A stretch of 64,000 nt of DNA from a virus: the IMG/VR virus record IMGVR_UViG_3300032401_000010, one strand, 5' to 3'. The translations under genes were made by a program, and so were the position numbers. Positions 1 through 64,000 of this stretch are shown piece after piece. Below the pieces are notes generated by a model. It ran no database searches. It was not told where the DNA came from and saw only the letters and a program-made list of their open reading frames with translations. The first letter of the stretch is position 1; every line of letters starts with the position of its first letter.

Positions 1-486
1 GGCCTTGAGTACCTGAAGAACATTGCCCTCGGCGGCTTTAATCTCAGAGCGAACCTCCATTAAAATTTTTCCAAGGTTATTTTGCCCATGTGTTGCATTA
101 TCAATCATTCCCCAAAAATCATCCCTCTTAGATCCTTTAACTAGTTCCCGTTCTCCAGTCATTAAAAGCTTTATCTTCAAATCAATATATTGCTTGAATT
201 TTGCTTCAACGACTTTTTTCATGAAAGGAATTCTTAAAGTATCCCAATCATCAATAAGCTTTACCTTACGACCAAGCTTCTTTGCCGTAGAAGCATCTCC
301 AACCTGAATAATTAATAGAGCATGGTCAGGATCTTTGGTCTTACAAGCTTGAAAGGCATGTTCATTTGTTAAAATAGTAAGACTATGGCCCTGCGGAAAT
401 GCCGGAATAAAATCAACAACTATCGGCCGTTGATAAAAATTCGAAAGAAACTCGTTATCCCCACGAAACTCTTTGATAGCGTCCAT
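1..486 (-). CDS. NADAR/YbiA-like (DUF1768) domain protein; partial gene, N-terminus at 486, runs off the window start
   Basis: Manual minus-strand translation from ATG (484-486): MDAIKEFRGDNEFLSNFYQRPIVVDFIPAFPQGHSLTILTNEHAFQACKTKD... The FLSNFY and EHxFQAxK motifs are characteristic of the YbiA/NADAR fold. Absent from the ORF track because there is no stop inside the window. Confidence 0.55.
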   Translation of the reverse strand, partial: MDAIKEFRGDNEFLSNFYQRPIVVDFIPAFPQGHSLTILTNEHAFQACKTKDPDHALLIIQVGDASTAKKLGRKVKLIDDWDTLRIPFMKKVVEAKFKQYIDLKIKLLMTGERELVKGSKRDDFWGMIDNATHGQNNLGKILMEVRSEIKAAEGNVLQVLKA

Positions 487-490
487 TGTT

Positions 491-808
491 TTAACTCCAA
501 CCTTTGAATTCGTTGTTACCAAACATTCCCCAGTTATCTACTGAGGCAGTATAACCGCCAATACCATCATTTTCAATAGGCCTAAATACAATTGCATATA
601 TATTTACATCATCCATAAATCCATCAACATCCTCATCTGGATATAATGTAATAAAATTTGCTCTTACTTTATCTTTAAGCATTAAACATCTTTTATCTTG
701 ATCAAAATTATTAAATAAATTTACATTTCCACCAAGGTCATCGTCAATAATATCACCAATCGATTTTTCCAGCAATTTTTTAAAATCGTCTACTGTTAAT
801 TTAAACAT
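491..808 (-). CDS. hypothetical protein
   Basis: 105-aa ORF on the dominant strand, packed between neighbouring genes; no recognisable motif. Confidence 0.4.
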   Translation of the reverse strand: MFKLTVDDFKKLLEKSIGDIIDDDLGGNVNLFNNFDQDKRCLMLKDKVRANFITLYPDEDVDGFMDDVNIYAIVFRPIENDGIGGYTASVDNWGMFGNNEFKGWS

Positions 809-860
809 ATTAATTTATAAATGAGGCTGTTTTTATACAGCCCCATTTTCCTAATCAGAA

Positions 861-2663
861 TTAAACTTGAGCGTTAGGCAACTTCTGTTCTTTCGGAGGA
901 AGTGCAATAGCAGCCGAACTACCATTTCCTTCCTTAAGACGTTCAGAAATAGCATCAGCCACGCCTGTGGTTACAGATCCAATTTTGTTCATAGCTTCTT
1001 TCGTTTGCGGTCCTGCTGTTTGCAAGAACCCTTCAATAGCAGATGATATTCCCTGTCCATTCATGACGGCTGAAATAATTTTCGTAGCATCTTCTGGAGT
1101 TCCATAAAGCTGTGCTGTCATCTTGGTAAAAATTGTAGCAGAAGCATTTGCTGCTGCAATTCGAACCTGCTTCTCGGCCTCGACAGAAAGCTTTCGAATC
1201 TCGAAATCCTGAGCTTCCTTGCCGAATTCCTGCCTTGCCTGAAGTTCCGGTTTAATAACATTCTCGACCCTATTCTGATCAATCTTAACTCTTTCTTGAT
1301 CAACTTTAACAGGAACCATTTGAATAGCTTCAATGCCCTGGGCTTCCATCTTCTGAGCAGCAGAAGAGGCTTCCGCCTTTTTTGTTACTGCCAATGCGTC
1401 AGCGTCAGCAGATTTCTTACGAGCTTCTGCATCCCTTTCAATCTTGTAAGCTGATGCGTCTGCGTCTTTTTGTGCAGCAACAAGTTTCGATTCTGCTGCG
1501 GCTTCTGCTGTAATAACGGTCTTCTTCTTCTCGCGTTCAGCGGCTTCAGTAATCTTAACAGTTTCAATCTGCTGACTTGCTTTCTCACGAAGAGCTTGTG
1601 CAATAGCTAGTATTTCTTCTTCCTTGGCTCTTTTGCCAGCCGCAGAAGCAATTGCCTGCTGTTTCTGCTCTTGCGCAACAGCAACTATTTCTTGTTGTTT
1701 CTGAGCAGCTACTTCAAGCATTTTAGACTTCTCTACTTCAGCAAGCTCAACTTGACGCTGAGCCACGATAGAAGCCTCACGCGCTTGCCGCTCCGTGTCT
1801 GATTTAACTTGAGCAACTTCAGATGCCTGCTTAGCAGTAGCAAAAGCCTGGTCCTGTTCAAAAGCTAACAAATTCTTTTGAGTAGTAACATCTTGTGCTT
1901 TACGAGCTTGTTCACCTTCACGAACAAGACGGTTGCGCTCAGTAAGGTTTAACTGAGTTACCTCTGCAATCTTCTTGCGTCCCACCGCATCGAAAATATT
2001 GGTGTCTTTCAAATGTACTTCATCAGTTTGATCAAGCTTGGAGATAGTAACGGTCTCCAAAAATAAACCGTTCTCTGCCAAATCCTTACCAAGAATTTTT
2101 TCCACTTCCATGATAAAAGACTCTCTGTTTGTATTCAGCTCATCCAGTGTCATTTTCGCAGCAACAGTTCTGAATGCTGATACTAACTTGTCTTCGATAA
2201 GATGAGTTACCTCATCTGGTCTTGATAGCTTATCGCCCATTGTAGTAGCGGCTTGAATAATATTTGCTTCATCTGGCTTTACTCGGACGAAGAATTCAGC
2301 CTTGATATCTGCGCGAAGCTTATCGGCAGTAACCATGGCCTTCTCATTCTCAGCAGAAACTTCAAGCTTCAAGCTTCGGAGAGGGACCTTAATTAGTTCA
2401 TGAATAAATGATATGTAAAATGTTCCTCCGTCCAAAATTACTTTCTTACCACCCTGTCCAGTCTTCACAATAGCCTCATCAGCCCTTACCTTTACAAAAA
2501 GTTTTGTGATGATAATAGCACACAAAGAAAAGAAAATAAGAACAGAACCAAACCCAAGCAATGTTAGATTGATCATCAACCCAAGAGGATGACCCATAAT
2601 ACCGGCTGCCACTGGGCCACCGATTAAAAAAACTCCAAAAAGAAGCATAAGGAAAATTGTCAT
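861..2663 (-). CDS. SPFH/band-7 flotillin-like membrane scaffold protein (YqiK/FloA type) with long C-terminal coiled coil
   Basis: N-terminal transmembrane helix, SPFH-like core (ISFIHELIKVPLRSLKLEVSAENEKAMVTADKLRADIKAEFFVRV), then about 350 aa of Ala/Glu/Lys/Gln-rich coiled coil typical of flotillins. Confidence 0.7.
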   Translation of the reverse strand: MTIFLMLLFGVFLIGGPVAAGIMGHPLGLMINLTLLGFGSVLIFFSLCAIIITKLFVKVRADEAIVKTGQGGKKVILDGGTFYISFIHELIKVPLRSLKLEVSAENEKAMVTADKLRADIKAEFFVRVKPDEANIIQAATTMGDKLSRPDEVTHLIEDKLVSAFRTVAAKMTLDELNTNRESFIMEVEKILGKDLAENGLFLETVTISKLDQTDEVHLKDTNIFDAVGRKKIAEVTQLNLTERNRLVREGEQARKAQDVTTQKNLLAFEQDQAFATAKQASEVAQVKSDTERQAREASIVAQRQVELAEVEKSKMLEVAAQKQQEIVAVAQEQKQQAIASAAGKRAKEEEILAIAQALREKASQQIETVKITEAAEREKKKTVITAEAAAESKLVAAQKDADASAYKIERDAEARKKSADADALAVTKKAEASSAAQKMEAQGIEAIQMVPVKVDQERVKIDQNRVENVIKPELQARQEFGKEAQDFEIRKLSVEAEKQVRIAAANASATIFTKMTAQLYGTPEDATKIISAVMNGQGISSAIEGFLQTAGPQTKEAMNKIGSVTTGVADAISERLKEGNGSSAAIALPPKEQKLPNAQV

Positions 2664-2696
2664 TTGTTTTATTACTCCGTAACCATTTCTTGTTGT

Positions 2697-3329
2697 TTAG
2701 TTTTTCGTTAACTCAGAAAGCGCAATCACTTTATATATTTTATTATCAATATTATATTCCAACACAATAATTTTGGTTCCATCTATTATATTAGTGTTAT
2801 CACAACTTTGACAAATTATCTTGTGCAGCATTTTATTATTGTCACGCACTTGAGCAATACCAAATTTGGCATCAATATCTGTATAAGCCATGCCCTCTTT
2901 GCCTATTAAATCTTCAGCTGTACGAACATAGGATTCATTAGAAGGCATGAAGGAGCCAATACCTCTGCAAATCTTTCCGGTAAAGAAGACAACTCCTATA
3001 AACGCAATCCCAATTGAAAGCGGCCCGTAGATAATACTATATTTGAAAATGGGTTCCAATATCATACTAAAGCAAAGTCCAATGACTCCGAAGAGCATAT
3101 TCATTGTTAGCAATATAATTGAAAACGGAACTCGACCGATTCCAAAAAGATCTAAGAATGAATCTTTGGCAGACGCTTCATGACCATGTTCGATATCATG
3201 ATCAATATCATGTCCAATATCAAAATCATGATCTAAATTTACAAAACCTAAAGAATTGCCAATCCCCATCAAAATTGCCATAACAATAGGAATCGTAAAA
3301 AATATTGTAACCCAATTTAATTCCATCAT
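2697..3329 (-). CDS. NfeD-like membrane protein (short YqiJ type), partner of the SPFH protein
   Basis: Lies immediately upstream of the SPFH gene in the same orientation. Has multiple transmembrane helices, a His/Asp-rich loop (HDFDIGHDIDHDIEHGHE) and a C-terminal beta-rich soluble domain, matching NfeD architecture. Confidence 0.5.
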   Translation of the reverse strand: MMELNWVTIFFTIPIVMAILMGIGNSLGFVNLDHDFDIGHDIDHDIEHGHEASAKDSFLDLFGIGRVPFSIILLTMNMLFGVIGLCFSMILEPIFKYSIIYGPLSIGIAFIGVVFFTGKICRGIGSFMPSNESYVRTAEDLIGKEGMAYTDIDAKFGIAQVRDNNKMLHKIICQSCDNTNIIDGTKIIVLEYNIDNKIYKVIALSELTKN

Positions 3330-3538
3330 GAATTAGACTCCGAAATACAATCTTGTTCTTGCTCTAGCAAACTTTTTAGTTTTTTCCATACTAGACCATA
3401 GCCACGCGAAGACGCTACGACATGCGATAACTCCCAGTGGCATTCTCCAGATTTTACAGTGCTAGGAGGGACTATAACTCCTGAGCCATCTATATATTCA
3501 ATTTTAATATGATAGTCTTTCGTATTTATAGATTTCAC
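3326..3538 (-). CDS. hypothetical small protein
   Basis: 70-aa ORF whose start and stop overlap its neighbours (ATGA-type coupling). Confidence 0.35.
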   Translation of the reverse strand: MKSINTKDYHIKIEYIDGSGVIVPPSTVKSGECHWELSHVVASSRGYGLVWKKLKSLLEQEQDCISESNS

Positions 3539-4038
3539 GATTGAGCCGCCTCATCCTTGTTCTCTTTCGGACGATCTGCCCATTTTTCTCCAGACTCCAA
3601 ACTGCGATCATCGTTCCTCTTAAGGATGCCATTTTCGCACAGCCACTTAATCGCTATATAAACATCAGTATTATCCTCTAATGTCCCAACTTCATTCATG
3701 ATGTTGCGTGGAGTAACTGGTTTGTTAATTTTTTCTACATAATCACAAATTCCTACAATTAACTCCATATAGGACGGCTCAATATCCGCTACCGCAAGAT
3801 TTGGATTAATAACAATAGTCTTCTTACGGCGTTTTCTTTTAATGCTTTCATGACCAAAATGTTTTAGAATTTGGTCTAAATTTTTTGCCTTCAAGCGCAA
3901 CTTGTCTTGACGCCTTAGTTCCTGAAAAATTATTTCTTTTTCATTAACTACCCTTTCACAAATGTCTTTAGGGCTAGCAATGTTTTGATCAATACATTCT
4001 TCAATGTATGCTTCAACGAAATCTTTATTATCAACCAT
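3535..4038 (-). CDS. hypothetical protein
   Basis: 167-aa ORF with a basic patch (KRKRRKK); no assignable domain. Confidence 0.45.
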   Translation of the reverse strand: MVDNKDFVEAYIEECIDQNIASPKDICERVVNEKEIIFQELRRQDKLRLKAKNLDQILKHFGHESIKRKRRKKTIVINPNLAVADIEPSYMELIVGICDYVEKINKPVTPRNIMNEVGTLEDNTDVYIAIKWLCENGILKRNDDRSLESGEKWADRPKENKDEAAQS

Positions 4039-4399
4039 AACCTAACCTGTAGTGGTAAACTTTTATTCTTGCTTGGTTAAACAGTTTTTTGTTTTTATCT
4101 GACAATCGATGCTCAGAGGCTTTGAAAGTTCTCTCAAGTTCTTTTTCTGCACGTATCAATAAATTTAGATCTGAGTGTTGATCTAAAATGCATTTTTGCC
4201 CAGCAATTGTTATAGTAATTCTGTCCAAAACAGGACCGGGTTTATCTATAGTAACCATTACAGTAATAATTTGTGGTAGTGTGTTCTGATAGCTGTAACG
4301 AATATCACACCTTTTACATATACACGAGTCCCACGAATGGCCGAAATGTATAATGTAAAATATTGCGGTTCCCACAGAGCCAGTCTTGAAACCGTACAA
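4031..4399 (-). CDS. hypothetical protein
   Basis: 122-aa ORF overlapping the upstream gene by 8 nt. Confidence 0.35.
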   Translation of the reverse strand: MYGFKTGSVGTAIFYIIHFGHSWDSCICKRCDIRYSYQNTLPQIITVMVTIDKPGPVLDRITITIAGQKCILDQHSDLNLLIRAEKELERTFKASEHRLSDKNKKLFNQARIKVYHYRLGYG

Positions 4400-4432
4400 T
4401 AACCATCATAGCAATGATGTCAAGTACAAAAA

Positions 4433-4633
4433 TTATTTTATTTTTTCAATAGTAATAGAGTAAACATGTCCTAATTTATTTTTTACTTTTAAAATAGCTT
4501 GATACTGATTGTTAAAAACAACACTATTATTATCCTGAAACAAATCAATTAAATCATCAATAATCAAATCTGCATCAGCTTCTTGTGGCACAACAAGAGG
4601 ATGATTGGCAGCTACATACACAGTTTTATGCAT
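4433..4633 (-). CDS. hypothetical small protein
   Basis: 66-aa ORF. A TTGACA-N17-TATCTT promoter lies about 6 nt upstream of the ATG, giving a near-leaderless layout. Confidence 0.4.
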   Translation of the reverse strand: MHKTVYVAANHPLVVPQEADADLIIDDLIDLFQDNNSVVFNNQYQAILKVKNKLGHVYSITIEKIK

Positions 4634-4687
4634 GGTGCTAAGATAAGCATCTTCCTTAGAATGTCAAGCCCCTATTCAAATTAATAA

Positions 4688-5194
4688 TTATATTTCAACC
4701 AATTCTGTAAGAGCAACGAATAAATCTTCATAATCATCACATTTGCTCCAAAAATATTCTAAGCCAGCTAATTTTTCTACTCCAGCACAAACCATCAGAC
4801 GATCAAAAAGATTTGCATTAGACCACTTTGTTCCATCTGATTTTAAACAAAATTTACCATACATAGAATTTTTATCATGAACCAGATCTATTGCACTAGC
4901 AAAATAATCTAAACAAAGGCCATACAAAGTCGGAACTCCATCAAAACCAAAAACTACAATGAGATCATCTTCTATTGATGCGCAAATTGTTTTTATCTTG
5001 CCGTCATTAACAATCATTTGAGATGCATATACATTATATTTAGTAATTGTATTATCATATTGTATATCTAATGTTTTAGATATCAAAAAATTTTCTGCGG
5101 CTATTCCTTGTGTACCAAAAGATGATATTGGTATCATTCCGAAATTGCCCATTATAACTCGCACTAATTCTCTTCCTAAAATATCATGTGACAT
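4688..5194 (-). CDS. hypothetical protein
   Basis: 168-aa ORF; no motif. Confidence 0.45.
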   Translation of the reverse strand: MSHDILGRELVRVIMGNFGMIPISSFGTQGIAAENFLISKTLDIQYDNTITKYNVYASQMIVNDGKIKTICASIEDDLIVVFGFDGVPTLYGLCLDYFASAIDLVHDKNSMYGKFCLKSDGTKWSNANLFDRLMVCAGVEKLAGLEYFWSKCDDYEDLFVALTELVEI

Positions 5195-6512
5195 TTTGAT
5201 CCTTTACAATAATAAAAACTCCATAAGGATTTTTTTTAGCATATTTTGCCCAATGTTCCCTAGCCAAAAATATAACAGGAGCTTTTGGTTTTGGCGGGTA
5301 CGCACCAATATCCATATCGGAATAAAGTATTATCAAACTTGGTTTTAATTCAGAAGCCCGATTAAATGCGTCATGCATATCTGTGCCGCCACGACCAACA
5401 AATCTAACTTTTCGTTTTTTCAATTCATGTTTTATATTCTTTACTTTAATTACTTCATGAACAGTTGTGTCAGCAGTTATTAAAACTAAATTATCACAAA
5501 CAGAACCAAGTTTTTGCAAATGTCCCGAAGCATATTCAAACTCTACGCTATTCATAGAACCAGACGTATCAACAATTAATACTATCTTCGGAATGCTAGT
5601 TCCTTGCTCTCTTGGAATAAAAACATCAAACGGCAAATATTTAGGATCTGGTCGATACGGATTACGATCAGAATTTCCTTTTAAACATTCTTTAGCGAAC
5701 CTGATTAATACACGCTCAAATGGAACTTCTGATTTTTTAATTTGCTCTATATAATCTTCATAAAATCCAGGAAGTAATCCTCTTCCCATTCCTTTATGAC
5801 GAGCCGCCGCTTTAATTACTTCATCAATAATCTTTTGTTCATCAACTCCGTGAGGCATAGGAATTAAATCATTACCCCACGGCGCACCAAAATTTTCTAC
5901 CATCAATTGATTAATAGCTAATTCTCTATCTATTGGGCCAGTATGTTCTTTTGGAATTTCTTTCGAAACAGGTCTATTACAAGCCGGACACTTTGGACGC
6001 GGATCGTCGTCATCACAATATTCGTCATCTTGATGAAACTCTCTATTACAAATATGACAAAATGGAGTTATCTTTTTTTCTTGCCTTTTCTTTACTTCAG
6101 CATCTAAATCTTTATAAATTTGTTCAGCAGATTGTTCATTATAACAAGGATCATATAATCCAACAGGCATTTCAAATTGTTTAAGATCTTGAACAATCAT
6201 TGCATTAATGCTAAAATCACAGGCATAATTAAACGTCCTGTGTTTTCTAGTTTTTAATCTTTTAGAATGCAATAATGCTATGTGCAACCATTCATGCAAA
6301 GCAACAAACAATTTTTCTCTAAAATTCAGTTTATTCCATTTTTCAATACAAATAAAGATACATATCCCGTTTGTCGCAGCAAGAGGCCCCTTCGGACTAT
6401 TATTTATAATAATTGGCCAGGAAATTAATGGATATGTAAAAGGAGCTAATAATGCTAATGATGAAAATATTCTTTTAACTTCTTCTACATCTTTTTTATT
6501 ATCAGCATTCAT
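5184..6512 (-). CDS. vWA-domain protein with N-terminal HExxH metallopeptidase-like domain (DUF2201-like), partner of a MoxR ATPase
   Basis: Contains HEWLH (HExxH) near the N-terminus, a Cys-rich segment and a C-terminal vWA domain with an MIDAS-like DTSGSM motif. The adjacent gene is a MoxR AAA+ ATPase. Confidence 0.6.
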   Translation of the reverse strand: MNADNKKDVEEVKRIFSSLALLAPFTYPLISWPIIINNSPKGPLAATNGICIFICIEKWNKLNFREKLFVALHEWLHIALLHSKRLKTRKHRTFNYACDFSINAMIVQDLKQFEMPVGLYDPCYNEQSAEQIYKDLDAEVKKRQEKKITPFCHICNREFHQDDEYCDDDDPRPKCPACNRPVSKEIPKEHTGPIDRELAINQLMVENFGAPWGNDLIPMPHGVDEQKIIDEVIKAAARHKGMGRGLLPGFYEDYIEQIKKSEVPFERVLIRFAKECLKGNSDRNPYRPDPKYLPFDVFIPREQGTSIPKIVLIVDTSGSMNSVEFEYASGHLQKLGSVCDNLVLITADTTVHEVIKVKNIKHELKKRKVRFVGRGGTDMHDAFNRASELKPSLIILYSDMDIGAYPPKPKAPVIFLAREHWAKYAKKNPYGVFIIVKDQNVT

Positions 6513-6799
6513 AATCTCTTTTCAACCTCTTTATTATCTTTACCATCAATAAAAGGCTCGCATATATCCGATGCTTCTTGAACATATAATATTGCTCGAT
6601 TAATATGCATGCATGACTTATTTACTGCATCACTTAATTTTGTTTTTCCAAACATCTGATCACGAGCTGATTTACGTTCTAATTCAAGTAATATATAACT
6701 AAACAGCTTGGCTATACTGTCATATCTCATATTAGATATTTCAACGGCCAACTCCTTTAAAGAACCTTTGAAACCTTCTACAGTTAGAAATTCTCGCAT
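6509..6799 (-). CDS. hypothetical protein
   Basis: 96-aa ORF between the MoxR and vWA genes, with overlapping start and stop. Confidence 0.4.
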   Translation of the reverse strand: MREFLTVEGFKGSLKELAVEISNMRYDSIAKLFSYILLELERKSARDQMFGKTKLSDAVNKSCMHINRAILYVQEASDICEPFIDGKDNKEVEKRL

Positions 6800-6808
6800 T
6801 ATTTTCCA

Positions 6809-8134
6809 TTACGCCGCCAAGTATTGCACAATTTCTTCCATTAAATCTTCCGCCAAGCCTGAATCAAGTAAAAGATTCATGATTCTTGTCCTATGAATCA
6901 TTTGTAAATATAATGTTCTAATTTCAGGAACAAGATCCCTAACGAATTGAGCAAGATTGCTCATCGCTTTATCGTTAATAATAAAACCAGGACCACTCGG
7001 ATCTTTTTTACCTAAATGCTCTGGCGTAACTTGATCGGCTATAGCAAAAGTAGCTATACACTGATCACTAATTAAACTTTGTTCATCAGAACAGTTTTCA
7101 CGAACAGGAATACGTTTTGTCCCATCTAAAATTTCTTTAAAATTAAACTTCAAATACAAATCTCGATATGCAAAATATTCGGCTTGAGCTTGTTTGCCAA
7201 CAAAATCTATTAATTCGTTTCTTACACTTGTTTGAAAATTATCCATTTGCTTAGGATCATTTGGATTCGGATTAGTTCTTCTCTCAATAGAATCTATAAC
7301 CCTGCTAGCATTAGTCCAAGAACGAGGAGAACAAAATGAATAACTCTGTTCTAAATCGGCTCTGTGCAACCATTCTCCATTTTTGAATTTGTGGAATCCT
7401 ATAATATCTTTTCTAACACCATGAGGTATAGCCCACTTTATCCAAGTGTCCAAATCTGCCTCAATCTCTATATTAGCACAACGGTTCCTAAGCTCAGGCG
7501 GAATAGGATTAGATAAAAATGAGTCTTCCTCCCTATTAGCAGCGGCAATAACATACCAATCTCTGCCAAGTTGCATATCACCAACCACTCTGTTCTCTAG
7601 AATATGAGTTGCTGCTCCAAATTTAGCCTCAGAGGCTTTATCTAACTCATCTAGGAATACGATACCCCAAGAGCTGTTTTTAAGTTTTACGAGGTTCTCA
7701 GGCATAACGAACCGGGCAAAATTCTCTTTTTCGGACAAAGATGGAACAACAACTCCCTGAAGTTGTTCAATAGGCCTTTCAGCAAGCCTTAAAACAAGAC
7801 AGTGCGGCTCGATCAGTTTTAATAAATCATGAGAAGGATAATCAAATTGCAACAGTTTTAACTTTGCTTCAAACTCTTTAGTGAGTTTTGCCCGATGCTC
7901 ATCCAGCTCTTTTCCCAGATCCGTTTCCAGCCCTTGACTATTTATGGCTTTTAGATCTTCGGCGTATTTATTTTCTAAGTCATTAATCATACGTTCGCAA
8001 ACTAAAGAAATAACTAGCTCAGTTTTCCCAATTCCTGGTCCACCCCATAAAATAACTGGATAACTAAGATCTGGATTTTCCCAATTCCACTTTGTTAATA
8101 TTCTTTCTTTAGCTTGATTTATTGTGTTAGCCAT
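6809..8134 (-). CDS. MoxR-family AAA+ ATPase
   Basis: Walker A ILWGGPGIGKTELV and Walker B VFLDELDKA. Paired with the vWA protein, the classic MoxR-vWA layout. Confidence 0.75.
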   Translation of the reverse strand: MANTINQAKERILTKWNWENPDLSYPVILWGGPGIGKTELVISLVCERMINDLENKYAEDLKAINSQGLETDLGKELDEHRAKLTKEFEAKLKLLQFDYPSHDLLKLIEPHCLVLRLAERPIEQLQGVVVPSLSEKENFARFVMPENLVKLKNSSWGIVFLDELDKASEAKFGAATHILENRVVGDMQLGRDWYVIAAANREEDSFLSNPIPPELRNRCANIEIEADLDTWIKWAIPHGVRKDIIGFHKFKNGEWLHRADLEQSYSFCSPRSWTNASRVIDSIERRTNPNPNDPKQMDNFQTSVRNELIDFVGKQAQAEYFAYRDLYLKFNFKEILDGTKRIPVRENCSDEQSLISDQCIATFAIADQVTPEHLGKKDPSGPGFIINDKAMSNLAQFVRDLVPEIRTLYLQMIHRTRIMNLLLDSGLAEDLMEEIVQYLAA

Positions 8135-8138
8135 TGTT

Positions 8139-8939
8139 TCATTTTCCTAATTTAAGTTTGTGTCTTGTTCTGGTAACGCCGTCAAAATGATTTTGTTTAG
8201 CATTTAATGGTCGTAAATTATGTATAGACCAGCATTTTTTGAAATTTTCATGTTCCATTGAATCATAAGGCAAATCTGACTGAGGAATTATATGATCTAA
8301 TTGCCAAGTCCATGTTGAACTATCATTATCATTCCAGGTTTTTTTATTATATTTTCCTTGATTATTCCAATTCATCCATTGCTCAAACTTAGATTCTATA
8401 TGTTTTTTTATTTCATCTATATTTAAATAACATAACACAGAATGCTTTTTCTTTTGTGATAAACCATTTCTCTGTAAAGCAATTCTAACATAATTACTAA
8501 CGCCTAAACGCAATCTAAAATAGATATCATTTTTCTTGCGCTCTCTTATATGCTTTCTTCTCTTCTCTTTATTGCTTTCAATTTTATAATATTCTTTTTG
8601 ATAAAGAATAAATTTGTCTTTATTTTTTTTATAATATATTTGTTGTTGTCTTTTCCTTTCTTTTCTGTTTTTATTTAAACGCTTTTTAATCTTTTGTTTA
8701 TTTTTTTCATAATAAATATTACTTTTAATAGATAATTCTTTTTTATGAGAAGTTTTATATTTTTTTCTTATTAAACTAATATTTTCTATATTTTTTTTAT
8801 AATATTTTTGTTGTTTGTTACTAATGCATGTTTTACATTGTCTTCTATATCTATATTTATTTGCATAATTGCGTATTGAAAAATTATCAATATTTAATAA
8901 ATTTTTACATTTTGTGCATTTTAATTTATTTTCTTCCAT
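8139..8939 (-). CDS. HNH endonuclease, free-standing, with Cys4 N-terminus and Lys-rich low-complexity middle
   Basis: N-terminal CxxC...CxxC and a C-terminal HNH motif (LDHIIPQSDLP...N...NHFDG). Inserted between the MoxR and Rnl1-like genes. Confidence 0.6.
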   Translation of the reverse strand: MEENKLKCTKCKNLLNIDNFSIRNYANKYRYRRQCKTCISNKQQKYYKKNIENISLIRKKYKTSHKKELSIKSNIYYEKNKQKIKKRLNKNRKERKRQQQIYYKKNKDKFILYQKEYYKIESNKEKRRKHIRERKKNDIYFRLRLGVSNYVRIALQRNGLSQKKKHSVLCYLNIDEIKKHIESKFEQWMNWNNQGKYNKKTWNDNDSSTWTWQLDHIIPQSDLPYDSMEHENFKKCWSIHNLRPLNAKQNHFDGVTRTRHKLKLGK

Positions 8940-8953
8940 TCTTTATTTTAATT

Positions 8954-10165
8954 TCAAATAGTTTCTTCTAGCTCAGACTGTATTTCTTTTAAAGTTGGAT
9001 CAACCGTCAAACATAATTGCAACATGGTTTTAGCTGCGTTTGCTGGAATTTTCCCAGCAACATTAAGATCGCCTAATGCAAACGTTTTTAAATCCGGAGT
9101 CTTATTCCTTTTTAATGCAAATAAAGCTCCAGGCCATAATTTTGTCATAGCCTCTAAAGCAAAATCTTTCATTATCAAATGATGTTTAAGGCTATCATAA
9201 TCAATTTGAGTACGACGAAAAACTTCAGCAATTATTGGTTTTAAACGCCTTATTCTATTTGCTATCATCTCAGGCATCATACCAATAATATCATCATCTT
9301 TTTCTAATAAGATAACCTCCACGCACCCTCTGTAGGAAGTAGATAAGCTGTCACGCATATGATTATATATGACATACAACGGACTCTTTACTTTAACTCT
9401 ATTGAAGTTGGCGTCCTTAATAACAACGCCTTCTTTTTCTTTTGGATCCCAGTCTTTTACGACTTGGATCATATGATTTATATTTTTAAAATGATATTTT
9501 TCTACCGCAGGAACCTTTAAATTTGCCGCCAAAACTTCTGGCGAATACTCAGTTAAAGTTTTGTTATCACGGACTGCTAATAATGTTATAGATAATTTCT
9601 TGTAATCACAAACTATTCTATTAAAAGGACTTGTTAATTCAAAACAGTATGTGCAATTCTTGTCTATCTGCAACATCCCTTGGTTTCCATAGTTCATTAA
9701 ATCTTGAATATCATTTCCAAGATTCATTTCTTTTACTGCTAAATCAAATAATTTAGCAAAGGTTATGTCGCTTTCATCTATATTGCCATCAGCCTCCGGC
9801 CTAGAACGAGTTCCTACACACCACCTATCTTGTTCAAGATCCCAGTAAGCAATGCACATCGTTCCGTCTAATTTGTCTTCAAAACAAGCTGTGCTCCAAT
9901 CTATCTCGGCTGCTGTTTCTTTTTGTTCTAGATTGAAAAATCTAAACATTGGACAAGCAACTATATCATACGTTCCTTCTCTTAGGATTAATCCTCTGCA
10001 TTGTTGCGAAAGCGGATCTTGCTCTCTTGCTTCAATTTGATCATATGTTAACCCTATTTTCCCATTATGAATATAAGATTTAACTCCATGTTCTATTTTT
10101 AGATCTTGAAGAGTTTTTCCGGAACGCAAATATTTTTGAACGTGTAGCATTATGTCAAATACCAA
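8954..10165 (-). CDS. RNA ligase 1 (T4 RnlA-like)
   Basis: Segments align by eye to T4 Rnl1: CRGLILREGTYDIVACPMFRFFNLEQ matches CRGIMFEMDG..RPMEKFFNLNE; the adenylyltransferase KxDG motif I is FEDKLDGTM (T4: LTKEDGSL); EGVVIKD...FNRVKVKSPLYV matches the T4 motif IV/V region. Confidence 0.75.
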   Translation of the reverse strand: MVFDIMLHVQKYLRSGKTLQDLKIEHGVKSYIHNGKIGLTYDQIEAREQDPLSQQCRGLILREGTYDIVACPMFRFFNLEQKETAAEIDWSTACFEDKLDGTMCIAYWDLEQDRWCVGTRSRPEADGNIDESDITFAKLFDLAVKEMNLGNDIQDLMNYGNQGMLQIDKNCTYCFELTSPFNRIVCDYKKLSITLLAVRDNKTLTEYSPEVLAANLKVPAVEKYHFKNINHMIQVVKDWDPKEKEGVVIKDANFNRVKVKSPLYVIYNHMRDSLSTSYRGCVEVILLEKDDDIIGMMPEMIANRIRRLKPIIAEVFRRTQIDYDSLKHHLIMKDFALEAMTKLWPGALFALKRNKTPDLKTFALGDLNVAGKIPANAAKTMLQLCLTVDPTLKEIQSELEETI

Positions 10166-10185
10166 GGTGATAGGTTTCTAATCGA

Positions 10186-10431
10186 CTATATTTTTACATC
10201 AAATATTTTAGATAACTTACTTAAATCAATTCTTTCAGGAAGATCTACTTTCATTTTTTCCTCAACATATGATTCAAAATCAAACACTTCGCCTTCTGTT
10301 CTTCTGCGGAATAATTCTTCCATACATTTAATAGCAAGATCTTTATTTGAATTAATTAATCTGTATGCTACAACATATGCCGCTAAAACTTTAGATGGCG
10401 CCGTTTTTATTTCATCATCATTATTTGTCAT
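10186..10431 (-). CDS. hypothetical small protein
   Basis: 81-aa ORF. Confidence 0.35.
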   Translation of the reverse strand: MTNNDDEIKTAPSKVLAAYVVAYRLINSNKDLAIKCMEELFRRRTEGEVFDFESYVEEKMKVDLPERIDLSKLSKIFDVKI

Positions 10432-10762
10432 TTTTATTCACTATAGCTATTAATTCTTTAAACGGTTTGAATCTTGGGAATATTTTCTTTTTATTATTAT
10501 TTACTTTTGGACTAGACATAAAGAATTTTCCTAATCCTCTTAACATCACTGTATTACTTTTTAACATTTGATTTCTTATTTCTTGAAAGAATAATTTGAT
10601 AATGATAGCTGAAGATTCTTCGTTAAGCCCAGTTGAAGCTTGAATTTTTGCTATTAATTCTTCTAACCCATCAGGAGTAACGGGAATATTGTCATCTACA
10701 GATTCTAAATATTCTGTAATTCCTGGTAGAAGATCTACTTCGTTTTCTTCAAAATCTGCCAT
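10421..10762 (-). CDS. hypothetical protein
   Basis: 113-aa ORF. Confidence 0.4.
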   Translation of the reverse strand: MADFEENEVDLLPGITEYLESVDDNIPVTPDGLEELIAKIQASTGLNEESSAIIIKLFFQEIRNQMLKSNTVMLRGLGKFFMSSPKVNNNKKKIFPRFKPFKELIAIVNKNDK

Positions 10763-10774
10763 ACTTCGTATATT

Positions 10775-10860
10775 ATTTGATCCTATTTGTATATAACAGA
10801 GATCTATTTGATCCTATTCGAATACTCTTCCGCGTACTCTTCCGCGAATTGTTCCGCGCG
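10775..10860. repeat. cluster of short direct repeats (ATTTGATCCTATT x2; TACTCTTCCGCG x2 plus TTCCGCG) in an intergenic region
   Basis: Seen directly in the 10775-10860 sequence between two minus-strand genes. Confidence 0.7.
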
Positions 10861-10889
10861 CACGTAGCAAATGTCATGCCAAATAAAAC

Positions 10890-11300
10890 TTAACTGGTTT
10901 GACGAATAACCATTTGAGTATTCTTTATTATTGCTTCCATTACAGCTAATACATTTTTGATATCTTTTGTTTCTATATTTTCTATATTCGAAACAAGATG
11001 TTTAACGGCTTTCAAATGATCTTCTAAATGAATTAATGAATTATCGAGCTGCGTATCTGCCGCTATTGGTTCTTTTTGATATGCCGAATCCGCTTCTCTT
11101 CGTAATAAATTATATGAATCTTCAAATGCCGAACTCTTCCCAATCATTAACCCCCTAGCATATGATGTTTTATCTTCATCTTTGTCATACTCTTCTTTTG
11201 AGGCTTCCTGTAAAGATCTAATAAAACCAGCAACTTTGTTAAAAGTTTCGTGTTGATGTTGATATTGTTTTTTTGTTAATAACATCGATGGTGATATCAA
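10890..11300 (-). CDS. hypothetical protein
   Basis: 136-aa ORF. Direct repeats lie in the downstream intergenic region. Confidence 0.4.
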   Translation of the reverse strand: MISPSMLLTKKQYQHQHETFNKVAGFIRSLQEASKEEYDKDEDKTSYARGLMIGKSSAFEDSYNLLRREADSAYQKEPIAADTQLDNSLIHLEDHLKAVKHLVSNIENIETKDIKNVLAVMEAIIKNTQMVIRQTS

Positions 11301-11443
11301 TATAAGTCGGTCAAATCTTAAGTCAAGACGGAAACTTTATTCAATTTTTTATAGAAATTTATTCTATCATTGTTTAGTTATAATAATGTACAAGTATTAT
11401 AAAAATTACCTAATTTAACAGAAATTAGCACCGGAGAACGGCT

Positions 11444-12373
11444 ATGGATATCATAATTAAACGTGGTGAGATAGTAAATTTAGAAGATTTACCACCTTGG
11501 TCTATAGCCTTGGACGGATTTGTACAAGGCCCTAAAATTGATACAGAAAATCATCGCTATAGTTTTGATCACCATGCCGGTTGTCTTAGATATTGCACAA
11601 CTAGCGCTTGTATGCAGGCTTGGACAGCAGTGTTATTAGGATTGGACGCAGACAAATATACGATATATGCAAATGATGTAGATGGCGATGTTTGTGCTGC
11701 AATATGGTGTTTGAAAAATCCTGAAAAATGTAGCGACCCCAGAGCTACTAAATTAATTAATGCTATGGGCCTTGGTGATATGCACGGCGGAGCCTTTCCA
11801 AATAACGGGATGACAAAAACAATCGAATGGGTCTGCTCCCCAGAGACAGATTCCAAAAGAGATCAAGACTATTGGAAGCTTTCCGATAATGGCTTGAATT
11901 CCATTTTGGAAGCCGTGCTACATCGAATAGATACATACGTAGAAGGTGAAGCAAGCATAGAGGTTTCCAAACAGCCTAAGCACGGCGAATATAAAATTAT
12001 TCGAAACGAAAATAATTGGGTGTTGGTCGAATCTACAGACCCACATGCTTTTAGCGCAATCTATCAAGCCGGGTTTGATAGAATCGTTTTGGCAAGACCG
12101 CAAGATGATAATTCTATAGCTTATTCAATTGCCAAAAAAAGCGACTTCATAGATCGTTTTCCGTTAGAAATAATGTATAGCAAATTAAATGAACTGGAGC
12201 CTGGTTGGGGTGGCGGCAGCACAATTGGCGGAGCCCCAAGGAATCATGACGGCTCTAGAAGTAAATTAACTATGGAACAAGTAGCAGAAATTATAGATGC
12301 AATTGTGGCCGAAGAACATATATCAAAAACAAAATCATCGCTTCCGCCAGATAAGATTACTTTACAGACTTAG
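11444..12373 (+). CDS. hypothetical protein with DHH-like and GGG-rich motifs (possible phosphoesterase); the only confident plus-strand gene in this neighbourhood
   Basis: GGAGAA ribosome-binding site 8 nt before the ATG. Motifs FDHHAG, VDGDVCAA and GWGGGSTIGGAPRNHDG resemble DHH-family motifs but in non-canonical order. Confidence 0.45.
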   Translation: MDIIIKRGEIVNLEDLPPWSIALDGFVQGPKIDTENHRYSFDHHAGCLRYCTTSACMQAWTAVLLGLDADKYTIYANDVDGDVCAAIWCLKNPEKCSDPRATKLINAMGLGDMHGGAFPNNGMTKTIEWVCSPETDSKRDQDYWKLSDNGLNSILEAVLHRIDTYVEGEASIEVSKQPKHGEYKIIRNENNWVLVESTDPHAFSAIYQAGFDRIVLARPQDDNSIAYSIAKKSDFIDRFPLEIMYSKLNELEPGWGGGSTIGGAPRNHDGSRSKLTMEQVAEIIDAIVAEEHISKTKSSLPPDKITLQT

Positions 12374-12662
12374 CATGTAGAAACTGAGAGAACCGCTTTC
12401 GAATGGAGGCTAGCATCCTCACAAAGAGTCCGTGCCTCAACCTCGTCTGTAAAAAGGACCAGATCAACAGGTTCAGTCTCTTGCTTATCTCGGCTTACCG
12501 AGCAATCTTTTAGAAATGTTTTTCTGGAGCAAGACTGGTAATCAATGGTTCTCCTGATCGAAGGGGCTGACGCTTCACCTCGAATCACTTCCTCGGTGTG
12601 TTTTTGACACAGACAGTTATCCTCCCATCGCGCCTCGGGACATAGCAATCTCATACACTTTA

Positions 12663-13100
12663 TCATTCGGCAACACCCCCATAAATTTTAATGAACGTAT
12701 AAGCATCTTCTCGTTTTTGGAACCACCAACCTGCATCGTAAATCTCGCCATCATTAAGACAGATAGAGCCATTGCGAGACCAATCACGCGAGTAGAACCT
12801 CCCCGTAGCAATATCATCAAATTCGCGCGTTATATCCTCGGACGATTTGTCAACTTTGTTTTTGATTGCAAGCTTTACAAATGGTGGATGACGATTTTTT
12901 TCGCCACTAGAATCCACAAAATCACATCCTGGATAACCATCTAACGACACTTCATGCCAATCCCACATCAATAATTTCTTTTTCCATCCGGCATTGTGCT
13001 CCATGTGCGTCTGCCCCGGAATGCATCTAGCCTCACATTCGACACATCTAGCATCACGCAAATCAGCTCGCTGGCTCGGATTGTGTTTAAATGATGTCAT
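12663..13100 (-). CDS. hypothetical protein encoded in a GC-rich island
   Basis: 145-aa ORF in a roughly 50% GC segment. Possible Cys-active-site motif (NGSICLNDGEIYD) with weak L,D-transpeptidase-like resemblance. Confidence 0.35.
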   Translation of the reverse strand: MTSFKHNPSQRADLRDARCVECEARCIPGQTHMEHNAGWKKKLLMWDWHEVSLDGYPGCDFVDSSGEKNRHPPFVKLAIKNKVDKSSEDITREFDDIATGRFYSRDWSRNGSICLNDGEIYDAGWWFQKREDAYTFIKIYGGVAE

Positions 13101-13325
13101 GATTTGATGCTCCTAATAAAAACGTCGTAGTTGTCCCTGTGCCAGCTCCGTTGCACCCGGTCGTGACCCTCATGCGCTCGCCGAACAGACTAGCGCCATC
13201 GTATCGTCCCGGCGCTTGTGACATGTTGGCGTAGCCCATGTATGTCGCGAACAGCAGCGCGATGATGTCCGGATCGGAGGTGCCAACGACGAGGCTATGC
13301 GCCGGAATGTAATAGGCGTTCATCG

Positions 13326-14375
13326 TCATTTTGTCAAAAAACCTTCGCCATGAAGTTTTAATATTACTCGCCCAAGTTTATCATGTCTGCGCTCAAACAC
13401 AGGGCGAATAACCACGCCTTCTCGAACGTGTTTGTTATCTAATGTTGAACTGCCTTCAGCAAGCTCATAAGCTTTCTCTTTATTCCATGGCCCCATATAA
13501 AGAACAGGAGCTATAGGCAAATCAAGAGCGTTAGTTATAGAAATAAACTCATCAAAATCTACATACCTCCGAAGATTACGATCATATATATCAAATAATC
13601 TAAGACCAGCCTCACCGCGCTTGACACTATATGGAAAACCTCCGGTGTAACCACATGTCTCACCATAGATAACAATTTTTCTATTGTTAGCCGCCTGCCA
13701 TGACGCAAGCTTATTTTCTAAATTATAAAGCTCAGCGGCCTTGCCCCAGCCACCAATACCACTTTTCTTTACATTAGTTCTAGAACCAATCCATAAACGA
13801 TTATCTTCATAACAAAATCTTGCGTTTTCTCCATGAATCTTTTCGACCATAATTACTTCTTCGCCATCAACAAAAATATTTTTCCAGCGCCTTAATCCTT
13901 CAACATCAGTATACGTAGGCATGTAATGATAATCAGGCTCATTCAGTCTTGTGTCGCCAAAGTTATATCCCTCATCTGGTGGCGGCTCATATTTATCAAT
14001 ACCTAACTTTTCCCTAACGTCTTCGCCTTCAACCATGCCTTCGTCAGCATGAATAAGTAAACCCATGCTAAATACACCACGAAGGCGCCTAGCTTTAATC
14101 CTGCGATACTTTGCTGGTACTTGACCAATGGGAGGCGTAGGCTCTTTTATATTTCCTTCCTTGTCCTTTTTCGGAGGAGGAGCAAGGAAGTAGAATTTTT
14201 CATTATCTGGACATAAACTATCTACCGGAATATAAACAACTAAATCTCCAGGCTTAAATTCTCCAAGTCTAACGATAGCAGGATAGTCCGCTACCTTAGT
14301 AATACCTAAGGTGTCGGCATCGGGATGTTTCGTAATTTCCCCAATACGAACAACTTCTATATGAAATTCGGTCAT
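13326..14375 (-). CDS. RNA ligase with N-terminal tRNA-binding OB (Myf/EMAP-like) domain
   Basis: N-terminus IGEITKHPDADTLGITKV resembles the HP(D/N)ADKL tRNA-binding OB fold. The nucleotidyltransferase motif I is MVEKIHGENARFCY (KxHG(E/T)N, as in Rnl2, DraRnl and NgrRnl). Confidence 0.6.
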   Translation of the reverse strand: MTEFHIEVVRIGEITKHPDADTLGITKVADYPAIVRLGEFKPGDLVVYIPVDSLCPDNEKFYFLAPPPKKDKEGNIKEPTPPIGQVPAKYRRIKARRLRGVFSMGLLIHADEGMVEGEDVREKLGIDKYEPPPDEGYNFGDTRLNEPDYHYMPTYTDVEGLRRWKNIFVDGEEVIMVEKIHGENARFCYEDNRLWIGSRTNVKKSGIGGWGKAAELYNLENKLASWQAANNRKIVIYGETCGYTGGFPYSVKRGEAGLRLFDIYDRNLRRYVDFDEFISITNALDLPIAPVLYMGPWNKEKAYELAEGSSTLDNKHVREGVVIRPVFERRHDKLGRVILKLHGEGFLTK

Positions 14376-14391
14376 TTGTTTTTCTTTTTTG

Positions 14392-14463
14392 AGCTGGTGA
14401 AGGGATTTGAACCCCTGACCGGTAGCTTACAAAACTACTGCTCTACCCCTGAGCTACACCAGC
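14392..14463 (-). tRNA. tRNA-Thr (anticodon UGU); no encoded CCA
   Basis: Minus-strand sequence GCTGGTGTAGCTCAGGGGTAGAGCAGTAGTTTTGTAAGCTACCGGTCAGGGGTTCAAATCCCTTCACCAGCT folds as a cloverleaf: 7-bp acceptor stem, D arm GCTC/GAGC, anticodon stem GTAGT/GCTAC with loop TTTGTAA, and T arm AGGGG-TTCAAAT-CCCTT. Confidence 0.85.
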
Positions 14464-14499
14464 ATGTGTTTTTATAATCTAACCATCCGCAACCGAATG

Positions 14500-14841
14500 T
14501 CAACCCCCTCTTTTTCTTTCTATAAAATAATTTTCGTAATAGAATGCTAGTTCTTTACCAGAAATATATGTCTCTACAACATTTGCTGCTACAATAAATG
14601 GATCATCTTCCGCCCTTACTGTTCTATTGAACAACCAAATTAGCCGGTGCCTTCTGTCTTCTGGCAGATTAGTATCGGCCTCAAATTTTTCTATTAAGAA
14701 CAAACCGATACAATACAAATCAATTGTACGTTGGTTTGCTCTCCATTGAGGAGGTTGCCCCTCTCTCATTTTTGCTTCGAACCTTGCTTTATGAGGCTCA
14801 AGTTCAAGTAGTAATTGTTCTTTATTATACAAATTGACCAA
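14500..14841 (-). CDS. hypothetical protein
   Basis: 113-aa ORF. Confidence 0.4.
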   Translation of the reverse strand: MVNLYNKEQLLLELEPHKARFEAKMREGQPPQWRANQRTIDLYCIGLFLIEKFEADTNLPEDRRHRLIWLFNRTVRAEDDPFIVAANVVETYISGKELAFYYENYFIERKRGG

Positions 14842-15427
14842 GAATTATTTTAGCAAGAAATTTTGAATCTAACTTTTTAATTGCTTGCTCAATGATTGCA
14901 CCATGATCAAAAGCAATTTCTGAACATTCTGTAACATCACACCACGCAACTTCTTGTGCGTCATCTGCCGCTTTTGGATTAACACTATTTATATCAATTA
15001 CAGACGAGTACGCATGTGAAATGACTCGTCCTCTTGGATCTCTTTCAGGAGCATCAAACACTCCAACAAAAATATGAATTGCCCCAGCGCTGCGCTGTCC
15101 AGCACAAGCATATAGATCAATGCCAGTCTCTTCTAGCACTTCTCTAATAGAAGCATCACTAATAGTTTCATCCATATCCACAAATCCTCCAGGCAAAGCC
15201 CAGCAATTTTGAAAAGGTGGATTCTTTCTTTTTATTAATAATACTTTCAAACCATTGCCAGGCTCATCTAAACGTTTTTTTGTATCAATGCCAAATATCA
15301 CATGGTCTACGGTAACACTTGGTCTTGGAAAGTTGTAAGCGTAATACTTCTTTCCATCAATTTCAATTATCTTATCATCTGTTTGCGGCATTTTGTTTTT
15401 TCTTTCAGTAAATTGATCGTCTGTCAA
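14825..15427 (-). CDS. Nudix hydrolase
   Basis: Canonical Nudix box GGFVDMDETISDASIREVLEETGI (Gx5Ex7REVxEExGI). Confidence 0.75.
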   Translation of the reverse strand: MTDDQFTERKNKMPQTDDKIIEIDGKKYYAYNFPRPSVTVDHVIFGIDTKKRLDEPGNGLKVLLIKRKNPPFQNCWALPGGFVDMDETISDASIREVLEETGIDLYACAGQRSAGAIHIFVGVFDAPERDPRGRVISHAYSSVIDINSVNPKAADDAQEVAWCDVTECSEIAFDHGAIIEQAIKKLDSKFLAKIILGQFV

Positions 15428-15447
15428 ACCATAACAGACGGCAAGCC

Positions 15448-15684
15448 TTATTTAATTTCAAAACTTGGAATAATAATAGTTGTTGCTGACTCTGGCATAA
15501 ATTGATCATCTGTTAAATCAGAGAGAATATAGAGCGTATTATATCTTGATTCAATAAAATCGAACAGGTTCATTATTGAAACCACAAGTTCCACTTCTTC
15601 AAGCTCTTTGTTAAGTAGTAATGCGTTAAACTCTTCTTCCAGAACTTTTGTCTGCTTTTTATATTCACCTATAGTTTGTGGCAT
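15448..15684 (-). CDS. hypothetical small protein; its start region sits inside a 29-bp tandem duplication
   Basis: 78-aa ORF. Its N-terminal codons MPQTIGEYK appear twice in the DNA at about 15658-15713. Confidence 0.35.
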   Translation of the reverse strand: MPQTIGEYKKQTKVLEEEFNALLLNKELEEVELVVSIMNLFDFIESRYNTLYILSDLTDDQFMPESATTIIIPSFEIK

Positions 15685-15713
15685 TTTATATTCGCCTATA
15701 GTTTGTGGCGTTT
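15658..15713. repeat. 29-bp tandem duplication covering the start of ORF 15448..15684
   Basis: tatattcacctatagtttgtggcatttta and tatattcgcctatagtttgtggcgtttta. Confidence 0.75.
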
Positions 15714-15846
15714 TAAGAATTTCATATGCGTTCTGTCATACTTCCACACATCTCCGCCTAACCAACGAACATGAGTTGTTCTTTTGGTAGATTTTATTAC
15801 AGTGCCAAAGCGCCATGGCCACCATTCATCTACAACTTTTGTTTTA

Positions 15847-16671
15847 TTAGTAAGCAACATTTAACTCTGGCTTCTTTGCTGTGCCTTGAACACGAATTAA
15901 TCTACCAAGACTTCCATCCTCTTCAAAGACTTGAGCCGTTAGAATACCAGTATCATACACAGCCGAGTCTAAATTGCAAGAAAATTTATAGAATTTCGCC
16001 TCGCCGTCTTTTTGAGCGGCATGACCAGAAGCAATATATCCAAAACGACCATCATATTTTTGATGCCACGAATCTCCGCCCTCTTTAGATTTAACTAAAG
16101 TGGATACTCCATTGATATCTTTCCAGATAAGAGGAATCATTCTACCATCTTCATCAACGTCTCTTACATAAACTACCTCAATATCTTTCTTGATATCGCC
16201 CCAGGTATGATGCGGAGTGACGCCAGCATGAACCACGGTAAGACGGGATCCGCTTTCAAACTGAAATGATAAAGCCAAAGGCTGGCGCCTCCACCAAATC
16301 AAAGCCTCACTCGGATCTTTCTTTGACTTCCGAATATGCTTAATTTCATGGTTGCCAGGGACGGCCCAGCCAACGCCACGCTTACGCAGAGTCATAAGCT
16401 CTTGCGTCATAGCCTCGGCTGTTTTCATACCAAAGCCTTTATCATATATGTCCCCTACTGATACAACCCACATTTTTCTGGAAGGATCAATCTCATTCAT
16501 CATCTTTTGAAATTGTTCTGGGTGCTCATGCACGTCTCCAAATACGGCAATTTTAGTGCCGTATGGAACTTCAATGTTGAGGTAATCCTCTGCTTTTGTT
16601 TCTGTTTTGCTCATTTTATTTCCTTCTTTTATGGTTATTTTTGTATAATGTTGATGAAAAAAATAGCTCAA
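15847..16671 (-). CDS. calcineurin-like metallophosphoesterase (lambda-phosphatase/PrpA-like); candidate RNA end-healing phosphatase
   Basis: Motifs VFGDVHEHPEQF (GDxHG-like), GDIYDKG (GDxxDRG) and GNHE. Confidence 0.7.
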   Translation of the reverse strand: MSYFFHQHYTKITIKEGNKMSKTETKAEDYLNIEVPYGTKIAVFGDVHEHPEQFQKMMNEIDPSRKMWVVSVGDIYDKGFGMKTAEAMTQELMTLRKRGVGWAVPGNHEIKHIRKSKKDPSEALIWWRRQPLALSFQFESGSRLTVVHAGVTPHHTWGDIKKDIEVVYVRDVDEDGRMIPLIWKDINGVSTLVKSKEGGDSWHQKYDGRFGYIASGHAAQKDGEAKFYKFSCNLDSAVYDTGILTAQVFEEDGSLGRLIRVQGTAKKPELNVAY

Positions 16672-17103
16672 TCCGATCCTGGTAAATTAATGGGAACATA
16701 CGTCGCGTTCCTTAGAGCCTTATATATTATTCATCAAAATGGTCATTGGAAATGTAAAGGGCCTAATTTTTATGCTCATCACTTAATGTTGGAGAGAATA
16801 TATAAGTCAGCAGCAGAAGACGCCGATTTGGCTGCCGAAAAAACAATTGGGTTATTTGGTAATGATTCCATCAATCTGCCTGCTCAATCTAAATTGATAC
16901 AACAAATTACAGAAAGATATTCTTCAGATAATCATATTGAGAATTCATTAAAAGCAGAGAAAGATTTTATCATTCTTTCGAAAAAAATATATAACACGTT
17001 AAAAGAAGCCGACTCTCTCAGTTTAGGATTAGACGATGCCATCATGTCTATTTCTAGCAATAGAGAGGGGAATATTTATTTGTTACAACAATCTTTAGCG
17101 TGA
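16648..17103 (+). CDS. Dps/ferritin-like protein
   Basis: YIIHQNGHWKCKGPNFYAHHLMLERIY matches the Dps signature (HNYHWNVKGPNFFALHELLEE). The start was placed at the in-frame ATG at about 16648, because the track's upstream extension overlaps the convergent phosphoesterase gene. Confidence 0.55.
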   Translation: MLMKKIAQSDPGKLMGTYVAFLRALYIIHQNGHWKCKGPNFYAHHLMLERIYKSAAEDADLAAEKTIGLFGNDSINLPAQSKLIQQITERYSSDNHIENSLKAEKDFIILSKKIYNTLKEADSLSLGLDDAIMSISSNREGNIYLLQQSLA

Positions 17104-17625
17104 TTGTATTGCCGCTGGCGTTACAGCCCCTTCTGGCGTTTTTGTTCCTATCGCGTCATTTATGGATTTTATTGCTAACATTACAAGTCTTTTTGCCTTC
17201 ATTGGATTATTATCTATATCACTTACTGCCGAATGTAAAGCGCTTAAAGCAAAATCCAATTCATCATTTTTTTCAAAATCTTCAGCTTTAATTTTATTTT
17301 CAATATATTTATTTACGGCATGAGGGACCTGAACTTCAGTCTTTGGCTGTTGTGCTATTTTTAGGAATCTGCTAAATTTCCTAGAAACTTTTTTCATCTT
17401 TATAATATCTAACACATCTAATATATTATCTCTTGCCGCCTCTAAATTATTAGAATCAATATTGGATAATGCAGAATGAAGAGGAGCTACAATAGCATAT
17501 TCTGTAGTTTCTTCACCGCCTGACCATGGAGTTAAATCTTCCTTTTCTCTTTCGTCAATTATATTAGTGATTTCATCATTATTATATTTAGAGAATTTTT
17601 TTGCAATGTTAATCATTTGATTCAT
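17095..17625 (-). CDS. hypothetical protein
   Basis: 176-aa ORF. Confidence 0.45.
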   Translation of the reverse strand: MNQMINIAKKFSKYNNDEITNIIDEREKEDLTPWSGGEETTEYAIVAPLHSALSNIDSNNLEAARDNILDVLDIIKMKKVSRKFSRFLKIAQQPKTEVQVPHAVNKYIENKIKAEDFEKNDELDFALSALHSAVSDIDNNPMKAKRLVMLAIKSINDAIGTKTPEGAVTPAAIQSR

Positions 17626-17650
17626 AATAATTATGAGTATTTATGCGTAA

Positions 17651-17932
17651 TCAACCTATTATCCTTCTTGGATCGCGGAGTTTAAGATACTCGTAAAATT
17701 CCTTGTCTAAAATAAATTCCGCCCCATCTATACCCATATTTTTTTCTACAAGCTTCATTTCAATAAGCTCTTTTAAAGGACGATAAGGAGCACTTTTACT
17801 AAGAACCAAAGCTTTAGCAATATCAAAAGCTGTTACTGGCGCGGTTTGTCGAAGTAAGAATTCTACAATATCATTTCTTAAAGTAGGAAAGCGCCCAGTA
17901 TAATGCGTTCTAGCATTTAATTTAGGTTTCAT
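17651..17932 (-). CDS. hypothetical small protein, possibly winged-helix DNA-binding
   Basis: 93-aa ORF; helix-rich segment AFDIAKALVLSKSAPYRPLKELIE. Confidence 0.35.
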   Translation of the reverse strand: MKPKLNARTHYTGRFPTLRNDIVEFLLRQTAPVTAFDIAKALVLSKSAPYRPLKELIEMKLVEKNMGIDGAEFILDKEFYEYLKLRDPRRIIG

Positions 17933-18561
17933 TCTCCTAATCCCATAAATTTAGTAAACTTTCTCGCGTAAATCTCGTCTTTTGCAGCATTTGATGAATA
18001 ATAGGAAATATAGGTTCCGAGTTGATCGCTTAGCATATGATACAGCTCATGAGAGAAAACTGTCCTGAATTCTGGGGTAAACACATCGTTACGAATATAA
18101 ATATAATCTTCCTCGCGGTCTACATATCCAAAAAAACTTAGCTCTTTTCCCTCTTCATTGTAGAATTTTGGGCGTGTTTTGAACCTAATATCATCGTTTA
18201 AGTTTCCCGGAGCCATTCCATCCTCATAGACGTTGTAAGGGATGATAGAAACAGATGCGTGAAAGGAGGTATTGAATGGTTCAGGCAACTGCTCTTCCTT
18301 TAGAAATTGAGGAAAGGCCTTAATTGCCGCTGTGCAAATCTCGGTAAGGCGTTTGATACCTAGTGCAGAGGGGCGGGTTCCAGAAAACTGTCCAGTACGC
18401 CATTCAAGAATTGTTAAATGACAAGCCGGAATTTCGATTTGAGTATTCAATCGCTGTTGTTCACTAGGAAATGTTAACGGATTAGCAAGCGCAGAGCTTG
18501 TAATGGTAATCAAAGCGGCGATAACAAATATAATGGTCTTCATATTTGTTAATTTAACCAC
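17929..18561 (-). CDS. secreted protein with HExxH motif (putative Zn-metallopeptidase)
   Basis: N-terminal signal peptide MKTIIFVIAALITITSSALA and the motif SHELYHM. Confidence 0.45.
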   Translation of the reverse strand: MVKLTNMKTIIFVIAALITITSSALANPLTFPSEQQRLNTQIEIPACHLTILEWRTGQFSGTRPSALGIKRLTEICTAAIKAFPQFLKEEQLPEPFNTSFHASVSIIPYNVYEDGMAPGNLNDDIRFKTRPKFYNEEGKELSFFGYVDREEDYIYIRNDVFTPEFRTVFSHELYHMLSDQLGTYISYYSSNAAKDEIYARKFTKFMGLGE

Positions 18562-18591
18562 GCCTTAGCTAAAGTCAAGGGCTCCATATGA

Positions 18592-18852
18592 TCAGCCATA
18601 ATTTTCTATTTTTCTTTCTTCTATTGAAGATTGTAATGCGGCGAACACATTAATATTTAATTTTTTTGATAGAAAAGAAAGAGCAAATAATATTTCTCCC
18701 ATGGATTCCGCTTCATTTGTTTCCAGAACTTTAGCATCTACAATATTATCTATATTTTGTCGCAAAATTTGTAAAGCGATTTTATAATTTATTTTCTCTA
18801 AACTATGTGATAAATTTTCTGCTTCTTCCCATAATTGTTCAAAATGCTTCAT
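18592..18852 (-). CDS. hypothetical small protein
   Basis: 86-aa ORF bounded by a hairpin terminator downstream and a TTGACA element upstream. Confidence 0.4.
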   Translation of the reverse strand: MKHFEQLWEEAENLSHSLEKINYKIALQILRQNIDNIVDAKVLETNEAESMGEILFALSFLSKKLNINVFAALQSSIEERKIENYG

Positions 18853-18877
18853 TGTTTATAGATATAACAGCACAAAT

Positions 18878-18912
18878 GACAAAAGGACGGCCATTTCTGA
18901 CCGTCCTTGTCA
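18878..18912 (-). terminator. rho-independent terminator after the H1-like gene, overlapping a TTGACA element
   Basis: Minus-strand hairpin AAGGACGG-UCAGAAAUGG-CCGUCCUU followed by UUUUGUCAUUUG. Confidence 0.5.
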
Positions 18913-18930
18913 AGCGTTAAGCAACTAACA

Positions 18931-19500
18931 TCAGGCGAGGATGTAGCGCGTCTTTCCCTTGGTTCCTTCACCGCGCACAGCACCTTCCTTTTTCATACCG
19001 TAAAGATACGTATTTAGCGTTCCCCCAGTAACAGGATTGCCCTGAGCAGCAAGTTTATCCTGAATGTCCGAAACACGAAGGCCTTCCTTACCGACGCTCT
19101 TCAAAATTGCTGAAATCTTACCCTTCCAATCTGGACGATTCTGGCTTTGAGCCTGAGCGGGCTCAGAAACACTCGGTTCATTCTGAGCCTTCGGAACCTT
19201 CGGAGCCTTCGGTGCCTTCGGAGCCTTTGACTCCTCTTCCTTCTTAGCATTCTTTGAGCCCTTGGGACGCCCGCGAGTCTTACCCGTGGTTGAAGGACTA
19301 AATGAACGAAGCGCAGAAACAAGCTTCTCTGCCTCAGAGGCAGCAATAGCCATGCGCTGCGTTGCCATAGAACGGAATTCCGGGTCTGTTTCGAAAAGAT
19401 CGGCAAGAACTGACAGTTGCGTAGCATTGAGTGACATTTGTTTTTTTTCCTTTGTGAGAGAGTGATTTGAGGCGCGTTTCGCCTTCAACAACATCAACAT
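18931..19500 (-). CDS. basic DNA-binding protein with AT-hook-like GRPKG, KAPKAPK repeats and a histone H1/H5-like winged-helix C-terminus
   Basis: GRPKGSKN AT hook, (KAP)n repeats, and a C-terminal segment ISAILKSVGKEGLRVSDIQDKL resembling a linker-histone globular domain. The gene sits in a locally GC-richer segment, with a hairpin-plus-T-tract terminator immediately downstream. Confidence 0.4.
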   Translation of the reverse strand: MLMLLKAKRASNHSLTKEKKQMSLNATQLSVLADLFETDPEFRSMATQRMAIAASEAEKLVSALRSFSPSTTGKTRGRPKGSKNAKKEEESKAPKAPKAPKVPKAQNEPSVSEPAQAQSQNRPDWKGKISAILKSVGKEGLRVSDIQDKLAAQGNPVTGGTLNTYLYGMKKEGAVRGEGTKGKTRYILA

Positions 19501-19547
19501 AACCCATCTTAAGCTTATGTCAACTAGCTTTGGCTGTTTTTTTAGAA

Positions 19548-19600
19548 AAAAAGCAGATGGCCGATAAAGCTAAGCTTTATCGGCCATCAACCAGTTGCAA
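19548..19600 (-). terminator. rho-independent terminator after 19633..19986
   Basis: Minus-strand hairpin GAUGGCCGAUAAAGC-UUAGC-UUUAUCGGCCAUC followed by UGCUUUUUUUCU. Confidence 0.55.
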
Positions 19601-19632
19601 TCACTCTATAATTCGGAAGGGTATTCCGTATG

Positions 19633-19986
19633 TTATTTTCGATTCAACATTTTATCAACAGCAATTGAGTCATCCACAGAGTAATTCGCCCCATCTGGAT
19701 GAAACTCAGTACGACACACACTTGCGTCGCCATACTGCATTAATGTCTTACGAATTCTGAATGCATTAAGTTCTGTATTAGCGAATGCTAGAATTCCACC
19801 ATTCCAGCCTGTTTTTGGAATTTTTACGAGACCAGCAATGACAAACGGAGGATTTTCGTTTTCAAGTACTCCAAATTTTGTTATCAAATCATCTATTTCT
19901 GGCATACCAGTATCGATGGTAACAGAATTATCCCTACTTTTTTTCATAGCTATACCTCCATACAAAGTTATTAGTTCGGTTATCAT
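19633..19986 (-). CDS. hypothetical protein
   Basis: 117-aa ORF joined to the upstream gene by an ATGA overlap, with a hairpin-plus-T-run terminator after it (about 19548-19600). Confidence 0.45.
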   Translation of the reverse strand: MITELITLYGGIAMKKSRDNSVTIDTGMPEIDDLITKFGVLENENPPFVIAGLVKIPKTGWNGGILAFANTELNAFRIRKTLMQYGDASVCRTEFHPDGANYSVDDSIAVDKMLNRK

Positions 19987-21533
19987 TTGATCATAATACG
20001 TGCAGCATTTGTGTAAGGCAGAGGTTTCTTTGAAAATAACAAATCTGATGCCGAATCCTGAATATCATCTTCATCCCACGGAGAAGACTGAGTTTCAGAA
20101 TGTGCAACGCGAGTTAAAGCATTCACCACTCCAACTCTAGTTGGAACCGGTTCCTTCTCCCAAGCTTGCATCAATCGTTCAATACGATCTGATTTACGAC
20201 CACGAAGAGGCACAAGTTCTCTTTGAGTAATGCCAGCAAAAACATTCAACATACTATTATAAACATCACTGATATCAAGCGGCTCATCTTCTGGCTCAAT
20301 CGGAACCGCAGTAGTAATGACATTATCCTTCACACCGTAATTCCATGCGTCCGTAAATGGAGCAATTCTACTGAAAGATTCAGCAATATACCCTTTTACA
20401 GCAGCACGAATAATAACTTCAGCTCCCATATGCTTGCGGCGGCCAATATCAGTGCTAACCATCATATTGGTGAAGTTCAAACAAAGTGCTCGCCATGCTA
20501 CAGCCCTACTTACTAAAGAGCCTCCGCCTGTATCATCTGTATACAAACCGGAACCTACCTTGAAAACTTCTCCTACAACTCCGTCCTTAGATGAAATTTC
20601 AGTATGAAACAATGCCTGAATTCTAGCCTTTGCTTGAGCTTGATCATAAATGATTTCTACCCTGGCGTCCTTTGGAGCTTCTTCTGTAAAAAGTTCTGCC
20701 GCCTTATGAGCGTCATAACAAGCATAATGTTTACTAACAACGGCAAAGATTTCATGTCCGGCTCGACCATTACGTAGCCGAAGCTTACACATCTTGTCTG
20801 GCTTTTGTTGCTGTAACCAGTGATTAATATTTTTGGCGCGCAATTCTGGCGGGCATAACGAAAGATATCGAGCACAAGTCATATCAACAGGTGTCTGATC
20901 CATCAAGGCTTGCAAAGTCTGAATATTGCATAAATAAAATTCTCCAAGACCTGGAACCTTGACTTTCAAATCATCTGAAGCAGAAAGCTCCTTTACAGGA
21001 ATTACCACTTCAAACCTATCTTCAGATTTGATTTTCTTGACAAGTTCGGTCACTCCGTCAACAAGCAGAGGGAGCTTATCAAACTGCTGGCGCTCACGCC
21101 GAAATGCATCAACTCCACTTTGGGCTAGAGGAGTTCCTACGGCAAAGAAAGTATCAGGTTTTGGAAAGCCGCACTGATCAAGCTTGTCATCATCCTTCAG
21201 CGCGCGAGCAACGTTTTCCTTTTTGATCTTATCTTTATTTTCTGCAATAGTGATTATCTGCTCATTAACTTTATCCTCTAAAAGTTTTTGCTCCACAACT
21301 TTGTCATTCAAAAGTTTTTGCCCCATATCCACCATAGTATTGATATACTCTTGCTTAGACACTGGGGCAACAAGAGGTTCTACTACAGGCTTCTTGCCCT
21401 GTTGGTAAAACTGTCCCGCTAGCTTAATAACATTATCCTCCCCTGAGCCATAAACAATTTCGGCACCACACAAGATGCGGTGAGTAGCGGGCAGGCCTGA
21501 AATCTTGCAAATTTGCTGAGCTGTTTGAGTCAT
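19983..21533 (-). CDS. hypothetical large protein (516 aa)
   Basis: Long ORF without a recognisable catalytic motif; has a conserved-looking GSGLYTDDTGGGSLV segment. Confidence 0.5.
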   Translation of the reverse strand: MTQTAQQICKISGLPATHRILCGAEIVYGSGEDNVIKLAGQFYQQGKKPVVEPLVAPVSKQEYINTMVDMGQKLLNDKVVEQKLLEDKVNEQIITIAENKDKIKKENVARALKDDDKLDQCGFPKPDTFFAVGTPLAQSGVDAFRRERQQFDKLPLLVDGVTELVKKIKSEDRFEVVIPVKELSASDDLKVKVPGLGEFYLCNIQTLQALMDQTPVDMTCARYLSLCPPELRAKNINHWLQQQKPDKMCKLRLRNGRAGHEIFAVVSKHYACYDAHKAAELFTEEAPKDARVEIIYDQAQAKARIQALFHTEISSKDGVVGEVFKVGSGLYTDDTGGGSLVSRAVAWRALCLNFTNMMVSTDIGRRKHMGAEVIIRAAVKGYIAESFSRIAPFTDAWNYGVKDNVITTAVPIEPEDEPLDISDVYNSMLNVFAGITQRELVPLRGRKSDRIERLMQAWEKEPVPTRVGVVNALTRVAHSETQSSPWDEDDIQDSASDLLFSKKPLPYTNAARIMIK

Positions 21534-21556
21534 GCCGTCATGATAAGGATGGCGAA

Positions 21557-21835
21557 CTAAATGTCAAGCGGCTCGTCGTCCTCGTCCAATGAATGCCACC
21601 CGTTATACACAGATGAACCAGCCCAAATCTGATCTTCTTGTCCTTGCGACTTTAATTCGTATATTATTTCTTTTTGCATAGTTTCAAATAATTCAAATAT
21701 AGATTTCCAACGCGCTAATACATCATCGCTAACCTCAATTACAGGATAACAGCTTTCGTCATATAGCGATTCGTGAACTTCATATACCGGAAAAGCTTCT
21801 CTTCCATATATAGATACTTTCATTTGAAACTCCAA
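21557..21835 (-). CDS. hypothetical small acidic protein
   Basis: 92-aa ORF. Confidence 0.4.
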   Translation of the reverse strand: MEFQMKVSIYGREAFPVYEVHESLYDESCYPVIEVSDDVLARWKSIFELFETMQKEIIYELKSQGQEDQIWAGSSVYNGWHSLDEDDEPLDI

Positions 21836-21854
21836 AATATTGCTAGGTTCATTT

Positions 21855-22598
21855 TCAAATTTTTAGTATATGTGGTTTGCCGTCATGACCAATAGCAGCG
21901 TTACTAAAGGTTGTGCTACCTATGGAAAGCACACCATTACTAGGGTGAGCATGACCACACAGATACAATTTGAGTGGATTAGTAAGTTGATATGTTATAG
22001 TAGAGTTAATAAATGGATTGCCGATATGCTGTTCTTTTTTGGCATCATATGTATCAAGAATTCCATCTGGTGGACAATGTGCCACGAGAATATCAAGTCT
22101 ATCAAACATTTTAGCATCCTTAAGTCTTCGCAGAAATGTATTTACTTCTTTGCGAAGTTCATCAGGAGTACATTCAAAATTCCAGCAGTTTCGAATTTTC
22201 GGAACATATGGAAATCCGTACCATACGAAACCTTTATATTCAACTACTTTATTATCTAAATCAATAGCTTCTATCCCATTGTCATTCAAAATCTGACATG
22301 GATTTAGAAAATCATGATTGCCGGAACTCCAAATGAACGGCTTGCCTTTTATCCATTCTTTAATTGCTTTTATATTTGTGAGAAGCCATATCTTTTGGAA
22401 TTCTATCTCAGCTTTTCTTTTAGCGGCGGTTCGATTTGGTTCTAGCTCAATGCCGCGTTTTCCAAATGATTCACTTTTGTTATAAGCAAAAAAGTCTCCA
22501 GAACACACAACTACATCAAACTCCCCTGGGAGATCTATTAGCTGTCCATGGCAATCTGAAATGTGACATATAAGCATAATGTTATTGTAATCATTCAA
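21855..22598 (-). CDS. calcineurin-like metallophosphoesterase (second copy)
   Basis: Motifs ICHISDCHGQ, GDFF, GNHDF and GHAHP. The track starts it at a TTG codon that sits inside a 20-bp tandem repeat. Confidence 0.65.
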   Translation of the reverse strand: MNDYNNIMLICHISDCHGQLIDLPGEFDVVVCSGDFFAYNKSESFGKRGIELEPNRTAAKRKAEIEFQKIWLLTNIKAIKEWIKGKPFIWSSGNHDFLNPCQILNDNGIEAIDLDNKVVEYKGFVWYGFPYVPKIRNCWNFECTPDELRKEVNTFLRRLKDAKMFDRLDILVAHCPPDGILDTYDAKKEQHIGNPFINSTITYQLTNPLKLYLCGHAHPSNGVLSIGSTTFSNAAIGHDGKPHILKI

Positions 22599-22636
22599 TA
22601 TAAATAGTAATCATTCAATATAAATAGTAATCATTA
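22587..22636. repeat. 2.5 copies of a 20-bp tandem repeat (GTAATCATTCAATATAAATA) in the intergenic/start region
   Basis: Direct reading of gtaatcattcaatataaata twice, then gtaatcatta. Confidence 0.8.
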
Positions 22637-23059
22637 TATATTAATATGCCAGTTAAAACGAGCATGTGCCGGACCATCTTTACGAAAATTCATAGAAGTA
22701 AAGAATGCTTTACTTGTGCCATTCCACGGTGCTACAAATATTGTTTTTACACCTTTGTTTTTAGCATATCTTTTTGCTTTATTTATTAAATTTCTACCGA
22801 TACCTTTTTCACGCTTTTCTGGTTTAACATAAAATGACATAAAAGCATTAGTTTTTCCTTTTTCTATTAAACACCATCCAATATATTTATTATTTTGTTT
22901 AACAATAATCGCAATAAATCTCTTTGAAGCTTTATTTTTTTTATATTGATCTAACAAAGAACGCATTACGCTTGCGCCATAATTTGTTAAATAGTATAAT
23001 TTGTTAAACACTGTATCATCAGATAATTGATGAAGTGGTTTTGTAATATATTTAATCAT
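22634..23059 (-). CDS. GNAT-family N-acetyltransferase
   Basis: Acetyl-CoA-binding motif A-like segment REKGIGRNLINKAKRYAKNKGVKTIFV. Confidence 0.6.
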   Translation of the reverse strand: MIKYITKPLHQLSDDTVFNKLYYLTNYGASVMRSLLDQYKKNKASKRFIAIIVKQNNKYIGWCLIEKGKTNAFMSFYVKPEKREKGIGRNLINKAKRYAKNKGVKTIFVAPWNGTSKAFFTSMNFRKDGPAHARFNWHINI

Positions 23060-23349
23060 CCATTTCTTCCACGATTCTTTTGATTATTAGAACGTTTACT
23101 TGTAAAACGTTTGCTGATATCTTGCTTCGCTAACCACTTGACGTGCTTAGAAAATTTGTCATCTGTTAATAATGCATCAACAGAATCATATTCTTTTTCC
23201 AATTGTTTGTTAGAAAAAAAAGCGTGAATACTAGAATGACAAGAATTGCAAATTGGAAGCGTAACAATACCATCTCTACATTTTGGAGATAAATGATGAT
23301 TGCTAAAATATTTTTTATCACCATCTCTGCTGCATAATGGACATTGCAT
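23056..23349 (-). CDS. small HNH/zinc-finger nuclease-like protein
   Basis: CxxC...HH...P...G...CNSCHSSIH pattern typical of HNH. Confidence 0.45.
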   Translation of the reverse strand: MQCPLCSRDGDKKYFSNHHLSPKCRDGIVTLPICNSCHSSIHAFFSNKQLEKEYDSVDALLTDDKFSKHVKWLAKQDISKRFTSKRSNNQKNRGRNG

Positions 23350-23360
23350 ATTTCATACAT

Positions 23361-23549
23361 TCATTTTGTATGTTTAGGTTTTTTGTGCTTAGTAAGTAAT
23401 TTTTCTTTATTAATTTCTCGTTTTAAACGAAGTTCCTCTTCAATACAGTCTGAACATTGACAGCTGCGATCATAACTATGAGCCTTATTGGCTTTAATTA
23501 CTAGCTTTTTAAACTGTTGAGCAGCAACAAATAATTGATTATAAAACAT
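23361..23549 (-). CDS. hypothetical small Cys-containing basic protein
   Basis: 62-aa ORF. Confidence 0.3.
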   Translation of the reverse strand: MFYNQLFVAAQQFKKLVIKANKAHSYDRSCQCSDCIEEELRLKREINKEKLLTKHKKPKHTK

Positions 23550-23612
23550 TAAACCACCTATAGTTTCGAAAACTTATAGATATATACCTTAGTATTAACT
23601 GGTGTTTTGGTT

Positions 23613-24149
23613 TTAATATTTTATGTCTTTAATCGATCCATTACAATAAAACAAAACGTAATTTTTCAAAATATCAACTTCTTTTACACAAAATCCCATG
23701 CCTGACAAAAAGACGTTACCATCCACATCAGTATCAGCTTTTAATACATGAGTGAAAAAACGCAAAGCTTCTTCTGAAGAAACATAGGCAAAATAATTTT
23801 CTCCATCAATTTGAATTGAAGTTATTGATTTCTGTTTTTTCTCTTCTTTTATTTTAATCTTCTCAATACGTTTGGCATCATGCCCGCCGAATAAACCTCT
23901 TAGGTGTATTCCGCCAGTGCGCCCACGTCTTATTTCATAACCAGAAATTATATTATTAGCTATCAAATAACTAATTGCCTGACAGAAAACATACTTATCT
24001 ACTTTTGATTCAAGTTTTTCTTTTAAAAGATCATAAAATACAGATCGCGGAATTACGTTCTTGTTAACAATTTTCTCTTTAATTGATTTCTCAACTAAAT
24101 AAATGTCATTTTTTGATAAAACAAAAGACGAATCATTATCTTCTATCAT
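23613..24149 (-). CDS. hypothetical protein, paralogous motif shared with 42311..43144
   Basis: Shares the GYEIRRGRTGGIHLRG motif with the other gene's GFEIVRGKHGGVRLVD. Confidence 0.45.
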   Translation of the reverse strand: MIEDNDSSFVLSKNDIYLVEKSIKEKIVNKNVIPRSVFYDLLKEKLESKVDKYVFCQAISYLIANNIISGYEIRRGRTGGIHLRGLFGGHDAKRIEKIKIKEEKKQKSITSIQIDGENYFAYVSSEEALRFFTHVLKADTDVDGNVFLSGMGFCVKEVDILKNYVLFYCNGSIKDIKY

Positions 24150-24167
24150 ACACCCGGCCTCCTACTA

Positions 24168-24986
24168 TTATTCTTTTACAATCAAATCTCTGTTAACTCT
24201 AAATACATCATGCCCTGCATGAAGTATATTTAGAATAAAATTTCTATCAGCAACAAAATTTGGAATATTCATATCGATAATCCATTTGTTACGAGCAACC
24301 TCTCCCTCCTCCGTTCTTAGAATAACAGGAACTTTGTAAGCCGCTGTTCCTAAACGAAATGAATTTGGATAGAATGTTTCATATTCAATATCACATTTGG
24401 TTCTCAAAAGATCTATTTTTTCAGCAGATTTTTTTTCATGCAACATGCCCAAGGTTTGTTTCTTGCCATAAATTTTAGATAGTTCGGATTGTGCCGCCCC
24501 TGTTATTGCGTTTGTAGAACAATCTTGTTGTCGAAATATAAGGTTATTTGCAGCTTCAGTAATTGATGGGACAGCAAAAACTCTAGCATCAAAAATAGCG
24601 TCACCAACTATTTTTGGCGAATTTTCCATTGTGAATAAATTTTTAGCAAATGATAATGTTGTTATACTGGATACAATAGAAACTATTTTTTGTATTCTAT
24701 TTTGAAACCAAGGCTCGGATTCTAAAGACTGATCGTTTCTTATTACAAAAGTTATTTCATCACTTTGGTGATAAGCAAAAATGGCGCCTTCAATTTCCAT
24801 GGCGGCATGAAGCATTGTATTAGCCATAAGACTTAACATCTCATGACAATATGGACGTGGTAAATGTTTTGTTACCCTGCTAAAATTTTTGCCATCAACT
24901 CTTATTATTAATGGCAAACGTTTTATAATTTTATAATCATATGACTGTTCATACAATTTTTGTCTATCAGATAAAGATTCTTGCAT
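24168..24986 (-). CDS. Thg1-like protein (tRNA-His guanylyltransferase family 3'-5' nucleotidyltransferase)
   Basis: Aligns by eye to Thg1: IIRVDGKNFSRVTKHL matches VVRLDGRNFHRFAEKH; FAYHQSDEITFVI matches IAYGQSDEYSFVF; FRQQDCSTNAI matches WRQADCHINNL. Confidence 0.7.
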   Translation of the reverse strand: MQESLSDRQKLYEQSYDYKIIKRLPLIIRVDGKNFSRVTKHLPRPYCHEMLSLMANTMLHAAMEIEGAIFAYHQSDEITFVIRNDQSLESEPWFQNRIQKIVSIVSSITTLSFAKNLFTMENSPKIVGDAIFDARVFAVPSITEAANNLIFRQQDCSTNAITGAAQSELSKIYGKKQTLGMLHEKKSAEKIDLLRTKCDIEYETFYPNSFRLGTAAYKVPVILRTEEGEVARNKWIIDMNIPNFVADRNFILNILHAGHDVFRVNRDLIVKE

Positions 24987-25073
24987 TGTGGCGATCAGTT
25001 TTACTGAAAATCAAAATGTTAAGCGCTTTTGTAACACGCACACACGTACACACACGTACACACATCATCCGCC

Positions 25074-25823
25074 CTACCTATTGCTGAGCGCCAGTGCAAA
25101 TTTTAACACTTCATTTAATTCATCAATAGTTGCACATTTAACGAATTGCTTACTGCCAAATACCGGACCAGACATCGGCCTATCCTTATCATCCTTTTTG
25201 GTTCCCCAAACAAAATCGTCTGGAATCCCAAGAGATGGATAATAAGTTCCAACAAACCATGTTCCATACGCAGACATAATAGCAAGCGAATAGCCATGAA
25301 TATAAGCCGCTTGCATGCCGCCGTCTTTAAGAGCTACAGCAATACCATCAACAACATGATAGCTTTTTTCCATTCTATTGTATTCAAAAGAAGCTTTATT
25401 AATTAAAGCCAAAGGACTTTTTGCTAATTCTTTAAATGAATTAATTTGATTAATTATATCACTAGCATACATATCACCTTCTTTACAAAAAGAACATGCT
25501 GCCAACCACCAAGCTGTTTCATTAGGAATTTGTACAAAACCTGTTTGAATTTCAGCTATTTCTTTTTTAATTTGTTCAATTGCCGCTGGTGTATAAGCTC
25601 CATGAAGAATAGCACTTAACCGTTGTTTGTTTCTTGGAATTAAATCCAAACAACAAGCAATCCCAGCATCGAAACCAGGAGCTATAATTCGGTTCTCTCG
25701 CTCATCCGGAATGCGATGAACCAAACTCATTTCATCAACAAAAGACGGCCAGTTGCCAAGCTCCTTGATACGAGAAGCGTTAATTGCAACCTGGCTCTTA
25801 ATGGCCTCTATTTTGGAAGTCAT
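25074..25823 (-). CDS. hypothetical protein
   Basis: 249-aa ORF with a TTGACT-N16-TATACT promoter upstream; no assignable domain. Confidence 0.5.
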   Translation of the reverse strand: MTSKIEAIKSQVAINASRIKELGNWPSFVDEMSLVHRIPDERENRIIAPGFDAGIACCLDLIPRNKQRLSAILHGAYTPAAIEQIKKEIAEIQTGFVQIPNETAWWLAACSFCKEGDMYASDIINQINSFKELAKSPLALINKASFEYNRMEKSYHVVDGIAVALKDGGMQAAYIHGYSLAIMSAYGTWFVGTYYPSLGIPDDFVWGTKKDDKDRPMSGPVFGSKQFVKCATIDELNEVLKFALALSNR

Positions 25824-26037
25824 CGTTTGCTTATATCTAGTATAGCCATTTCCTTAGAAAAGTCAAGGAGTTAGGCGTTAAAAAGTGGTTGGCTGTGCTT
25901 CGGAAGGGGGAAATCCTACAACACTTTTGCGCTCAGGGGAATGAGGCTGGGCCTGCCAACCAAGGCCAAGTTTTTAACTGTCTTGCTGTATCAGTTGATA
26001 TACAAACAATTTATTTTTTTAGGTTCATTGAGTTATT

Positions 26038-27936
26038 TTAAATCATGCCCAGAAATTGTTGCTCAGAAATAAGGGTTGTTCCAAACTTTCTTGCCGCATC
26101 AGCTTTCGAAGAAGTGCTATTGGGATCGGCAATTACAAGATAATGCAATCCTTTGCCTACACTCTTTTTTACTGAACCACCAGCATCTTCAACCATTTTC
26201 TGAAGCGCTGGCCTTGGCTTTTCCATTGAACCAGTAAAACAAAAACTTTTCCCGGTAAGCTTGCCCTTGACTCGCGGTTTAATAGTAACGCCCGCAGCCA
26301 AGATATCTTCTATGCGCTTCTTATTCGTTTTAAGACCGTTTACGAGAGCCTTGGCCCGAATGCTGCCAAAGCCGCCGAGGCTCGCCAAACGGCCCTCAGT
26401 AAGCACTAGCATGGCATCCAGAGTATCATAGCCAGCCTCAACAACAACCTTGGTGGTTGAAGTGCCTACACCATTAATTCCTAGCCCGCCGATTAAGTTC
26501 TCAAGCGAAATTTTTCGATGCCCATTAAGAACATCAATTAGCTTTTGTGCAGAACGTTCTCCCATTCTGTCAAGCTTCTCAAGCTGTACTGCTGTCAACC
26601 TATATAGATCGCCAACATCTTTGACAAGTCCGGCATCAATAGTCTTTTGAAGAATACTCTCGCCCCACTCAAGAATATTCTGTTCGTTGATCCATGTCTT
26701 GAGCCTTCCAATTACTTGGGCTGGACAAGTTTCTTTATTTGTACAACGAAGATATTCTCCATTAAACTCAGTTGGAGAATTACACTCAGGACACTTCTTC
26801 GGCGGCTTATGAACAGAGTCGGTGCCTTTAATAAGTTCTTCAACCCTTGGAATTACATCATTGGCTCGAATGATCAATACTTCAGAACCAACATCAATAC
26901 CAAGTTCTTTAACATAAGAATAATTATAGCAACTAGCTCGCTTAACCTTTGCTCCAAGCAAGTTCACTTCATCGAACTCTGCTACTGGAGTAATAGTCCC
27001 AGTGTTACCAACTTGATCTACGAACCTAATAATCTTTGATGTTGCACTTGGAGCTTCAAACTTAAAAGCGATAGCTCCCTTTGGACGATGATTTTTATCG
27101 CCCAAAGCAAATTGGACAGACATATTATCAACGCGAATAACTACACCGTCGATATCATAATCAAGCGAGTCACGAATTGAACTTTGATATTTATTATATT
27201 GACTAATAACTTCTCGCACTTCTCTATAAACGGCAGAAACAGGAACGTTAAAACCAGTTTTGTTCAGCCATTTAAATTGTTCGCCCTCAGTGTCGAAATC
27301 TTTACCGTTAACAGTATACATCATAACGGTAAGATGCTCAACGCCAATTCCATCAAGTCTTTTTGCTATACCAGATGCTGCATTTCTAGGATTAGCATAC
27401 TCGGGAAAATATTTCTTATTGTCAGACTTCAATAGAATAATTTCACCGCGCACACTTCCTGTAAAGGATTCATTAAGCTTTTGTGGAATGCCTTTCATTC
27501 TAGCAACGTTAGCAGTAATATCCTCGCCTATGTTACCGTCACCACGAGTAACTGCCTGAACGAGCTTTCCTTTTTCCCAAATGGTATTAATTGAAATACC
27601 ATCCAGCTTTTCAGTAAAGAAAATGCCGGAATTTAAATTACGAGAACTTAGGCCTGTACCAGAAGGTGACTGCTGCTCACACTCCTTGGCCCAGGCTTTA
27701 AATTCGTCCTCTGTATTAACTTTATTAAGCGAACCCATTGGAACAGAATGAGAAGCCTTCTTCCATTCAGAAACAACAGGAGCGCCAACGGATGTTACAG
27801 CTGTGTGGTTCGGATCAAGTTTCGAAAGCTCATCAACCCAAGCATCAAAGATAGCATCCGAAACTGTTGGCCCGACATTGTAGTAGTCATGGCGAGCTTT
27901 AACAATTTTATATGCTAGCTCTTTGATTTTAGACAC
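26038..27936 (-). CDS. ligA: NAD+-dependent DNA ligase (LigA)
   Basis: Ia domain at the N-terminus (YKIVKARHDYYNVGPTVSDAIFDAWVDEL), adenylation motif KLDGISI, Cys4 Zn finger (CPECNSP...C...CPAQ), HhH region and a C-terminal BRCT-like tail. Confidence 0.85.
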   Translation of the reverse strand: MSKIKELAYKIVKARHDYYNVGPTVSDAIFDAWVDELSKLDPNHTAVTSVGAPVVSEWKKASHSVPMGSLNKVNTEDEFKAWAKECEQQSPSGTGLSSRNLNSGIFFTEKLDGISINTIWEKGKLVQAVTRGDGNIGEDITANVARMKGIPQKLNESFTGSVRGEIILLKSDNKKYFPEYANPRNAASGIAKRLDGIGVEHLTVMMYTVNGKDFDTEGEQFKWLNKTGFNVPVSAVYREVREVISQYNKYQSSIRDSLDYDIDGVVIRVDNMSVQFALGDKNHRPKGAIAFKFEAPSATSKIIRFVDQVGNTGTITPVAEFDEVNLLGAKVKRASCYNYSYVKELGIDVGSEVLIIRANDVIPRVEELIKGTDSVHKPPKKCPECNSPTEFNGEYLRCTNKETCPAQVIGRLKTWINEQNILEWGESILQKTIDAGLVKDVGDLYRLTAVQLEKLDRMGERSAQKLIDVLNGHRKISLENLIGGLGINGVGTSTTKVVVEAGYDTLDAMLVLTEGRLASLGGFGSIRAKALVNGLKTNKKRIEDILAAGVTIKPRVKGKLTGKSFCFTGSMEKPRPALQKMVEDAGGSVKKSVGKGLHYLVIADPNSTSSKADAARKFGTTLISEQQFLGMI

Positions 27937-27989
27937 TGTGTTTCCTGTTAATTTTTGGTGATATTAGTTAATTGATTTACCAACGATAC

Positions 27990-28820
27990 TCATCGGCACT
28001 CATCCTCCTCCTCATCATAATCCTTCTCATCATCATCTTCATCCTTATCATAATCACCCTCACCCTCATCCTCCTCATTATCATCTTCATAAAGCTCTTC
28101 AGTGGAGCCTTTATCGACAACCTGAATAACCTCAAAGCGGCAAACACGCATTTTGGAAGTTCCGTAAGCCTCTGGAACAGCCACAACATCCCTTGGATTC
28201 ACCTTGATCATGATGCAAACCGGACCAAAGCTCCTAGCGAACTCATAGTTTGCAGCATGAAGTCCATTGCTACACGCATTTTCGCTCTCATCAACCTTGT
28301 TACGGTCCATCTTAACAATCTCGCCAGGAGAATTGTCCATGCTGCCAGAATGACAGTCCATGAAATCCTCTCGAACTCCACGATAGGCAATGAAACAACC
28401 ATCGGGAGTGATAGGATGGCGATTTGCCTCAAGAAATCCGAAAAGCCGAGTTACGGCACGGTTCGACGGATTCTTATTCAGATTCTTCCAGAACAGCAGA
28501 AGCGGCTCATAGGGAAGATTCTGGCTAGAGTAATCAACGATGCGAGCACTAAGCGCAGACGGAATCTTTTCGCCATCGATATGAACCACACCATTGATAA
28601 CTTCCATATGTCCATCAGAAAAAGATGCAATCTGTTTCTTTGGACACACAATACTTGGAATATCATCCCAACGACTTTCGCGAATAGCGCTCAAAGCATC
28701 ATTGAAACGCTTTTCATCATTCGATTTTTGAAGGCTCTTGAACTCGCCGCCAGCAAGGCTAACGGTGAGAACGCCATCTACAAGTGTCCACGGAAGAGGA
28801 ATATTTAATGAAGTGATCAT
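27990..28820 (-). CDS. rIIB-like protein (assigned by synteny), with strongly acidic C-terminal tail
   Basis: Lies immediately downstream of the GHKL-ATPase rIIA-like gene. Length 276 aa with an Asp/Glu-rich tail. No independent motif, so the call rests on synteny only. Confidence 0.35.
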   Translation of the reverse strand: MITSLNIPLPWTLVDGVLTVSLAGGEFKSLQKSNDEKRFNDALSAIRESRWDDIPSIVCPKKQIASFSDGHMEVINGVVHIDGEKIPSALSARIVDYSSQNLPYEPLLLFWKNLNKNPSNRAVTRLFGFLEANRHPITPDGCFIAYRGVREDFMDCHSGSMDNSPGEIVKMDRNKVDESENACSNGLHAANYEFARSFGPVCIMIKVNPRDVVAVPEAYGTSKMRVCRFEVIQVVDKGSTEELYEDDNEEDEGEGDYDKDEDDDEKDYDEEEDECR

Positions 28821-28835
28821 GTTTTTTTGTTTCTC

Positions 28836-31055
28836 CTACCCAACTAGTTTAACCACGTCTGCCGAAAAGTCAAGTCCATTCGCTGCGTCCACAGCGTTAA
28901 TATAGTCGATAAGCGCCTTCTTGCCGACGTTATCGCTGCGAATTACCCACAAATCGATAAATCTGAGCAAAGAATACTTTGTAGTTACAACATTATGCAA
29001 CTTACAAAGATCAGTGTTATTGGCATCAGTCTTTTTTTCTATCTTACGACCTTCAACAAGATCTACGATAGCAATGATATCAGCAGACTCTTTGGATGAT
29101 TTATCTACTAGCTTAAGCTCGGAGATATATTTGCTCATCGGACTGTCTTCATGGAGCTTGCTCAAAAACTCAGTAACAAGCTTGATCATCATATCTTCTA
29201 AACGGAACCGCGATGCACTCTCAATATCGGCTCGCAGCTTATCGATATCCTCAAGCTGTTTAATTTCGTCCACCTTTTCCTGCAACACAACATGCAGTGG
29301 ACGCCAGTTCTTACCAAGGAACTTCTTGTCGGACTCACGCACCCCAATAATAGGATCATCATCGCCAAGAATTGTCTGAGCAAGACGAAGGTTTTCGATA
29401 GTATAGGAATGATTATTATCGGAAGACGGTTTACCCTTATTGTTACCATGGAGCATAACATATGTTCCAGAACCACCATTCTTAATAAGAGTATGTGGCT
29501 CCCAATGATTATCACATTTGCGATTGCTTCTATATGAAAGATCAAATATAAAGCCGTCGAAATCTTCACGACGCTTTGCTCGCTCAAGCTTCTTTCTATC
29601 ACGAATCTCTTTCGGAATGTGAACAACAGAAATGCGGTCATCACAGATTAGGGTTATGTCAAACCCAATATCAACTCCCGAACTACTCTTAGCATTGCGC
29701 CAACGTTCAATACCGGCTTCAACGTTGCCATCAGCGAATGTAATAACCTGAACTTGTTTAATGGCCTTATCAGCAAGAATGATCTTAATGCGATCATGAG
29801 AAACACGTTCGGTAGTAAGATCATTGAAGTAAATGATGCTTTCGTCAGCAACCACTAACTTTGATTCTTGTTTTTTGCTCAAATATTCATTATATTTGCG
29901 ACCCTTTTGCATAAAAAAACTATAAACACTAACGCCAATATCACCAGGAAGATTGAACACAATGTTCTTTACACTGTGACCGTTCCACAACGGGTTAAAA
30001 TTATTCGGCAAAGCACATGCTAGTGTATTGCAAAACTTGTTATAGTAAAGAACTGCGTCCCAATACGATTCATTATTCTCAATTTTCTGCTGAAGATTGA
30101 TGGCAATTTCATTACGGGCCTTCTCAAGCTTACCCAGAATTTGTGCCTGCGTCTTATCATCATACTGAAGCTGTTCTCTGTTGGCCGAAGGTGTAAGTTC
30201 GCCAATATTGAAATACAATCTTAGTTTCTTTGAAAGAAGATCTCTATCCTTAGTAGAAATATTACGAATATGATTAATGTTAATTGGATAACTCATGCCA
30301 TCCAAAATGATTTTTGCAAGGCTATTATAACCATAATTCTCTCTATTACTAGAAGAATACAGCTTCCAATCATCACCTTGCAAAACATCAGCGCCTTCGA
30401 TTTCCCATGCCGGAAGGGGATCGAGTCCGGTCAGAATGGGCCTAACACTATTTGGAACATCATCCCAATATTGAGTTGCAGCAATGGTAGCCGCAATGAA
30501 TGACTGGATATCTCGCTGTTCTACAGGAACGCTAATCTCGGTTCCGCAAGGCTCTGAGGTTTCAGATTCATATACAAGGCGAAGAGAACCTTGCTCAGAT
30601 TCATCAATGTGGGCAATGTATGCTCGCTTGATATTTACCCCGGTTTCGTTTGTGATAGTAACGATTGAAAACTGATTGGTTTTAGCGAATGGCGTCTTAC
30701 TTCCAAGCCCAAAACCACCAGTCTGAATATTATCGTTTCGCTTAGTAGATTGTCCATATCCAAGGTAAACATTCTCAATAATATCAGGAGTGATACCAGG
30801 ACCAAAATCCCTTACCTTCCAATTCCTATCAAGGATGTTTGGAAGATGAATCTGGATAGGCTTATCATTCCCTACTACACGATGAGCATCCCGTGCATTA
30901 CAAGTAATTTCGCGACAGATAGCATTGATAGGATCCGAATACAACATCTCCCGAAGGATCTTCATGACCATCCCGAGATTACCAATACGGAAAGACGACT
31001 GCTTGAGAGTTTGCCCGCCCATTTCAATGTGGCTGTTATTGTCTTCGATTTTCAT
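28836..31055 (-). CDS. GHKL (HSP90/histidine-kinase-like) ATPase protein, rIIA-like
   Basis: N box EITCNARDAH, G1 box DFGPGI and G2 box GGFGLGSK. Length 739 aa, close to T4 rIIA. A good TTGACA-N16-TATTCT promoter and an AGGAG site lie upstream. Confidence 0.55.
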   Translation of the reverse strand: MKIEDNNSHIEMGGQTLKQSSFRIGNLGMVMKILREMLYSDPINAICREITCNARDAHRVVGNDKPIQIHLPNILDRNWKVRDFGPGITPDIIENVYLGYGQSTKRNDNIQTGGFGLGSKTPFAKTNQFSIVTITNETGVNIKRAYIAHIDESEQGSLRLVYESETSEPCGTEISVPVEQRDIQSFIAATIAATQYWDDVPNSVRPILTGLDPLPAWEIEGADVLQGDDWKLYSSSNRENYGYNSLAKIILDGMSYPININHIRNISTKDRDLLSKKLRLYFNIGELTPSANREQLQYDDKTQAQILGKLEKARNEIAINLQQKIENNESYWDAVLYYNKFCNTLACALPNNFNPLWNGHSVKNIVFNLPGDIGVSVYSFFMQKGRKYNEYLSKKQESKLVVADESIIYFNDLTTERVSHDRIKIILADKAIKQVQVITFADGNVEAGIERWRNAKSSSGVDIGFDITLICDDRISVVHIPKEIRDRKKLERAKRREDFDGFIFDLSYRSNRKCDNHWEPHTLIKNGGSGTYVMLHGNNKGKPSSDNNHSYTIENLRLAQTILGDDDPIIGVRESDKKFLGKNWRPLHVVLQEKVDEIKQLEDIDKLRADIESASRFRLEDMMIKLVTEFLSKLHEDSPMSKYISELKLVDKSSKESADIIAIVDLVEGRKIEKKTDANNTDLCKLHNVVTTKYSLLRFIDLWVIRSDNVGKKALIDYINAVDAANGLDFSADVVKLVG
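28846..28873 (-). promoter_or_regulatory. sigma70-like promoter (TTGACT-N16-TAAACT) inside the 3' end of the rIIA-like gene, driving the rIIB-like gene
   Basis: Minus-strand read: TTGACT-TTTCGGCAGACGTGGT-TAAACT, then AGGAGAAAC and the ATG. Confidence 0.5.
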
Positions 31056-31074
31056 GTCAATTGCTCCTGTATTT

Positions 31075-31103
31075 AGAATAAGGCGCGCAGCTTAAATGTC
31101 AAG
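31075..31103 (-). promoter_or_regulatory. sigma70-like promoter (TTGACA-N16-TATTCT) for the rIIA-like gene
   Basis: Minus-strand read: CTTGACA-TTTAAGCTGCGCGCCT-TATTCT, followed by a 20-nt leader with AGGAG, then the ATG. Confidence 0.55.
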
Positions 31104-31224
31104 GCTCGGTCTGGCCAAAAGTGACGCTCTTTATATGAGCCCATTCTTGGCACTGACACAAGCTTAACCAACACCAAGCACGAGCTTGAAAGTCAAAAAA
31201 ATTAACGCGCCTCATTCTTATCTC

Positions 31225-32925
31225 CTAAGTTTTCTTCATTGTCATAGAGAAAATCTGATTTCCTCTGCCAATAAGCACCTGAGCACCATAGCTAAACAGT
31301 TTCATATCACCTGTAACAGCTGTATCATCGATCACTCTTAGAGCGCTAGAATCCTTTTTGTTATGAAACACTTCAATATCTTCATCATCATTTAAGTGAA
31401 TACATACTCCGTTATCTAAGGCCGCAAAGTTGATACCAGAAGTATATGTAATGTTGTCAATCTTCCTAATGTCATATGTTTTAAAATCATCAGCGAACCT
31501 AAATATTAACTTATCGTATTGAGATTTGTTATCAATACAAACAACCATAAGAATTTTGCTTGAATATTTAGCGTCTATAATACGATAATGATCAAGTTCT
31601 TTGATATGAATTTGTTCATGATGAGTAGATGCCGGAAATATAGAAACATAAATTGCGCCAAGTAAGTTTTGAATTAGAACTCCATCAAATACTTTTGAGG
31701 CATGCTCCATAATCTGTGCAACTATAACTGGCGATGCAATAATATTATTTCCGACTTCAATCAATTGAATCTCAACTAAGTCTGTGCTATTTTTTATATA
31801 AAGTCTTCCATTACAATCCATAACATCTGTAGCAAACAAATCTAGAATAATATCGCCGCCAGTGATAGCATTTTTTAATTTGAGGCGATTATTTTCTGTA
31901 TAAGCAACTACTGGGTGTTGATTTTTATTTGTTATACCAATTTTCGCTGATACAGGAATATTTCTTAGAGCAATCTTGTCATTCAACAATAAATTTCCGT
32001 TATCCAATAAAATTGCTTTAGTAGATCCTATCCAGGCGGTCTCAATAATATTTCCGATGAACTCAAATAATTGTTTGATATCAAAATTATTACTACCAAC
32101 AGTTTTGTGAACGGTGGTTATAATTTGTGCAACAGCATTCAAATCAATTGGAGGAGGTAAACGTTTTCCATCTTCCAATATTGCTTTGAACCACTTGCGA
32201 TAAATTTCTGGTATCACATCAAATGGTAAGCATGATTTTGGAATTGATACATCAGAATTAAATATTGATATGTTTTGTTTCATACGATCATCAAAATCTT
32301 TTACAGCAGTATGTTTTCCTTTGTACGGATGTATTCCAATCATCAACATCATTCCAATTACAGCAAAAGAAAACCAATCAGTCTCTTTGCTGAACTTAGT
32401 TGAATGACGATCTCTTATGTTATCCATAATTACAGTAGCAGGATAACTAAAAGTTTGATAACTATCTACATCAATAGCATAAATCTCATCAAATTTTTGA
32501 GAAGAAAGAAAGTTTAATTCATTTAAATCAACAATAAGAACATTATGTTCATGGATATGTTGCACAATTTCTTGAAGTTTTCTTAGAAGATCAAGAGATA
32601 TCTTTGGAGATATTCCGTTTCTGTCACGAAAACTCTTGGTAAACAACTGGCACAATGCGTATGTATCGGAAACATAACGCATTGTATAACCAATAGGGGC
32701 ACCATTAGTTGTATTAGAATTGATAACTTGTTCTGGTTTAATAATATTTGGATGTTTTAAACTGGACAGCTCTTGTATTTTACCAAGAGGGATCATGTTC
32801 TTTGGATCTTGGTAAATCTTAAAAGCAGTATTGCCTTGAATATAAATATCTCCCTGACCTCCTGAAGCAAGGAAGTCACGATTGGTAAGAGAAATATCAC
32901 CTTTGCCTTTTACGAAGATTTTCAT
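31225..32925 (-). CDS. protein kinase-like protein (atypical Ser/Thr kinase fold) with C-terminal beta-rich domain
   Basis: Glycine-loop-like ASGGQGDIY, an AFKIY lysine region and a catalytic-loop-like HNVLIVDLNELN. Confidence 0.45.
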   Translation of the reverse strand: MKIFVKGKGDISLTNRDFLASGGQGDIYIQGNTAFKIYQDPKNMIPLGKIQELSSLKHPNIIKPEQVINSNTTNGAPIGYTMRYVSDTYALCQLFTKSFRDRNGISPKISLDLLRKLQEIVQHIHEHNVLIVDLNELNFLSSQKFDEIYAIDVDSYQTFSYPATVIMDNIRDRHSTKFSKETDWFSFAVIGMMLMIGIHPYKGKHTAVKDFDDRMKQNISIFNSDVSIPKSCLPFDVIPEIYRKWFKAILEDGKRLPPPIDLNAVAQIITTVHKTVGSNNFDIKQLFEFIGNIIETAWIGSTKAILLDNGNLLLNDKIALRNIPVSAKIGITNKNQHPVVAYTENNRLKLKNAITGGDIILDLFATDVMDCNGRLYIKNSTDLVEIQLIEVGNNIIASPVIVAQIMEHASKVFDGVLIQNLLGAIYVSIFPASTHHEQIHIKELDHYRIIDAKYSSKILMVVCIDNKSQYDKLIFRFADDFKTYDIRKIDNITYTSGINFAALDNGVCIHLNDDEDIEVFHNKKDSSALRVIDDTAVTGDMKLFSYGAQVLIGRGNQIFSMTMKKT

Positions 32926-32928
32926 TTC

Positions 32929-33126
32929 TCAATTTCCGTAAAGGGCTTCAGATATTTTATCTATTAAATCTCGTTCAACATTAGATATTTTCCAATAAGG
33001 CTTATCCATTTGATCTCTAATAACATCGGCTTCATGTTCGTCACCTCTTCCTGTCGCCATAAGAACATTAAGATCTAATAACAATCTCAGATATTTTTCA
33101 AATGGTTTATTCATTTTCGTCCTCAA
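32929..33126 (-). CDS. hypothetical small protein
   Basis: 65-aa ORF. Confidence 0.3.
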   Translation of the reverse strand: MRTKMNKPFEKYLRLLLDLNVLMATGRGDEHEADVIRDQMDKPYWKISNVERDLIDKISEALYGN

Positions 33127-34816
33127 AAGAAGTTAGAGCATCATGGTATTCATCGCGCTCTCTTAATATTTTTTGCGCTTTTGCCAGACCTCCATTGTCT
33201 GGAAGCAAAGCTCTCTTAGGATTTGGCAAGATCATCGCTAAGTAAAACGCTTGTTCCTCGGTTAATTGACTTACTTGGCAATGAAAATAATGATCGGCGG
33301 CTCTCTCAATTCCGTATACATCACTTCCGAATTCGATTACATTTAAATATAGCTCAAGAATTTGTTCCTTGGTCAAACATTTTTCGAGAGGTATCGTTAA
33401 AAATATCTCATGTATTTTTCTGAGCAGAGTTTTTTCTCTGGTGAGCCACAAATTTTTTGCTAACTGCATTGTAATTGTGGATCCGCCGCGCATAAAACGA
33501 CCCAATTGTAAATTAGCAATGAGCGAATTTTGAATTGCTGAATCCAAAACTCCATTGTGTTTATAAAATCCTCGGTCTTCTAATGTAACAAATGCATTAG
33601 TTACATAAATCGGAATGTATTGTAATGGCAACCAACCTGTTCCAGCTGGATTAGCATCATTTCCTTTGATAATTAATCTTTGGTTGCGATTGCCTTTAGA
33701 GTCATAGGCCATATAGCTTACAACATTTTCTTGCAAGAACAACCCGTTACAAGTTTCCCAAGAACATTTATATCTTGGAGGCATTGTAATCGGAGGTTTA
33801 GAACAAGCGTAGTCACATTTGTTCTTCAAAGTAAATATAGGTTTTGGTTTTATTTGAATCTCAAATGATAAATCACCAGAGTAATTTCCAATCGTTTGCT
33901 TTAAAGCGTCCGGTAAAGGCTCTGGTAATATGGATACCCATGTGTTGCAACTTTGGGTTCCGCTTACATGATAGTTAGTTAAATCGATATCAAGATGAAC
34001 ATAATCTTCTGACCAACCTAATACAGCATCAATTTTATTTAATGATTTAATAAATGTGACAGCAACATTTTTGAATATCACCGACTCAGTAGAGATCCAC
34101 GGATGATTTATCGTTAAAAATTCTGATTCAAATGATATGTCAGAGCCATTTTTAACTGCTGTAATGTTTTTAAATTCAGCTGGTCCTAATTTAATGTTGC
34201 CAGCTTTAATTAATTCTGATTCCTTGTGTGCATAAAAATTATTAATAGTTATCTTTTGATAGCTATCTATCTTCGGAAGTTTGAAAGGAATAGTAATATC
34301 TGTTTCTAATTTTGAAATTCTAATAGATTTATCATCCTTAATTATATTTCCATCGAATGCTAAAATATGTTTGCCGTGGTATATAATATCTGCGTCATCA
34401 AAATGAGCAATGCCATTTAAATATGAAACGTTATGAAGAGTAGCTTTGTCATCTCCTTTTATAATGTATACTTGAAAATTAGATACAGTTATATTATTTA
34501 GAATGGACGCCTGAGTTGTTCCACTTTTTGTTTCACCTGGGTTGATGAACAAATTAACTCTGCCATCTATTATGGAAATTGGATTATAAAAACTGATAAT
34601 AACATTAATTGCTTTGGCATTAATGTTATTACGTTTAATATCTACATTTTTAGCAGCCAAGCAAATTAATAAGCCTGGATCATAACAATTTGTTGTATAT
34701 TTTATTTCTCCGATTGATACTTTATATTTGTTCTCAATATATTTTTTGGCAAGCGATGGAGCAGCGGCTATTAAACCGGCCGTCACCAAAATACTTATTA
34801 TGAATTTCTTATTCAT
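33107..34816 (-). CDS. secreted protein with C-terminal peptidoglycan glycosyltransferase (GT51, PBP transglycosylase-like) domain
   Basis: Signal peptide MNKKFIISILVTAGLIAAAPSLA. GT51 motifs EDRGFYKHNGV (EDxxFxxHxG) and RGGSTITMQLAKN (GGSTITQQ). Confidence 0.6.
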   Translation of the reverse strand: MNKKFIISILVTAGLIAAAPSLAKKYIENKYKVSIGEIKYTTNCYDPGLLICLAAKNVDIKRNNINAKAINVIISFYNPISIIDGRVNLFINPGETKSGTTQASILNNITVSNFQVYIIKGDDKATLHNVSYLNGIAHFDDADIIYHGKHILAFDGNIIKDDKSIRISKLETDITIPFKLPKIDSYQKITINNFYAHKESELIKAGNIKLGPAEFKNITAVKNGSDISFESEFLTINHPWISTESVIFKNVAVTFIKSLNKIDAVLGWSEDYVHLDIDLTNYHVSGTQSCNTWVSILPEPLPDALKQTIGNYSGDLSFEIQIKPKPIFTLKNKCDYACSKPPITMPPRYKCSWETCNGLFLQENVVSYMAYDSKGNRNQRLIIKGNDANPAGTGWLPLQYIPIYVTNAFVTLEDRGFYKHNGVLDSAIQNSLIANLQLGRFMRGGSTITMQLAKNLWLTREKTLLRKIHEIFLTIPLEKCLTKEQILELYLNVIEFGSDVYGIERAADHYFHCQVSQLTEEQAFYLAMILPNPKRALLPDNGGLAKAQKILRERDEYHDALTSFEDENE

Positions 34817-36734
34817 TAGGCATCAATTCTTTTAGCTCTTCAATTAGTCCGCTAGAAAGAACAGGCCAGCGGCACCAAGTCTTTGGGTCAAGATTCTCGT
34901 CATCATAATGAAAACTTACAGCATATCGTTCGCGCTTCCATTGGTTTCTACACCACAAAGTAAAGAACTTTATAATCCATTTCCTAGCTTGCTCCTCAGT
35001 CATATCACCTGACTGCATAAGTAATTGAAAAATTTCTACCGGAGATCTCTTATCTCTAATAGAAAGCTTTTCAATCTTATCCAAAACAGGATATGGCATC
35101 AAATCATCTTCATCAGACTGTTTCTTATCTGCTGGACGAAGCTCTGCCGTTGGAACAAGCTCCTTAACAACGGACTTTAATCCAGGCCACTTTCTTTCAT
35201 TTATATATCCTCGCTCGCCTCGTTCGTAAACATAAGATAACCATTCAAGAATGAACGCTTTATCAATACCAGCGATAGGGCTTAGACCACCGCAAGTATC
35301 CCCATCCATCGTAGCATACCCTACAGCCGCTTCGCTTCTGTTGCTTGTGGATATTAGGAGTGAGCCATTGATATTAGCAAGCATCCAAATGCCAGGAGCC
35401 CTTGCCCGAGCCTGAATATTTTGCAAAGCAATATCATTTTCTTCCCAATTCAATTGTTTACCAGTAGCAAATTCAATCTTGTCAGTATAAGATTTAATTA
35501 CATCATCAACCGACCAGTTAATAAAATTGGCCTCAATACTTTCTGCTAAGCTCTTTGCGCTATGGAAAGTATCTACCCCGCTATTCTTTGTCCCTTGATA
35601 TACGCAAGTTAGCATCTTATTGAATTGCACTTTATGCAAATCGTTTTCTGCTAACTTATCATACATCATTCGAATAAGAACTGCGCAAGCCGAAGAATCA
35701 GCACCTCCACTTAATGATAACATGAAGCCACTCGAATGTGACTTCCTCATATAATCCCACAAGCCAAGAGTTGCGGCTTTAGCAAACTCTTCGTGCTTAG
35801 AAAAGCTTTGATTCAATATTTTATTACCAACTGCTTGCTTTACACTCCAATGTTCCTTAAATCCATTTACACTTGCTACTACGCACCCATCACTAAAGAC
35901 CGGTTTGAAACTGGCAAGCTTTGTTTGTAGAACCCTTGTTTTATCTATGTCAACTACTGCTGCGCACAAGGTGTAGTTTTTGAAAGAAAACCTTTCTCCG
36001 CATGCAACAATTTCTCCGGCAGAACCAATAATAGTATCACCTTCGTATATTGCTCTTCCTGCTTCGTTACCAAGCAGGTTTGAATATACATATGTTACAT
36101 TTTGAGAACGCGAGCCTTCAAGTACGAATCGCTTTCGAATCTCATGCTTTCCAAATGCAAAGTGAGATGCGCTGGGGTTTAAAATGATATCAGCGCCACG
36201 TCTTGATAGATCAATACCTGGACGATCTACGACCCAAGCATCCTCGCATATTTCGAATCCAACAAATATTCCGCCAATATTAAATATCAAATCACCAATA
36301 GGCGGAGCACCAGTAGTAGAATCTAATATCTGACCTTTTGGCCAAGGTTTAAACCATCTTGGCTCATAATGAATTCCATCGCCAGCAAGATGTTGCTTTG
36401 GAACGATGCCGAGAATCTGACCACGATGAACAAGTGCTACACAATTATAAAGGGCATTCCCTATATTTAATGGGAAGCCGATAGAGAATATTACATCAAG
36501 ATTTTTTGTTTGATTAACAATATCTGTTAAAACAGCCTGGGCCGTGTCCTGAACGAACGGGGCTTGAAAGGCGTCTTCGCAACCGTATCCAGTAATGCAA
36601 AGCTCTGGCAAACATAGTAAACGAACGTACTCCCTTTCTGCCTCGTTGATAACAGCCAGAATATTCTTTTGGTTGCCAGCCCAATCAAGAGGGGTTTGAT
36701 TCAAAGCCGCAGCAGCAACCCTAATCCTTTTCAT
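34809..36734 (-). CDS. nadE: glutamine-dependent NAD+ synthetase (NadE with N-terminal nitrilase/CN-hydrolase domain)
   Basis: CN-hydrolase start (RVAAAALNQTPLDWAGNQKNI ... catalytic Cys in FEICED) and the NAD-synthetase PP-loop SLSGGADSS. Confidence 0.8.
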   Translation of the reverse strand: MKRIRVAAAALNQTPLDWAGNQKNILAVINEAEREYVRLLCLPELCITGYGCEDAFQAPFVQDTAQAVLTDIVNQTKNLDVIFSIGFPLNIGNALYNCVALVHRGQILGIVPKQHLAGDGIHYEPRWFKPWPKGQILDSTTGAPPIGDLIFNIGGIFVGFEICEDAWVVDRPGIDLSRRGADIILNPSASHFAFGKHEIRKRFVLEGSRSQNVTYVYSNLLGNEAGRAIYEGDTIIGSAGEIVACGERFSFKNYTLCAAVVDIDKTRVLQTKLASFKPVFSDGCVVASVNGFKEHWSVKQAVGNKILNQSFSKHEEFAKAATLGLWDYMRKSHSSGFMLSLSGGADSSACAVLIRMMYDKLAENDLHKVQFNKMLTCVYQGTKNSGVDTFHSAKSLAESIEANFINWSVDDVIKSYTDKIEFATGKQLNWEENDIALQNIQARARAPGIWMLANINGSLLISTSNRSEAAVGYATMDGDTCGGLSPIAGIDKAFILEWLSYVYERGERGYINERKWPGLKSVVKELVPTAELRPADKKQSDEDDLMPYPVLDKIEKLSIRDKRSPVEIFQLLMQSGDMTEEQARKWIIKFFTLWCRNQWKRERYAVSFHYDDENLDPKTWCRWPVLSSGLIEELKELMPNE

Positions 36735-37575
36735 AATGAATTCCTGCCATGGATAGATCGTCCATATTTGACCAATTCCATTTGGCCGAGTCTTTCATAA
36801 ACCGTTTCATACGCCTAGCTATAAACTGGCCATTATATCCCTTAAAATCAAGTAGCTCAGGTAAAATTCTTTCGATACCCATTTGATGATTAACTACGCT
36901 GGTATCGGTTATTATCTTCTCTTGAAAAGAATGAATGCCATCAGAAGTTGTTAGAATTGTATGATACCCTTCTTCACTATCATCAAAGTAACCATCTTCA
37001 ATATACGGGATTCCTTTTGTATCTATAACCGGATTTGATACGGATTCCCAAGTTAAAGACTGATTAAAAATATATTTAGTAATGGTTCTTTCTAACCCAT
37101 ATGTTTTGATATAACCTTTTTCTCGTTCACGATCAAGTTTATATGAAAGATAATACGGGGCTCCAGATTTATATTCTATGTCTGTTATTTCTATTTTATT
37201 GTCATTGCGAATCTTTATTATTGTTCCGTCACCGATACAAGACGCATACCATTTGCAATGCTTACCTGTATCAAACGCAGTTACTTTTAAAAGAGTAGCA
37301 TCTAAACAAGAGCTATTCAAATTTAAATCAAAACAAACTTTCGCGGCGCTATCTATTTCATTGGTCAAAGACGAATAAGGAAGAAGTAATCGCTCAGCAA
37401 CTTTGGCTAAAAGTCTTGCTCCAATATCTGTGTCTTTAGAAGAAGAACAGCCATCACAAAGAATGGCATAAACATAGTTAATCGGATCAGCATAAGCAAT
37501 TGAGCCGGCAACAGCAAAATCTTCACATACATCGTGAGTTTTGCCTATGTAAAAATAGCGATCTGCGTTTAACAT
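36721..37575 (-). CDS. PP2C-family (PPM) protein phosphatase-like
   Basis: ILCDGCSS (DGHGG-like), CIGDGTII (GDSR-like) and TSDGIHS (TDG-like) motifs in the canonical order. Confidence 0.45.
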   Translation of the reverse strand: MLNADRYFYIGKTHDVCEDFAVAGSIAYADPINYVYAILCDGCSSSKDTDIGARLLAKVAERLLLPYSSLTNEIDSAAKVCFDLNLNSSCLDATLLKVTAFDTGKHCKWYASCIGDGTIIKIRNDNKIEITDIEYKSGAPYYLSYKLDREREKGYIKTYGLERTITKYIFNQSLTWESVSNPVIDTKGIPYIEDGYFDDSEEGYHTILTTSDGIHSFQEKIITDTSVVNHQMGIERILPELLDFKGYNGQFIARRMKRFMKDSAKWNWSNMDDLSMAGIHYEKD

Positions 37576-37584
37576 TTTCTCCCA

Positions 37585-37989
37585 CTATGAAATAAATGTA
37601 TAATCTGGATCTAATCGAAATGGAGCCATTCCCATACATTGTATCATTGCCGCCATTCTTATTCTGCCGTCTTTAGTTTTTATTAACTCAGACACTATTT
37701 TTGCTTTCTCAGGATCTTTAAGAGCTGATTTTCTCCAGTTCTCTATAATATTGAATCTCCATGTTTTGGTATCACCGGCAAAACCAATACAATCGATATG
37801 CGGCTGATCATATACCAAAACGCTTTCACCTGTTTTGGCTACATGATCTGCTATATCGTCAATCATTTCCCAAAGACTTGCATACTCTACATCGGCCGTA
37901 GAATGTAATTCATTAGCTTTGGATAAAGCTTGAAATACAAATCCAATAAGACCTGTTGTTAATAGGCCCAGCAATGTTCGTCGTTTCAT
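37585..37989 (-). CDS. secreted hypothetical protein
   Basis: Signal peptide MKRRTLLGLLTTGLIGFVFQALSKA. Confidence 0.45.
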   Translation of the reverse strand: MKRRTLLGLLTTGLIGFVFQALSKANELHSTADVEYASLWEMIDDIADHVAKTGESVLVYDQPHIDCIGFAGDTKTWRFNIIENWRKSALKDPEKAKIVSELIKTKDGRIRMAAMIQCMGMAPFRLDPDYTFIS

Positions 37990-37990
37990 T

Positions 37991-38539
37991 TTAGAAGATT
38001 TCTGAATCAGGAATCACCGTCTGGAACTTCGACCTCGCTCCAAATCTAATTTTCCCAATCTGCTTATTTTCCAAAAGCCATCGCGGAGCAATCTTGCGAT
38101 CTTCTAAAGGAAGATGCTTTACAAGATTAGGCTTATCAGTAGAAACCGCAAGCTTCAAAGCCTGCACGAAAACTTCTCGAAGCCTCTTGCTATCTGTGGT
38201 TGCATTAAACTTCAGAACGCGAGCCCCACTATTAGCAAGCTGACTCAATGTTCTTGTCCTAGCAAACTTACTACTGAAGTTATCCAGCGGAGAACAGAAA
38301 GAAAAGGCCGCAAGATATTCGCTAGACTCCGAATTCCTTGGAGGACGTTTCAAAGCTACGCAAACTCGGCCACTACCATTACCTTCATATGTAGGAATAT
38401 GGAAATATCCAAAAACAATATCCCGACACTTTACTTCATTCACAAGAATTTCTTTTTCGTTCATTTTGATAACCCGTTTCTTTATTGTTTCTCGAAAAAT
38501 TACAAGCGCTACTAAAAGAATAATAAAAGACGTAAACAT
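37991..38539 (-). CDS. membrane-anchored hypothetical protein
   Basis: N-terminal transmembrane helix MFTSFIILLVALVIF. Confidence 0.45.
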   Translation of the reverse strand: MFTSFIILLVALVIFRETIKKRVIKMNEKEILVNEVKCRDIVFGYFHIPTYEGNGSGRVCVALKRPPRNSESSEYLAAFSFCSPLDNFSSKFARTRTLSQLANSGARVLKFNATTDSKRLREVFVQALKLAVSTDKPNLVKHLPLEDRKIAPRWLLENKQIGKIRFGARSKFQTVIPDSEIF

Positions 38540-39285
38540 TAAAAGGTGGGAAGCTGTTGTGAAGCCCCTCCGCTTCCTAACGCTTGAGATGTTGCCGAAA
38601 TACTCTTGCTAATAAAACTCGCCAACTTAGCAAGGGTCTTCTGAGAAGCGTCCTTTAACTCAATATACTTATCAAACCCGGCTTCCGTTTTCATCTTGTT
38701 CAGATAATCAGAGACTGTTGGATCCGTAACATTTACCCCAACAAGAATTGAAGTAATAGACTCAAGCGATTCACTCTTTAGTGCTACCTGAATCTTTTCT
38801 TTAATCATATCAACACCAAACTTGGATTCGTTATCCACTCCATCTGTAATAAGAATAGTAATGGCATTAACATCCATATCATTCTTTACCAAATCCTTAG
38901 CATACTTAGTAGTTGCCTCGATTGAATTCAGCAAAGAATCATAGAGAAGCGTTGTTCCACCACACTTCAGAACGCCAGTATAATCATCCAGGTTGATATT
39001 CTGGAGAAGCTTGAAGCCATGAATCTCATCAAATACCCGATTGAACCGAATCAATCGAACAAGGAGATTATCAGCACGAGGAGAAAGCTGACAGGCTCGC
39101 ACAGCTTCCTTAAGCGCGTTCTCTAGGTCCGACTCAAAAGGAGCAACACTAGAACTTGCATCAACAAGAATGGTAGCAAGAGTATACTCTGCTGCGCCAA
39201 GCTGATCTATGCGAACACCAGAGAAGTTATAAGCTCCGGTAGTCTTACCAAGCTCATCCATTGTAGCATCATTTAGTTTCGGCAT
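38539..39285 (-). CDS. vWA-domain protein
   Basis: MIDAS-like DASSSV and ILITDGVDNES. Confidence 0.55.
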   Translation of the reverse strand: MPKLNDATMDELGKTTGAYNFSGVRIDQLGAAEYTLATILVDASSSVAPFESDLENALKEAVRACQLSPRADNLLVRLIRFNRVFDEIHGFKLLQNINLDDYTGVLKCGGTTLLYDSLLNSIEATTKYAKDLVKNDMDVNAITILITDGVDNESKFGVDMIKEKIQVALKSESLESITSILVGVNVTDPTVSDYLNKMKTEAGFDKYIELKDASQKTLAKLASFISKSISATSQALGSGGASQQLPTF

Positions 39286-39302
39286 TTGCTTTTCTTTCTT
39301 CT

Positions 39303-40046
39303 TCAGCTAGCTTTGTTGAACAGGAATGCTTCATCAAGATAATTAGGGGTAACATACTTAACCACCCTTATTGGTTTCTTATCAAAACGGAAGGTGCCGT
39401 TGTTAGCAACAATATTCTCCATAATCAGACGCATCTTTTCGCTTGGGGTTTCAAAAGATGCAAAACATGATGCCTCATATCCTTCGTCGTGACCCATACT
39501 TACTGAAAGATGTTGATCATCCATTATTATTGAAGAGCCTCCACTCGTATAACATGATCCTGCGCCACCCTCAAAAGCAAGTTCAATTAAAAATAACTGC
39601 TTCTTATCAAAAAACTTTTTCATGTAAGAAAAAACATCGTTGCCATGAATTGTATTTTTTTCTTGATCATGATTGAAATTTAGTTTGCCAACCTTCAGTT
39701 TATTAGCGCGTTCTACTGCGCACATAAACATTCCTCCGAGCGCACAACCATAACATTCTTTGCGCTTACCAAGGATGTCTTGAAGTTCAGCGTTCTTCTT
39801 TATCTCACTATCAGAAATAAAGCTAACATCATCATCTTTATTTGCGCCAAGCCATAGCCTATGAGCCGCAATTAACTTGCCGGAATTCAATTGAAAGAGA
39901 ACATCCCTTGCAATCTGCACTCTCTTTTCGGCGGGCTTCATCTTTTCAAAAGCTTTATTGCTCTTGTTTACCACTTTGTTATGAGCGGTAACGGCTTTCT
40001 TAAGAGAAACCTTCTTTGTCTTTGACACTTTTGCTACTGTTGCCAT
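39303..40046 (-). CDS. hypothetical protein, member of a two-copy paralog family (with 60684..61298)
   Basis: Lys-rich N-terminus plus shared motifs AEKRVQIARDV and CALGGMFMCAVERANKLKVGKLNF, matching AEKRIMIAKDV and CALGALFVCGVRRFNKITFGDLEG in the other copy. Confidence 0.5.
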   Translation of the reverse strand: MATVAKVSKTKKVSLKKAVTAHNKVVNKSNKAFEKMKPAEKRVQIARDVLFQLNSGKLIAAHRLWLGANKDDDVSFISDSEIKKNAELQDILGKRKECYGCALGGMFMCAVERANKLKVGKLNFNHDQEKNTIHGNDVFSYMKKFFDKKQLFLIELAFEGGAGSCYTSGGSSIIMDDQHLSVSMGHDEGYEASCFASFETPSEKMRLIMENIVANNGTFRFDKKPIRVVKYVTPNYLDEAFLFNKAS

Positions 40047-40194
40047 TTTTAATCCTCTGGTCCACCCGGTAAAATACAGTGCGGCCTGTATGTTTTAGGA
40101 GCTTGATGATGTTCTTCGGTAAGCCAGCCGATAGTAAACACTACTGCTAGTGTTATGACCATAGCATACGCTGCTTATTGAATGTTTTTCATGT

Positions 40195-40989
40195 TTAGCG
40201 AAAGAACTTCTCTGTTGTGGAGAACTCTACGTTCTTCGCCTTCATTTCCTTGAAGAAATCTGCCTGAAAATTCTCAAATCCAGGCACCGGGCTCATCGTA
40301 TCTTCTAGAATAACAAGCTTCTGAAGATATTTTTCATCACCAAAGGCTTCTGCAATGTCACGGGCAGTAAACGCCACACAATGAGAGCTTGCTTCGCCGG
40401 AAATGAGAACCTTGTCGGCCTTCAACAATGTATCAATCAAGCGAGTATTGATTTGCGTACTGGGATCATCCGGTCGTGGAACGTCTGCCTTGATCGCAGA
40501 GTAATGTTCGGTAAAGATGTTACTTCCCTTAGTAACAAAATTCACTACAGCGAACTCTTCCTCCCACTCCTTAAATGATTTGAACAGATCAGTAACAACT
40601 CCGTGACCATCCGATCCGATCAAACAATGAGGCGGCCACACACAAAGAACGTATCGATTATTCTTTGCGAGAGTACCGGTATACTCCATGGCATGCTTCT
40701 GCCACTTAGGGTTTGTTGCCATCCACTTACCAGATTCAACATCTTTATAAGAGATGACAGTGAAAGGACTCGGATGATCACCACTGCTGTTCTTCCAGAA
40801 TAAAGGATTGGCAATATGAAGAAGATGATGAGAATCTAATGTTACATGAATATCATCCAGCTTGCTTCGATTCTTCTTTACGAAGGCGGCAAGCCGAGCC
40901 ATATCATCCTTGGCTCCGGGAACATGCAACGGGGCACCATCAAGAACGAAATCGTTTTGCGGGTCAATTACAAGCAGATCTATTTTCAT
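40195..40989 (-). CDS. isochorismatase-family hydrolase (nicotinamidase PncA-like)
   Basis: N-terminal VIDPQNDF signature and a Cys in the catalytic region (SSHCVAF). Confidence 0.6.
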   Translation of the reverse strand: MKIDLLVIDPQNDFVLDGAPLHVPGAKDDMARLAAFVKKNRSKLDDIHVTLDSHHLLHIANPLFWKNSSGDHPSPFTVISYKDVESGKWMATNPKWQKHAMEYTGTLAKNNRYVLCVWPPHCLIGSDGHGVVTDLFKSFKEWEEEFAVVNFVTKGSNIFTEHYSAIKADVPRPDDPSTQINTRLIDTLLKADKVLISGEASSHCVAFTARDIAEAFGDEKYLQKLVILEDTMSPVPGFENFQADFFKEMKAKNVEFSTTEKFFR

Positions 40990-41034
40990 TGGACTCTCCT
41001 GTGTTTCTGAAACTTAAGGCGTAATTTGGAAAAA

Positions 41035-42297
41035 TCAAGGGCTTTTTATCACTTTTGGTACGATTGGGATCGAAGAAAGAATTCTAAATACTTCTTTATA
41101 AATCTTTTGTTTTGTAGCATATTTAATTTCTTTTATAACAAACAAATTTATGCCAAGCTCTTTACATTTAAGATATTTAAATTCATCTCTTTCTTGTTGA
41201 GATTTTACAGAATCTGTAGTACTTTTAAATATTGGAACAACATTATAATGTTGTGCTCCGTTATATTCAAACGCCATATTTAATTCAGCACAATATCCAT
41301 CAAGCTCAAGATTGTAATTTGTTTTTGGGCTCTTTAGCCAGCTTGGTCTAATTTTATGAAATTTGTTACCAAGTATATTCTCAAACGCAGATCTGCAATA
41401 TCCTTCTGCTGTATGTTCTATACATATTGGACACCACCCTCCTCTTTTTACAGCATCTGGAACAGCGCTCCATGTGTGTTCTTTTTTACATTGCCATAAT
41501 AATTTAGTTTTCGCATTTATATATTCTTTAGATAAACATAAACCATCTCGTTTGGCTGCTATTAAATTCATTTCTTCTATAGATAGTTTGTTTTTTCCAA
41601 AGCAATTTGGGCACCAATGTCCTTTTTTAACATTAGTAATTAAAGCAAACCATTCATAATTACAAAGACCGCATTGCCATTTTAGTTTTTTACTAGCTTT
41701 TTGATATTTTGAAAGACATTTTCCGCCACGTTTTTCTGCAAGTTTAATAGCTATTTCATTACAAGTTTTGCCAGAACATATTGGGCACCAACTACCATTT
41801 ATAATTGTATCTGGTAACGCTGTCCATTTATGCGACAAACCACACTGCCATTTATACAATGATCTTGTAGAACAAAATTCATTCGAAATAAGTTTTCCAC
41901 CTTTTTCTTCAGCTAAATTTTGTAATGATATTAATTTTTCTAATTTGATACATTCGTGACACCATCTATTTCTATTAACTTCAGCAATACTTTTAATAAA
42001 AATATGATTTCTTTTACAAGACCATACTATTTTTTTTAAATTATCAAAATTAATAATATTACCACCAAAACTTAATGCTAATTTATTTATTTTGTTATAA
42101 ATTATTTTTCTTCGTATATCTGTTTTGCATTTGCTGCACCAATGTTTCTGTCTAATATAATTGGCGTTTGCCAACCATCTGTGACCATTAGCGCATTCCC
42201 ATTCTAAAAGAGAAGAGTCGTTTTTATATTCTGTTGAAAGGCACTTCCCGTCATATTTTTCTACTTGGTTTTGTAATAATTCAATAGTTATTTTCAT
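41035..42297 (-). CDS. zinc-ribbon repeat protein (five W-x-C...W-C-x2-C repeats) with C-terminal nuclease-like domain
   Basis: Repeats such as YKWQCGLSHKWTALPDTIINGSWCPICSG. C-terminal segment LELDGYCAELNMAFEYNGAQHY. Confidence 0.5.
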   Translation of the reverse strand: MKITIELLQNQVEKYDGKCLSTEYKNDSSLLEWECANGHRWLANANYIRQKHWCSKCKTDIRRKIIYNKINKLALSFGGNIINFDNLKKIVWSCKRNHIFIKSIAEVNRNRWCHECIKLEKLISLQNLAEEKGGKLISNEFCSTRSLYKWQCGLSHKWTALPDTIINGSWCPICSGKTCNEIAIKLAEKRGGKCLSKYQKASKKLKWQCGLCNYEWFALITNVKKGHWCPNCFGKNKLSIEEMNLIAAKRDGLCLSKEYINAKTKLLWQCKKEHTWSAVPDAVKRGGWCPICIEHTAEGYCRSAFENILGNKFHKIRPSWLKSPKTNYNLELDGYCAELNMAFEYNGAQHYNVVPIFKSTTDSVKSQQERDEFKYLKCKELGINLFVIKEIKYATKQKIYKEVFRILSSIPIVPKVIKSP

Positions 42298-42310
42298 ATA
42301 TAATATGAAT

Positions 42311-43144
42311 TTACATATTAATTATCTCGACTTTATTTTGTTTCTTGTTCCATTCAGCCAAAGTTTGAGGCGATGGAGATTTATTTACTTCATCAATAAA
42401 ATGAATTGGTACCCCATTAATATCAGATGTTTCTAACAATGGCGGAGAAACATCCGATCTTGCTCCAACAAATTCTATTAGAAACCGATGCAACAATTGT
42501 TCATCACCCGAATATTTTTTGCCATTAAATATAATTATACCTTCAGAATCTATTTTAGCCCTCATCACATTAGTAATAAAACGTTCAATCACAGTAGTTG
42601 CCATCATAACAGAGTATCTATTATCATTTATCCAAAGCCATTTGAAAGTATTAAGCGTAGTCAAAGGTCTGCTTTGTAGATACGGCTTCTCCTCAACATC
42701 TGGTAATGCTTTTTTATCAGGCTTAGACTGTGCTTTTGGCACTGATTTTTTTGGGTTATTTTCCCCTTTCATTTTTAGAAGCTCAGCCTCAGCTTCCGTA
42801 ATACCAGAAGTAGAAACTACAACCTCTTCTGTCGGGGCCGCTTCTGCTTTATCAGCAAGCTCAGAATGACTTAACGATAACTTTGCACTGACAGGATCAA
42901 CAAGACGGACTCCACCATGTTTGCCACGAACAATTTCGAATCCGGTAATCTTTCCATATTTAATAGACCAACTAAGAGCTTCACAGAATTCCGTCTGTTC
43001 CATCTTAGATATCTTATTAGAAATAGCAATAAACACATCGCTACGCTTTATGCGTTTTTCAAAATTAGTAATTGCGCTTAATAGATACTTCTGGGTCGTT
43101 TGCAAATCGTCCGAAGTGAATCTGTTTTCTGGAGCTATTTTCAT
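42311..43144 (-). CDS. hypothetical protein, paralogous motif with 23613..24149
   Basis: GFEIVRGKHGGVRLVD motif. Confidence 0.45.
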   Translation of the reverse strand: MKIAPENRFTSDDLQTTQKYLLSAITNFEKRIKRSDVFIAISNKISKMEQTEFCEALSWSIKYGKITGFEIVRGKHGGVRLVDPVSAKLSLSHSELADKAEAAPTEEVVVSTSGITEAEAELLKMKGENNPKKSVPKAQSKPDKKALPDVEEKPYLQSRPLTTLNTFKWLWINDNRYSVMMATTVIERFITNVMRAKIDSEGIIIFNGKKYSGDEQLLHRFLIEFVGARSDVSPPLLETSDINGVPIHFIDEVNKSPSPQTLAEWNKKQNKVEIINM

Positions 43145-43176
43145 AATTAACCTTGTGAGATTTTAATGGACGAATC

Positions 43177-43659
43177 TTATTCTACGTCACACCCCTCAGA
43201 ACAATACCAAGCTTTAGTATCTGAGGCATATAATAATGTGTTGCCACAAGAGGAACAATATCCTTCATTGGGACGAACAATTTTACTCCACCTTTCACAA
43301 AGAGTTCCTTCTTCATTACAGCCGGAATTATCTCCATGAACAGGACATATATACCAGAACCAATCAGATTGTAACTTTGTATCACGAACAACGCTCTTTG
43401 GCTTTTGTTGTACAACGTGTATTAACAAAGCTTCATTAATTACTTTATTAGCAAAAGCTTCATCAAGCAAAGCTCTACAACTTTCTATATCTACTCCGAC
43501 TCCTTCCGTTCCGGAAATCGAAAGACATTTTTCTGAAAGTTTTTTAAAACCATCATCTCCAAGACGCAAACCAGCTATGGCTACAAATGCTTCACGAGTG
43601 ACAGCATACATTTGCCATCTATCCCTCATGCCTTGTAAGTATTTCAAGACCTTCACCAT
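43177..43659 (-). CDS. hypothetical Cys-rich protein
   Basis: C-terminal CxxC...CxxC clusters. A TTGACT-N16-TAGATT element ends 3 nt before the ATG. Confidence 0.45.
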   Translation of the reverse strand: MVKVLKYLQGMRDRWQMYAVTREAFVAIAGLRLGDDGFKKLSEKCLSISGTEGVGVDIESCRALLDEAFANKVINEALLIHVVQQKPKSVVRDTKLQSDWFWYICPVHGDNSGCNEEGTLCERWSKIVRPNEGYCSSCGNTLLYASDTKAWYCSEGCDVE

Positions 43660-43686
43660 TATAATCTAAACACTCGGATCGAAAAG

Positions 43687-44349
43687 TCAAGTCCCTAAAG
43701 CCAGTTTATTGCGCACTATCTCTTTAGATCTCCAATGATCATCCGTTTGCACATGATTTTTTCTTACCAACTTACTAACACTTGAGGCGAACGCAGAATC
43801 TTCAAATCCATAAACTAAACGAACTACAACGCCCTCTCTTTCCGGACCATAAAAAGAAGGCTGTTTCATAAATGATTCGGTAATTCTTTGTAGTTCTTTT
43901 TCCGTTTTAACTGTAATGTTAGCCAATTCTGGAACAGTATATAAGCCAAGTTTATTCGCCGTTTCTTTTACACCGTTCCAGCCTAACCAATAATGAATAT
44001 TTGGTTCAGTATTTATTATTCTTACTCCGAACATAAGAAAATAAGCAGGAAGTTTATCGTAAAAAATCGAATGTTTAGCTGCTACCCATTCTCCGAAAAT
44101 TTGCATATTTATTGGTATATTATGTTTTATAGAAGTATGCAAAGTTTTAAATTCATTAAAGGAAGGATGATTTGGTGGTCCCGAATGAGTACGAGCATAA
44201 CAACTATCATGCTGTAAACATACGTTACTTCCGTCTATTTTTTCTAATAGAACAAGTTCATGTCCCAAAAATGAATCTACAGATGATAAAATTTTGTCAT
44301 CTGATGTTCCGCTACTCCAAGGTAAATGAAAAGTTCTGGGATATTTCAT
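43687..44349 (-). CDS. RNA ligase-family nucleotidyltransferase (small Rnl2-like, KxDG)
   Basis: N-terminal MKYPRTFHLPWS and motif I LLEKIDGSNVCL. Confidence 0.55.
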   Translation of the reverse strand: MKYPRTFHLPWSSGTSDDKILSSVDSFLGHELVLLEKIDGSNVCLQHDSCYARTHSGPPNHPSFNEFKTLHTSIKHNIPINMQIFGEWVAAKHSIFYDKLPAYFLMFGVRIINTEPNIHYWLGWNGVKETANKLGLYTVPELANITVKTEKELQRITESFMKQPSFYGPEREGVVVRLVYGFEDSAFASSVSKLVRKNHVQTDDHWRSKEIVRNKLALGT

Positions 44350-44356
44350 AAATTTA

Positions 44357-44614
44357 CTACGTTGGCATGAGCACTAAAGCAGGTTGTCCGTCATCACCAT
44401 CATAAAGATCTTCTTCAGAGTATCCCTCTTCTAGATCCTGTATGCTTAATTCACGTATGTAAACGTTCCCAGACCAAGCAGAATTTGGCACGTAAGTAGC
44501 TTGCCAGCAATTACTGAGCGGGCTGTAACGGTTGCCCTCGGCGTCCTTGGATAGAACTACCTCATCGTTATCATCTGCGTCTGCCAATAGTGCTTTTAGT
44601 TCTTTTACTTTCAT
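44357..44614 (-). CDS. hypothetical small acidic protein
   Basis: 85-aa ORF. Confidence 0.35.
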   Translation of the reverse strand: MKVKELKALLADADDNDEVVLSKDAEGNRYSPLSNCWQATYVPNSAWSGNVYIRELSIQDLEEGYSEEDLYDGDDGQPALVLMPT

Positions 44615-44688
44615 AGCTGAATAATTTTTACAGGTTTTTCATCTAGTCTGGACATTGTGAACAAGCTCCGGCACTCATTGGAACACTG

Positions 44689-44973
44689 TCATGGAGACAG
44701 TGGCAACCAATCTTGGACAGCGGACTCTCGTAAGCACCTCTCGACAGTATACCGAGCCATATGAGCTGCTTGGTTTTCCATAGCACTCTGATCACGTCCG
44801 AAGTTCCCAGCCAGACCCACCTGACATCGCGCCATGCTGGCTGCTAGATCAGGGAGATTGACCCACTTGAACTTAGGCCCTCGGAACTTGGGGTTAAGGA
44901 ACATCAGAAAGTGACTATAGGCCGTGGCTTCCCCTAACCCACTGGCAATGCCGAAACGTCGATTGGAAAGCAC
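44689..44973 (-). CDS. hypothetical protein in a GC-rich patch (GTG start)
   Basis: 94-aa ORF. A TTGACT-N16-TAAATT element lies 6 nt before the start. Confidence 0.35.
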   Translation of the reverse strand: MLSNRRFGIASGLGEATAYSHFLMFLNPKFRGPKFKWVNLPDLAASMARCQVGLAGNFGRDQSAMENQAAHMARYTVERCLRESAVQDWLPLSP

Positions 44974-45003
44974 GGTTTTAATTTAACTCACCTAAAGCAA
45001 AAG

Positions 45004-45774
45004 TCAATAGCCAAAAGCTTTTAATTCTTCATCAGATATAGGAATTGGTATGCGATCAGATCTTCCTACAGTTCCTTCTTTAATTGGAATAGCTTTAAGT
45101 TTGATTCCCAAAAATTCTGATAATTTATTTAATGTATCTTCTTGATGAAGAACAAAATCTTCGAATTTAATATGAATAAAATTCTTTGGCTTGGGAGTTG
45201 CTGCTACTATTTTCATTTGATACAGCCAGCTTTCTACCCTTCGTTTTAATATATTTGGTTCGTAACTTAATTTTGTACGCACATTAAACGAAAAAATATT
45301 ATCAGTAAGATGAGCTTTTAATAAAGCGTCCCGTGGATCCCTAGTCCAATGTATATAATAAGCATCAGGAAACATTTGCGTAATCCAAGGATAACATAAA
45401 TTAGTTTCCGGTAATTTCCATCCACGATCCCCATTATGAGTTAATATATTAAGAAGATATTTATTTACTAAAATTTTAAATAAGATTGTTGGCTCTTCTT
45501 TAATTAACTTAGAGAAGTTCCAATCATTAATACATATAGATTTTACATAGGCGCCAGCAATTCTAGCAGCGTGATACATATGCCTTGCAGGAACTAAATC
45601 CCCTGAATCATTTGTGGTGCCCATATAAACACCACTCTCAGATAGAGTTTGACTTATGGCTCTAGTGCCGCCATGCCCTCTTCCAATTACTATTATTAGT
45701 TTCAAGTCTTTATTAAAATAGTTATATAGAAGATTTGTTATTTTCAGAAGGCTTGTTGCTTTCGAAAAATTCAT
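45004..45774 (-). CDS. hypothetical protein (weak P-loop/sulfotransferase-like GRGHGGT motif)
   Basis: 256-aa ORF. Confidence 0.4.
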   Translation of the reverse strand: MNFSKATSLLKITNLLYNYFNKDLKLIIVIGRGHGGTRAISQTLSESGVYMGTTNDSGDLVPARHMYHAARIAGAYVKSICINDWNFSKLIKEEPTILFKILVNKYLLNILTHNGDRGWKLPETNLCYPWITQMFPDAYYIHWTRDPRDALLKAHLTDNIFSFNVRTKLSYEPNILKRRVESWLYQMKIVAATPKPKNFIHIKFEDFVLHQEDTLNKLSEFLGIKLKAIPIKEGTVGRSDRIPIPISDEELKAFGY

Positions 45775-46003
45775 ATAGACGCTCTACTTCGTTTAACGCA
45801 GCATTCAATACTGTAAAATGGCCCTTCGAATATAAAGCATATAACGCACTAAAAATTCCTACAGGCCCACTGTCAATATATTGTCTTGGATCTTTAGCTC
45901 TAATATTTTCCATACGTTTACGAAAACCTTCAATCATTTCTTTTGTTATAGGAGAGAATTGAGATTTTGGATCTGGTTTATAAACAGTCGTTATTTTTTC
46001 CAA
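45722..46003 (-). CDS. hypothetical small protein
   Basis: 93-aa ORF. Confidence 0.35.
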   Translation of the reverse strand: MEKITTVYKPDPKSQFSPITKEMIEGFRKRMENIRAKDPRQYIDSGPVGIFSALYALYSKGHFTVLNAALNEVERLYEFFESNKPSENNKSSI

Positions 46004-46572
46004 GGGATTGCATCTCTCATGTTGTAATCATAAATGAATACATCTTTGGTAATACATTTCTGTATAAGCTTTTCAATTTCTTCCCAGCTTCCTCCAGCAA
46101 GCCCGCATCCGAATCTTGGAGCGACCATTGTAGCATTAAGCTTAATCAAATAAACATTTAGTTTATTGAGACAGCTTTCTACAGCCTCATATCTAATTGG
46201 AGGTTGATATTGATACTGATCTGATTCGCCATGTTGGAGACGATTGCTACTTCCGTAACCAACTTGTCCAATCATGTTGGCTACCCAAACGCCAGAAATT
46301 CTTTTAATAGGGTCACTTATAAATTCCTGCTCTGTAAATCCAGCCTCAACAACATTTATTAGCTGAATGTTTCCAAGAGCGAATGGATCAATTTGAGCTT
46401 TGTATTGTCCTTTATACCAAGAGCGATATGCTTTTTCTGGCTCGGACCATTTTTTTGATACTGCTATAACAAACCCAGCGCCCCAACCACCGGCATCATT
46501 ACAGACATGAGCAATGATTTTATTTCCTTCCCCAACAGGTTCTGTGGCATCACCTTCTAAGTAGTGGATCAT
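45991..46572 (-). CDS. macro-domain-like protein (ADP-ribose binding/processing)
   Basis: IIAHVCNDAGGWGAGFVIAV resembles the macro NAAN...GGGV motif. The start was placed at the internal Met (MIHYLEG), because the track's N-terminal extension is encoded by the adjacent GC-rich island. Confidence 0.4.
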   Translation of the reverse strand: MIHYLEGDATEPVGEGNKIIAHVCNDAGGWGAGFVIAVSKKWSEPEKAYRSWYKGQYKAQIDPFALGNIQLINVVEAGFTEQEFISDPIKRISGVWVANMIGQVGYGSSNRLQHGESDQYQYQPPIRYEAVESCLNKLNVYLIKLNATMVAPRFGCGLAGGSWEEIEKLIQKCITKDVFIYDYNMRDAIPWKK

Positions 46573-46779
46573 TTGTTTCCTTAAGTTGTACCGCAGATCC
46601 GCAGAGCGCGCGAAGCCCTTGCTCGACGCACTCGGCAGTGAAATTGTACCAACCGACGTACCGCTCCGGGTGGTCACCGCTCTCGATGTCGGCAAGCTCC
46701 CGGTCCCGCAGCGCGGCGCGTGTCGGCTCTGTCAGCCACTCGCGGGCAGGCTCCGCCTGATCTGCCGTTACGTGTTGCT

Positions 46780-47112
46780 TCACGGTTGCACCGCAGGTTT
46801 CTCGGGCGTGCTCACCTTCAACGCTCGAATGCGCTCGGCGCACTGTCGAGCCATAACGGCCTCACGCCAATAGGGTGTAGGTGGCACGGCGCAGGCGAGC
46901 GCCGCCTCCTCCAGAACGGCGTTTCTGAACACGCGATCCTTCTCGGTCTGCTCGTCCGGCGCCTTGAGAAGTTCAGTGGCTATCTCGCGAGACTCTTTGA
47001 GGCTCTGCCGCTCTAACTGGGTAAGAGGTTCAGTTCCGTAGCAGTTTTCCGTAGGTCTAAAACTTTCCATTCGCAAACTCCGATACGGCCCGACCGCGTG
47101 CCAGTGTTTCAT
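46780..47112 (-). CDS. hypothetical protein encoded by a roughly 60% GC island
   Basis: 110-aa ORF. A phage-type TTGACA-N16-TATATT promoter and GGAAGA site lie upstream; the body is GC-rich, unlike the surrounding genome. Confidence 0.4.
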   Translation of the reverse strand: MKHWHAVGPYRSLRMESFRPTENCYGTEPLTQLERQSLKESREIATELLKAPDEQTEKDRVFRNAVLEEAALACAVPPTPYWREAVMARQCAERIRALKVSTPEKPAVQP

Positions 47113-47130
47113 TCTTCCAACTTAAATTTA

Positions 47131-47158
47131 ATATAAGACCCGATTTTGAATTGTCAAG
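47131..47158 (-). promoter_or_regulatory. sigma70-like promoter (TTGACA-N16-TATATT) for the GC-island gene
   Basis: Minus-strand read: CTTGACA-ATTCAAAATCGGGTCT-TATATT, then GGAAGA and the ATG. Confidence 0.5.
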
Positions 47159-47191
47159 GCGAGTATATAAAATACCTAATAAGGCAGAACT

Positions 47192-47392
47192 TTATAACTC
47201 GTCTTCTGTTGGATTTCGAAAGTCATCAGTATGATAACCCCAAAACACTTTTCCATCACGATTAACAACTGTGCAGTGTCCTCGCATGTTTTTAATTTCG
47301 CCTAAAAACAAAACATTCTCTCCATTTTTGAACGGATATTTGTCTTCGTATCCAGAAGGAAGATCAACAATCATTACTTTCATTACTTTCAT
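47192..47392 (-). CDS. hypothetical small protein
   Basis: 66-aa ORF. Confidence 0.35.
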   Translation of the reverse strand: MKVMKVMIVDLPSGYEDKYPFKNGENVLFLGEIKNMRGHCTVVNRDGKVFWGYHTDDFRNPTEDEL

Positions 47393-47403
47393 TTGTTTGT
47401 TCC

Positions 47404-48327
47404 TTAACCAACACGTTTCAAATAGTTAACCAAATATTCGTTAGGCTTAGGCCACCAATAAGAACCTTCTGCGCCTTCTTTAAAGTCTTCGAAGTTGGCC
47501 ACAATACTATCAAAGAATGATTTGATGGCCGGCAAAGCTAAGCCATGAGCCCCATTCTTTAATGCCCAAACAAGTGCCGCTTCATGAGTTTTATAATCAG
47601 GGGAAAACCAATTGTCATGTAGATTAACTAATCCTTTTGCAATCCTCTCCTCGATATCATAATAAGCTTGTTGCCTGGATAACCCTCTTGGTTTTTGTCC
47701 AGACATTGCAGCATACTCTTCTGGCAATTGTGCTCCAGACTTTATTGCTTTGGCTATCTTATCTATTACAATACCAATAGGAGTCCATTCAGGAACAATC
47801 TTTGATACTTCTGATCCTTTTAATAATACAGATCTTATTCTCTTTATATTTAATGGCCTATGAACTATCCCTTGGTCTTCCCCTAAGTTATTCATTTTGC
47901 CGCCTTCTTGAAACCTAGTGTCATCTGGGTCAGTTTCAATCCAATCAAGCGGTACAATCAATTCTAGAACCACTGCATCACTATTATCACCAGGGGTTCT
48001 TTCCTTATCATTACCTCCCTCGGATGATATGAAAGCATAAAATTCTGCTCCCATTAATCCTCCAGGTTGTTTTGTAACGAATATTCCTGGGCTGGACTCC
48101 TTAAATGTCTTGTTACCTCCAGACATAGCAGGATCTAATGAGCCATGAGCAAGTATCTTAGCTAATTTCTTGGATGATGTTCCATGATATACAACAACAT
48201 CTTTACCTTCAGCAAGCTCTCTAACTTCAAAACTATGAAGGCTTGTCCAATTATATGGCTCTAATGGCACAGCTAACTTAGCAAAAATAAAGGCTAAATT
48301 ATAAATATCATTAATATTTTCCATCAA
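47404..48327 (-). CDS. ADP-ribosyltransferase-fold protein (H-Y-E class, PARP/Tpt1-like HGT motif)
   Basis: VVVYHGTSSKKLAKILAHGSLDP resembles Tpt1/KptA LYHGTASRFLDEIKKQGL and the PARP HGS...GL motif. The rest of the protein is unassigned. Confidence 0.35.
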   Translation of the reverse strand: MMENINDIYNLAFIFAKLAVPLEPYNWTSLHSFEVRELAEGKDVVVYHGTSSKKLAKILAHGSLDPAMSGGNKTFKESSPGIFVTKQPGGLMGAEFYAFISSEGGNDKERTPGDNSDAVVLELIVPLDWIETDPDDTRFQEGGKMNNLGEDQGIVHRPLNIKRIRSVLLKGSEVSKIVPEWTPIGIVIDKIAKAIKSGAQLPEEYAAMSGQKPRGLSRQQAYYDIEERIAKGLVNLHDNWFSPDYKTHEAALVWALKNGAHGLALPAIKSFFDSIVANFEDFKEGAEGSYWWPKPNEYLVNYLKRVG

Positions 48328-48543
48328 AACAATGTCAATATATTCACTAAGTCAAAAACTAGGAAAAATTAATTTGGCTGGCACTTCAGGTACATAATCT
48401 GTTGGGAGCACACCGGTACCGTCGCATACGCCACAAGTTTCGCATGGATGACAGTCGCCAACATGCCAGCCACGCCCTTTGCACTAATGACACCGTACCT
48501 TATTTGCTTGATCCTTATGCTCGTCCATCACACATTCTCCGTG

Positions 48544-48635
48544 TCTCAAGTTCTGGAGTTGAACCAGAATCTCCCGGCCTATGGTCCGTACCGAAGTGCG
48601 TAGCACCGGAGTTCTACCGATTGAACTAACTTGAG
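48544..48635 (-). ncRNA. tRNA-like structured RNA (canonical acceptor, D and T arms; non-canonical anticodon/variable region)
   Basis: Minus strand: CTCAAGT-TA-GTTC-AATCGGTA-GAAC ... TCTGG-TTCAACT-CCAGA-ACTTGAG-A. The 41-nt central segment has no clean 5-bp/7-nt anticodon arm. Locally GC-rich and free of ORFs. Confidence 0.4.
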
Positions 48636-48712
48636 GGGTTTGAATCACCTCTATTATGGATCTTCTGGCCGAGGATTAAGTTTCGATATTAACATCTAAC
48701 TTTAGTTAACTA

Positions 48713-48919
48713 TTATTTGGCAGCCTTGTTCCTCTTTTTTAGGTAAGGAGCATGACCCTCCGCTGGCTTCCGAGCTTCCTTCTTACCCTTAAGCCACGCC
48801 TTGACCTTATCGGTCTCATCATGCTGTTTAGCCCACTGTTTTAGAGAAAACCTCTCAGCGGGCTTGCCAGCAAGATACTTTTTGTACGTAGCCCTAAGAT
48901 TGTTAGCAATAATACTCAT
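48713..48919 (-). CDS. hypothetical small basic protein
   Basis: 68-aa Lys-rich ORF. Confidence 0.35.
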   Translation of the reverse strand: MSIIANNLRATYKKYLAGKPAERFSLKQWAKQHDETDKVKAWLKGKKEARKPAEGHAPYLKKRNKAAK

Positions 48920-48975
48920 TTGTTTTCTATTTAACTCCGGTTATCTCAAGTTTGGTATCTGATAGTTCTGGCTCT

Positions 48976-51255
48976 TCAAACATTAGGGTTTTTATTTTTT
49001 AATTGTTCTAAAAACGATTCTGCATTGGCATAAGTCTTAACAGCCGTATCAATTTCATTACGAATAGCTATATTCTCAAGATGAATAGTAATTGATGTGT
49101 CTATATCCTGTGGTGATACCGATATAAACTTATCCAATTTGGACTTGAATTTTGCTCGTTGTTCGGTGGTTAATTTATTAATCTCAAATTTATGATCTTT
49201 ATTTAACCATTTAACAAGTTTTTCCGCCTCGGCCTGATTGTTGTTTACAAACCAAGTCATTTTCTCGCGCCAAATATGATCTGCTACCTTGCGAATCACA
49301 TCTCCGGTAGCGCCTTCTAACCTTTGTGCAAGAGCAGACCAAACATTGTTATTAAGTTCCGATGAAGTTGGGATATAATCAGTAAAGTTTTTTAACAACT
49401 GTATACGATGATCGTTAGTTAATTTTCCGCAAATAATTACTTTTGAAAATCTTCGTAACATAGCGATTGGAATGTTTTGAGGAGTATTCGTTGCTCCCCA
49501 AACACTCAAACTTGGATAATGAACAACGCCATCCATCAATGTTTGAAACTCAAGCGTAAGATTCGAATCTCCATTACGAGATAGCTCTGGCTTCCTTAAC
49601 ACAGAATCAATCTCATCAATCAAGATATGAACATGCTTACCGCTATTTTTATGAAGCTTCAAAGCGCATTCAAATAAACGCTTAGGGTTTTTCTCCATCT
49701 CACCTTTCCAACAAGTATTGAAGTCGGAACCCTGTGCATAAACACCAATGGATTTTTTATCTCCGGCAACAGAGCGCAGAATTTCTGACTTCCCGCATCC
49801 TTGCGGACCTACAAGCAGAACGTTGGATTTGTCTGCCGTCTTGCTTGGACTTGTTGCAATAAACAAATCATGCCACTTAGACGATGATTCAATTTCATTA
49901 ATAAAACTTTTGACATCATCAAAACCGCTTCCAATAATATCATCAAGCAAAATGTTGGGACGCTCACTAGGAATAATTGTTAGTGCGCCAGGAGCTTCGC
50001 CAGAGAATGGGTTACCAGCGCCAATCTTACAAACATAGAAGCTGTTCTCATCCTGATAATAGGCTTTAAGCTCCTTCTTCCTCTTCAGAACGAACTGAAT
50101 CAACTCGCTAACTTTGTTGGTATCAAAACCATTACTAAGCATTTCAGTTATTGTTTTGATTGTTTCGTTCCTGAAGTTTTGTTCAAACCTCTCTTCACTA
50201 GATAGAAGTTTGGTGTTAGGCTTATAAACGATGTTCATCGGATTAACATCTTCAAGCCTATCTACAATAGAATTAAATTCCGATTCAGAAATTGGATTAC
50301 GATAAGAACGATTGCTTTTCTTGGCGTTCGTTAATTCCTTTACCTTAACAATTTCGTTTTCAAACATTCCAGTTAATACAGAAGACATGTTCCAGAATGA
50401 ATGCAAACTGCTGGATATAAAGCTCATAAAGAACCCAGGCGTAGTAATAAATGATTTTGCCGCACCTCCGCTAATAGCTTCGCCGATAACCTGTGCCTTA
50501 CGAACAGAATAAGCCGAAACCTCATCCGGGTTTTTTCCCGCCTCAATTTCACCATGAGCATCTATATTTTCATAGATAGCCATAGCAACATCTGTGACAA
50601 TGGGATCCTTAAAAATTTCCATACCACCGCTGGAATGGCGGTTCAAAAGAGAACGATAATAATCTTCAAGAAGCCAACTTATATCTCTTTGTGCTAATTT
50701 ATATGTAAGCTCAGTAAGTTGTTCAAGATTCATAACGGCATTAGAGAATCTATTAATACAAGAACTATTAATCTGGTTCTCAACTTGAAAAGACATTAAT
50801 CGCTGAAGATCGTTGCCTTTGCCGTCAAATCTTTCATCGGAAATCATAATAGGCTGTGGAATTAAATCCTCTGCCGTACTAATAATAGCTCTGAAGAAAC
50901 TTTGGTACCTTACAGTAATTTCAAAAGCAACGCGCAAGAAGTTGTTTGCGCTAAGATTATGTCTATAATTGCTAAAATCATTCTCCATATCCTCAAGATC
51001 TTCCAACGGATTTCGCATGCGAGTAGTGGCGCGAATCTCCTGAAGCATTGCGTTATTGGACCTAGCAAGAGATTCGGCCTCAGCATCCATAATAGAGGAC
51101 GCATCCCTCATCTTTGATATGGCTTCGGTCAACATCATTAACTTATTGTTATCGATGGATCGCATTAAATCAATCAATCCATAAAAACGAGCCGGATTAA
51201 TATCCGCTGCGGAAGGGATCTTCACATCGACATTGAACATATTGGATTTAGACAT
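48976..51255 (-). CDS. large protein with C-terminal AAA+ ATPase domain
   Basis: Walker A LLVGPQGCGKSE and Walker B HILIDEIDS in the C-terminal third; N-terminal 450 aa unassigned. Confidence 0.6.
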   Translation of the reverse strand: MSKSNMFNVDVKIPSAADINPARFYGLIDLMRSIDNNKLMMLTEAISKMRDASSIMDAEAESLARSNNAMLQEIRATTRMRNPLEDLEDMENDFSNYRHNLSANNFLRVAFEITVRYQSFFRAIISTAEDLIPQPIMISDERFDGKGNDLQRLMSFQVENQINSSCINRFSNAVMNLEQLTELTYKLAQRDISWLLEDYYRSLLNRHSSGGMEIFKDPIVTDVAMAIYENIDAHGEIEAGKNPDEVSAYSVRKAQVIGEAISGGAAKSFITTPGFFMSFISSSLHSFWNMSSVLTGMFENEIVKVKELTNAKKSNRSYRNPISESEFNSIVDRLEDVNPMNIVYKPNTKLLSSEERFEQNFRNETIKTITEMLSNGFDTNKVSELIQFVLKRKKELKAYYQDENSFYVCKIGAGNPFSGEAPGALTIIPSERPNILLDDIIGSGFDDVKSFINEIESSSKWHDLFIATSPSKTADKSNVLLVGPQGCGKSEILRSVAGDKKSIGVYAQGSDFNTCWKGEMEKNPKRLFECALKLHKNSGKHVHILIDEIDSVLRKPELSRNGDSNLTLEFQTLMDGVVHYPSLSVWGATNTPQNIPIAMLRRFSKVIICGKLTNDHRIQLLKNFTDYIPTSSELNNNVWSALAQRLEGATGDVIRKVADHIWREKMTWFVNNNQAEAEKLVKWLNKDHKFEINKLTTEQRAKFKSKLDKFISVSPQDIDTSITIHLENIAIRNEIDTAVKTYANAESFLEQLKNKNPNV

Positions 51256-51293
51256 TTACTTAATTTTTCTAACTTTCGCCCAGTGTTTAGTTT

Positions 51294-51331
51294 TAAATTG
51301 CAAAGATGGCTTCTGCTGTTCGTTTATCTTT
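51294..51331 (-). promoter_or_regulatory. 10-bp-stem hairpin in the putative 5' UTR of the AAA+ gene (or a terminator of the upstream gene)
   Basis: TTGCAAAGAT-N18-ATCTTTGCAA inverted repeat followed by a T-rich tract on the minus strand. It lies between a TTGACT-N16-TACATT element (about 51375-51410) and the ATG at 51255. Confidence 0.4.
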
Positions 51332-51415
51332 GCAAACAACAGAAATGCCGTAATCAAATTAGTGATTATCAGAATCAGGTACAATGTAGTAACGCCTATC
51401 TAAAAGTCAAGAGCA

Positions 51416-51847
51416 TTAAAATTTTCTGAACCAGTTTTTGTTTTTTAATAATTCACGCTTAAAATGACGTTGATCTGCAAAAGATTCATAATCGCCAACG
51501 CTAATATCTAATAACGAATCTGGTAAATTCTCCATAATTATTTCACCATATCGTTCAAAACTAGCTGGTCTTATTAACCACATCTCTCCAGTAATCTTGG
51601 CATCCTGAACGTCATAAGGCTTATTTGCAATAACCTTGTTAGATGTTCTATAAACAAATGCTGGTGCATAACTTAAACAACAACCAAGAGCCAGCAAACA
51701 ACCCTCTATAGTTGGGGACACACAGATACGACGATCAACAGGTTCATCATCACCCCGATTGGATCCATAAGACTTTGGCTTTAAAAGTTTCTTATAAGCC
51801 CATTTCTTTTGGGTGATGTGATAATAGTATTGTCTTATTGATACCAT
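51416..51847 (-). CDS. hypothetical protein
   Basis: 143-aa ORF. Confidence 0.4.
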   Translation of the reverse strand: MVSIRQYYYHITQKKWAYKKLLKPKSYGSNRGDDEPVDRRICVSPTIEGCLLALGCCLSYAPAFVYRTSNKVIANKPYDVQDAKITGEMWLIRPASFERYGEIIMENLPDSLLDISVGDYESFADQRHFKRELLKNKNWFRKF

Positions 51848-52041
51848 AGATCAAATTAGGTCGGCGGCATTACCAGCTCGACAACTTCATGCGTATATTT
51901 TCTCTATCCAGTTTTCGAAAAGCAAGAAACAGTCTTTACACAAATGAAACTTTTTGCAAAAAGATTCTTTATTTGGCGGCCCGAATACTATAGCACCAAA
52001 CTCTTCAAGCTCTTCTTCACATCTGTCACACTTCGGCTCAA

Positions 52042-52824
52042 TCATCGCTTCCGCCTCTTACTCTTTGTTTCGTTTCTTAATTCTTCTCTAATATCAACTA
52101 ATATATCTCTAAGAAGTTCTACTACTTTCTTTTTTGATTCTTCGGTATACCCTTTAGTTAAAATTAAACTATTTTGCAAAGCATATCTTATATGATTAGC
52201 GATATCATTATTTAATTCTTCAGGAGGGGAATCTATAGACATATGCTGATACATCTTTGGGGCTTGGTAATTTGGTGGTATCTTATGGATAACAAGCTCT
52301 TTCCATTTATCAAAATTAACAGCGCCAGTATCATTACAATCATTACAATCTTGTTTTATTCTGCCTTCCCCAGTTTCATGCATGCAAGTTGGACAATCAT
52401 AAAGAACTGACTCGATATAATCTTCCTGGCTATCCGCTGGAAGAACTTCGATGTCCTGACGAACAGGTTGTTCCATCATATGCCTGAGAACATTAGGAGC
52501 AACAAGATCAGAGTTTAGTAATCGCATCACCTCATCAGAAGCATCATCTTCCTTTTCTCCTTCAATAAATGCCTCCCTTAAAACTTTAGGGACTGGCACA
52601 GGCTCCAGAGCGTTGTGTTTAATTTCCTGACGAAAACACACTATACCATCGATAACAGCAGATGGCAACTCTAGAGGAGCATCATGGTTTAACCAATACT
52701 CTTTCGCCTCTGTAGTTGTTTTTGGTTTACCACCAGCCGATACAAAATCTAATTCTTTTGGTAAATATGGTGTAGGCAGATCATATGGAATAGGATCTTG
52801 TTCTTTATATTTTCTATCACTCAT
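52042..52824 (-). CDS. hypothetical protein with Cys cluster
   Basis: CPTC...C..C..C cluster near residue 150. Confidence 0.45.
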   Translation of the reverse strand: MSDRKYKEQDPIPYDLPTPYLPKELDFVSAGGKPKTTTEAKEYWLNHDAPLELPSAVIDGIVCFRQEIKHNALEPVPVPKVLREAFIEGEKEDDASDEVMRLLNSDLVAPNVLRHMMEQPVRQDIEVLPADSQEDYIESVLYDCPTCMHETGEGRIKQDCNDCNDTGAVNFDKWKELVIHKIPPNYQAPKMYQHMSIDSPPEELNNDIANHIRYALQNSLILTKGYTEESKKKVVELLRDILVDIREELRNETKSKRRKR

Positions 52825-52826
52825 TT

Positions 52827-53069
52827 TTATTTAGATATTAATGGAACATTACAATTAAATTCATCTTCGATCTTCTTAATCTCAGCACACTTCTTTAATA
52901 TATCAAGCTGATCGTCAGTAGCGATCACCACGAATACCGGAGCTATGTTTAGCTGCGATTTAATCTGAACCTTCATATCCTGAAGTTTTGTTTTAAAATT
53001 TTTACTGTTGCTTTCTTTAAAAAGACACAGAGTATATTTTAACTTGATTGATTCGTTAACTACTGTCAT
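52827..53069 (-). CDS. hypothetical small protein
   Basis: 80-aa ORF. Confidence 0.35.
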   Translation of the reverse strand: MTVVNESIKLKYTLCLFKESNSKNFKTKLQDMKVQIKSQLNIAPVFVVIATDDQLDILKKCAEIKKIEDEFNCNVPLISK

Positions 53070-53132
53070 ACTATAGATATATAATTTTATTGGTTTTTAA
53101 TTAATAATATTTTCTACTCAACCAGTTATATG

Positions 53133-53570
53133 CTAAGCTTTCTTAGGATCAATCGCATCTACAGCAGCAATTAGATTCAATTCTGCTTGTTCGCTCAGAG
53201 TATGTGAACCCGGTACTTGCTTACGCCATATCTGTGCTGCTTCCACTACGCGCATACGACCAATAAGCATAGTGCCAATATGTGTGTGGCATAGTGCTTC
53301 ACCCCCGTAGTTTATAAGCGCATCCAGATCATGGCGATAGATTGCGTCTCTGTCAGTTCTGCTTAGGTCCACGACAAGACAATGCTCCAATTCTTCGATC
53401 CGAGCAGAAAGAATCTTTTTCTCAGCTAACAACTCTTCTGTATGCTGGATTATTTTCTTCATATCTACAACGAAATAATGGCTCATAAACCATCCGCTGT
53501 CCAGCACTCGCTTCTTTAACTTATCAAAACTATACCAACTGTCATTAGTTTCAGATTGTGTTTTAGACAT
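53133..53570 (-). CDS. hypothetical protein
   Basis: 145-aa ORF. Confidence 0.4.
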   Translation of the reverse strand: MSKTQSETNDSWYSFDKLKKRVLDSGWFMSHYFVVDMKKIIQHTEELLAEKKILSARIEELEHCLVVDLSRTDRDAIYRHDLDALINYGGEALCHTHIGTMLIGRMRVVEAAQIWRKQVPGSHTLSEQAELNLIAAVDAIDPKKA

Positions 53571-53644
53571 ATTTGTTATTACACTTTCACGTAGTTTAAT
53601 ATATTACATTGTCTTTTTAAGACCTGTTGTTGAAAAAATACTAG

Positions 53645-53990
53645 TGCCACGGGGGAGACTTGAACTCCCAAGGTATTACTACCGGCGGATTTTAACAATA
53701 CCACATCAGCTTTCACTGACAGAAATTTCTTTGTGGTCTGGACTATACCATCTTCCTTTATGGAAGCGCTAATTATAGTCTCTGAACGTCTCCCATTTCA
53801 GGGATTTCGATGCTGGTTGTCCATTGTTGCATCTCAAATTTTTTTAAACCATCGCACTTATCGTTTCCAATTATGCTGTGGTAATTTGAGCTTTAGGAGT
53901 TTCTAGCAGTTTATAGCGTTTGCAACTAACAATTACTCGTTAGTGGGACTCAAATTTATCCGCTGCGTCTGCCGGTTTCGCCACCGTGGC
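53645..53990 (-). ncRNA. tmRNA (ssrA)-like RNA with unusually short predicted tag (ANAINC)
   Basis: 450-bp ORF-free gap. Minus-strand 5' GCCACGG pairs with the 3' CCGUGGC-A, next to a T arm GGGAG-UUCAAGU-CUCCC. The 5' region has the GCGAAACC motif of tmRNA. UAGUUGCAAACGCU matches the E. coli resume context UAGUCGCAAACGAC, then GCA AAC GCU AUA AAC UGC UAG. Confidence 0.55.
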
Positions 53991-54020
53991 ATAAACAATC
54001 GACTCTAACTATTCTCCTTT

Positions 54021-54674
54021 CTAATCCTTAGTAAACAAAAAAGCTTTTACTTTATATCCGCAAGCATCTGAAATCATCATAAAATCTTCTATAGAAACAT
54101 CTCCTCTATTCTTTTCTGACCTTTCTACAATTATAGCAGCGTCAATAATGGAACAGTTTCTTTGCGCTGCTACCCTATCAACTAGCTGTCCTTGCGTTAA
54201 CCCAGCTAATAGTCTAACACATTTAACTGGGGTGTCAAGGTCTAAATGAGCCTCACCTAGAAGACGCTCGGTCGTGGGTGTTACAATTTTTGTCGTGGGC
54301 GTTACAATTGTTTTATATTCCGTTTCATATAGTTGTGCTTTATAATAAAATTCTTCTGATGAATAACCTATCCATTTATCTCGCCGTTTGATAATTTCGG
54401 TCCCTATTTCTTCTAGGGTGCCAACAATATCGTCCCCTCCATTTTCTGTACACCATGCAATATGATGTGAGCGAATGCCATAAAGATTTATATCAGGTCC
54501 GCAATCTACCCATGGATTAACATCTGGTGAAAGATGAAGTCCGCTTTTTTCACAACTCAATATAATTTCTGCATGCTCATCACAGCAAGCAAAGATAGCA
54601 CGAGTTAGAAGTCTTTTGGTAGCCGGTTTACCACATAGAGTTAGTTCGCCAGGCCCGCTACAAATGGTTTTCAT
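54021..54674 (-). CDS. putative transcriptional regulator with C-terminal HTH (XRE-like)
   Basis: HTH segment VRLLAGLTQGQLVDRVAAQRNCSIIDAAIIVERSEKN, plus an internal TIVTPTTKIVTPTT repeat. Confidence 0.45.
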   Translation of the reverse strand: MKTICSGPGELTLCGKPATKRLLTRAIFACCDEHAEIILSCEKSGLHLSPDVNPWVDCGPDINLYGIRSHHIAWCTENGGDDIVGTLEEIGTEIIKRRDKWIGYSSEEFYYKAQLYETEYKTIVTPTTKIVTPTTERLLGEAHLDLDTPVKCVRLLAGLTQGQLVDRVAAQRNCSIIDAAIIVERSEKNRGDVSIEDFMMISDACGYKVKAFLFTKD

Positions 54675-55075
54675 TTTACCTCAGCAATACTGTGTTCAGC
54701 TTTTTTTACGGCATCAGTTACCGCATTGATAGAATTTATTAGCTTTTCTTCCTCTTCGGACAATATTGGGACAATGAATCCATTAGGAAGCTCACCAGTT
54801 TGAAATTGACGTGGGATCTTAGCAGCATAAGAGCTGCCAATACCTGGAAAGAACACAATAATTTTTTCTGCTCTACCATTTTCGAATTCTTCTTTGAACT
54901 TTGAAAGCCTCTCCATTACCCTTTCATAACTCTCTTTGTCCATAGTGACCCCAAGAGAATCCGGCGGAATAGGTTCTGGCTCACCGACAATCGCTAGACG
55001 AACCGGCTGTCCACCAATAATGAACCGATATACAGTTCCTTCTTCTGTTGTGTTTAGCTTTGACATTATTCCCAA
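54671..55075 (-). CDS. hypothetical protein
   Basis: 134-aa ORF. Confidence 0.4.
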   Translation of the reverse strand: MGIMSKLNTTEEGTVYRFIIGGQPVRLAIVGEPEPIPPDSLGVTMDKESYERVMERLSKFKEEFENGRAEKIIVFFPGIGSSYAAKIPRQFQTGELPNGFIVPILSEEEEKLINSINAVTDAVKKAEHSIAEVK

Positions 55076-55719
55076 TAGTCTTTCCAGTTATCTTTAAACT
55101 GAGTTTGCAGTTTGTTCATATAGGCATTAGTTTTTATCTTGCACATATAAACTTTATCATCAACTACACCTTTGCAAACTACTCCTTCATTAACCGAATA
55201 CTTTCCGTTCCTTACATCTTCTGAAAATTGTCCAGAGTATTTTCCTTTATAAATTACTTTGGCAATATCAAAATCTTTAAAGTCATCCAAGAATTGTTGA
55301 GGTGGAATTATTTTTCTATCAGTCATTACATCTATTAAAGTTAATTTTTTAATATCTTTAGGATCATGTTGGCCAGCAAAAGAATTTGGGCCGTGATATT
55401 CCATAAAAATAATTACTTCATTATAAATATTATAGTTTGTGTTTTCGCAAACGAAATCTAATATTTTATCTGAAATATTTTCAATAAGCTTTAAAGTTTT
55501 GTCGTCGCCTAATTCTGGATGACATTTAAAGAATTCATTGATACCAACATTATTAAGCGGAAATCTATCACGGCGCGTTCCGAAATCTATCCAGCCCCAT
55601 TTCTTATTCCATACGACATGAATATTTGTTCCGTCATATTTCTCAAAAGCTATGCAGTTGTTAAGCAAACATTTTTCGCTATTTGGAATCTTTGAATAAG
55701 CTAAATGAATTTTAGACAT
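55066..55719 (-). CDS. RNA ligase-family nucleotidyltransferase (small, KxDG)
   Basis: Motif I AFEKYDGTNIHVVW; size matches a stand-alone adenylyltransferase domain. Confidence 0.5.
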   Translation of the reverse strand: MSKIHLAYSKIPNSEKCLLNNCIAFEKYDGTNIHVVWNKKWGWIDFGTRRDRFPLNNVGINEFFKCHPELGDDKTLKLIENISDKILDFVCENTNYNIYNEVIIFMEYHGPNSFAGQHDPKDIKKLTLIDVMTDRKIIPPQQFLDDFKDFDIAKVIYKGKYSGQFSEDVRNGKYSVNEGVVCKGVVDDKVYMCKIKTNAYMNKLQTQFKDNWKDYWE

Positions 55720-55734
55720 TCGTAGCAGACTTTG

Positions 55735-55935
55735 TTATTCAGCAAATGTATAATATTTTAGTACATCATCACTATATTTATGTAATGATACGACACCTCT
55801 TTCCCATTCAATAACAATGTTTTTTTCTATATTATCTTTTATAAAAATAACGTTTCCTTTACTATATGAAATGTCGTTTAATTTCATACCGACATAAATC
55901 TTATCGAATGGAATATCACTTACTGCTTTGCTCAT
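55735..55935 (-). CDS. hypothetical small protein
   Basis: 66-aa ORF with a TTGACA-N16-TATAGT promoter and an AAAGGA site upstream. Confidence 0.4.
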   Translation of the reverse strand: MSKAVSDIPFDKIYVGMKLNDISYSKGNVIFIKDNIEKNIVIEWERGVVSLHKYSDDVLKYYTFAE

Positions 55936-56156
55936 TGGTCTTGTCCTTTTGTTACTATAACTACGTTTAGGAAAATGTCAAGCTCCGGCCTTAACTTTAA
56001 AATAAATCATTTGCATAAATTCTTTTAGCCAATGCCATTAATTCTTTTTTAAATCTATAGAAGCTATCATCTTTTCATAAAATGTTTCTATTTCTTTTCT
56101 AGATAAAAAATTGTGTGGAGGAAGCTGAAGACCAACCGGAGTATAATCCTCGACCA

Positions 56157-57332
56157 TTAAAAACAATTCCACATTTGACCAGTCGTAGGATAATAGAACC
56201 CGAAGATGTTACACATTTCATCCTTGGTAGTATCACCAAACGTCACGGTATTGTTTAGATCATTCTGATACTCACACTCGAAAGAAACATTTTCTCCCGG
56301 CATAACCTTAAGATAACCAGTCTTAGCTCCCCAATCTTGCCCAGCAGCTAAAGGCAAAATTGGATTTGAAGTGCCGTCCCTAAACATTGCCTCGCCCGGC
56401 TCATGCCAATTATGCGTTTCATAAACAAGCTCATCCTGATGCCATAATGAAAGCCTCTGTAAACGCCTATGAGCATGACCAGTAACTAATCCAAGATAAA
56501 CTGGGTCTGTAGTTGATGGAGACTTGCATGTTACACGAGGAGTTACGTAATGAGCTAAAGAAGGAATGTTAATGTTTGGATTGTAAAACCCAATCAAATC
56601 AATCTTAACTTTAACTTCAGAAGGATCTACATATTTAATTACGGCCCAAGCTTCTCGAAGAATTGGTTGATCAGATGTATTTACATAATGCAAATCCATA
56701 AGCATGGTTTGCTCTGCTGGTAAATCATGAGCAGCGCCATAATCAGGATCGCCCGGTTGTGAAGGATCTCCACCGCCAGTAAGAGCCTCTACATCAATCT
56801 GAGGAGACTGAGAACCAAACACCCAACGATCAATTGGATTTGGTGGACAAACATAAGGTTTTGCTTCTGGTTGATAAGAAGCTTTCGGCATTGTTACAAT
56901 CCAATGATGAGAACTTGGACGCATCCTGCCATGATACGAATTATAATATTCGGGATCTATATTGGTTGTATTAGCATGAATGCAGAACTCTTCTTCGCCT
57001 CCTGGCGCTAATATATAAGGAGCGAGAGCATCAGGATCATCATAACTACTTGGGCCGAAATGAATTAGCTGACCTACTGATGGATCTGGTTTACAGAGAG
57101 CTGACTCATCGCCAGAATATCCAGTGCTGGCTTTGCAAAGAATTGCCCCAAATGAATCTACACAACGAGCAGGTTGTTTAGATATGTCGTTACCGCATGG
57201 AGGATCTACTTTATCTCCTACTACGCCGGTTCCAGCTTCATCACTTCCGTCATTAACGTTATTAGTGTTAACGACCGAGTTGTTATTACAAGCCATTAAT
57301 AAGAAACAAATAGATGTTAATATTTTTTTCAT
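56157..57332 (-). CDS. putative secreted lipoprotein
   Basis: Lipobox MKKILTSICFLLMAC, and several His-rich segments (HAHRRLQRLSLWHQDE). Confidence 0.45.
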   Translation of the reverse strand: MKKILTSICFLLMACNNNSVVNTNNVNDGSDEAGTGVVGDKVDPPCGNDISKQPARCVDSFGAILCKASTGYSGDESALCKPDPSVGQLIHFGPSSYDDPDALAPYILAPGGEEEFCIHANTTNIDPEYYNSYHGRMRPSSHHWIVTMPKASYQPEAKPYVCPPNPIDRWVFGSQSPQIDVEALTGGGDPSQPGDPDYGAAHDLPAEQTMLMDLHYVNTSDQPILREAWAVIKYVDPSEVKVKIDLIGFYNPNINIPSLAHYVTPRVTCKSPSTTDPVYLGLVTGHAHRRLQRLSLWHQDELVYETHNWHEPGEAMFRDGTSNPILPLAAGQDWGAKTGYLKVMPGENVSFECEYQNDLNNTVTFGDTTKDEMCNIFGFYYPTTGQMWNCF

Positions 57333-57442
57333 TATACCTTTTATATAAATTGTTAACGATTCTCGACTGTTATATATTTATAGTTTTATAGAAACTATGT
57401 TAAAATAATAGTGGTGCAGATAATTGATTGCACCTTTCAGTT

Positions 57443-57934
57443 TTATTCAGTTTGTATCAAGTCCTTTAATCTTCTTTGTAAGGATGAGATGTCTTGCTGA
57501 ATTCTCAACAACTCTTCTTCTTTATTAATATCATTTCGTTTCGCCCAATTAGAATCTTCTTGATTATAATTTTCTAATTGTTCTTGTTCATTTTGTTTTT
57601 TAACATGAACAACTTCTATATTTAAATAGTCATTTGAAAAAGACGCAGTAAAGAATACATCTTTCTCATCAAAGTTATATTCCTTAATCAAGGCGTTAAT
57701 ATCTTTAAGACAAATGCAATTATTATCACCTAAACTTCCGATATATTCTGGACAATTTTCAGGTTCTTCTTCTTCCCATTCGTAAAAATTATTACCTGTG
57801 CTATAACCAGGCCAATGATTAACACGATCTCTAGCGGCAGTTATATTTTCAATCCGAAATTCGTAAGCCCCTGAACCAATCACTGGAGGCCTATCATGCC
57901 AGGTTCTTTCTCGCCTAAGCTTTAGCTTTTTCAT
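57443..57934 (-). CDS. hypothetical protein
   Basis: 163-aa ORF. Confidence 0.4.
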   Translation of the reverse strand: MKKLKLRRERTWHDRPPVIGSGAYEFRIENITAARDRVNHWPGYSTGNNFYEWEEEEPENCPEYIGSLGDNNCICLKDINALIKEYNFDEKDVFFTASFSNDYLNIEVVHVKKQNEQEQLENYNQEDSNWAKRNDINKEEELLRIQQDISSLQRRLKDLIQTE

Positions 57935-58143
57935 TATTTGTTAAACCATACAACATGAGTATATGTTTGATCTATGTTTGGTAGATCTATTTGTTCGTCA
58001 GTCATCTCTGACGATGTAGCATAATAGCCATTGCCATCATAACCATTATAACTACCAGATCGCACTGCTTTAGAAAACTCTTCCAAGGTCATGTGTTCCC
58101 CGTAATCAGGTATTGGTTCCATCCGTCTCGGCTTACTGAGCAA
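57934..58143 (-). CDS. hypothetical small protein
   Basis: 69-aa ORF. Confidence 0.3.
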   Translation of the reverse strand: MLSKPRRMEPIPDYGEHMTLEEFSKAVRSGSYNGYDGNGYYATSSEMTDEQIDLPNIDQTYTHVVWFNK

Positions 58144-59470
58144 TCGATTTAACCTTTTCCTGATACCATTTCCTAGCAGCTTCCATAACTGGCCTATTTA
58201 CTTTAGCCCAGTCAAGATTAGAAGCTTCAAGTTCAGCTCCGCTTTCCTTCTGCACGTCAGCCGTAATCCACTTTAAGAAGGCGCCTGTGAGCTTGGCATC
58301 ATACTGTCCGTTACATGCCGTAGTAACTGCCTGCTCAAGCCTTGCAGGAGTAACGAACATATCTACGAATTCATTAACGCTAGCAGCTACTTCAGGATCA
58401 ATCTGAACTGCCGCCTTCTGCTTGACTACCTTATGCTGTTCTCCTTTAGCTTTAAAAAACAGATCGTAATAATCAGAACGCATTATTACATTTGTATCAT
58501 CTTTTTTCAAAGGATATAAAACAATGCCTTCCCCGATCCCCTCTACATGGAAAACAGATTTAACCCAAGGATCACAAGCCTCAACTTTAGCCACCATCTC
58601 ATTTAGATTCTCGGCAGCCTTGCGCAACTGTTCAGTGTCTGCGAAATCTAAAACAATTTCTTCACCATACCAAGGAAGAACATATAGGTCAAGGTTAGGC
58701 AGAGAGGTGTGATCAATTAATAAATCAGCGATTGTTTTTGGCTCAGCATAATACCTGGACGTATTATCAGAGTTACCACATTGAATTGCAAACACTGCTA
58801 GAATCTTCTTGCCAATATTATTGATAGCTGTACCCTGTTGTATTGATTCTCCGCACCATTCTCCAAATACAGTTACTATTTCGTCCTTAACCATTTTCTT
58901 GAAGAAAGCCGTATTATTATCCACCCATTTAGCAAACCCAGCATTATCATTCTCTGGAGTAATAATACTGGTTCTGCTCTGAGCAAATACTTTCCCGTCA
59001 GGATGGATCTGAACAGCAGCATTCGTTCCATGCAATTTAATCTTAGCTTTGTATGTAACCGAAGGAAGTTTGTAAGACTCGCCAAGATTAGAACGAAGAT
59101 CCCCTAATCCTTTACGAACCCCAACTAACCCTTCAATCTGTGGCCAATAATGCATGCTAGCGCCAGAAGTATTCAAATCTTCTTTACAATACTCAGCAGT
59201 AACATCTGTACCAACGTCAGCTTCAGATTTACCTAATGCCATACCATACGAATGAAGTCCGCGAACCTTGGTAGAAGAAATTTTGGTTCCGTCCTTAAGT
59301 GTAGAACCACTAAGAACTATAACAACCTTATCATCAACTTCATAGATGTTCTCAAGGTTGGCTACGATTTGATTTGTTTCAAAACCTTCTGCTTCCATTT
59401 CGTATAAACGCAAAGCGTCTGCAAAAGGATGTTTCTCGGCCTTGATTACTTTCATTACTACAGCGGTCAT
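58133..59470 (-). CDS. RNA ligase with N-terminal tRNA-binding OB domain (NgrRnl/DraRnl-like)
   Basis: N-terminus VIKAEKHPFADALRLYE (tRNA-binding OB signature) and motif I KIKLHGTNAAV (KxHGTN). Confidence 0.65.
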   Translation of the reverse strand: MTAVVMKVIKAEKHPFADALRLYEMEAEGFETNQIVANLENIYEVDDKVVIVLSGSTLKDGTKISSTKVRGLHSYGMALGKSEADVGTDVTAEYCKEDLNTSGASMHYWPQIEGLVGVRKGLGDLRSNLGESYKLPSVTYKAKIKLHGTNAAVQIHPDGKVFAQSRTSIITPENDNAGFAKWVDNNTAFFKKMVKDEIVTVFGEWCGESIQQGTAINNIGKKILAVFAIQCGNSDNTSRYYAEPKTIADLLIDHTSLPNLDLYVLPWYGEEIVLDFADTEQLRKAAENLNEMVAKVEACDPWVKSVFHVEGIGEGIVLYPLKKDDTNVIMRSDYYDLFFKAKGEQHKVVKQKAAVQIDPEVAASVNEFVDMFVTPARLEQAVTTACNGQYDAKLTGAFLKWITADVQKESGAELEASNLDWAKVNRPVMEAARKWYQEKVKSIAQ

Positions 59471-59606
59471 TTTTTTACCCTTCTTTTAATTTCTACAAAG
59501 CTGTTCAGCAATTTTAGATTTCACACATAAGAAGTATTCCAATGCATGAGGTTTGCGACCGGCGTATTTATAACTGCTGAACAGCTTTTTAAAAAGTAAA
59601 TTACTA

Positions 59607-60101
59607 TTACGTTAAATGATTATAAACTTGTCTCATTTCTCTTAGTTCGTTGTTGTCTAATTCTTTAGCCATCTTAATAGAATTACATATTTCGCACATT
59701 GTTTGATAGTTATTGATATTATCTTTACCACCCTTCGAGCGCGGAACGATATGATCCTTAGTCATCAGGATAAGATAATCGTTTTCTACAGCATACAAAT
59801 TAAAATGAGCAACACTTGGTTCATGATTATGAACGCGCTCTAATAAAAATAAAGAACCTGTTAAATTACATGCGGCACATTTAAGACTATTATTAAATAT
59901 TTTATAGCGATCCGAGTTCATTTTAACTGTGAACTGAATTTCATTAACTGTATATATTTTCTTTGCGCAACGTTTATCTTGAGTAACAAACGGCAGTACA
60001 TCACCAATATTAAATTGACCTATTACAAGAAGGTTACGAGTGCCTGCGTTTAAAAAATGCTTCTTAAGTTGTGGTCGCATCATGTCAGTATAATTGCGCA
60101 T
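59607..60101 (-). CDS. HNH endonuclease
   Basis: HNH core DHIVPRSKGGKDNINNYQTMCEICN. Confidence 0.6.
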   Translation of the reverse strand: MRNYTDMMRPQLKKHFLNAGTRNLLVIGQFNIGDVLPFVTQDKRCAKKIYTVNEIQFTVKMNSDRYKIFNNSLKCAACNLTGSLFLLERVHNHEPSVAHFNLYAVENDYLILMTKDHIVPRSKGGKDNINNYQTMCEICNSIKMAKELDNNELREMRQVYNHLT

Positions 60102-60123
60102 AGGAAATTGTTAACCTCTGTGG

Positions 60124-60684
60124 TTACAGATTATCTCCCCAAGCTAATATTCTTGGGGCGGTAGGCGAGTAATTAAGCATTAACTCTTCAAGGCCTCGCA
60201 AGTTCAAACCTTCAAAGAACACTTCGCGTACTGCGTCTTCGCCAAATCTATAATAGTCTTTAGGATAACGATGCACTTGTAACACAGAGCGACTTTGTTC
60301 AACGAAAGCTGGAACGCCAATAACTATATGGCCTTTTAACACACGCTTCATCTCAGCTAATGTTTTCCAGAAAGCCGGGTCATGTTCTAATACACTATTA
60401 CACAATACTAGATCGAAATAACCGTCTGGCCAAGGAAGGTCATGTCCGGTTCCTAATTGTATTGACCAGCCTTTATGACCAGGCCAAATAGGTAGTGCTT
60501 TATCTCCCCATCCTCCCCATCCTAGTTGTTCAGGATCTGGATTAATACCAACACATTGTGCTTCAGAAAACTTAGGCAATGTAAGGAGATTGTCGGATCT
60601 GGTTGCTCCAACCTCAAGAACTTTGACTGGATTTGGTAGACCGTCAACTATTTTGGAGATAGCCTCTCTAATTACATGATGCAT
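60124..60684 (-). CDS. class I SAM-dependent methyltransferase
   Basis: Motif I VLEVGAT and post-II DLVLCNSVLEH. Confidence 0.6.
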   Translation of the reverse strand: MHHVIREAISKIVDGLPNPVKVLEVGATRSDNLLTLPKFSEAQCVGINPDPEQLGWGGWGDKALPIWPGHKGWSIQLGTGHDLPWPDGYFDLVLCNSVLEHDPAFWKTLAEMKRVLKGHIVIGVPAFVEQSRSVLQVHRYPKDYYRFGEDAVREVFFEGLNLRGLEELMLNYSPTAPRILAWGDNL

Positions 60685-61298
60685 TATGCTGGTACTAACT
60701 GTCCTTTGTTCTTGATAATATTTTTCATAATGCCAATCATTCTATTTTTACTATTTCCTTTAAACATATTCATTGCCAATAATTCTTTTGTGCTATTTGC
60801 GTGATAACCACCTTTTCCTTTTTCAAAAGCAATTTCTATAAGAGCCAATTGTGATTTAGAAAAATATGATTTCAAAAAATAATCAAGATGATCTTGATCA
60901 AATGAACCTGATGCCGTCTCTCCAGATCTATCATATAGTGAACCGTGTATCCCTTCTAGATCTCCGAAAGTAATTTTATTAAATCGCCTAACTCCACAAA
61001 CGAACAATGCTCCAAGCGCACAAACATTACATTTAACATTTTTAATGGTGGCGCTTATTTCAGTATTATTAATGGTGTCGTTACCATCATAATATGAAAT
61101 CATTGTTTCACGATCAAATAATGGATTCTCAGACTCACACCACACTCCATTTTGAGAACGAATTGTTTTCTGTTCCAAAGCAGCAATAACATCCTTTGCA
61201 ATCATAATCCGCTTTTCAGCAGCGGTAGCCTTCTTGAACTTGGCGTTCTTCTTAACAATTTTGTTTTTCTGTGTTGTAGCTTTTTTAATAGTTGTCAT
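60684..61298 (-). CDS. hypothetical protein, paralog of 39303..40046
   Basis: Shared AEKR-IAKDV and C-x-CALG motifs with the other copy. Confidence 0.5.
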   Translation of the reverse strand: MTTIKKATTQKNKIVKKNAKFKKATAAEKRIMIAKDVIAALEQKTIRSQNGVWCESENPLFDRETMISYYDGNDTINNTEISATIKNVKCNVCALGALFVCGVRRFNKITFGDLEGIHGSLYDRSGETASGSFDQDHLDYFLKSYFSKSQLALIEIAFEKGKGGYHANSTKELLAMNMFKGNSKNRMIGIMKNIIKNKGQLVPA

Positions 61299-61678
61299 GA
61301 TGATTTGTTCCTCAGCAGATCTGTCATTACGTGATTCTTGAAAAACGTTATCGTATCTCTTGTAGACTTAAATGATTTGAATGTAATTTTCGGTTTGCCA
61401 ATTACATCAGATTTTTTTACGTCATTAACATTTATTATTTCGACAGTTGTATATCTATTTAAGATAGACAGTATTTCTTTTCTAGCTTCTTCGGTTATGC
61501 ATAACACTCTAACCTTATCAGATATAAAACATCCAGCAAATCCATTAATATGTTTTATTTTCAAAACAATACGATCTTTAAAAGGCCGAAGCTTATCTAT
61601 TTTAGATTGAGCCTTATTAAAAGATTTACGATCTATTGTTGGTAAGCTTTCCTTCTTTTTGCTATCACAAACAAACAT
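61295..61678 (-). CDS. hypothetical protein
   Basis: 127-aa ORF with a TTGACT-N16-TATGCT element 6 nt before the ATG. Confidence 0.4.
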   Translation of the reverse strand: MFVCDSKKKESLPTIDRKSFNKAQSKIDKLRPFKDRIVLKIKHINGFAGCFISDKVRVLCITEEARKEILSILNRYTTVEIINVNDVKKSDVIGKPKITFKSFKSTRDTITFFKNHVMTDLLRNKSS

Positions 61679-61716
61679 AGCTATAGCATAATCACGTCAT
61701 ACGAAAAGTCAAGCGG

Positions 61717-62160
61717 TCATCGTTTGTTTTTCTTAGTAGAATTAGTTATGTTATCTAACATCTTTTTACGATCTACATCTTGTTTAATATCAGATAAGGT
61801 TTTCTTAGGCAGTTTTTCTTTATCAAATATGCCATTATATATTTGATATTGTCCTGGTTTATCACATATCTCACCTTCTGCTATTTTAATTTTCTCTAGC
61901 GAGGCTCTACATATATTATACCAATCTCCAGCCGCTCCTGCATTAACATCAAATCTTGTTGGATAATTAAGATCGATCTCACGCATACATACGCGCACAA
62001 GTATGCTGGACTCTACAGAATCTGTTGTTAATCCATTTGGATGTGTGATTTTTGCTTTTGCTTTAACGAAGTCTCTACATTCAAGTAAGAATTCTTTACT
62101 TTTTGGTAGCCAAATGTATTTAGACCAAGAAGATCCAGAGAAAAAAGATACCCAAGTCAT
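61717..62160 (-). CDS. hypothetical protein
   Basis: 147-aa ORF. Confidence 0.4.
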   Translation of the reverse strand: MTWVSFFSGSSWSKYIWLPKSKEFLLECRDFVKAKAKITHPNGLTTDSVESSILVRVCMREIDLNYPTRFDVNAGAAGDWYNICRASLEKIKIAEGEICDKPGQYQIYNGIFDKEKLPKKTLSDIKQDVDRKKMLDNITNSTKKNKR

Positions 62161-62477
62161 CCAAACTCCGGTTCATTCATATCTTTTTTATAAGTTTCGG
62201 CATCAAACAAATGATATGGAGCGCTTTCATTTATACTATATTTATATGGCAATGGAAAATATTTATCTTTACCATAAGGAATGTTAACCCAATCTACAAG
62301 CCTAACTAGAGTGACAAACTTTTCACCATCAACAACCATGGATTCGACCGATGATGTTCCTTTTTCTCCAGCTATTACTGCATTTAAAGCATCACGAAGC
62401 GCAGTTAAAGATTCGACATCTCCAATAACCCAAGCGGCATCGTGCTCAAACATTTGCGAATGTATATGTAATAACAT
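62157..62477 (-). CDS. hypothetical protein
   Basis: 106-aa ORF with an overlapping start and stop. Confidence 0.35.
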   Translation of the reverse strand: MLLHIHSQMFEHDAAWVIGDVESLTALRDALNAVIAGEKGTSSVESMVVDGEKFVTLVRLVDWVNIPYGKDKYFPLPYKYSINESAPYHLFDAETYKKDMNEPEFG

Positions 62478-62507
62478 TTAAGTATCACAACTTCCGTTTT
62501 CAAAAGA

Positions 62508-62759
62508 TCAATGCTTCATATTTTTTGCCCATATCAAATAGGGCCAAACATCTAGCTCAAAACTTTTTGCTTTATGCCAAAGCCCATCCGGCTCAAATTG
62601 AAACAGCATCCTGCTACGAATGTTATCTCCATCGAACTTATACTCTACATATTCTCCGATAGACTTCCGCCCAATCGCTATATGTAATTTATTGATGTGT
62701 GAAATAGGGCTATGCACAAGAGCTTGTCTCATATGCTGCGGAACCGGTTTGAAACTCAT
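62508..62759 (-). CDS. hypothetical small protein
   Basis: 83-aa ORF. Confidence 0.35.
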   Translation of the reverse strand: MSFKPVPQHMRQALVHSPISHINKLHIAIGRKSIGEYVEYKFDGDNIRSRMLFQFEPDGLWHKAKSFELDVWPYLIWAKNMKH

Positions 62760-62849
62760 TGTTTATATTTGCACAAACCGGGCCAAACATTGTGACATAA
62801 ACCCTTGCTTACCTTACAGTAAGCAAGGGCTTATGCCAGCGGCTTTGGC

Positions 62850-63356
62850 TCACGCCGGAACCATTGCAGCCGTTGCAACCGTAGCAGCAAGCTTGGCCAT
62901 ACGAACTTCACGGGCATGAGCCATGTTCGCCTGACGCTTAGCCTTAACCTCAGCCGCGTGAGCAATGGAATCACTTGGCGTAGAAACAAGCTTGGACTCA
63001 CTCAGCTTGGTCATACGAACCGAACGAGCCTTTGCCATGTTTTCGCGACGCTTATCAGCGACCTCTTCCGCATGGCGCAGAGCTGGCACGTCAACCTCTC
63101 GAATGCCCGCAGCGCAGCCGCCGCGTCCACCCTTGAAGTTAGCATACTGGGTCTCTCCCATATTAAAGACGCCTCCTTCGACAGCCGCCTTTACAATTGC
63201 GTCCTGATACTCACCACCAGGAAGTCCGAACTTTTCTGCGAGCATAGAGTGAATTTCGTTTCGCTTGCAGATTCCTCCATCCTTGCAACGCTCCTGAAGA
63301 AGCTTGCACACTACCTGGATAATCGGCTGCTTGAACATACTGTTAATTCCGGTCAT
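62850..63356 (-). CDS. hypothetical protein with internal 16-aa repeat, in a GC-richer segment
   Basis: RRENMAKARSVRMTKL and RQANMAHAREVRMAKL repeat. Preferred over the overlapping plus-strand ORF because it matches the orientation of all neighbours. Confidence 0.4.
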   Translation of the reverse strand: MTGINSMFKQPIIQVVCKLLQERCKDGGICKRNEIHSMLAEKFGLPGGEYQDAIVKAAVEGGVFNMGETQYANFKGGRGGCAAGIREVDVPALRHAEEVADKRRENMAKARSVRMTKLSESKLVSTPSDSIAHAAEVKAKRQANMAHAREVRMAKLAATVATAAMVPA

Positions 63357-63411
63357 TTGATTTCTCTTTCTTTAGGGTTTTGGTTTTGGGCAGCGCCCGT
63401 TTCATTCCATA

Positions 63412-63714
63412 TCATAAGAACCATAAAATTAAAGTCAATGGGAGGGAAGGATCTTTTTTAAGGGACCGCTTGGACATCTTCTTATTGGGTCCACGAGTAT
63501 CGCTGTTTGGTCCGAGCCACCTACGGTTTAGCTCCAATAGCATCGCTGGGCTTAGCGCTTTGCTGGCAGCCTTTCCAGACCGCGATGCAAGCTCGCCCAT
63601 ATTGCCAAAATTATCTACATAAAACCTAATAGCTTTGACAAGAGTTATTATTATCTCTCTATCAGATTTATCTTTAATAAGTTTTGGTTTCATTGCAAAT
63701 GTTTTTAAAAACAA
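63412..63714 (-). CDS. hypothetical protein
   Basis: 100-aa ORF. Confidence 0.35.
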   Translation of the reverse strand: MFLKTFAMKPKLIKDKSDREIIITLVKAIRFYVDNFGNMGELASRSGKAASKALSPAMLLELNRRWLGPNSDTRGPNKKMSKRSLKKDPSLPLTLILWFL

Positions 63715-63783
63715 ATTTCTTAATGCTTTATATATAAGTCCGTAAGTTTTATTAATGCTTCATATATGAATCATAGATCGGAT

Positions 63784-63993
63784 TCATGAATACGTTTTAA
63801 TAAAATCTTTTTCTACTATTGTTTGGCGCGTTGCTACCATTTGATCAAACCTTCCTGATGAACTCAAACAGTATTGTCCCCATCTAATAAGAGGAGTTTT
63901 TCCTTTTAACCAACGCTTTGCCAATACAACTGGAGAACTATTAACACTAGGATACTCTCCTGGACAATGCACAACTTTGTTTATACGAAACAA
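63784..63993 (-). CDS. hypothetical small protein
   Basis: 69-aa ORF near the window end. Confidence 0.3.
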   Translation of the reverse strand: MFRINKVVHCPGEYPSVNSSPVVLAKRWLKGKTPLIRWGQYCLSSSGRFDQMVATRQTIVEKDFIKTYS

Positions 63994-64000
63994 AGCTGTA

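Follow-up and report, generated by a model that had tools for sequence, protein, structure and literature searches.

The yqiJ-yqiK and yuaF-yuaG operons of bacteria show co-evolution and joint transfer (PMC2636767). The YqiK protein faces the cytoplasm and forms foci (PMC10434171), and FloA-NfeD stabilises unfolded membrane proteins (PMC11222466). [quoted passage not shown] 2021, PMC7824862). We analysed a 64,000-nt stretch (the window) of the IMG/VR virus record IMGVR_UViG_3300032401_000010, in which genes of both kinds occur. A first-pass annotation had regarded both pairs as rare in phages. This holds for the flotillin pair, which turns up rarely, though repeatedly, in very large phages, but not for the AAA+/vWA pair, which many phages carry and earlier papers describe (PMC7824862, PMC4193335); 551 phage records carry the ATPase family and 270 the zincin-vWA family.

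Gene organization of the locus

An ORF check found the four genes of the two pairs exactly where the first-pass annotation had placed them, all co-directional on the minus strand. However, the second pair does not immediately follow the first, as had been claimed; the gap between them is 1,854 nt (~1.9 kb) and is filled by five small ORFs. The NADAR gene said to sit just upstream is real, but it lies transcriptionally downstream of the SPFH gene, with a 105-aa ORF between. The features are as follows.

1..486, minus strand: NADAR gene (TIGR02464), C-terminus cut by the window edge
491..808, minus strand: orphan acidic 105-aa gene that accompanies the YqiJ-SPFH cassette
861..2663, minus strand: flotillin/YqiK-type SPFH (SPFH2) protein, 600 aa (Pfam Band_7, PDB, bacterial homologues)
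2697..3329, minus strand: YqiJ-type (NfeD2-like) inner-membrane partner, 210 aa (Pfam YqiJ_N, Phosso homologue, gene position)
3326..5194, minus strand: five small ORFs of 168, 66, 122, 167 and 70 aa
5184..6512, minus strand: N4 gp25-like zincin and vWA protein (DUF2201_N + DUF2201), 442 aa (Pfam, phrog_1314)
6509..6799, minus strand: 96-aa ORF between the ATPase and vWA genes
6809..8134, minus strand: N4 gp24-like, probable MoxR-class AAA+ ATPase, 441 aa

Three of the five small ORFs, orf168, orf66 and orf167, belong to the backbone of the clade. No tblastn counterpart of the 70-aa ORF, which has a weak DUF2442-like match, was found in any related locus examined. The 96-aa ORF is 60% identical in L002 and L003 and has no counterpart in L009 or L015-L017. 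The slot it occupies is variable, with 0 to about a dozen small ORFs in relatives, and the ORF is a lineage-specific filler. The NADAR gene matched TIGR02464 at 4.4e-21 (75.8 bits against a cut-off of 73.7), and PF08719 NADAR is present in relatives, including ones without SPFH. It is a backbone gene of the clade that lies outside both pairs and flanks the site of the flotillin cassette, a variable slot between the backbone 167-aa gene and NADAR. The 105-aa gene follows the SPFH gene in L002-L005 and, weakly, in L014, and is absent in L009 and L015-L017. It has only one other 50%-identity cluster among 1.84 billion representatives and no Pfam or PHROG match.

From 8134 to 1, the genes run in one direction and are tightly packed, with several overlapping start and stop codons. 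Both pairs may therefore be co-transcribed, which counts against their independence. The PADLOC defence-system models gave no match except a weak AAA one (PDC-M37B, 4.8e-4).

The YqiJ-SPFH pair

The assignment of the 600-aa product as a flotillin-like SPFH protein was borne out by Pfam, in which Band_7 (PF01145) matched residues 58-235 (3.8e-20; 73 bits, cut-off 23.6). In the PDB, it matched flotillin-1 over residues 62-426 (3e-6; the alignment to human flotillin-1 ends at residue 426), and its identity to Myxococcota 'YqiK/flotillin' proteins was 45-54% over the full length. The protein consists of two N-terminal hydrophobic segments within residues 1-61 (Kyte-Doolittle), which form a predicted membrane anchor, the SPFH domain (58-235), a predicted helical region and a Gly/Ser-rich tail. 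The helical region, rich in A/E/K/Q, extends over only about 250-280 aa (residues ~250-500/520) and not over 350 aa, the length of the coiled coil first described; the A/E/K/Q/R fraction of residues 251-500 is 0.54-0.74. The C-terminal Pfam domain Flot (PF15975), found in the IMG/VR contigs L022 and L025, gave no match in the window protein at E<=0.1.

The 210-aa product is predicted to contain a TM helix, a His/Asp-rich loop (DHDFDIGHDIDHDIEHGH), two more TM helices and a beta-rich C-terminal domain. Its description as an NfeD-like membrane partner was supported by YqiJ_N (PF21001; 2e-9; 38 bits, cut-off 23), which was also matched in 8 of 9 aligned homologues, but not by NfeD (PF01957) or YqiJ_OB (PF07290), neither of which gave a Pfam match in the window protein. 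The homologue in Phosso, which carries YqiJ_OB (3.3e-6), was matched by BLASTP at 7e-11, and the alignment runs through the C-terminal region. An AF2 model (pLDDT 44) has four beta strands at residues 157-203, and the best PDB match of a nine-homologue profile was YuaF (2k14) at the C-terminal domain, but with E=0.34. The YqiJ gene is directly upstream of the SPFH gene, as in bacteria, and ends 33 nt before it.

The ATPase and zincin-vWA pair

The 441-aa ATPase has the AAA+ core, tested as Walker A (GPGIGKT), Walker B (FLDELD), sensor 1 and arginine finger; Walker A is followed by a long helical hairpin insert. Across 49 homologues, GPGIGKT, FLDELD, N200 and R218 show little or no variation, and the AF2 model has a pLDDT of 87. 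The first-pass label of MoxR ATPase stands as to the AAA+ class and the vWA partner; the Pfam match, however, is AAA_5 (1.9e-5), and AAA_3 (MoxR proper) gave no match in the window protein.

The partner was confirmed as a DUF2201-like vWA protein with an HEWLH motif. It matched DUF2201_N (PF13203; 7e-16, 59 bits against 23.2), the DUF2201 vWA domain (PF09967; 1.9e-15, 57.5 bits against 26.4) and phrog_1314 (3.4e-55). HEWLH is at residues 73-77 and the DxSxS MIDAS motif (DTSGS) at 315-319; H73, E74, H77 and H82 together with D315, S317 and S319 are invariant across the N4-like phages, the RaK2-like phages and the window clade. The protein also has a CxxC...CxxC insert. Neither it nor the ATPase has predicted membrane segments or membrane-related domains (Pfam).

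In the window, the vWA gene lies 297 nt downstream of the ATPase gene. This order is kept in all seven clade loci, with direct adjacency only in L017. The two genes are also adjacent in the N4-like phage PA26 (gp33/gp34, annotated as N4 gp24/gp25-like) and in the RaK2-like phages PBECO4 and XbC2. The N4-like and RaK2-like phages carry the pair without SPFH, and in the window clade it is not beside structural genes.

Conservation and loss in related loci

We compared the seven loci of the clade, which consists of jumbo phages. The AAA+/vWA pair was kept in all seven. The set YqiJ-SPFH-orf105 was found only in the window, L002 and L003, with no tblastn match at E<=0.01 in L009 and L015-L017. In L002, a 20-nt deletion has frameshifted the SPFH gene and the YqiJ gene has an out-of-frame deletion in the loop. 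These broken products recur in several assemblies, and despite them the AAA and vWA genes of L002 are full length.

The cassette ORFs are intact in the window, L003-L005 and L014, and their GC3 has, by amelioration, reached phage values, a sign that they have been resident for a long time. In a comparison with a 93%-identical relative, dN/dS was 0.045 for SPFH and 0.147 for YqiJ, both at a dS of ~0.8-1.0, and 0.037 for the AAA gene, indicating that the genes are real. Judging by these substitutions, the intact copies of the flotillin cassette are under purifying selection. The break of both genes in L002 and the lack of the cassette in four relatives would suit a functionless passenger in decay, but the intact ORFs, the strong selection, the ameliorated GC3 and several apparently independent acquisitions in very large viral contigs make this unlikely. 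We read the flotillin cassette as an accessory module, probably gained by lateral transfer and conditionally dispensable.

Outside the clade, a YqiJ_N-type gene is upstream of the flotillin gene in all three bacterial homologue loci (L006, L012 and L013; Pfam-positive in two), and none of the three has AAA/vWA. A YqiJ gene is likewise upstream in Phosso and in 6 of 8 IMG/VR flotillin contigs, and no AAA+/vWA was found nearby in Phosso or any of the eight. In Phosso, TelA is located two genes downstream, and the GenBank label of the flotillin is 'SPFH domain-containing protein' only.

These patterns bear on the idea, put forward in the first-pass annotation, that both pairs form a joint membrane assembly. 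In one version of such a machine, the AAA+/vWA proteins would load or remodel the flotillin cage, serving lysis timing or superinfection exclusion. The co-directional, tightly packed array is in line with it, as is the known pairing, in other systems, of SPFH cages with AAA+ proteases (FtsH, for example; PMC2636767). However, five genes intervene between the pairs, the pairs occur separately everywhere else examined, only the SPFH pair is pseudogenised in L002, and the AAA/vWA proteins lack membrane features. As far as phyletic patterns can tell, the idea is already largely refuted, and we give it very little credence.

Discussion

We conclude that the locus probably contains two independent modules, a chaperone pair and a captured flotillin membrane scaffold, which are neighbours by chance in a jumbo-phage gene array. 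Their independence is evidenced by the following comparisons. First, AAA+/vWA is in all seven clade loci and YqiJ-SPFH only in the sub-lineage of the window. In addition, L002 has broken the SPFH pair and kept AAA+/vWA intact. Finally, the bacterial and other viral yqiJ-flotillin loci are without AAA+/vWA.

The first module (6809-8134 and 5184-6512) would be the widespread phage ATPase/zincin-vWA pair, part of the clade backbone. If it works like MoxR-vWA systems, a peptide of a client protein may be captured by the vWA/MIDAS domain; remodelling of the client would fall to the ATPase, as a hexamer, and its processing to the fused HExxH peptidase. From the literature, this step would most likely belong to the maturation or assembly of a protein complex of the phage. 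Alternatively, the pair could act with a neighbouring RNA ligase 1 as an RNA-repair cofactor, following a Ro/TROVE-vWA-like logic, and not in assembly. Six of the seven clade loci have Rnl1 upstream of the ATPase gene (with other genes intervening in 5 of the 6), and L009 and L016 have a second RNA ligase in the SPFH slot. We consider this highly improbable: homing endonucleases and up to six small ORFs lie between, L017 has the pair without Rnl1, N4-like and RaK2-like phages carry it without an adjacent RNA ligase, and the RaK2-like pair adjoins structural genes.

The second of the two independent modules (2697-3329, 861-2663 and the orphan 491-808) would be a bacterial yqiJ-yqiK (NfeD2-flotillin/SPFH2) cassette, laterally acquired and inserted in the variable slot next to NADAR. 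The flotillin is predicted to be anchored, through its N-terminal hydrophobic hairpin, to the host inner membrane on the cytoplasmic side. Its SPFH domain and predicted long helical region would mediate oligomerisation, giving a cage or microdomain scaffold, and YqiJ (three TM helices and a putative OB-like domain) would be its membrane partner. SPFH-domain proteins were detected by mass spectrometry in virions of Erwinia jumbo phages (PMC7760394, PMC6034870), but a virion-associated or structural role is very doubtful here, since those proteins are not BLAST-detectable relatives of the window protein, a PHROG search with the latter gave no match, it is of the bacterial flotillin type over its full length and has a membrane hairpin as well as a 3-TM partner, and its gene lies among non-structural genes and is lost in close relatives.

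Given that the physiological role of bacterial YqiK is itself poorly defined, the benefit of the membrane scaffold to the phage can only be inferred. Our best guess is that it keeps the host membrane, together with its proteins, stable over a long infection or under stress or defence that damages membranes; the main alternative is superinfection exclusion. More speculatively, and with considerable doubt, very large phages may repeatedly have captured the NfeD2-flotillin operon (the present clade, Phosso and two IMG/VR contigs, of 381 and 543 kb) to build membrane-scaffold cages of their own. If so, SPFH cages could preserve an intact, energised host membrane over the whole of a long infection, weaken abortive-infection effectors that permeabilise membranes, or shut out superinfecting phages. 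This would be a new class of SPFH-scaffold phage function in counter-defence or host maintenance.

Comparison with known systems

Like the bacterial yqiJ-yqiK and yuaF-yuaG operons, the window has the NfeD-like gene directly upstream. It shares with NfeD2-SPFH2 operons a flotillin with a predicted N-terminal membrane anchor, an SPFH domain and a predicted long helical region, and a partner with YqiJ_N and a His/Asp-rich loop. It differs from them in that its proteins have no Pfam Flot, YqiJ_OB or NfeD match, an orphan 105-aa gene is attached, and the cassette is inside a phage gene array with no obvious promoter of its own. The closest bacteria have a GC of ~0.67, whereas the cassette resides in a low-GC jumbo phage (GC 0.33-0.43). 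The YqiJ-flotillin pair also occurs in the Sinorhizobium jumbo phage Phosso and in the IMG/VR jumbo contigs L022 and L025, whose genomes of 380-540 kb are classed as viral. Unlike the window, these have the canonical YqiJ_OB/Flot-domain versions; their flotillins are only 29-35% identical to that of the window, below the identity between the window and bacteria, suggesting apparently independent acquisitions.

[quoted passage not shown] However, it is only 18-26% identical to the cultured-phage versions, a small ORF separates its genes (up to 4.2 kb in relatives), its vWA protein has the zinc-ribbon-like CxxC insert, and it is found among auxiliary genes instead of beside structural ones. Compared with the MoxR-vWA pairs NorQ-NorD, CbbQ-CbbO and that of ATV, the window ATPase is without a Pfam AAA_3 match and has the helical hairpin insert after Walker A, and its vWA partner carries a fused zincin peptidase.

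Gene content and arrangement of the window

Judged from its gene content, the window is phage DNA; among its genes are rIIA, NAD-dependent DNA ligase, NAD synthetase, RNA ligases and homing endonucleases. Since close relatives lie on contigs of 231-459 kb, the source is an uncultured jumbo phage. From position 1 to ~11,300 every gene is on the minus strand, and the genes are tightly packed.

Genes of the region in transcription order, from HU-like to NADAR (coordinates, strand, product)
10421-10762, minus: HU-like, 113 aa
10186-10431, minus: orf81, 81 aa
8954-10165, minus: T4-type RNA ligase 1, 403 aa
8139-8939, minus: HNH-motif ORF, 266 aa, GC 0.227
6809-8134, minus: AAA+ ATPase, 441 aa; Pfam AAA_5 1.9e-5
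6509-6799, minus: orf96, 96 aa
5184-6512, minus: zincin-vWA protein, 442 aa; Pfam DUF2201_N 7e-16, DUF2201 vWA 1.9e-15
4688-5194, minus: orf168, 168 aa
4433-4633, minus: orf66, 66 aa
4031-4399, minus: orf122, 122 aa
3535-4038, minus: orf167, 167 aa
3326-3538, minus: orf70, 70 aa
2697-3329, minus: YqiJ-like protein, 210 aa; Pfam YqiJ_N 2e-9
861-2663, minus: SPFH protein, 600 aa; Pfam Band_7 3.8e-20
491-808, minus: orf105, 105 aa
1-486, minus: NADAR, cut by the window edge; NCBIfam match

The first-pass annotation of the SPFH/NfeD and vWA/MoxR pairs was largely correct, and Pfam confirmed its domain identities for all four genes (Band_7, YqiJ_N, DUF2201_N with DUF2201 vWA, and AAA_5). Three of its details did not hold. 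The first pair was described as immediately followed by the second; five ORFs and 1,854 nt separate them. NADAR, placed just upstream, lies transcriptionally downstream of SPFH. Finally, the supposed 350-aa coiled coil is a helical region of ~250-280 aa.

With the 7.3-kb region as query, megablast matched none of 50,697 phage records, so there is no near relative among them. Promoter and terminator scans of the region were at chance level and did not define transcription units, and neither the tRNA scan nor the Rfam scan detected an RNA element there. Elsewhere in the window, a tRNA-Thr(UGU) at 14391-14463 was confirmed by both ARAGORN and Rfam. ARAGORN also called a 93-nt tRNA-Arg(ACG) at 48543-48635 (minus strand), where the Rfam tRNA model is below its gathering score; the call may be false, or the tRNA may contain an intron or be degenerate.

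The HNH-motif ORF, flanked by the RNA ligase 1 and ATPase genes, is rich in Lys at its N-terminus and carries an HNH-like motif (DH...N...N..H) in its C-terminal part. It is missing from this site in the related phage locus L002, and in another, L003, the site holds an opposite-strand gene with a weak GIY-YIG match. The site resembles an insertion hotspot for homing endonucleases. Several RNA ligases (Rnl1-type and PF09414-type) occur in this phage clade, at 8954-10165 and 58133-59470 (minus strand) of the window, 19361-19969 of L009 and 17504-18115 of L016. The array also contains two HU-like genes, DksA, ClpP and FtsK-like genes; together these point to a large region of auxiliary or RNA-repair genes.

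The SPFH/YqiJ pair as a bacterial flotillin operon

Over its full length, the SPFH protein shared 45-54% identity with proteins that bear the annotation YqiK or flotillin and come mostly from Myxococcota, and its PDB match was human flotillin-1 (3e-6, residues 62-426). A YqiJ-type gene lay directly upstream of flotillin in all three bacterial loci compared (Pfam YqiJ_N in L006 and L012), and none had AAA+/vWA genes near flotillin. This arrangement is that of the classical NfeD2-SPFH2 operon (yqiJ-yqiK, yuaF-yuaG), whose genes co-evolve and are transferred jointly (PMC2636767). These sequence comparisons identify SPFH/YqiJ as a flotillin operon of bacterial type, one that is seldom found in phages.

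The YqiJ-like protein was homologous (7e-11) to a protein of the Sinorhizobium phage Phosso that itself matches YqiJ_OB. The best PDB match of the YqiJ profile was YuaF (E=0.34), and the model that AF2 built from five aligned sequences was too poor to use (pLDDT 44). Support for a C-terminal OB fold in the window's protein is only indirect.

SPFH, YqiJ and the five small ORFs all lacked a matching PHROG family, and PADLOC found no defence-system match. The acidic orf105, which accompanies the flotillin cassette, is nearly an orphan, with just one other 50%-identity cluster among 1.84 billion representative proteins.

Relationship between the two pairs

We compared seven loci of one phage clade, in which the ATPase is 55-100% identical. 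The backbone order is HU-orf81-(Rnl1)-AAA-vWA-orf168-orf167-(NADAR)-HU-DksA-ClpP-...-FtsK. AAA+ and vWA-zincin were present in all seven loci. YqiJ-SPFH-orf105 was limited to the window, L002 and L003 (plus the L003 fragments L004 and L005), and tblastn gave no match to it in L009, L015, L016 or L017 at E<=0.01. The slot between orf167 and NADAR was variable, with the SPFH cassette in the window; L009 and L016 have an RNA ligase there, and in L017 the slot is empty. A 104-aa ORF of L009 (TM plus beta) was considered as an NfeD-like remnant and rejected, its similarity to YqiJ being non-significant (E 0.39).

In L002 (8859-11197), 20 nt with ACTG flanks are missing from the SPFH gene, and the His/Asp-rich loop of YqiJ is deleted out of frame. 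In this locus AAA+ and vWA are full length (87-90% identity), and the genes beside the broken pair are intact. An assembly error is unlikely, because truncated SPFH/YqiJ products of this type were found again in several independent assemblies. The dN/dS values of intact copies, at a dS of ~0.8-1.0, were 0.045 for SPFH, 0.147 for YqiJ and 0.037 for AAA; by this measure, the intact genes are under strong purifying selection.

The comparison of clade loci points against the proposal that the four proteins form one membrane-associated assembly and indicates that the two pairs are not one system. Given the phyletic pattern, the decay in L002 and the purifying selection, we regard the flotillin cassette as an accessory module that is functional yet dispensable under some conditions, and AAA+/vWA as independent of it.

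Flotillin in other viruses and origin of the cassette

Among cultured phages, a related pair occurred only in the 469-kb Phosso (35% identity), whose SPFH is annotated in passing in GenBank; the remaining phage-record matches were unannotated and of 1.5-20 kb. Two genes downstream of the Phosso pair is a TelA-like 'toxic anion resistance' gene (8409-9470 of the Phosso locus), which hints at a membrane-stress or exclusion context there. An IMG/VR scan with the single SPFH sequence gave no match. A scan of 2.9 million IMG/VR contigs with alignment/profile-derived patterns, which is not exhaustive, found eight flotillin loci. Six of the eight had a YqiJ gene upstream, two sit on 381- and 543-kb contigs, and none had AAA+/vWA within 6 kb of flotillin. 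We found no paper describing a yqiJ-flotillin operon within a phage genome.

The window's SPFH is nearer to bacterial proteins (45-54% identity) than to the viral ones of Phosso and IMG/VR (29-43%), which suggests several independent captures of the cassette by viruses. The GC3 of the phage cassette genes (0.29-0.34) is ameliorated to phage values; the bacterial loci have ~0.67 overall GC. Kinship to the virion SPFH proteins of RaK2-like/Erwinia phages was dropped, as a sequence relationship was undetectable.

NADAR also lies at 3635-4162 of L022, the 381-kb IMG/VR contig, ~1.1 kb upstream of a YqiJ-flotillin pair apparently acquired independently of the window's. NADAR belongs to the backbone of the window's clade and occurs without SPFH in L016 and L017. 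Its position beside flotillin twice may be coincidence or may mark an accessory/anti-defence island.

The AAA+/vWA-zincin pair

The first-pass annotation considered both pairs rare in phages; this holds for SPFH/YqiJ but not for AAA+/vWA-zincin, since tblastn detected the ATPase family in 551 phage records and that of the vWA protein in 270. The ATPase matched phrog_1297 (5.6e-43) and the vWA-zincin protein phrog_1314 (3.4e-55), whose label 'HNH endonuclease' is a mislabel. In Pseudomonas phage PA26 the two genes, adjacent to each other, are annotated N4 gp24-like and gp25-like, and the core set of 14 genes in N4-like phages includes N4 genes 24 and 25 (PMC4193335). PBECO4 and XbC2, jumbo phages of the RaK2-like group, have the pair beside the structural module. 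Iyer et al. (2021) described group 2.2 jumbo phages with a MoxR AAA+/vWA pair whose vWA bears an N-terminal metallopeptidase; by MoxR-vWA analogy they proposed virion assembly and proteolytic processing, citing the MoxR-vWA requirement in tail assembly of Acidianus two-tailed virus (PMC7824862). The pair is thus a common phage module, already described.

The catalytic residues H73/E74/H77/H82 and MIDAS D315/S317/S319 are intact and invariant from N4-like phages through the window's clade, and the ATPase motifs likewise show little or no variation among homologues. PDB searches with the single ATPase and vWA sequences gave zero matches, and the vWA-zincin homologue profile gave only non-significant ones (integrin I-domain, BchD vWA, MJ1213 protein; E 0.16-0.9).

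The vWA-zincin proteins of the window (residues ~153-179), L002, L009 and L015 have a CxxC...CxxC zinc-ribbon-like insert between their peptidase and vWA domains; those of L016, L017, PBECO4, XbC2 and PA26 lack it. In L003 (4466-5791), a 19-kb relative, TAG replaces Trp codon 75 within HEWLH. This could be a real nonsense variant, with loss of the peptidase motif, or an assembly error; a vWA dN/dS against L003 is invalid because of this in-frame stop. The ATPase-vWA interval is a variable slot with no ORFs in L017, one in the window (6509-6799), three in L015, eight in L016 (11311-13397) and about a dozen over 4.2 kb in L009 (11299-15502).

Proposed roles and comparison with known systems

In the AAA+/vWA pair, the MIDAS/vWA domain would bind a client peptide (PMC7159879, PMC7824862), which the hexameric ATPase would remodel and the fused zincin then cleave. 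By analogy, this client is probably a substrate in the assembly or maturation of the phage.

The N-terminal hydrophobic hairpin of the flotillin would enter the membrane, with the protein facing the cytoplasm; YqiK is cytoplasm-facing (PMC10434171). The flotillin would form an oligomeric cage or microdomain, and YqiJ would be its membrane partner. FloA-NfeD stabilises unfolded membrane proteins without ATP (PMC11222466). Our preferred reading, by analogy, is that the cassette may keep up host membrane integrity and energetics during long jumbo-phage infection or membrane-damaging stress or defence. The main alternative, superinfection exclusion, is hinted at by TelA near the Phosso pair, a protein that Iyer et al. 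treat in an entry-exclusion context (PMC7824862).

The function of bacterial flotillins, notably Gram-negative YqiK, is still poorly defined. A phage whose flotillin-NfeD operon is intact and under purifying selection provides a natural gain-of-function setting for asking what such scaffolds do, and the operon adds a membrane-scaffold module to the host-like accessory genes gathered by very large phages. The useful observation, drawn from sequence, is that such phages appear to acquire and maintain this operon repeatedly. For the AAA+/vWA-peptidase pair, a conserved phage module, the locus adds little to existing knowledge.

What the first reader, a model, noticed from the sequence alone, without database searches (positions are those of the whole stretch)
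4633..61712. Recurring promoter motif CTTGACTTTT-N13-TAnnnT, often about 6 nt from the start codon (near-leaderless)
The motif AAAAGTCAAG or ATGTCAAG on the plus strand (reverse complement CTTGAC(T/A)TTT) recurs at least 15 times immediately upstream of minus-strand genes. A TAnnnT hexamer follows at 16-17 nt spacing every time checked. Examples are about 4663, 18910, 21562, 25861, 28868, 31097, 43685, 45002, 47153, 51405, 55976 and 61707. In at least four cases (4633, 43659, 44973 and 61678 starts) the -10 element ends only 3-6 nt before the ATG or GTG with no ribosome-binding site, implying leaderless mRNAs. Others (28820, 31055, 47112, 55935) have about 20-nt leaders with AGGAG-like sites. 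This is a conserved, probably early, host-RNAP promoter class with two translation-initiation modes, and a ready-made handle for mapping this phage's transcriptional programme.
Basis: seen in the sequence. Interest (0 to 1): 0.6.

Follow-up and report, generated by a model that had tools for sequence, protein, structure and literature searches.

The report
Phage promoter class with leaderless starts
An uncultivated giant phage carries at least 17 near-identical copies of a standard bacterial promoter in front of its early-looking genes, and in six cases the promoter sits so close to the gene that the mRNA should begin at the start codon itself; this is a clear example of a known arrangement, not a new kind of system.

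Summary
TTGAC-N17-TAnnnT occurs 18 times against 3.1 expected, always on the minus (gene) strand. Seventeen of these sites form a sharply separated class. The hexamer spacer is always 16 nt.

All 17 sites lie at gene boundaries and point the way the genes run. One drives tRNA-Thr. A relative with about 83% protein identity keeps all six promoters of the shared region: -35 identical at 42/42 positions, spacer 64%. Core-only scans of 77 kb of unseen related DNA found 20 sites on the gene strand and 2 on the other.

The leaderless reading is supported and is wider than claimed. The start codon lies exactly 6 nt after the -10 element at five genes (61678, 44973, 43656, 21533, 4633) and 7 nt after it at 18543. 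Homologues confirm four of these start positions.

The best explanation is a set of strong promoters for a primary-sigma host RNA polymerase in a T4/SPO1-style early gene block, part of which yields leaderless mRNAs. The host, the timing and the actual 5' ends are untested. This is a new member of a known kind, of moderate interest.

The parts
63411..63438 (-). Promoter (-35 TTGACT, 16-nt spacer, -10 TATGAT). The next long ORF starts at ATG 63356, 54 nt after the -10 element. The stop codon of the upstream ORF lies inside the -10 element.
61685..61712 (-). Promoter (TTGACT-16-TATGCT). ATG 61678 lies exactly 6 nt after the -10 element, so a leaderless mRNA is predicted for the 127-aa ORFan 61295-61678.
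55954..55981 (-). Promoter (TTGACA-16-TATAGT). ATG 55935 is 18 nt after the -10 element. The short leader carries a weak AAGGA.
51383..51410 (-). Promoter (TTGACT-16-TACATT) followed by a 127-nt leader before the AAA-ATPase gene (ATG 51255). The leader is conserved in the relative L015.
47130..47157 (-). Promoter (TTGACA-16-TATATT). ATG 47112 is 17 nt after the -10 element.
44980..45007 (-). Promoter (TTGACT-16-TAAATT). The TGA inside the -35 element is the stop codon of the upstream gene. GTG 44973 lies 6 nt after the -10 element, so a leaderless GTG start is predicted. The whole intergenic region is 30 nt.
   Evidence: a homologue starts at the same codon with ATG
43663..43690 (-). Promoter (TTGACT-16-TAGATT). 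The TGA inside the -35 element is the upstream stop codon. GTG 43656 lies 6 nt after the -10 element (ATG 43659 lies at 3 nt). A leaderless start is predicted.
   Evidence: the GTG is kept at 6 nt in L017 and at 8 nt in L101
31075..31102 (-). Promoter (TTGACA-16-TATTCT) in front of the rIIA-like gene. ATG 31055 is 19 nt after the -10 element, with AGGAG 8 nt before the ATG.
28846..28873 (-). Promoter (TTGACT-16-TAAACT) inside the last codons of the rIIA-like gene. ATG 28820 is 25 nt after the -10 element.
25839..25866 (-). Promoter (TTGACT-16-TATACT). ATG 25823 is 15 nt after the -10 element and has no SD. The site is retained in L011.
21540..21567 (-). Promoter (TTGACA-16-TATCAT). ATG 21533 lies 6 nt after the -10 element, so a leaderless mRNA is predicted for the 516-aa gene.
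   Evidence: L011 has a 17-nt spacer but still 6 nt to the ATG; the M-T start is shared by a 49%-identical homologue
19496..19523 (-). Promoter (TTGACA-16-TATGTT) just after a strong terminator (19588-19556). The true start is ATG 19437, 58 nt after the -10 element. The leader is conserved in L011 and differs by indels.
18551..18578 (-). Promoter (TTGACT-16-TAAATT). ATG 18543 lies 7 nt after the -10 element, so the mRNA is leaderless or has a 1-nt leader. The same 7-nt gap is found in L011.
14476..14503 (-). Promoter (TTGACA-16-TAGATT). The mature 5' end of tRNA-Thr (14463) lies 12 nt after the -10 element. The TGA inside the -35 element is the upstream stop codon.
11299..11326 (-). Promoter (TTGACT-16-TATATT). 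ATG 11285 lies 13 nt after the -10 element (12 nt in L011), giving a leader of about 6-7 nt with no SD.
4640..4667 (-). Promoter (TTGACA-16-TATCTT). ATG 4633 lies 6 nt after the -10 element, so a leaderless mRNA is predicted for the 66-aa ORFan.
4396..4423 (-). Promoter (TTGACA-16-TATTGT). The downstream start is uncertain: GTG 4375 at 20 nt, or ATG 4258 as chosen by gene callers.
41011..41038 (-). Probable weaker member (TTGATT-16-TAAGTT, with the GC block and the TTT after the -35 element). ATG 40989 is 21 nt after the -10 element, preceded by AGGAG.
54211..54238 (-). Doubtful site (TTGACA-16-TAGACT, 13.6 bits) inside gene 54674-54021, about 245 nt upstream of an intron-containing tRNA.

Best explanation
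These are strong promoters read by an RNA polymerase holoenzyme that carries a primary (group 1, sigma-70/sigma-A type) sigma factor. That polymerase is most likely the host's own.

The promoters are spread through a long block of co-directional genes, mostly ORFans and auxiliary-metabolism genes, in an uncultivated jumbo phage. They would let the phage capture host polymerase on entry, as the early promoters of T4 and SPO1 do.

Each site has a -35 TTGACW, a fixed 16-nt spacer and a -10 TAnnnT. Further conserved positions are a G/C-rich block ending in C just upstream of the -35 element, TT just after it, T-n-S-T just before the -10 element, and a purine just after it.

Transcription is inferred to start at about the 7th nucleotide after the -10 element. 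At six genes that nucleotide is the A or G of the start codon, or lies one nucleotide before it. Those mRNAs would then have no 5' leader and would be translated by direct ribosome binding to the 5'-terminal start codon. Seven other sites give leaders of only about 6-19 nt (one of them is a 6-nt tRNA leader). Three give long leaders.

Shown here: the motif, its statistics, its placement and its conservation. Inferred: which polymerase reads it, the start sites, the timing, and leaderless translation.
For: Enrichment and strand. The core motif occurs 18 times against 3.06 expected, all on the gene strand, and only at this spacing. Seventeen sites stand clear of the background.

Placement. The -10 element of 16 of 17 sites lies within 60 nt upstream of a gene or tRNA start. 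That zone makes up 8.5% of the window (P about 1e-16). One site drives tRNA-Thr.

Generalisation. In 77 kb of related DNA outside the window, a core-only search found 20 sites on the gene strand and 2 on the other. The flanking preferences were not used for selection and they recur: C at -1 in 12/20, T at +6 in 16/20, T before the -10 element in 16/20, a purine after it in 17/20. The 5 nt upstream of the -35 element are 27-28% A+T against 63% for the genome, both in the window set and in the new set.

Conservation. L011 comes from a 231-kb contig and shows 83% protein identity. It keeps all six promoters of the shared region. Identity is 42/42 in the -35 element, 37/42 in the -10 element, 64% in the spacer and 57% in the 6 nt after the -10 element.

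Leaderless geometry. Five starts lie exactly 6 nt after the -10 element and one lies at 7 nt. The chance of five or more at one given distance is 6e-6.

Confirmation of the start codons.
- 21533: the 6-nt gap survives a change of spacer to 17 nt in L011, and a 49%-identical homologue also begins M-T.
- 44973 (GTG): a 78%-identical homologue starts at the same codon with ATG, 4 nt after the upstream stop codon.
- 43656 (GTG): the GTG is kept at 6 nt in L017 and at 8 nt in L101, and the first residues are conserved as protein, K[VI]L[KE]xLQG.
- 18543: the 7-nt gap is kept in L011 while the intervening bases change.

Context. SD use in the window is low, 26 of 96 starts. This suits a host that translates without SD pairing. 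No sigma or RNA polymerase domain appears in the precomputed Pfam lists of the neighbouring loci or in my own scans.
Against: There are no 5'-end data, and neither host nor phage is in culture. The start sites, the timing and the polymerase are therefore inferred from the canonical geometry of sigma-70 promoters.

Only about 100 kb of a genome that may reach 230-420 kb has been seen. A phage-encoded sigma factor or RNA polymerase elsewhere cannot be excluded.

Two of the six leaderless candidates use GTG. From my own knowledge, not checked here, 5'-terminal GUG is translated poorly in E. coli.

The invariant 16-nt spacer is one nucleotide shorter than the E. coli optimum of 17 (own knowledge). 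The class also has a G/C-rich block where T4 and RB49 early promoters have A/T-rich UP elements.

A 49%-identical relative (L014) has ordinary 17-18-nt-spacer promoters and stronger SD sites instead.

The leaderless genes could also be translated from read-through transcripts that start upstream.
Confidence: 0.8

Rival explanations
1. The sites are promoters, but a phage-encoded sigma-70-family factor or a phage-modified polymerase reads them, not the unmodified host holoenzyme. They would then be a middle or continuous class rather than immediate-early.
For: The consensus carries information beyond the two hexamers: an invariant 16-nt spacer, a G/C block at -41 to -37, and T at -13. This could reflect a specialised recognition factor. 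Only part of a genome of up to 230-420 kb was seen. From my own knowledge, huge phages often encode sigma factors.
Against: The hexamers are the textbook primary-sigma consensus. Alternative sigma factors usually recognise clearly different motifs (own knowledge). No sigma or RNA polymerase domain was found in about 100 kb of window and neighbouring DNA. The gene content matches what T4 and SPO1 express from host-polymerase early promoters: ORFans, an rIIA-like gene, ligases and tRNAs.
Confidence: 0.1
2. The promoters are real, but the 'leaderless' genes are not translated from 5'-terminal start codons. Either they are translated from longer read-through transcripts by SD-independent internal initiation, or their true start codons lie downstream. 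The 6-nt geometry would then be a side effect of genome compaction.
For: Most genes in the window lack SD sites and have A-rich upstream regions, so internal SD-independent initiation must be common in this system. Strong terminators are few, so read-through is likely. Gene callers disagree on the start of 43177-43659, giving products of 160, 156, 150 and 144 aa. The L015 homologue lacks the first eight codons.
Against: Compaction does not predict one exact distance. Five starts lie at 6 nt and one at 7 nt, which puts the purine of the start codon at the canonical +1. The distance is kept in relatives while the intervening bases, and even the spacer length, change. Start positions are confirmed by homologues for 21533, 44973, 43656 and 18543.
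Confidence: 0.2
3. The repeated roughly 34-nt unit works mainly, or additionally, as a recombination cassette that shuffles ORFans between genomes, like the PeSL elements of RB49/phi1. This reading does not exclude promoter activity.
For: The sites flank ORFans. Their presence differs between relatives: L011, L015 and L103 have sites the window lacks, and in L015 and L018 the homologues of two promoter-fed window genes have no promoter. PeSL elements are sigma-70-consensus early promoters that mediate such shuffling (PMC2839356).
Against: No stem-loop accompanies the sites (mean folding z-score +0.2 over 17 sites), and the stem-loop is half of the PeSL definition. Only about 20 of 34 positions are conserved, which gives little continuous homology. 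No minicircle or junction evidence can be obtained here.
Confidence: 0.15
4. The matches are chance occurrences of an A/T-rich consensus in a 38% G+C genome.
For: A loose sigma-70 consensus scan finds 66-90 sites per 20 kb, no more than in shuffled sequence.
Against: The specific class is 6-fold to more than 100-fold enriched, lies entirely on one strand, is specific to one spacing, sits at gene boundaries and is conserved in relatives.
Confidence: 0.01

Closest known systems
T4 early promoters (host sigma-70 'uber' promoters; Hinton 2010, PMC2988021)
   Same: Both are many near-consensus -35/-10 promoters that carry extra conserved positions beyond the hexamers. Both are spread through co-directional blocks of small, mostly non-essential early genes and tRNAs, and both are thought to out-compete host promoters for RNA polymerase. 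The window also has an rIIA-like gene, ligases and tRNAs.
   Different: T4 early promoters combine an A/T-rich UP element, a -35 element, TGn and a -10 element. Here the canonical TGn is absent (the 'TG before second hexamer' flag reads 'no' for all 17 sites). The 5 nt upstream of the -35 element are G/C-rich. The spacer is fixed at 16 nt. A third of the sites abut the start codon.
PeSL elements (early promoter plus stem-loop cassettes) of T4-type phages RB49/phi1 (PMC2839356)
   Same: Both are about 50 copies per genome of a sigma-70-consensus early promoter, located mostly in hyperplastic regions directly upstream of ORFans. In both, presence or absence differs between close relatives (here).
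   Different: PeSLs include a stable, often polyG/polyC stem-loop, an A/T-rich upstream tract and an SD site before the ATG. Here there is no stem-loop, there is a G/C block upstream, and there is often no leader at all.
SigA-type promoters predicted to give leaderless mRNAs in Cluster O mycobacteriophages (PMC4351075)
   Same: [quoted passage not shown]
   Different: Those are G+C-rich actinophages of a host phylum where leaderless mRNAs are the norm, with 8-9 promoters per genome. Here the phage is a 38% G+C jumbo phage of unknown, probably non-actinobacterial host, with at least 17 sites in 64 kb.
SPO1 host-takeover module early promoters (PMC6873191 and Stewart et al. 1998, cited there)
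   Same: Both are clusters of small early genes in short operons, each with its own strong host-sigma promoter.
   Different: SPO1 genes carry strong ribosome-binding sites typical of Firmicutes. Here SD use is low and several mRNAs would have no leader.
Transcription maps of the jumbo phages phiKZ and AR9 (PMC8244752, PMC5312081)
   Same: These are large phages whose early promoters were defined as repeated motifs.
   Different: phiKZ and AR9 use their own RNA polymerases and non-sigma-70 motifs. No leaderless transcripts were found in phiKZ, and AR9 5' UTRs measure 26-491 nt.

Membership tests
Primary-sigma (sigma-70/sigma-A, group 1) -35/-10 promoter | -35 hexamer close to TTGACA | tested here: met
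   TTGAC is invariant, and the sixth base is A or T, in 17/17 sites.
Primary-sigma (sigma-70/sigma-A, group 1) -35/-10 promoter | -10 hexamer TAnnnT, with A at position 2 and T at position 6 | tested here: met
   17/17 sites. This was partly a selection criterion, but the enrichment over shuffles and the strand bias are independent of it.
Primary-sigma (sigma-70/sigma-A, group 1) -35/-10 promoter | Spacer of 16-18 nt between the hexamers | tested here: met
   The spacer is 16 nt in all 17 window sites. One orthologue in L011 has 17 nt.
Primary-sigma (sigma-70/sigma-A, group 1) -35/-10 promoter | Located upstream of genes and co-oriented with them | tested here: met
   All sites are on the gene strand. 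Sixteen of 17 have the -10 element within 60 nt upstream of a start.
Primary-sigma (sigma-70/sigma-A, group 1) -35/-10 promoter | Transcription initiates about 7 nt downstream of the -10 element and depends on the holoenzyme | not testable with these tools
   This needs 5'-end mapping or in vitro transcription.
Leaderless mRNA | [quoted passage not shown] | tested here: inconclusive
   The geometry fits: 6 nt between the -10 element and the start codon at five genes and 7 nt at one, conserved in relatives. No start site has been measured.
Leaderless mRNA | The annotated start codon is the real one | tested here: met
   Confirmed by homologues for 21533, 44973, 43656 and 18543. No divergent homologues were available for 61678 and 4633. 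Gene callers in other assemblies chose the same ATG for both.
Leaderless mRNA | 5'-terminal AUG, the requirement known from E. coli (own knowledge) | tested here: inconclusive
   Four of the six use ATG. Two use GTG (44973, 43656). From my own knowledge, 5'-terminal GUG is tolerated in mycobacteria but is translated poorly in E. coli. The host is unknown.
T4-type early 'uber' promoter (UP/-35/TGn/-10) | Extended -10 TGn immediately upstream of the -10 hexamer | tested here: not met
   The 'TG before second hexamer' flag reads 'no' for all 17 sites. A weaker T-G-S-T lies one position further upstream.
T4-type early 'uber' promoter (UP/-35/TGn/-10) | A/T-rich UP element adjoining the -35 element | tested here: not met
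   The 5 nt upstream of the -35 element are 27% A+T against 63% for the genome. There is only a mild A/T rise (72%) at 16-25 nt upstream.
PeSL cassette (RB49/phi1) | Stable stem-loop associated with the promoter | tested here: not met
   The mean folding z-score of the 17 regions (-40 to +34 relative to the first base of the -35 hexamer) is +0.2, and no hairpin recurs.
PeSL cassette (RB49/phi1) | Sigma-70-consensus promoter directly upstream of ORFans, variable between relatives | tested here: met
   The genes next to the promoters have no Pfam or PHROG function. The set of sites differs among the window, L011, L015, L103 and L018.

The most novel reading that the evidence does not exclude
The phage may use minimal stop-promoter-start junctions as a systematic device. 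In two cases the junction is exactly 30 nt, with the TGA inside the -35 hexamer ending the upstream gene and +1 being the A or G of the next start codon. Such junctions would launch leaderless early mRNAs, including GUG-initiated ones, in a host from a phylum that uses few SD sites. Planctomycetota or Verrucomicrobiota is weakly suggested by the nearest homologues of the phage NAD synthetase (NadE). If so, the extended 34-nt consensus (G/C clamp, invariant 16-nt spacer, T at -13) would be the first read-out of the optimal promoter of that host's RNA polymerase. The phage would also be the first jumbo phage whose takeover programme relies on leaderless translation.
Probability: 0.25. Interest if true: 0.6.

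Novelty: new member of a known kind. Interest (0 to 1): 0.4.

Why it matters
The class gives a usable, testable map of transcription units for an uncultivated jumbo-phage lineage whose contigs reach 231-420 kb.

The weight matrix finds new sites in DNA it was not trained on. It could therefore delimit the early region in complete genomes of this lineage.

The strict 6-nt geometry at six genes is an unusually clean sequence-only prediction of leaderless mRNAs outside the actinophages. Combined with the low SD use, it narrows the kind of host to look for.

The promoters should be strong and compact parts for expression work if they function in a tractable host.

None of this overturns current understanding. 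Host-type early promoters and leaderless phage mRNAs are both well known.

Tried and rejected
**Identifying the phage**
- Megablast of 43000-47000 against the phage collection gave no match.
- tblastn with the ligase and the rIIA-like protein found only relatives at 32% identity or less.

**Finding relatives**
- Two scans of viral contigs, one of metagenome contigs and one of genome contigs with phage proteins found no relatives.
- All relatives came from protein look-ups instead.

**Bacteroidota-type promoters (TAnnTTTG)**
- There were 102 matches against 77 expected, with no strand or intergenic bias. I rejected this as a promoter signal here.

**PeSL-type stem-loops and terminators joined to the promoters**
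- None were found. Strong terminators are few.

**Generic sigma-70 consensus scan**
- It was not enriched over shuffles. Only the specific class is informative.

**The -35 TGA doubling as the upstream stop codon**
- This occurs at 3 of 17 window sites and at several sites in relatives. That is roughly what reading-frame chance gives, so I treat it as compaction and not as a designed feature.

**Host inference from NadE homologues**
- The best bacterial matches are all about 50-54% identical. Planctomycetota and Verrucomicrobiota MAGs predominate, mixed with Myxococcota, Acidobacteriota and Cytophagales. This is only a weak hint.

**ATG 19500 as a start inside the -10 element of site 19523**
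- Rejected. Comparison with L011 shows indels in that stretch and a conserved ATG at 19437.

Full report
**What the window is**

Nearly all long ORFs lie on the minus strand, and G+C is about 38%. No phage in the reference collection is similar at the DNA level. The best protein matches reach only about 30% identity. They include an rIIA-like protein and an NAD-dependent DNA ligase.

Pfam finds NAD synthase, a transglycosylase, a kinase-like protein, RNA ligases, an AAA ATPase and a sulfotransferase. There are two tRNAs.

Identical or near-identical proteins occur only in metagenome assemblies. Relatives sit on contigs of 113, 131 and 232 kb, and one search lists one of 420 kb. The window therefore comes from an uncultivated jumbo phage. 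Its content resembles the early and auxiliary regions of T4-like or SPO1-like phages.

**Check of the observation**

The motif is far above chance:
- CTTGACWTTT occurs 8 times against 0.77 expected.
- TTGACWTTT-N13-TAnnnT occurs 9 times against 0.07 expected.
- The core TTGAC-N17-TAnnnT occurs 18 times against 3.06 expected, and all 18 are on the minus strand.
- With one more spacer nucleotide the count drops to 1 against 3.34 expected.

An alignment of the 17 best sites shows information outside the two hexamers:
- C directly before TTGAC in 13/17 sites
- G or C at the two positions three and four nucleotides before the hexamer
- TT after TTGACW in 16/17 and 14/17 sites
- T-n-S-T directly before TAnnnT, with T at the last position in 15/17 sites
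- a purine directly after the -10 element in 17/17 sites

A weight matrix built from these sites gives 17 hits at 21 bits or more and two at 10-14 bits. Nothing on the plus strand reaches 8 bits. A scan that lets the spacer vary finds no further strong site, so the 16-nt spacer is invariant in the window.

There, TTGACA runs straight into a terminator hairpin (18908-18883) and no -10 element follows at the right distance. A generic sigma-70 scan is not enriched over shuffles. Only this specific class carries signal.

**Placement**

On my gene map, 10% of the window is intergenic. All 17 sites lie at gene boundaries and point the way the genes run. In 16 of 17 the -10 element lies within 60 nt upstream of a gene or tRNA start, a zone that makes up 8.5% of the window (P about 1e-16).

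One site lies directly in front of tRNA-Thr, with 12 nt between the -10 element and the mature 5' end. In relatives, sites of the same kind precede tRNA-like sequences in L011 and L015.

The arrangement is very compact. At 45007, 43690 and 14503 the TGA inside TTGAC is the stop codon of the upstream gene. Two intergenic regions are exactly 30 nt, that is, nothing but promoter.

**Independent support**

The matrix finds new sites in DNA it was not trained on:
- four in the 7.5 kb beyond the right end of the window (L001)
- three beyond the left end (L103)
- several each in L011, L015 and L017

When 77 kb of such DNA is searched with the core alone, 20 sites fall on the gene strand and 2 on the other. 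The flanking preferences reappear even though they were not used for selection. The G/C-rich block upstream of the -35 element is 27% A+T in the window set and 28% in the new set, against 63% for the genome.

L011, at about 83% protein identity, keeps all six window promoters of the shared region. Identity is 42/42 in the -35 element, 37/42 in the -10 element, 64% in the spacer and 57% in the six nucleotides after the -10 element. This is the pattern expected for a functional two-block element.

A more distant relative (L014, 49% identity) lacks the class. It has ordinary 17-18-nt-spacer TTGACA/TAnnnT candidates and stronger SD sites.

**Leaderless starts**

The number of nucleotides between the -10 element and the start codon is:
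- 6 nt: 61678 (ATG), 44973 (GTG), 43656 (GTG), 21533 (ATG) and 4633 (ATG)
- 7 nt: 18543 (ATG)
- 12 nt: the tRNA
- 13-25 nt: seven genes
- 54, 58 and 127 nt: three genes

Five or more starts at one given distance has a probability of about 6e-6 under a uniform 0-60 nt model. In canonical promoters the -10 hexamer spans -12 to -7, which is established knowledge. A 6-nt gap therefore puts the purine of the start codon at +1.

The start codons are supported as follows:
- **21533.** L011 has a 17-nt spacer and different intervening bases but the same 6-nt gap. The 49%-identical homologue in L014 also begins M-T.
- **44973 (GTG).** A 78%-identical homologue begins at the same codon with ATG, 4 nt after the upstream stop codon and without a promoter.
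- **43656 (GTG).** L017 keeps GTG at 6 nt although the ATG at 3 nt is gone. L101 keeps GTG at 8 nt. The first residues are conserved as protein. The L015 homologue lacks these eight codons, so this case is the least certain.
- **18543.** The 7-nt gap is kept in L011.
- **61678 and 4633.** Only near-identical variants were available, and gene callers chose the same ATG.
- **11285.** This ATG is conserved at 13 nt in the window and 12 nt in L011, with only synonymous changes after it and unrelated sequence before it. The leader would be 6-7 nt, with no SD.
- **L011 8632.** The relative also has a further 6-nt case at a gene of its own.

**Translation context**

Only 26 of 96 predicted starts have even a 4-nt SD-like core at a workable distance. 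Many starts are preceded by A-rich tracts. The lack of an RBS is therefore general in this genome. The argument for leaderless mRNAs rests on geometry and conservation, not on a missing RBS.

Low SD use together with leaderless signals has been reported for Planctomycetes, Chlorobi, Bacteroidetes and Cyanobacteria (PMC5397173). The phage NAD synthetase is closest (50-54%) to proteins of MAGs that are mostly Planctomycetota and Verrucomicrobiota. This is a weak hint about the host and nothing more. Bacteroidota-type promoter motifs show no strand or position bias here.

**Mechanism**

The most likely reading is a class of strong promoters for a primary-sigma holoenzyme, probably the host's. They would be used from the start of infection to express many short operons of ORFans and auxiliary genes. 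About a third of the transcripts would begin at or next to the start codon.

The motif, its placement and its conservation are shown. The polymerase, the start sites, the timing and the mode of translation are inferred.

I found no sigma or RNA polymerase domain in the window or in about 40 kb of extra neighbouring DNA. Most of the genome is unseen, so a phage-encoded factor remains possible.

**Comparison with known systems**

- **T4 early promoters.** They share the idea of a better-than-host consensus with extra conserved positions (PMC2988021). The T4 hallmarks TGn and an adjoining A/T-rich UP element are absent here.
- **PeSL cassettes of RB49/phi1.** They share the sigma-70 consensus, the association with ORFans and the variable presence between relatives (PMC2839356). 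Their defining stem-loop is absent here.
- **Cluster O mycobacteriophages.** Predicted SigA promoters whose +1 coincides with the first codon are described there (PMC4351075).
- **phiKZ and AR9.** These jumbo phages with mapped transcripts use their own polymerases. phiKZ showed no leaderless mRNAs, and AR9 5' UTRs measure 26-491 nt.

The finding is therefore a new member of known kinds. Its particular traits are the fixed 16-nt spacer, the G/C clamp and the frequent leaderless geometry.

**Verdict**

Novelty is modest and interest moderate (0.4). The main value is a ready promoter model and a set of sharp, testable predictions for an uncultivated jumbo-phage lineage.

Noticed in passing
window 53644-53990 (minus strand); intron 53719-53967: A group I intron (Rfam RF00028, 60.1 bits, E 1.2e-14) interrupts what looks like a long-variable-arm tRNA. 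The 5' exon begins GCCACGGTGGCGAAACCGG. The 3' exon ends GGGAGTTCAAGTCTCCCCCGTGGCA. ARAGORN and the Rfam gathering-threshold scan both missed this tRNA.
   Followed up: partly
window 18857-18866, 23575-23584 and 53072-53081 (minus strand); 8846-8855 (plus strand): A second short motif, TATATCTATA, occurs exactly three times on the gene strand, each time just upstream of a start codon (18852, 23549, 53069). It may mark a second promoter class, perhaps middle or late. The statistics are weak: with one mismatch allowed there are 16 matches against 9.25 expected.
   Followed up: partly
window 51256-51382 (minus strand); L015 860-1008: The leader of about 125 nt between promoter 51410 and the AAA-ATPase gene is conserved in a relative with only 57% protein identity. 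The block CCATCTTTGCA.TTTAAAA.TAAACA.TGGGC is nearly invariant. This could be a regulatory 5' UTR. The L015 copy of the AAA gene also carries an intein domain.
   Followed up: partly
window 18883-18908 and 19556-19588 (minus strand): These are the only two strong intrinsic-terminator hairpins in this part of the window. The one at 19588-19556 (15-bp stem followed by a T run) lies directly upstream of promoter 19523.
   Followed up: no
window, all minus-strand gene starts: SD use is low: 26 of 96 starts have a core of 4 nt or more. Many starts follow A-rich tracts such as aaaacaa. This suggests a host that initiates translation largely without SD pairing.
   Followed up: partly
window 34809-36734: The nearest bacterial homologues of the phage glutamine-dependent NAD synthetase (50-54% identity) are mostly from Planctomycetota and Verrucomicrobiota MAGs. 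This is a weak hint about the host lineage.
   Followed up: partly
window 63340-63405 (minus strand): A possible 20-codon ORF (MKRALPKTKTLKKEKSNDRN) starts 5 nt after the -10 element of promoter 63438 and overlaps the start of gene 62850-63356. It could be a leaderless leader peptide.
   Followed up: no
window 24987-25073 and 22578-22633 (minus strand): Two intergenic repeats were seen: a GTGTGTACGTGTGTG-type tract before gene 24168-24986, and a direct repeat TGATTACTATTTATATTGAA (two copies) before gene 21855-22577.
   Followed up: no
L102 against L103, beyond window position 1 (locus coordinates about 13830 onward): Two near-identical strains diverge completely about 2 kb past the left end of the window. 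L103 continues with co-directional genes and three more promoter sites. L102 switches to opposite-strand genes (peptidase, glucosaminidase, RNA ligase, AAA) and has none. This suggests a hyperplastic region.
   Followed up: partly
window 63412-63693, compared with L001 7895-8152 and L005/L006: The small gene upstream of promoter 63438 exists as an 85-aa variant that stops at the TGA inside the -35 hexamer, and as a 93-aa variant that stops at the TGA inside the -10 hexamer. The variants occur in different assemblies.
   Followed up: no

Follow-up and report, generated by a model that had tools for sequence, protein, structure and literature searches.

A Bacterial-Type Thg1-Like Protein Encoded by an Uncultured Large Phage: Predicted Active Site, Phage Relatives and a Possible Role in tRNA 5'-End Repair

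The window analysed here is the whole 64-kb stretch of viral DNA (64,000 nucleotides; IMG/VR record IMGVR_UViG_3300032401_000010), which has a G+C content of 37% and is transcribed almost entirely from the minus strand. The features of interest are collected in Table 1. They comprise the gene of a Thg1-like protein (TLP), which is the subject of this analysis, together with genes for an NAD-dependent DNA ligase (LigA), rIIA, rIIB, a GNAT acetyltransferase and several RNA ligases. A comparison of positions 20000-30000 of the window with GenBank phages by megablast yielded zero matches at the DNA level, and the rIIA of the window showed ~28% identity to that of the nearest isolates. The arrangement of the LigA and TLP genes was retained in closely related phages (L001-L006). 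The two ORFs flanking the TLP gene (249 and 178 amino acids) had no family matches and were conserved in the closest relatives only, which gives no sign of a conserved partner. PADLOC matched neither the TLP nor the genes directly beside it. A promoter scan around the TLP gene was uninformative, since 14 sites were found against 12.3 expected by chance.

The phage context is rich in RNA-repair genes. Four RNA-ligase genes scoring above the Pfam cut-off and a weak fifth candidate were identified in the window, at distances of 10-35 kb from the TLP gene. The tRNA genes of the window are one tRNA-Thr(UGU), which adjoins an RNA ligase gene, and one odd tRNA-like gene; when relatives of the latter were sought in IMG/VR by a sequence pattern, only two ordinary tRNAs came up. 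About 60 of the window ORFs were scanned for a polynucleotide kinase, and none of these had a kinase domain; the window covers part of the phage genome. For the phosphatase step of end healing, the candidates are the two metallophosphoesterases, one of which is among the genes around the TLP gene, and a PHROG 335 phosphatase. The TLP gene does not lie in an operon with RNA-repair genes, and the genes on either side of it are of no recognisable function. Among IMG/VR loci with a TLP relative, an RNA ligase was detected within 10 kb of the TLP in 16 of 80 by single-sequence phmmer, an insensitive search; this points to some association but to no operon, and the figure is descriptive only because it comes without a baseline. 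The sequence-only reading of this DNA had combined the TLP with "the ligases". RNA-ligase genes are indeed present in the window, but the ligase that adjoins the TLP gene is the NAD-dependent DNA ligase, the RNA ligases are distant, and the kinase partner was not among the scanned ORFs.

Table 1. Features of the window referred to in the text; coordinates are window positions and residue numbers are those of the phage TLP unless stated otherwise.
Feature	Coordinates	Strand	Details
Thg1-like protein (TLP) gene	24168..24986	minus	ATG start; 272 codons, 272 aa; N-terminal palm-like catalytic domain (~residues 8-140) plus C-terminal domain
D31 codon	24894..24896	minus	First metal-binding carboxylate, RVDG motif; equivalent to BtTLP D30 and human THG1 D29
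R44 codon	24855..24857	minus	At the BtTLP K43/ScThg1 K44 site, from the alignment map
D76 and E77 codons	24756..24761	minus	Second and third carboxylates; equivalent to BtTLP D75/E76 and human D76/E77; codons read from the sequence
NAD-dependent DNA ligase (LigA)	26038..27936	minus	Pfam adenylation, OB, zinc-finger, HhH and BRCT domains; PHROG 3869, E=6.5e-157
rIIA	28836-31055		Near the TLP gene
rIIB			Near the TLP gene
GNAT acetyltransferase			Near the TLP gene
Metallophosphoesterase	21855-22598		Calcineurin-type
Metallophosphoesterase	15847-16671		Calcineurin-type
"Phosphatase"	45991-46695		PHROG 335
RNA ligase, Rnl1-type (T4 RnlA-like)	8954..10165	minus	PHROG 562, E=4.8e-40; Pfam RNA_lig_T4_1 PF09511, E=1.6e-17
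RNA ligase with PHA02142 OB-fold domain	13326..14375	minus	PHROG 968, E=4.1e-39; Pfam PF09414 and PF21189
tRNA-Thr(UGU)	14391-14463		Adjoins the RNA ligase at 13326..14375
Short RNA ligase, PF09414 family	43687..44349	minus	PHROG 24030, E=1.4e-46; Pfam E=2e-23
RNA-ligase candidate, weak (fifth)	55066-55719		
tRNA-binding domain-RNA ligase fusion	58133..59470	minus	tRNA_bind PF01588 (residues 4-89 of the fusion) and RNA_ligase PF09414; PHROG 548, E=1.8e-49

The family of the TLP was established by profile and sequence searches. The Thg1 Pfam model, which the sequence-only reading had named as a check, matched the ORF with 98 bits (PF04446; E=5.4e-28) against a gathering score of 29.2 bits, the match extending over residues 8-140 and over positions 3-130 of the 130-position model. 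PHROG 4717, "tRNA-His guanylyltransferase", matched residues 1-255 (E=1.5e-56). Among PDB sequences, the top match was 4kgk, the TLP of Bacillus thuringiensis (BtTLP; E=4.5e-31), and human THG1 was matched with E=1.3e-12. The Pfam Thg1C model gave 15.7 bits, which is under its cut-off of 26.3. From the Pfam, PHROG and PDB scores, the similarity to Thg1 was judged to be far beyond chance, and the Thg1-family identity of the ORF product can be regarded as practically certain.

These results bear out the earlier placing of a Thg1-like protein on this ORF. Three segments that had been likened to eukaryotic and archaeal Thg1 were located in its translation at residues 30-41 (VDGKNFSRVTKH), 71-82 (AYHQSDEITFVI) and 152-161 (RQQDCSTNAI). 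The likeness stood at the level of the Thg1 family, but the nearest relatives proved to be bacterial TLPs. The minus strand of the gene had been left unstated at that stage.

Catalytic residues were mapped through a HMMER alignment to BtTLP, and their roles were taken from the study of that enzyme (PMC3701042). The N-terminal 103 residues aligned to BtTLP without gaps, which allowed a direct residue map. D31, D76 and E77 aligned gap-free to the reference carboxylates, so that a check for the loss of the Asp/Glu metal ligands found all three in place. Read directly, the D31 codon is atc on the plus strand and GAT on the minus strand. D76 and E77 were invariant in the alignment of 35 clade members and are preceded by S75, forming a QSDE motif. 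Residues shared with both BtTLP and the human enzyme are E13, R29, D31, S75, D76, E77, K100, R135, R152, D155 and N159; roles have been described for the equivalents of all of these up to R152 (PMC3701042), and D155 and N159 were conserved in the alignment. The nucleotidyl-transfer and triphosphate-binding residues (R27, K95/96 and R130/133) are kept as R29, K100 and R135, and the activation-step serine is kept as S75.

The sole deviation among the mapped functional residues is R44, with which the conserved activation-step lysine is absent. Across the 35 members of the clade alignment, position 44 is occupied by K in most and by R in a minority. The lysine contacts and positions ATP during 5'-end activation, and its replacement in BtTLP (K43A) slowed ATP-dependent activation ~10-fold and left GTP-dependent activation unaffected (PMC3701042). 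Since the change to arginine is conservative and K43A affects the ATP route only, R44 is no argument against activity. By its sequence, the active site of the phage TLP is intact.

To place the protein within the family, a profile was built from 35 relatives drawn from a large protein collection (clade alignment A1) and searched against the PDB sequences. The profile scored 192 bits against BtTLP, compared with 99 bits for human Thg1, 97 for that of Candida, 87 for that of yeast and 80 for the archaeal TLP of Methanosarcina (MaTLP). The eukaryotic HINNLYN motif (human ~152-158) was not present; STNAITG occupies the aligned query positions 157-163, and G163 sits where the activation-step Asn of HINNLYN (ScThg1 N161) falls. 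The lack of HINNLYN and the profile scores together point to the template-dependent TLP group and not to a true tRNA-His guanylyltransferase, and the protein was classified by these sequence features as a template-dependent bacterial-type TLP.

The AlphaFold2 model computed on A1 had a mean pLDDT of 90.9 and a pTM of 0.87, and its predicted fold is that of Thg1/TLP proteins. All 32 Foldseek matches in the PDB with E<=0.001 were Thg1 or TLP structures. The best structural match was BtTLP (TM 0.86-0.92 on target length, ~254 aligned columns), with 4kgm at the top (TM 0.89-0.91), and the next matches, to GGDEF, Cas10 and other unrelated structures, had E above 1e-3. The C-terminal domain was covered by both the model and the structural alignment despite the Thg1C score below cut-off. 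Judged by family, active site and predicted structure, the ORF would encode a catalytically competent bacterial-type TLP of an uncultured large phage with rIIA and rIIB.

BtTLP (PDB 4KGK/4KGM) is the best match of the phage TLP among solved structures in both sequence and structure. The two proteins share the carboxylate triad, the R/S/K/R nucleotide-binding residues and a TLP-type motif replacing HINNLYN. However, their identity is only ~30%, and BtTLP is encoded by a bacterial gene whereas the query is phage-encoded. The phage protein has R44 for K43, R97 for N96, S36 for H35 and G163 for M158. It is ~27 residues longer than the 245-residue BtTLP chain; its C-terminal half contains short insertions, and ~16 additional residues at its C-terminus bear a G-x-D-x-F-R motif conserved in the clade. 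The eukaryotic Thg1 enzymes of yeast, human and Candida, which are true tRNA-His G-1 guanylyltransferases, share the fold and the two-metal active site (human D29/D76/E77). In contrast to them, the phage TLP lacks HINNLYN, and the profile scores of these enzymes were half that of BtTLP. By homology, the phage TLP is expected to be template-dependent, whereas eukaryotic Thg1 adds a non-templated G opposite A73.

The TLP gene is under strong purifying selection. The comparison with its orthologue in L005, which lies on a 130-kb contig and is 83% identical at the nucleotide and 87% at the amino-acid level, gave dN=0.069 and dS=0.977, and therefore dN/dS=0.07 (Nei-Gojobori). At least 23 contigs, which come from several metagenome samples of JGI and ENA, encode the identical protein; its JGI annotation is "tRNA(His) 5'-end guanylyltransferase".

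Relatives of the protein form a phage-borne TLP clade with 40-90% mutual identity, found in environmental metagenomes on contigs with phage genes. Those that were looked up (42-87% identity) come from contigs 130-315 kb long, and for other relatives the protein clusters extend to 460 kb. Besides rIIB and NAD-salvage genes, these contigs encode DNA and RNA ligases, RtcB, an enzyme of the PolyA_pol/CCA type and a stand-alone tRNA_bind protein. The clade belongs to large or jumbo environmental phages. Outside phages, the best cellular matches, in a collection of bacterial and archaeal genomes with one genome per species, were 30-37% identical and mostly from Clostridia.

A Thg1-like enzyme had been called unexpected in a phage, which does not agree with the record. 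A dedicated PHROG family exists, and homologues were found in 161 GenBank phage records, mostly annotated as tRNA-His guanylyltransferase already and including 46 Bacillus, 15 Prevotella, 13 Caulobacter and 11 Mycobacterium phages; in IMG/VR, 229 stretches encode a TLP relative. A 2013 paper drew attention to a Thg1 gene of Bacillus phage Bc431v3, the phage CBB paper (2017) discusses Thg1 and links it to a phage tRNA gene, and a 2021 survey of jumbo phages lists Thg1 among RNA-repair enzymes and proposes the same repair role (PMC7824862). For Pseudomonas phage 201phi2-1, too, a putative Thg1 has been annotated. Phages go unmentioned in a 2019 review of Thg1 research, and the literature searched yielded no biochemical work on any phage TLP. 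The phages of PHROG 4717 (e.g., Bacillus Goe8, G, Bc431v3 and BSP38, Staphylococcus PMBT8, Pectobacterium CBB and Pseudomonas 201phi2-1) carry proteins of the same family with full-length matches (tblastn coverage 90-95%). Like the present phage, they are large phages of the myovirus type in which tRNA or RNA-repair genes occur as well. The query differs in falling into a separate environmental clade, its identity to the GenBank phage copies not exceeding 36%. The present copy is a diverged addition, from an uncultured phage lineage, to phage genes that are already routinely annotated.

The tRNA genes of TLP loci were compared with those of cellular loci. Perfect 7-bp acceptor stems were present in 51 of the 58 distinct tRNAs of phage TLP loci and in 48 of 52 in cellular loci. 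In the phage TLP loci, mismatches at position 1 were confined to tRNA-Met(CAU) genes, and a 1-72 mismatch is a normal feature of initiator tRNA. A need for 5' editing of the mitochondrial type was rejected, as the stems are mostly perfect, the mismatches occur only in tRNA-Met(CAU) and the picture is similar to that of cellular loci.

Bacterial-type TLPs mend 5'-truncated tRNAs in vitro, and the most likely role of the phage enzyme would be the templated repair of such tRNAs during infection. Using ATP or GTP, the TLP would activate an RNA end that bears a 5'-monophosphate, and the 3'-OH of an incoming NTP would then attack the activated end. Nucleotides would be added in the 3'-5' direction, one at a time, with the 3' strand of the acceptor stem as the Watson-Crick template. 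In this way tRNAs of the host or the phage could regain nucleotides lost from their 5' ends, including G-1 of tRNA-His opposite C73, and the enzyme would work beside the several RNA ligases of the phage, keeping translation running in infection. The two-step mechanism is taken over by homology from BtTLP (PMC3701042) and the archaeal TLP (PMC4820378).

The nearest parallel in phages is the tRNA repair system of T4, in which Pnkp and Rnl1 counter anticodon nucleases. The window likewise holds an Rnl1-family ligase and further RNA ligases, which makes a capacity for sealing breaks plausible, and the logic of a phage mending damaged tRNA is the same. In contrast, T4 has no TLP, and no Pnkp-like kinase was detected in the window ORFs scanned; moreover, the TLP would target the 5' terminus of the acceptor stem, whereas the T4 system deals with breaks in the anticodon loop. 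The sequence-only reading held that the phage can repair both tRNA breaks and 5'-end truncations. We infer enzymatic activity and a tRNA substrate, and a repair function is plausible, but the argument from the ligases was overstated. We place the probability of the whole explanation, a competent TLP with a role in tRNA 5'-end repair, at roughly 0.55, a blended figure; the repair role taken on its own is put more tentatively, at slightly under even odds. To our knowledge, no host nuclease trims tRNA 5' ends; the anti-phage tRNases that we know of cut anticodon loops or arms. Counted against the repair role, besides the lack of a known 5'-trimming nuclease, were the missing operon link, the low ligase co-location, R44, the kinase that was not seen in the scan and the lack of phage TLP biochemistry in the literature searched.

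A dedicated function in tRNA-His maturation has to be weighed against this proposal. The enzyme would then add or restore G-1 on phage or host tRNA-His for charging by histidyl-tRNA synthetase, as the family name and most database annotations suggest, and the link drawn in the CBB paper between Thg1 and a phage tRNA gene points the same way. In one IMG/VR locus (L032), a tRNA-His(GUG) gene lies 2.4 kb downstream of the TLP, with an encoded G-1 and C73, which is the normal bacterial arrangement. Heinemann in 2010 and Rao in 2011 are said to have found bacterial TLPs able to add a templated G-1 opposite C73, which would also fit this function. However, no tRNA-His was found in the 64-kb window or within 10 kb of the TLP in 8 close loci, and one was near the TLP in only 2 of 60 IMG/VR loci, of which L032 is the one with a normal GUG anticodon. 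The absent HINNLYN motif and a score twice as high against the repair-type BtTLP argue against it as well. In bacteria, G-1 is normally encoded in the genome and retained by RNase P, and a dedicated G-1 enzyme is therefore not needed. Taken together, we regard such a dedicated role as unlikely.

The enzyme could also act on something other than tRNA, such as the 5' ends of phage transcripts, small RNAs or cap-like GpppN ends. Action on non-tRNA 5' ends has been suggested for some eukaryotic TLPs, e.g., Dictyostelium TLP4. The loose linkage of the TLP gene to tRNA genes and RNA ligases would agree with such a substrate, as would the separation of the phage clade, with its 40-90% internal identity, from cellular proteins at 30-37%. 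Further support comes from PMC5041481, according to which TLPs without a known function occur widely and the Dictyostelium TLPs differ in their biological roles. Against it, no sequence feature indicates another substrate, and the predicted active site and fold are those of BtTLP, the characterised activity of which is tRNA 5'-end repair; we consider a non-tRNA substrate very improbable. That the gene is an inactive relic, or its similarity a matter of chance, was considered in view of the sub-threshold Thg1C score, the arginine at position 44 and the lack of an obvious Shine-Dalgarno sequence upstream of the TLP ATG. This reading is effectively refuted by E-values of 1e-28 to 1e-56, the three kept carboxylates, the low dN/dS, the recurrence of the identical protein on many contigs and a C-terminal domain that was modelled confidently and aligned with BtTLP.

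By itself, this copy leaves existing knowledge unchanged. With its good conservation under strong selection and four or five RNA ligases in the same 64-kb region, it could nevertheless become a test case for reverse polymerisation in the tRNA conflict between phage and host. We know of no natural source of tRNA 5' truncation in bacteria, and of no established physiological role for bacterial-type TLPs. The TLP clade could conceivably serve counter-defence, rebuilding tRNA 5' ends removed by an undescribed nuclease of the host or of a competitor; we infer such a function with great reserve and hold it to be rather improbable. If it were true, bacterial-type TLPs would gain their first natural substrate and their first physiological role, and a new class of anti-phage tRNase directed at the acceptor stem would be implied.

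The TLP gene, encoding the Thg1-like protein, is preceded by an 87-bp spacer (window 24987-25073), within which a perfect decamer repeat, CACACACGTA, occurs in 2.6 copies at 25039-25064. No obvious Shine-Dalgarno sequence was found before the TLP ATG, in contrast to the next ORF downstream (start 24149), which is preceded by AGGAGG. In the relative L005, whose TLP is 87% identical, a LAGLIDADG homing endonuclease gene occupies the place taken in the window by a 249-aa ORF of unknown function. In one group of IMG/VR phages (L015-L024), tRNA-Thr genes and/or tmRNA were located 0.2-1.5 kb downstream of the TLP gene, and a tRNA with a CUA anticodon, of the amber-suppressor type and labelled 'Pyl' by ARAGORN, was situated ∼4 kb beyond them.

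The most divergent members of alignment A1, which comprises 35 TLP relatives, were P0089, P0095, P0099, P0101, P0102 and P0120 (40-48% identity). At the position of D31, the first metal-binding Asp, these sequences carry Asn or Glu-Ala, and the activation-step Ser of the QSDE motif is missing, the motif reading HHDE, GFDE, FNDE, KDDE or YNDE, while D76 and E77 are retained. The six proteins may represent a sub-clade whose active site is altered or no longer functional.

The longest ORF at window 27972-28808 lies on the plus strand. In contigs of identical sequence, however, the gene called between rIIA and LigA, the NAD-dependent DNA ligase gene, is a minus-strand rIIB of 276 aa (PF26926), and the plus-strand ORF is therefore probably spurious. 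The co-occurrence of this ligase with an NAD synthetase and a NUDIX hydrolase gives the window an NAD+ theme, and NAPRTase is present in related phages. Other unusual cargo was observed at 861-3329, 31225-34816, 45004-45774 and 56157-57332, all on the minus strand.

Features of the window and of the related locus L005
Feature	Locus	Coordinates	Strand	Remark
RNA-ligase-family gene	window	8954-10165	-	
RNA-ligase-family gene	window	13326-14375	-	
NUDIX hydrolase	window	14825-15427	-	
NAD-dependent DNA ligase	window	26038-27936	-	
Glutamine-dependent NAD synthetase	window	34809-36734	-	CN_hydrolase + NAD_synthase
RNA-ligase-family gene	window	43687-44349	-	
tRNA-like gene, ∼92 nt	window	48543-48635	-	ARAGORN: tRNA-Arg(ACG)
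RNA-ligase-family gene	window	55066-55719	-	weak fifth candidate
tRNA-binding domain + RNA ligase fusion	window	58133-59470	-	single ORF; PF01588 (residues 4-89) + PF09414
SPFH/Band-7 protein adjoining YqiJ-like membrane protein	window	within unusual-cargo regions	-	
Protein-kinase-like ORF adjoining transglycosylase-domain ORF	window	within unusual-cargo regions	-	
Sulfotransferase	window	within unusual-cargo regions	-	
Copper monooxygenase C-terminal domain protein	window	within unusual-cargo regions	-	
LAGLIDADG homing endonuclease	L005	9104-9979	-	directly upstream of TLP gene, on the opposite strand to it

The number of RNA-ligase paralogues within the 64-kb window, four above the Pfam cut-off and one weak, is unusually high. 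A tRNA-binding domain is fused to a ligase in the window; the related phage L008 encodes a tRNA_bind protein as a separate gene.

The tRNA-like gene was missed by the Rfam tRNA model with default filters and scored 47 bits with lax filters. Its acceptor, D and T arms were normal. In the lax-filter match, the central anticodon-arm portion spanned 28 nt where 9 nt are expected; the anticodon loop could contain an intervening sequence, or the extra arm could be a long one. When IMG/VR was searched by pattern for relatives of this gene, only ordinary tRNAs were returned. Such an odd tRNA-like gene is intriguing given the presence of several RNA ligases in the same phage.
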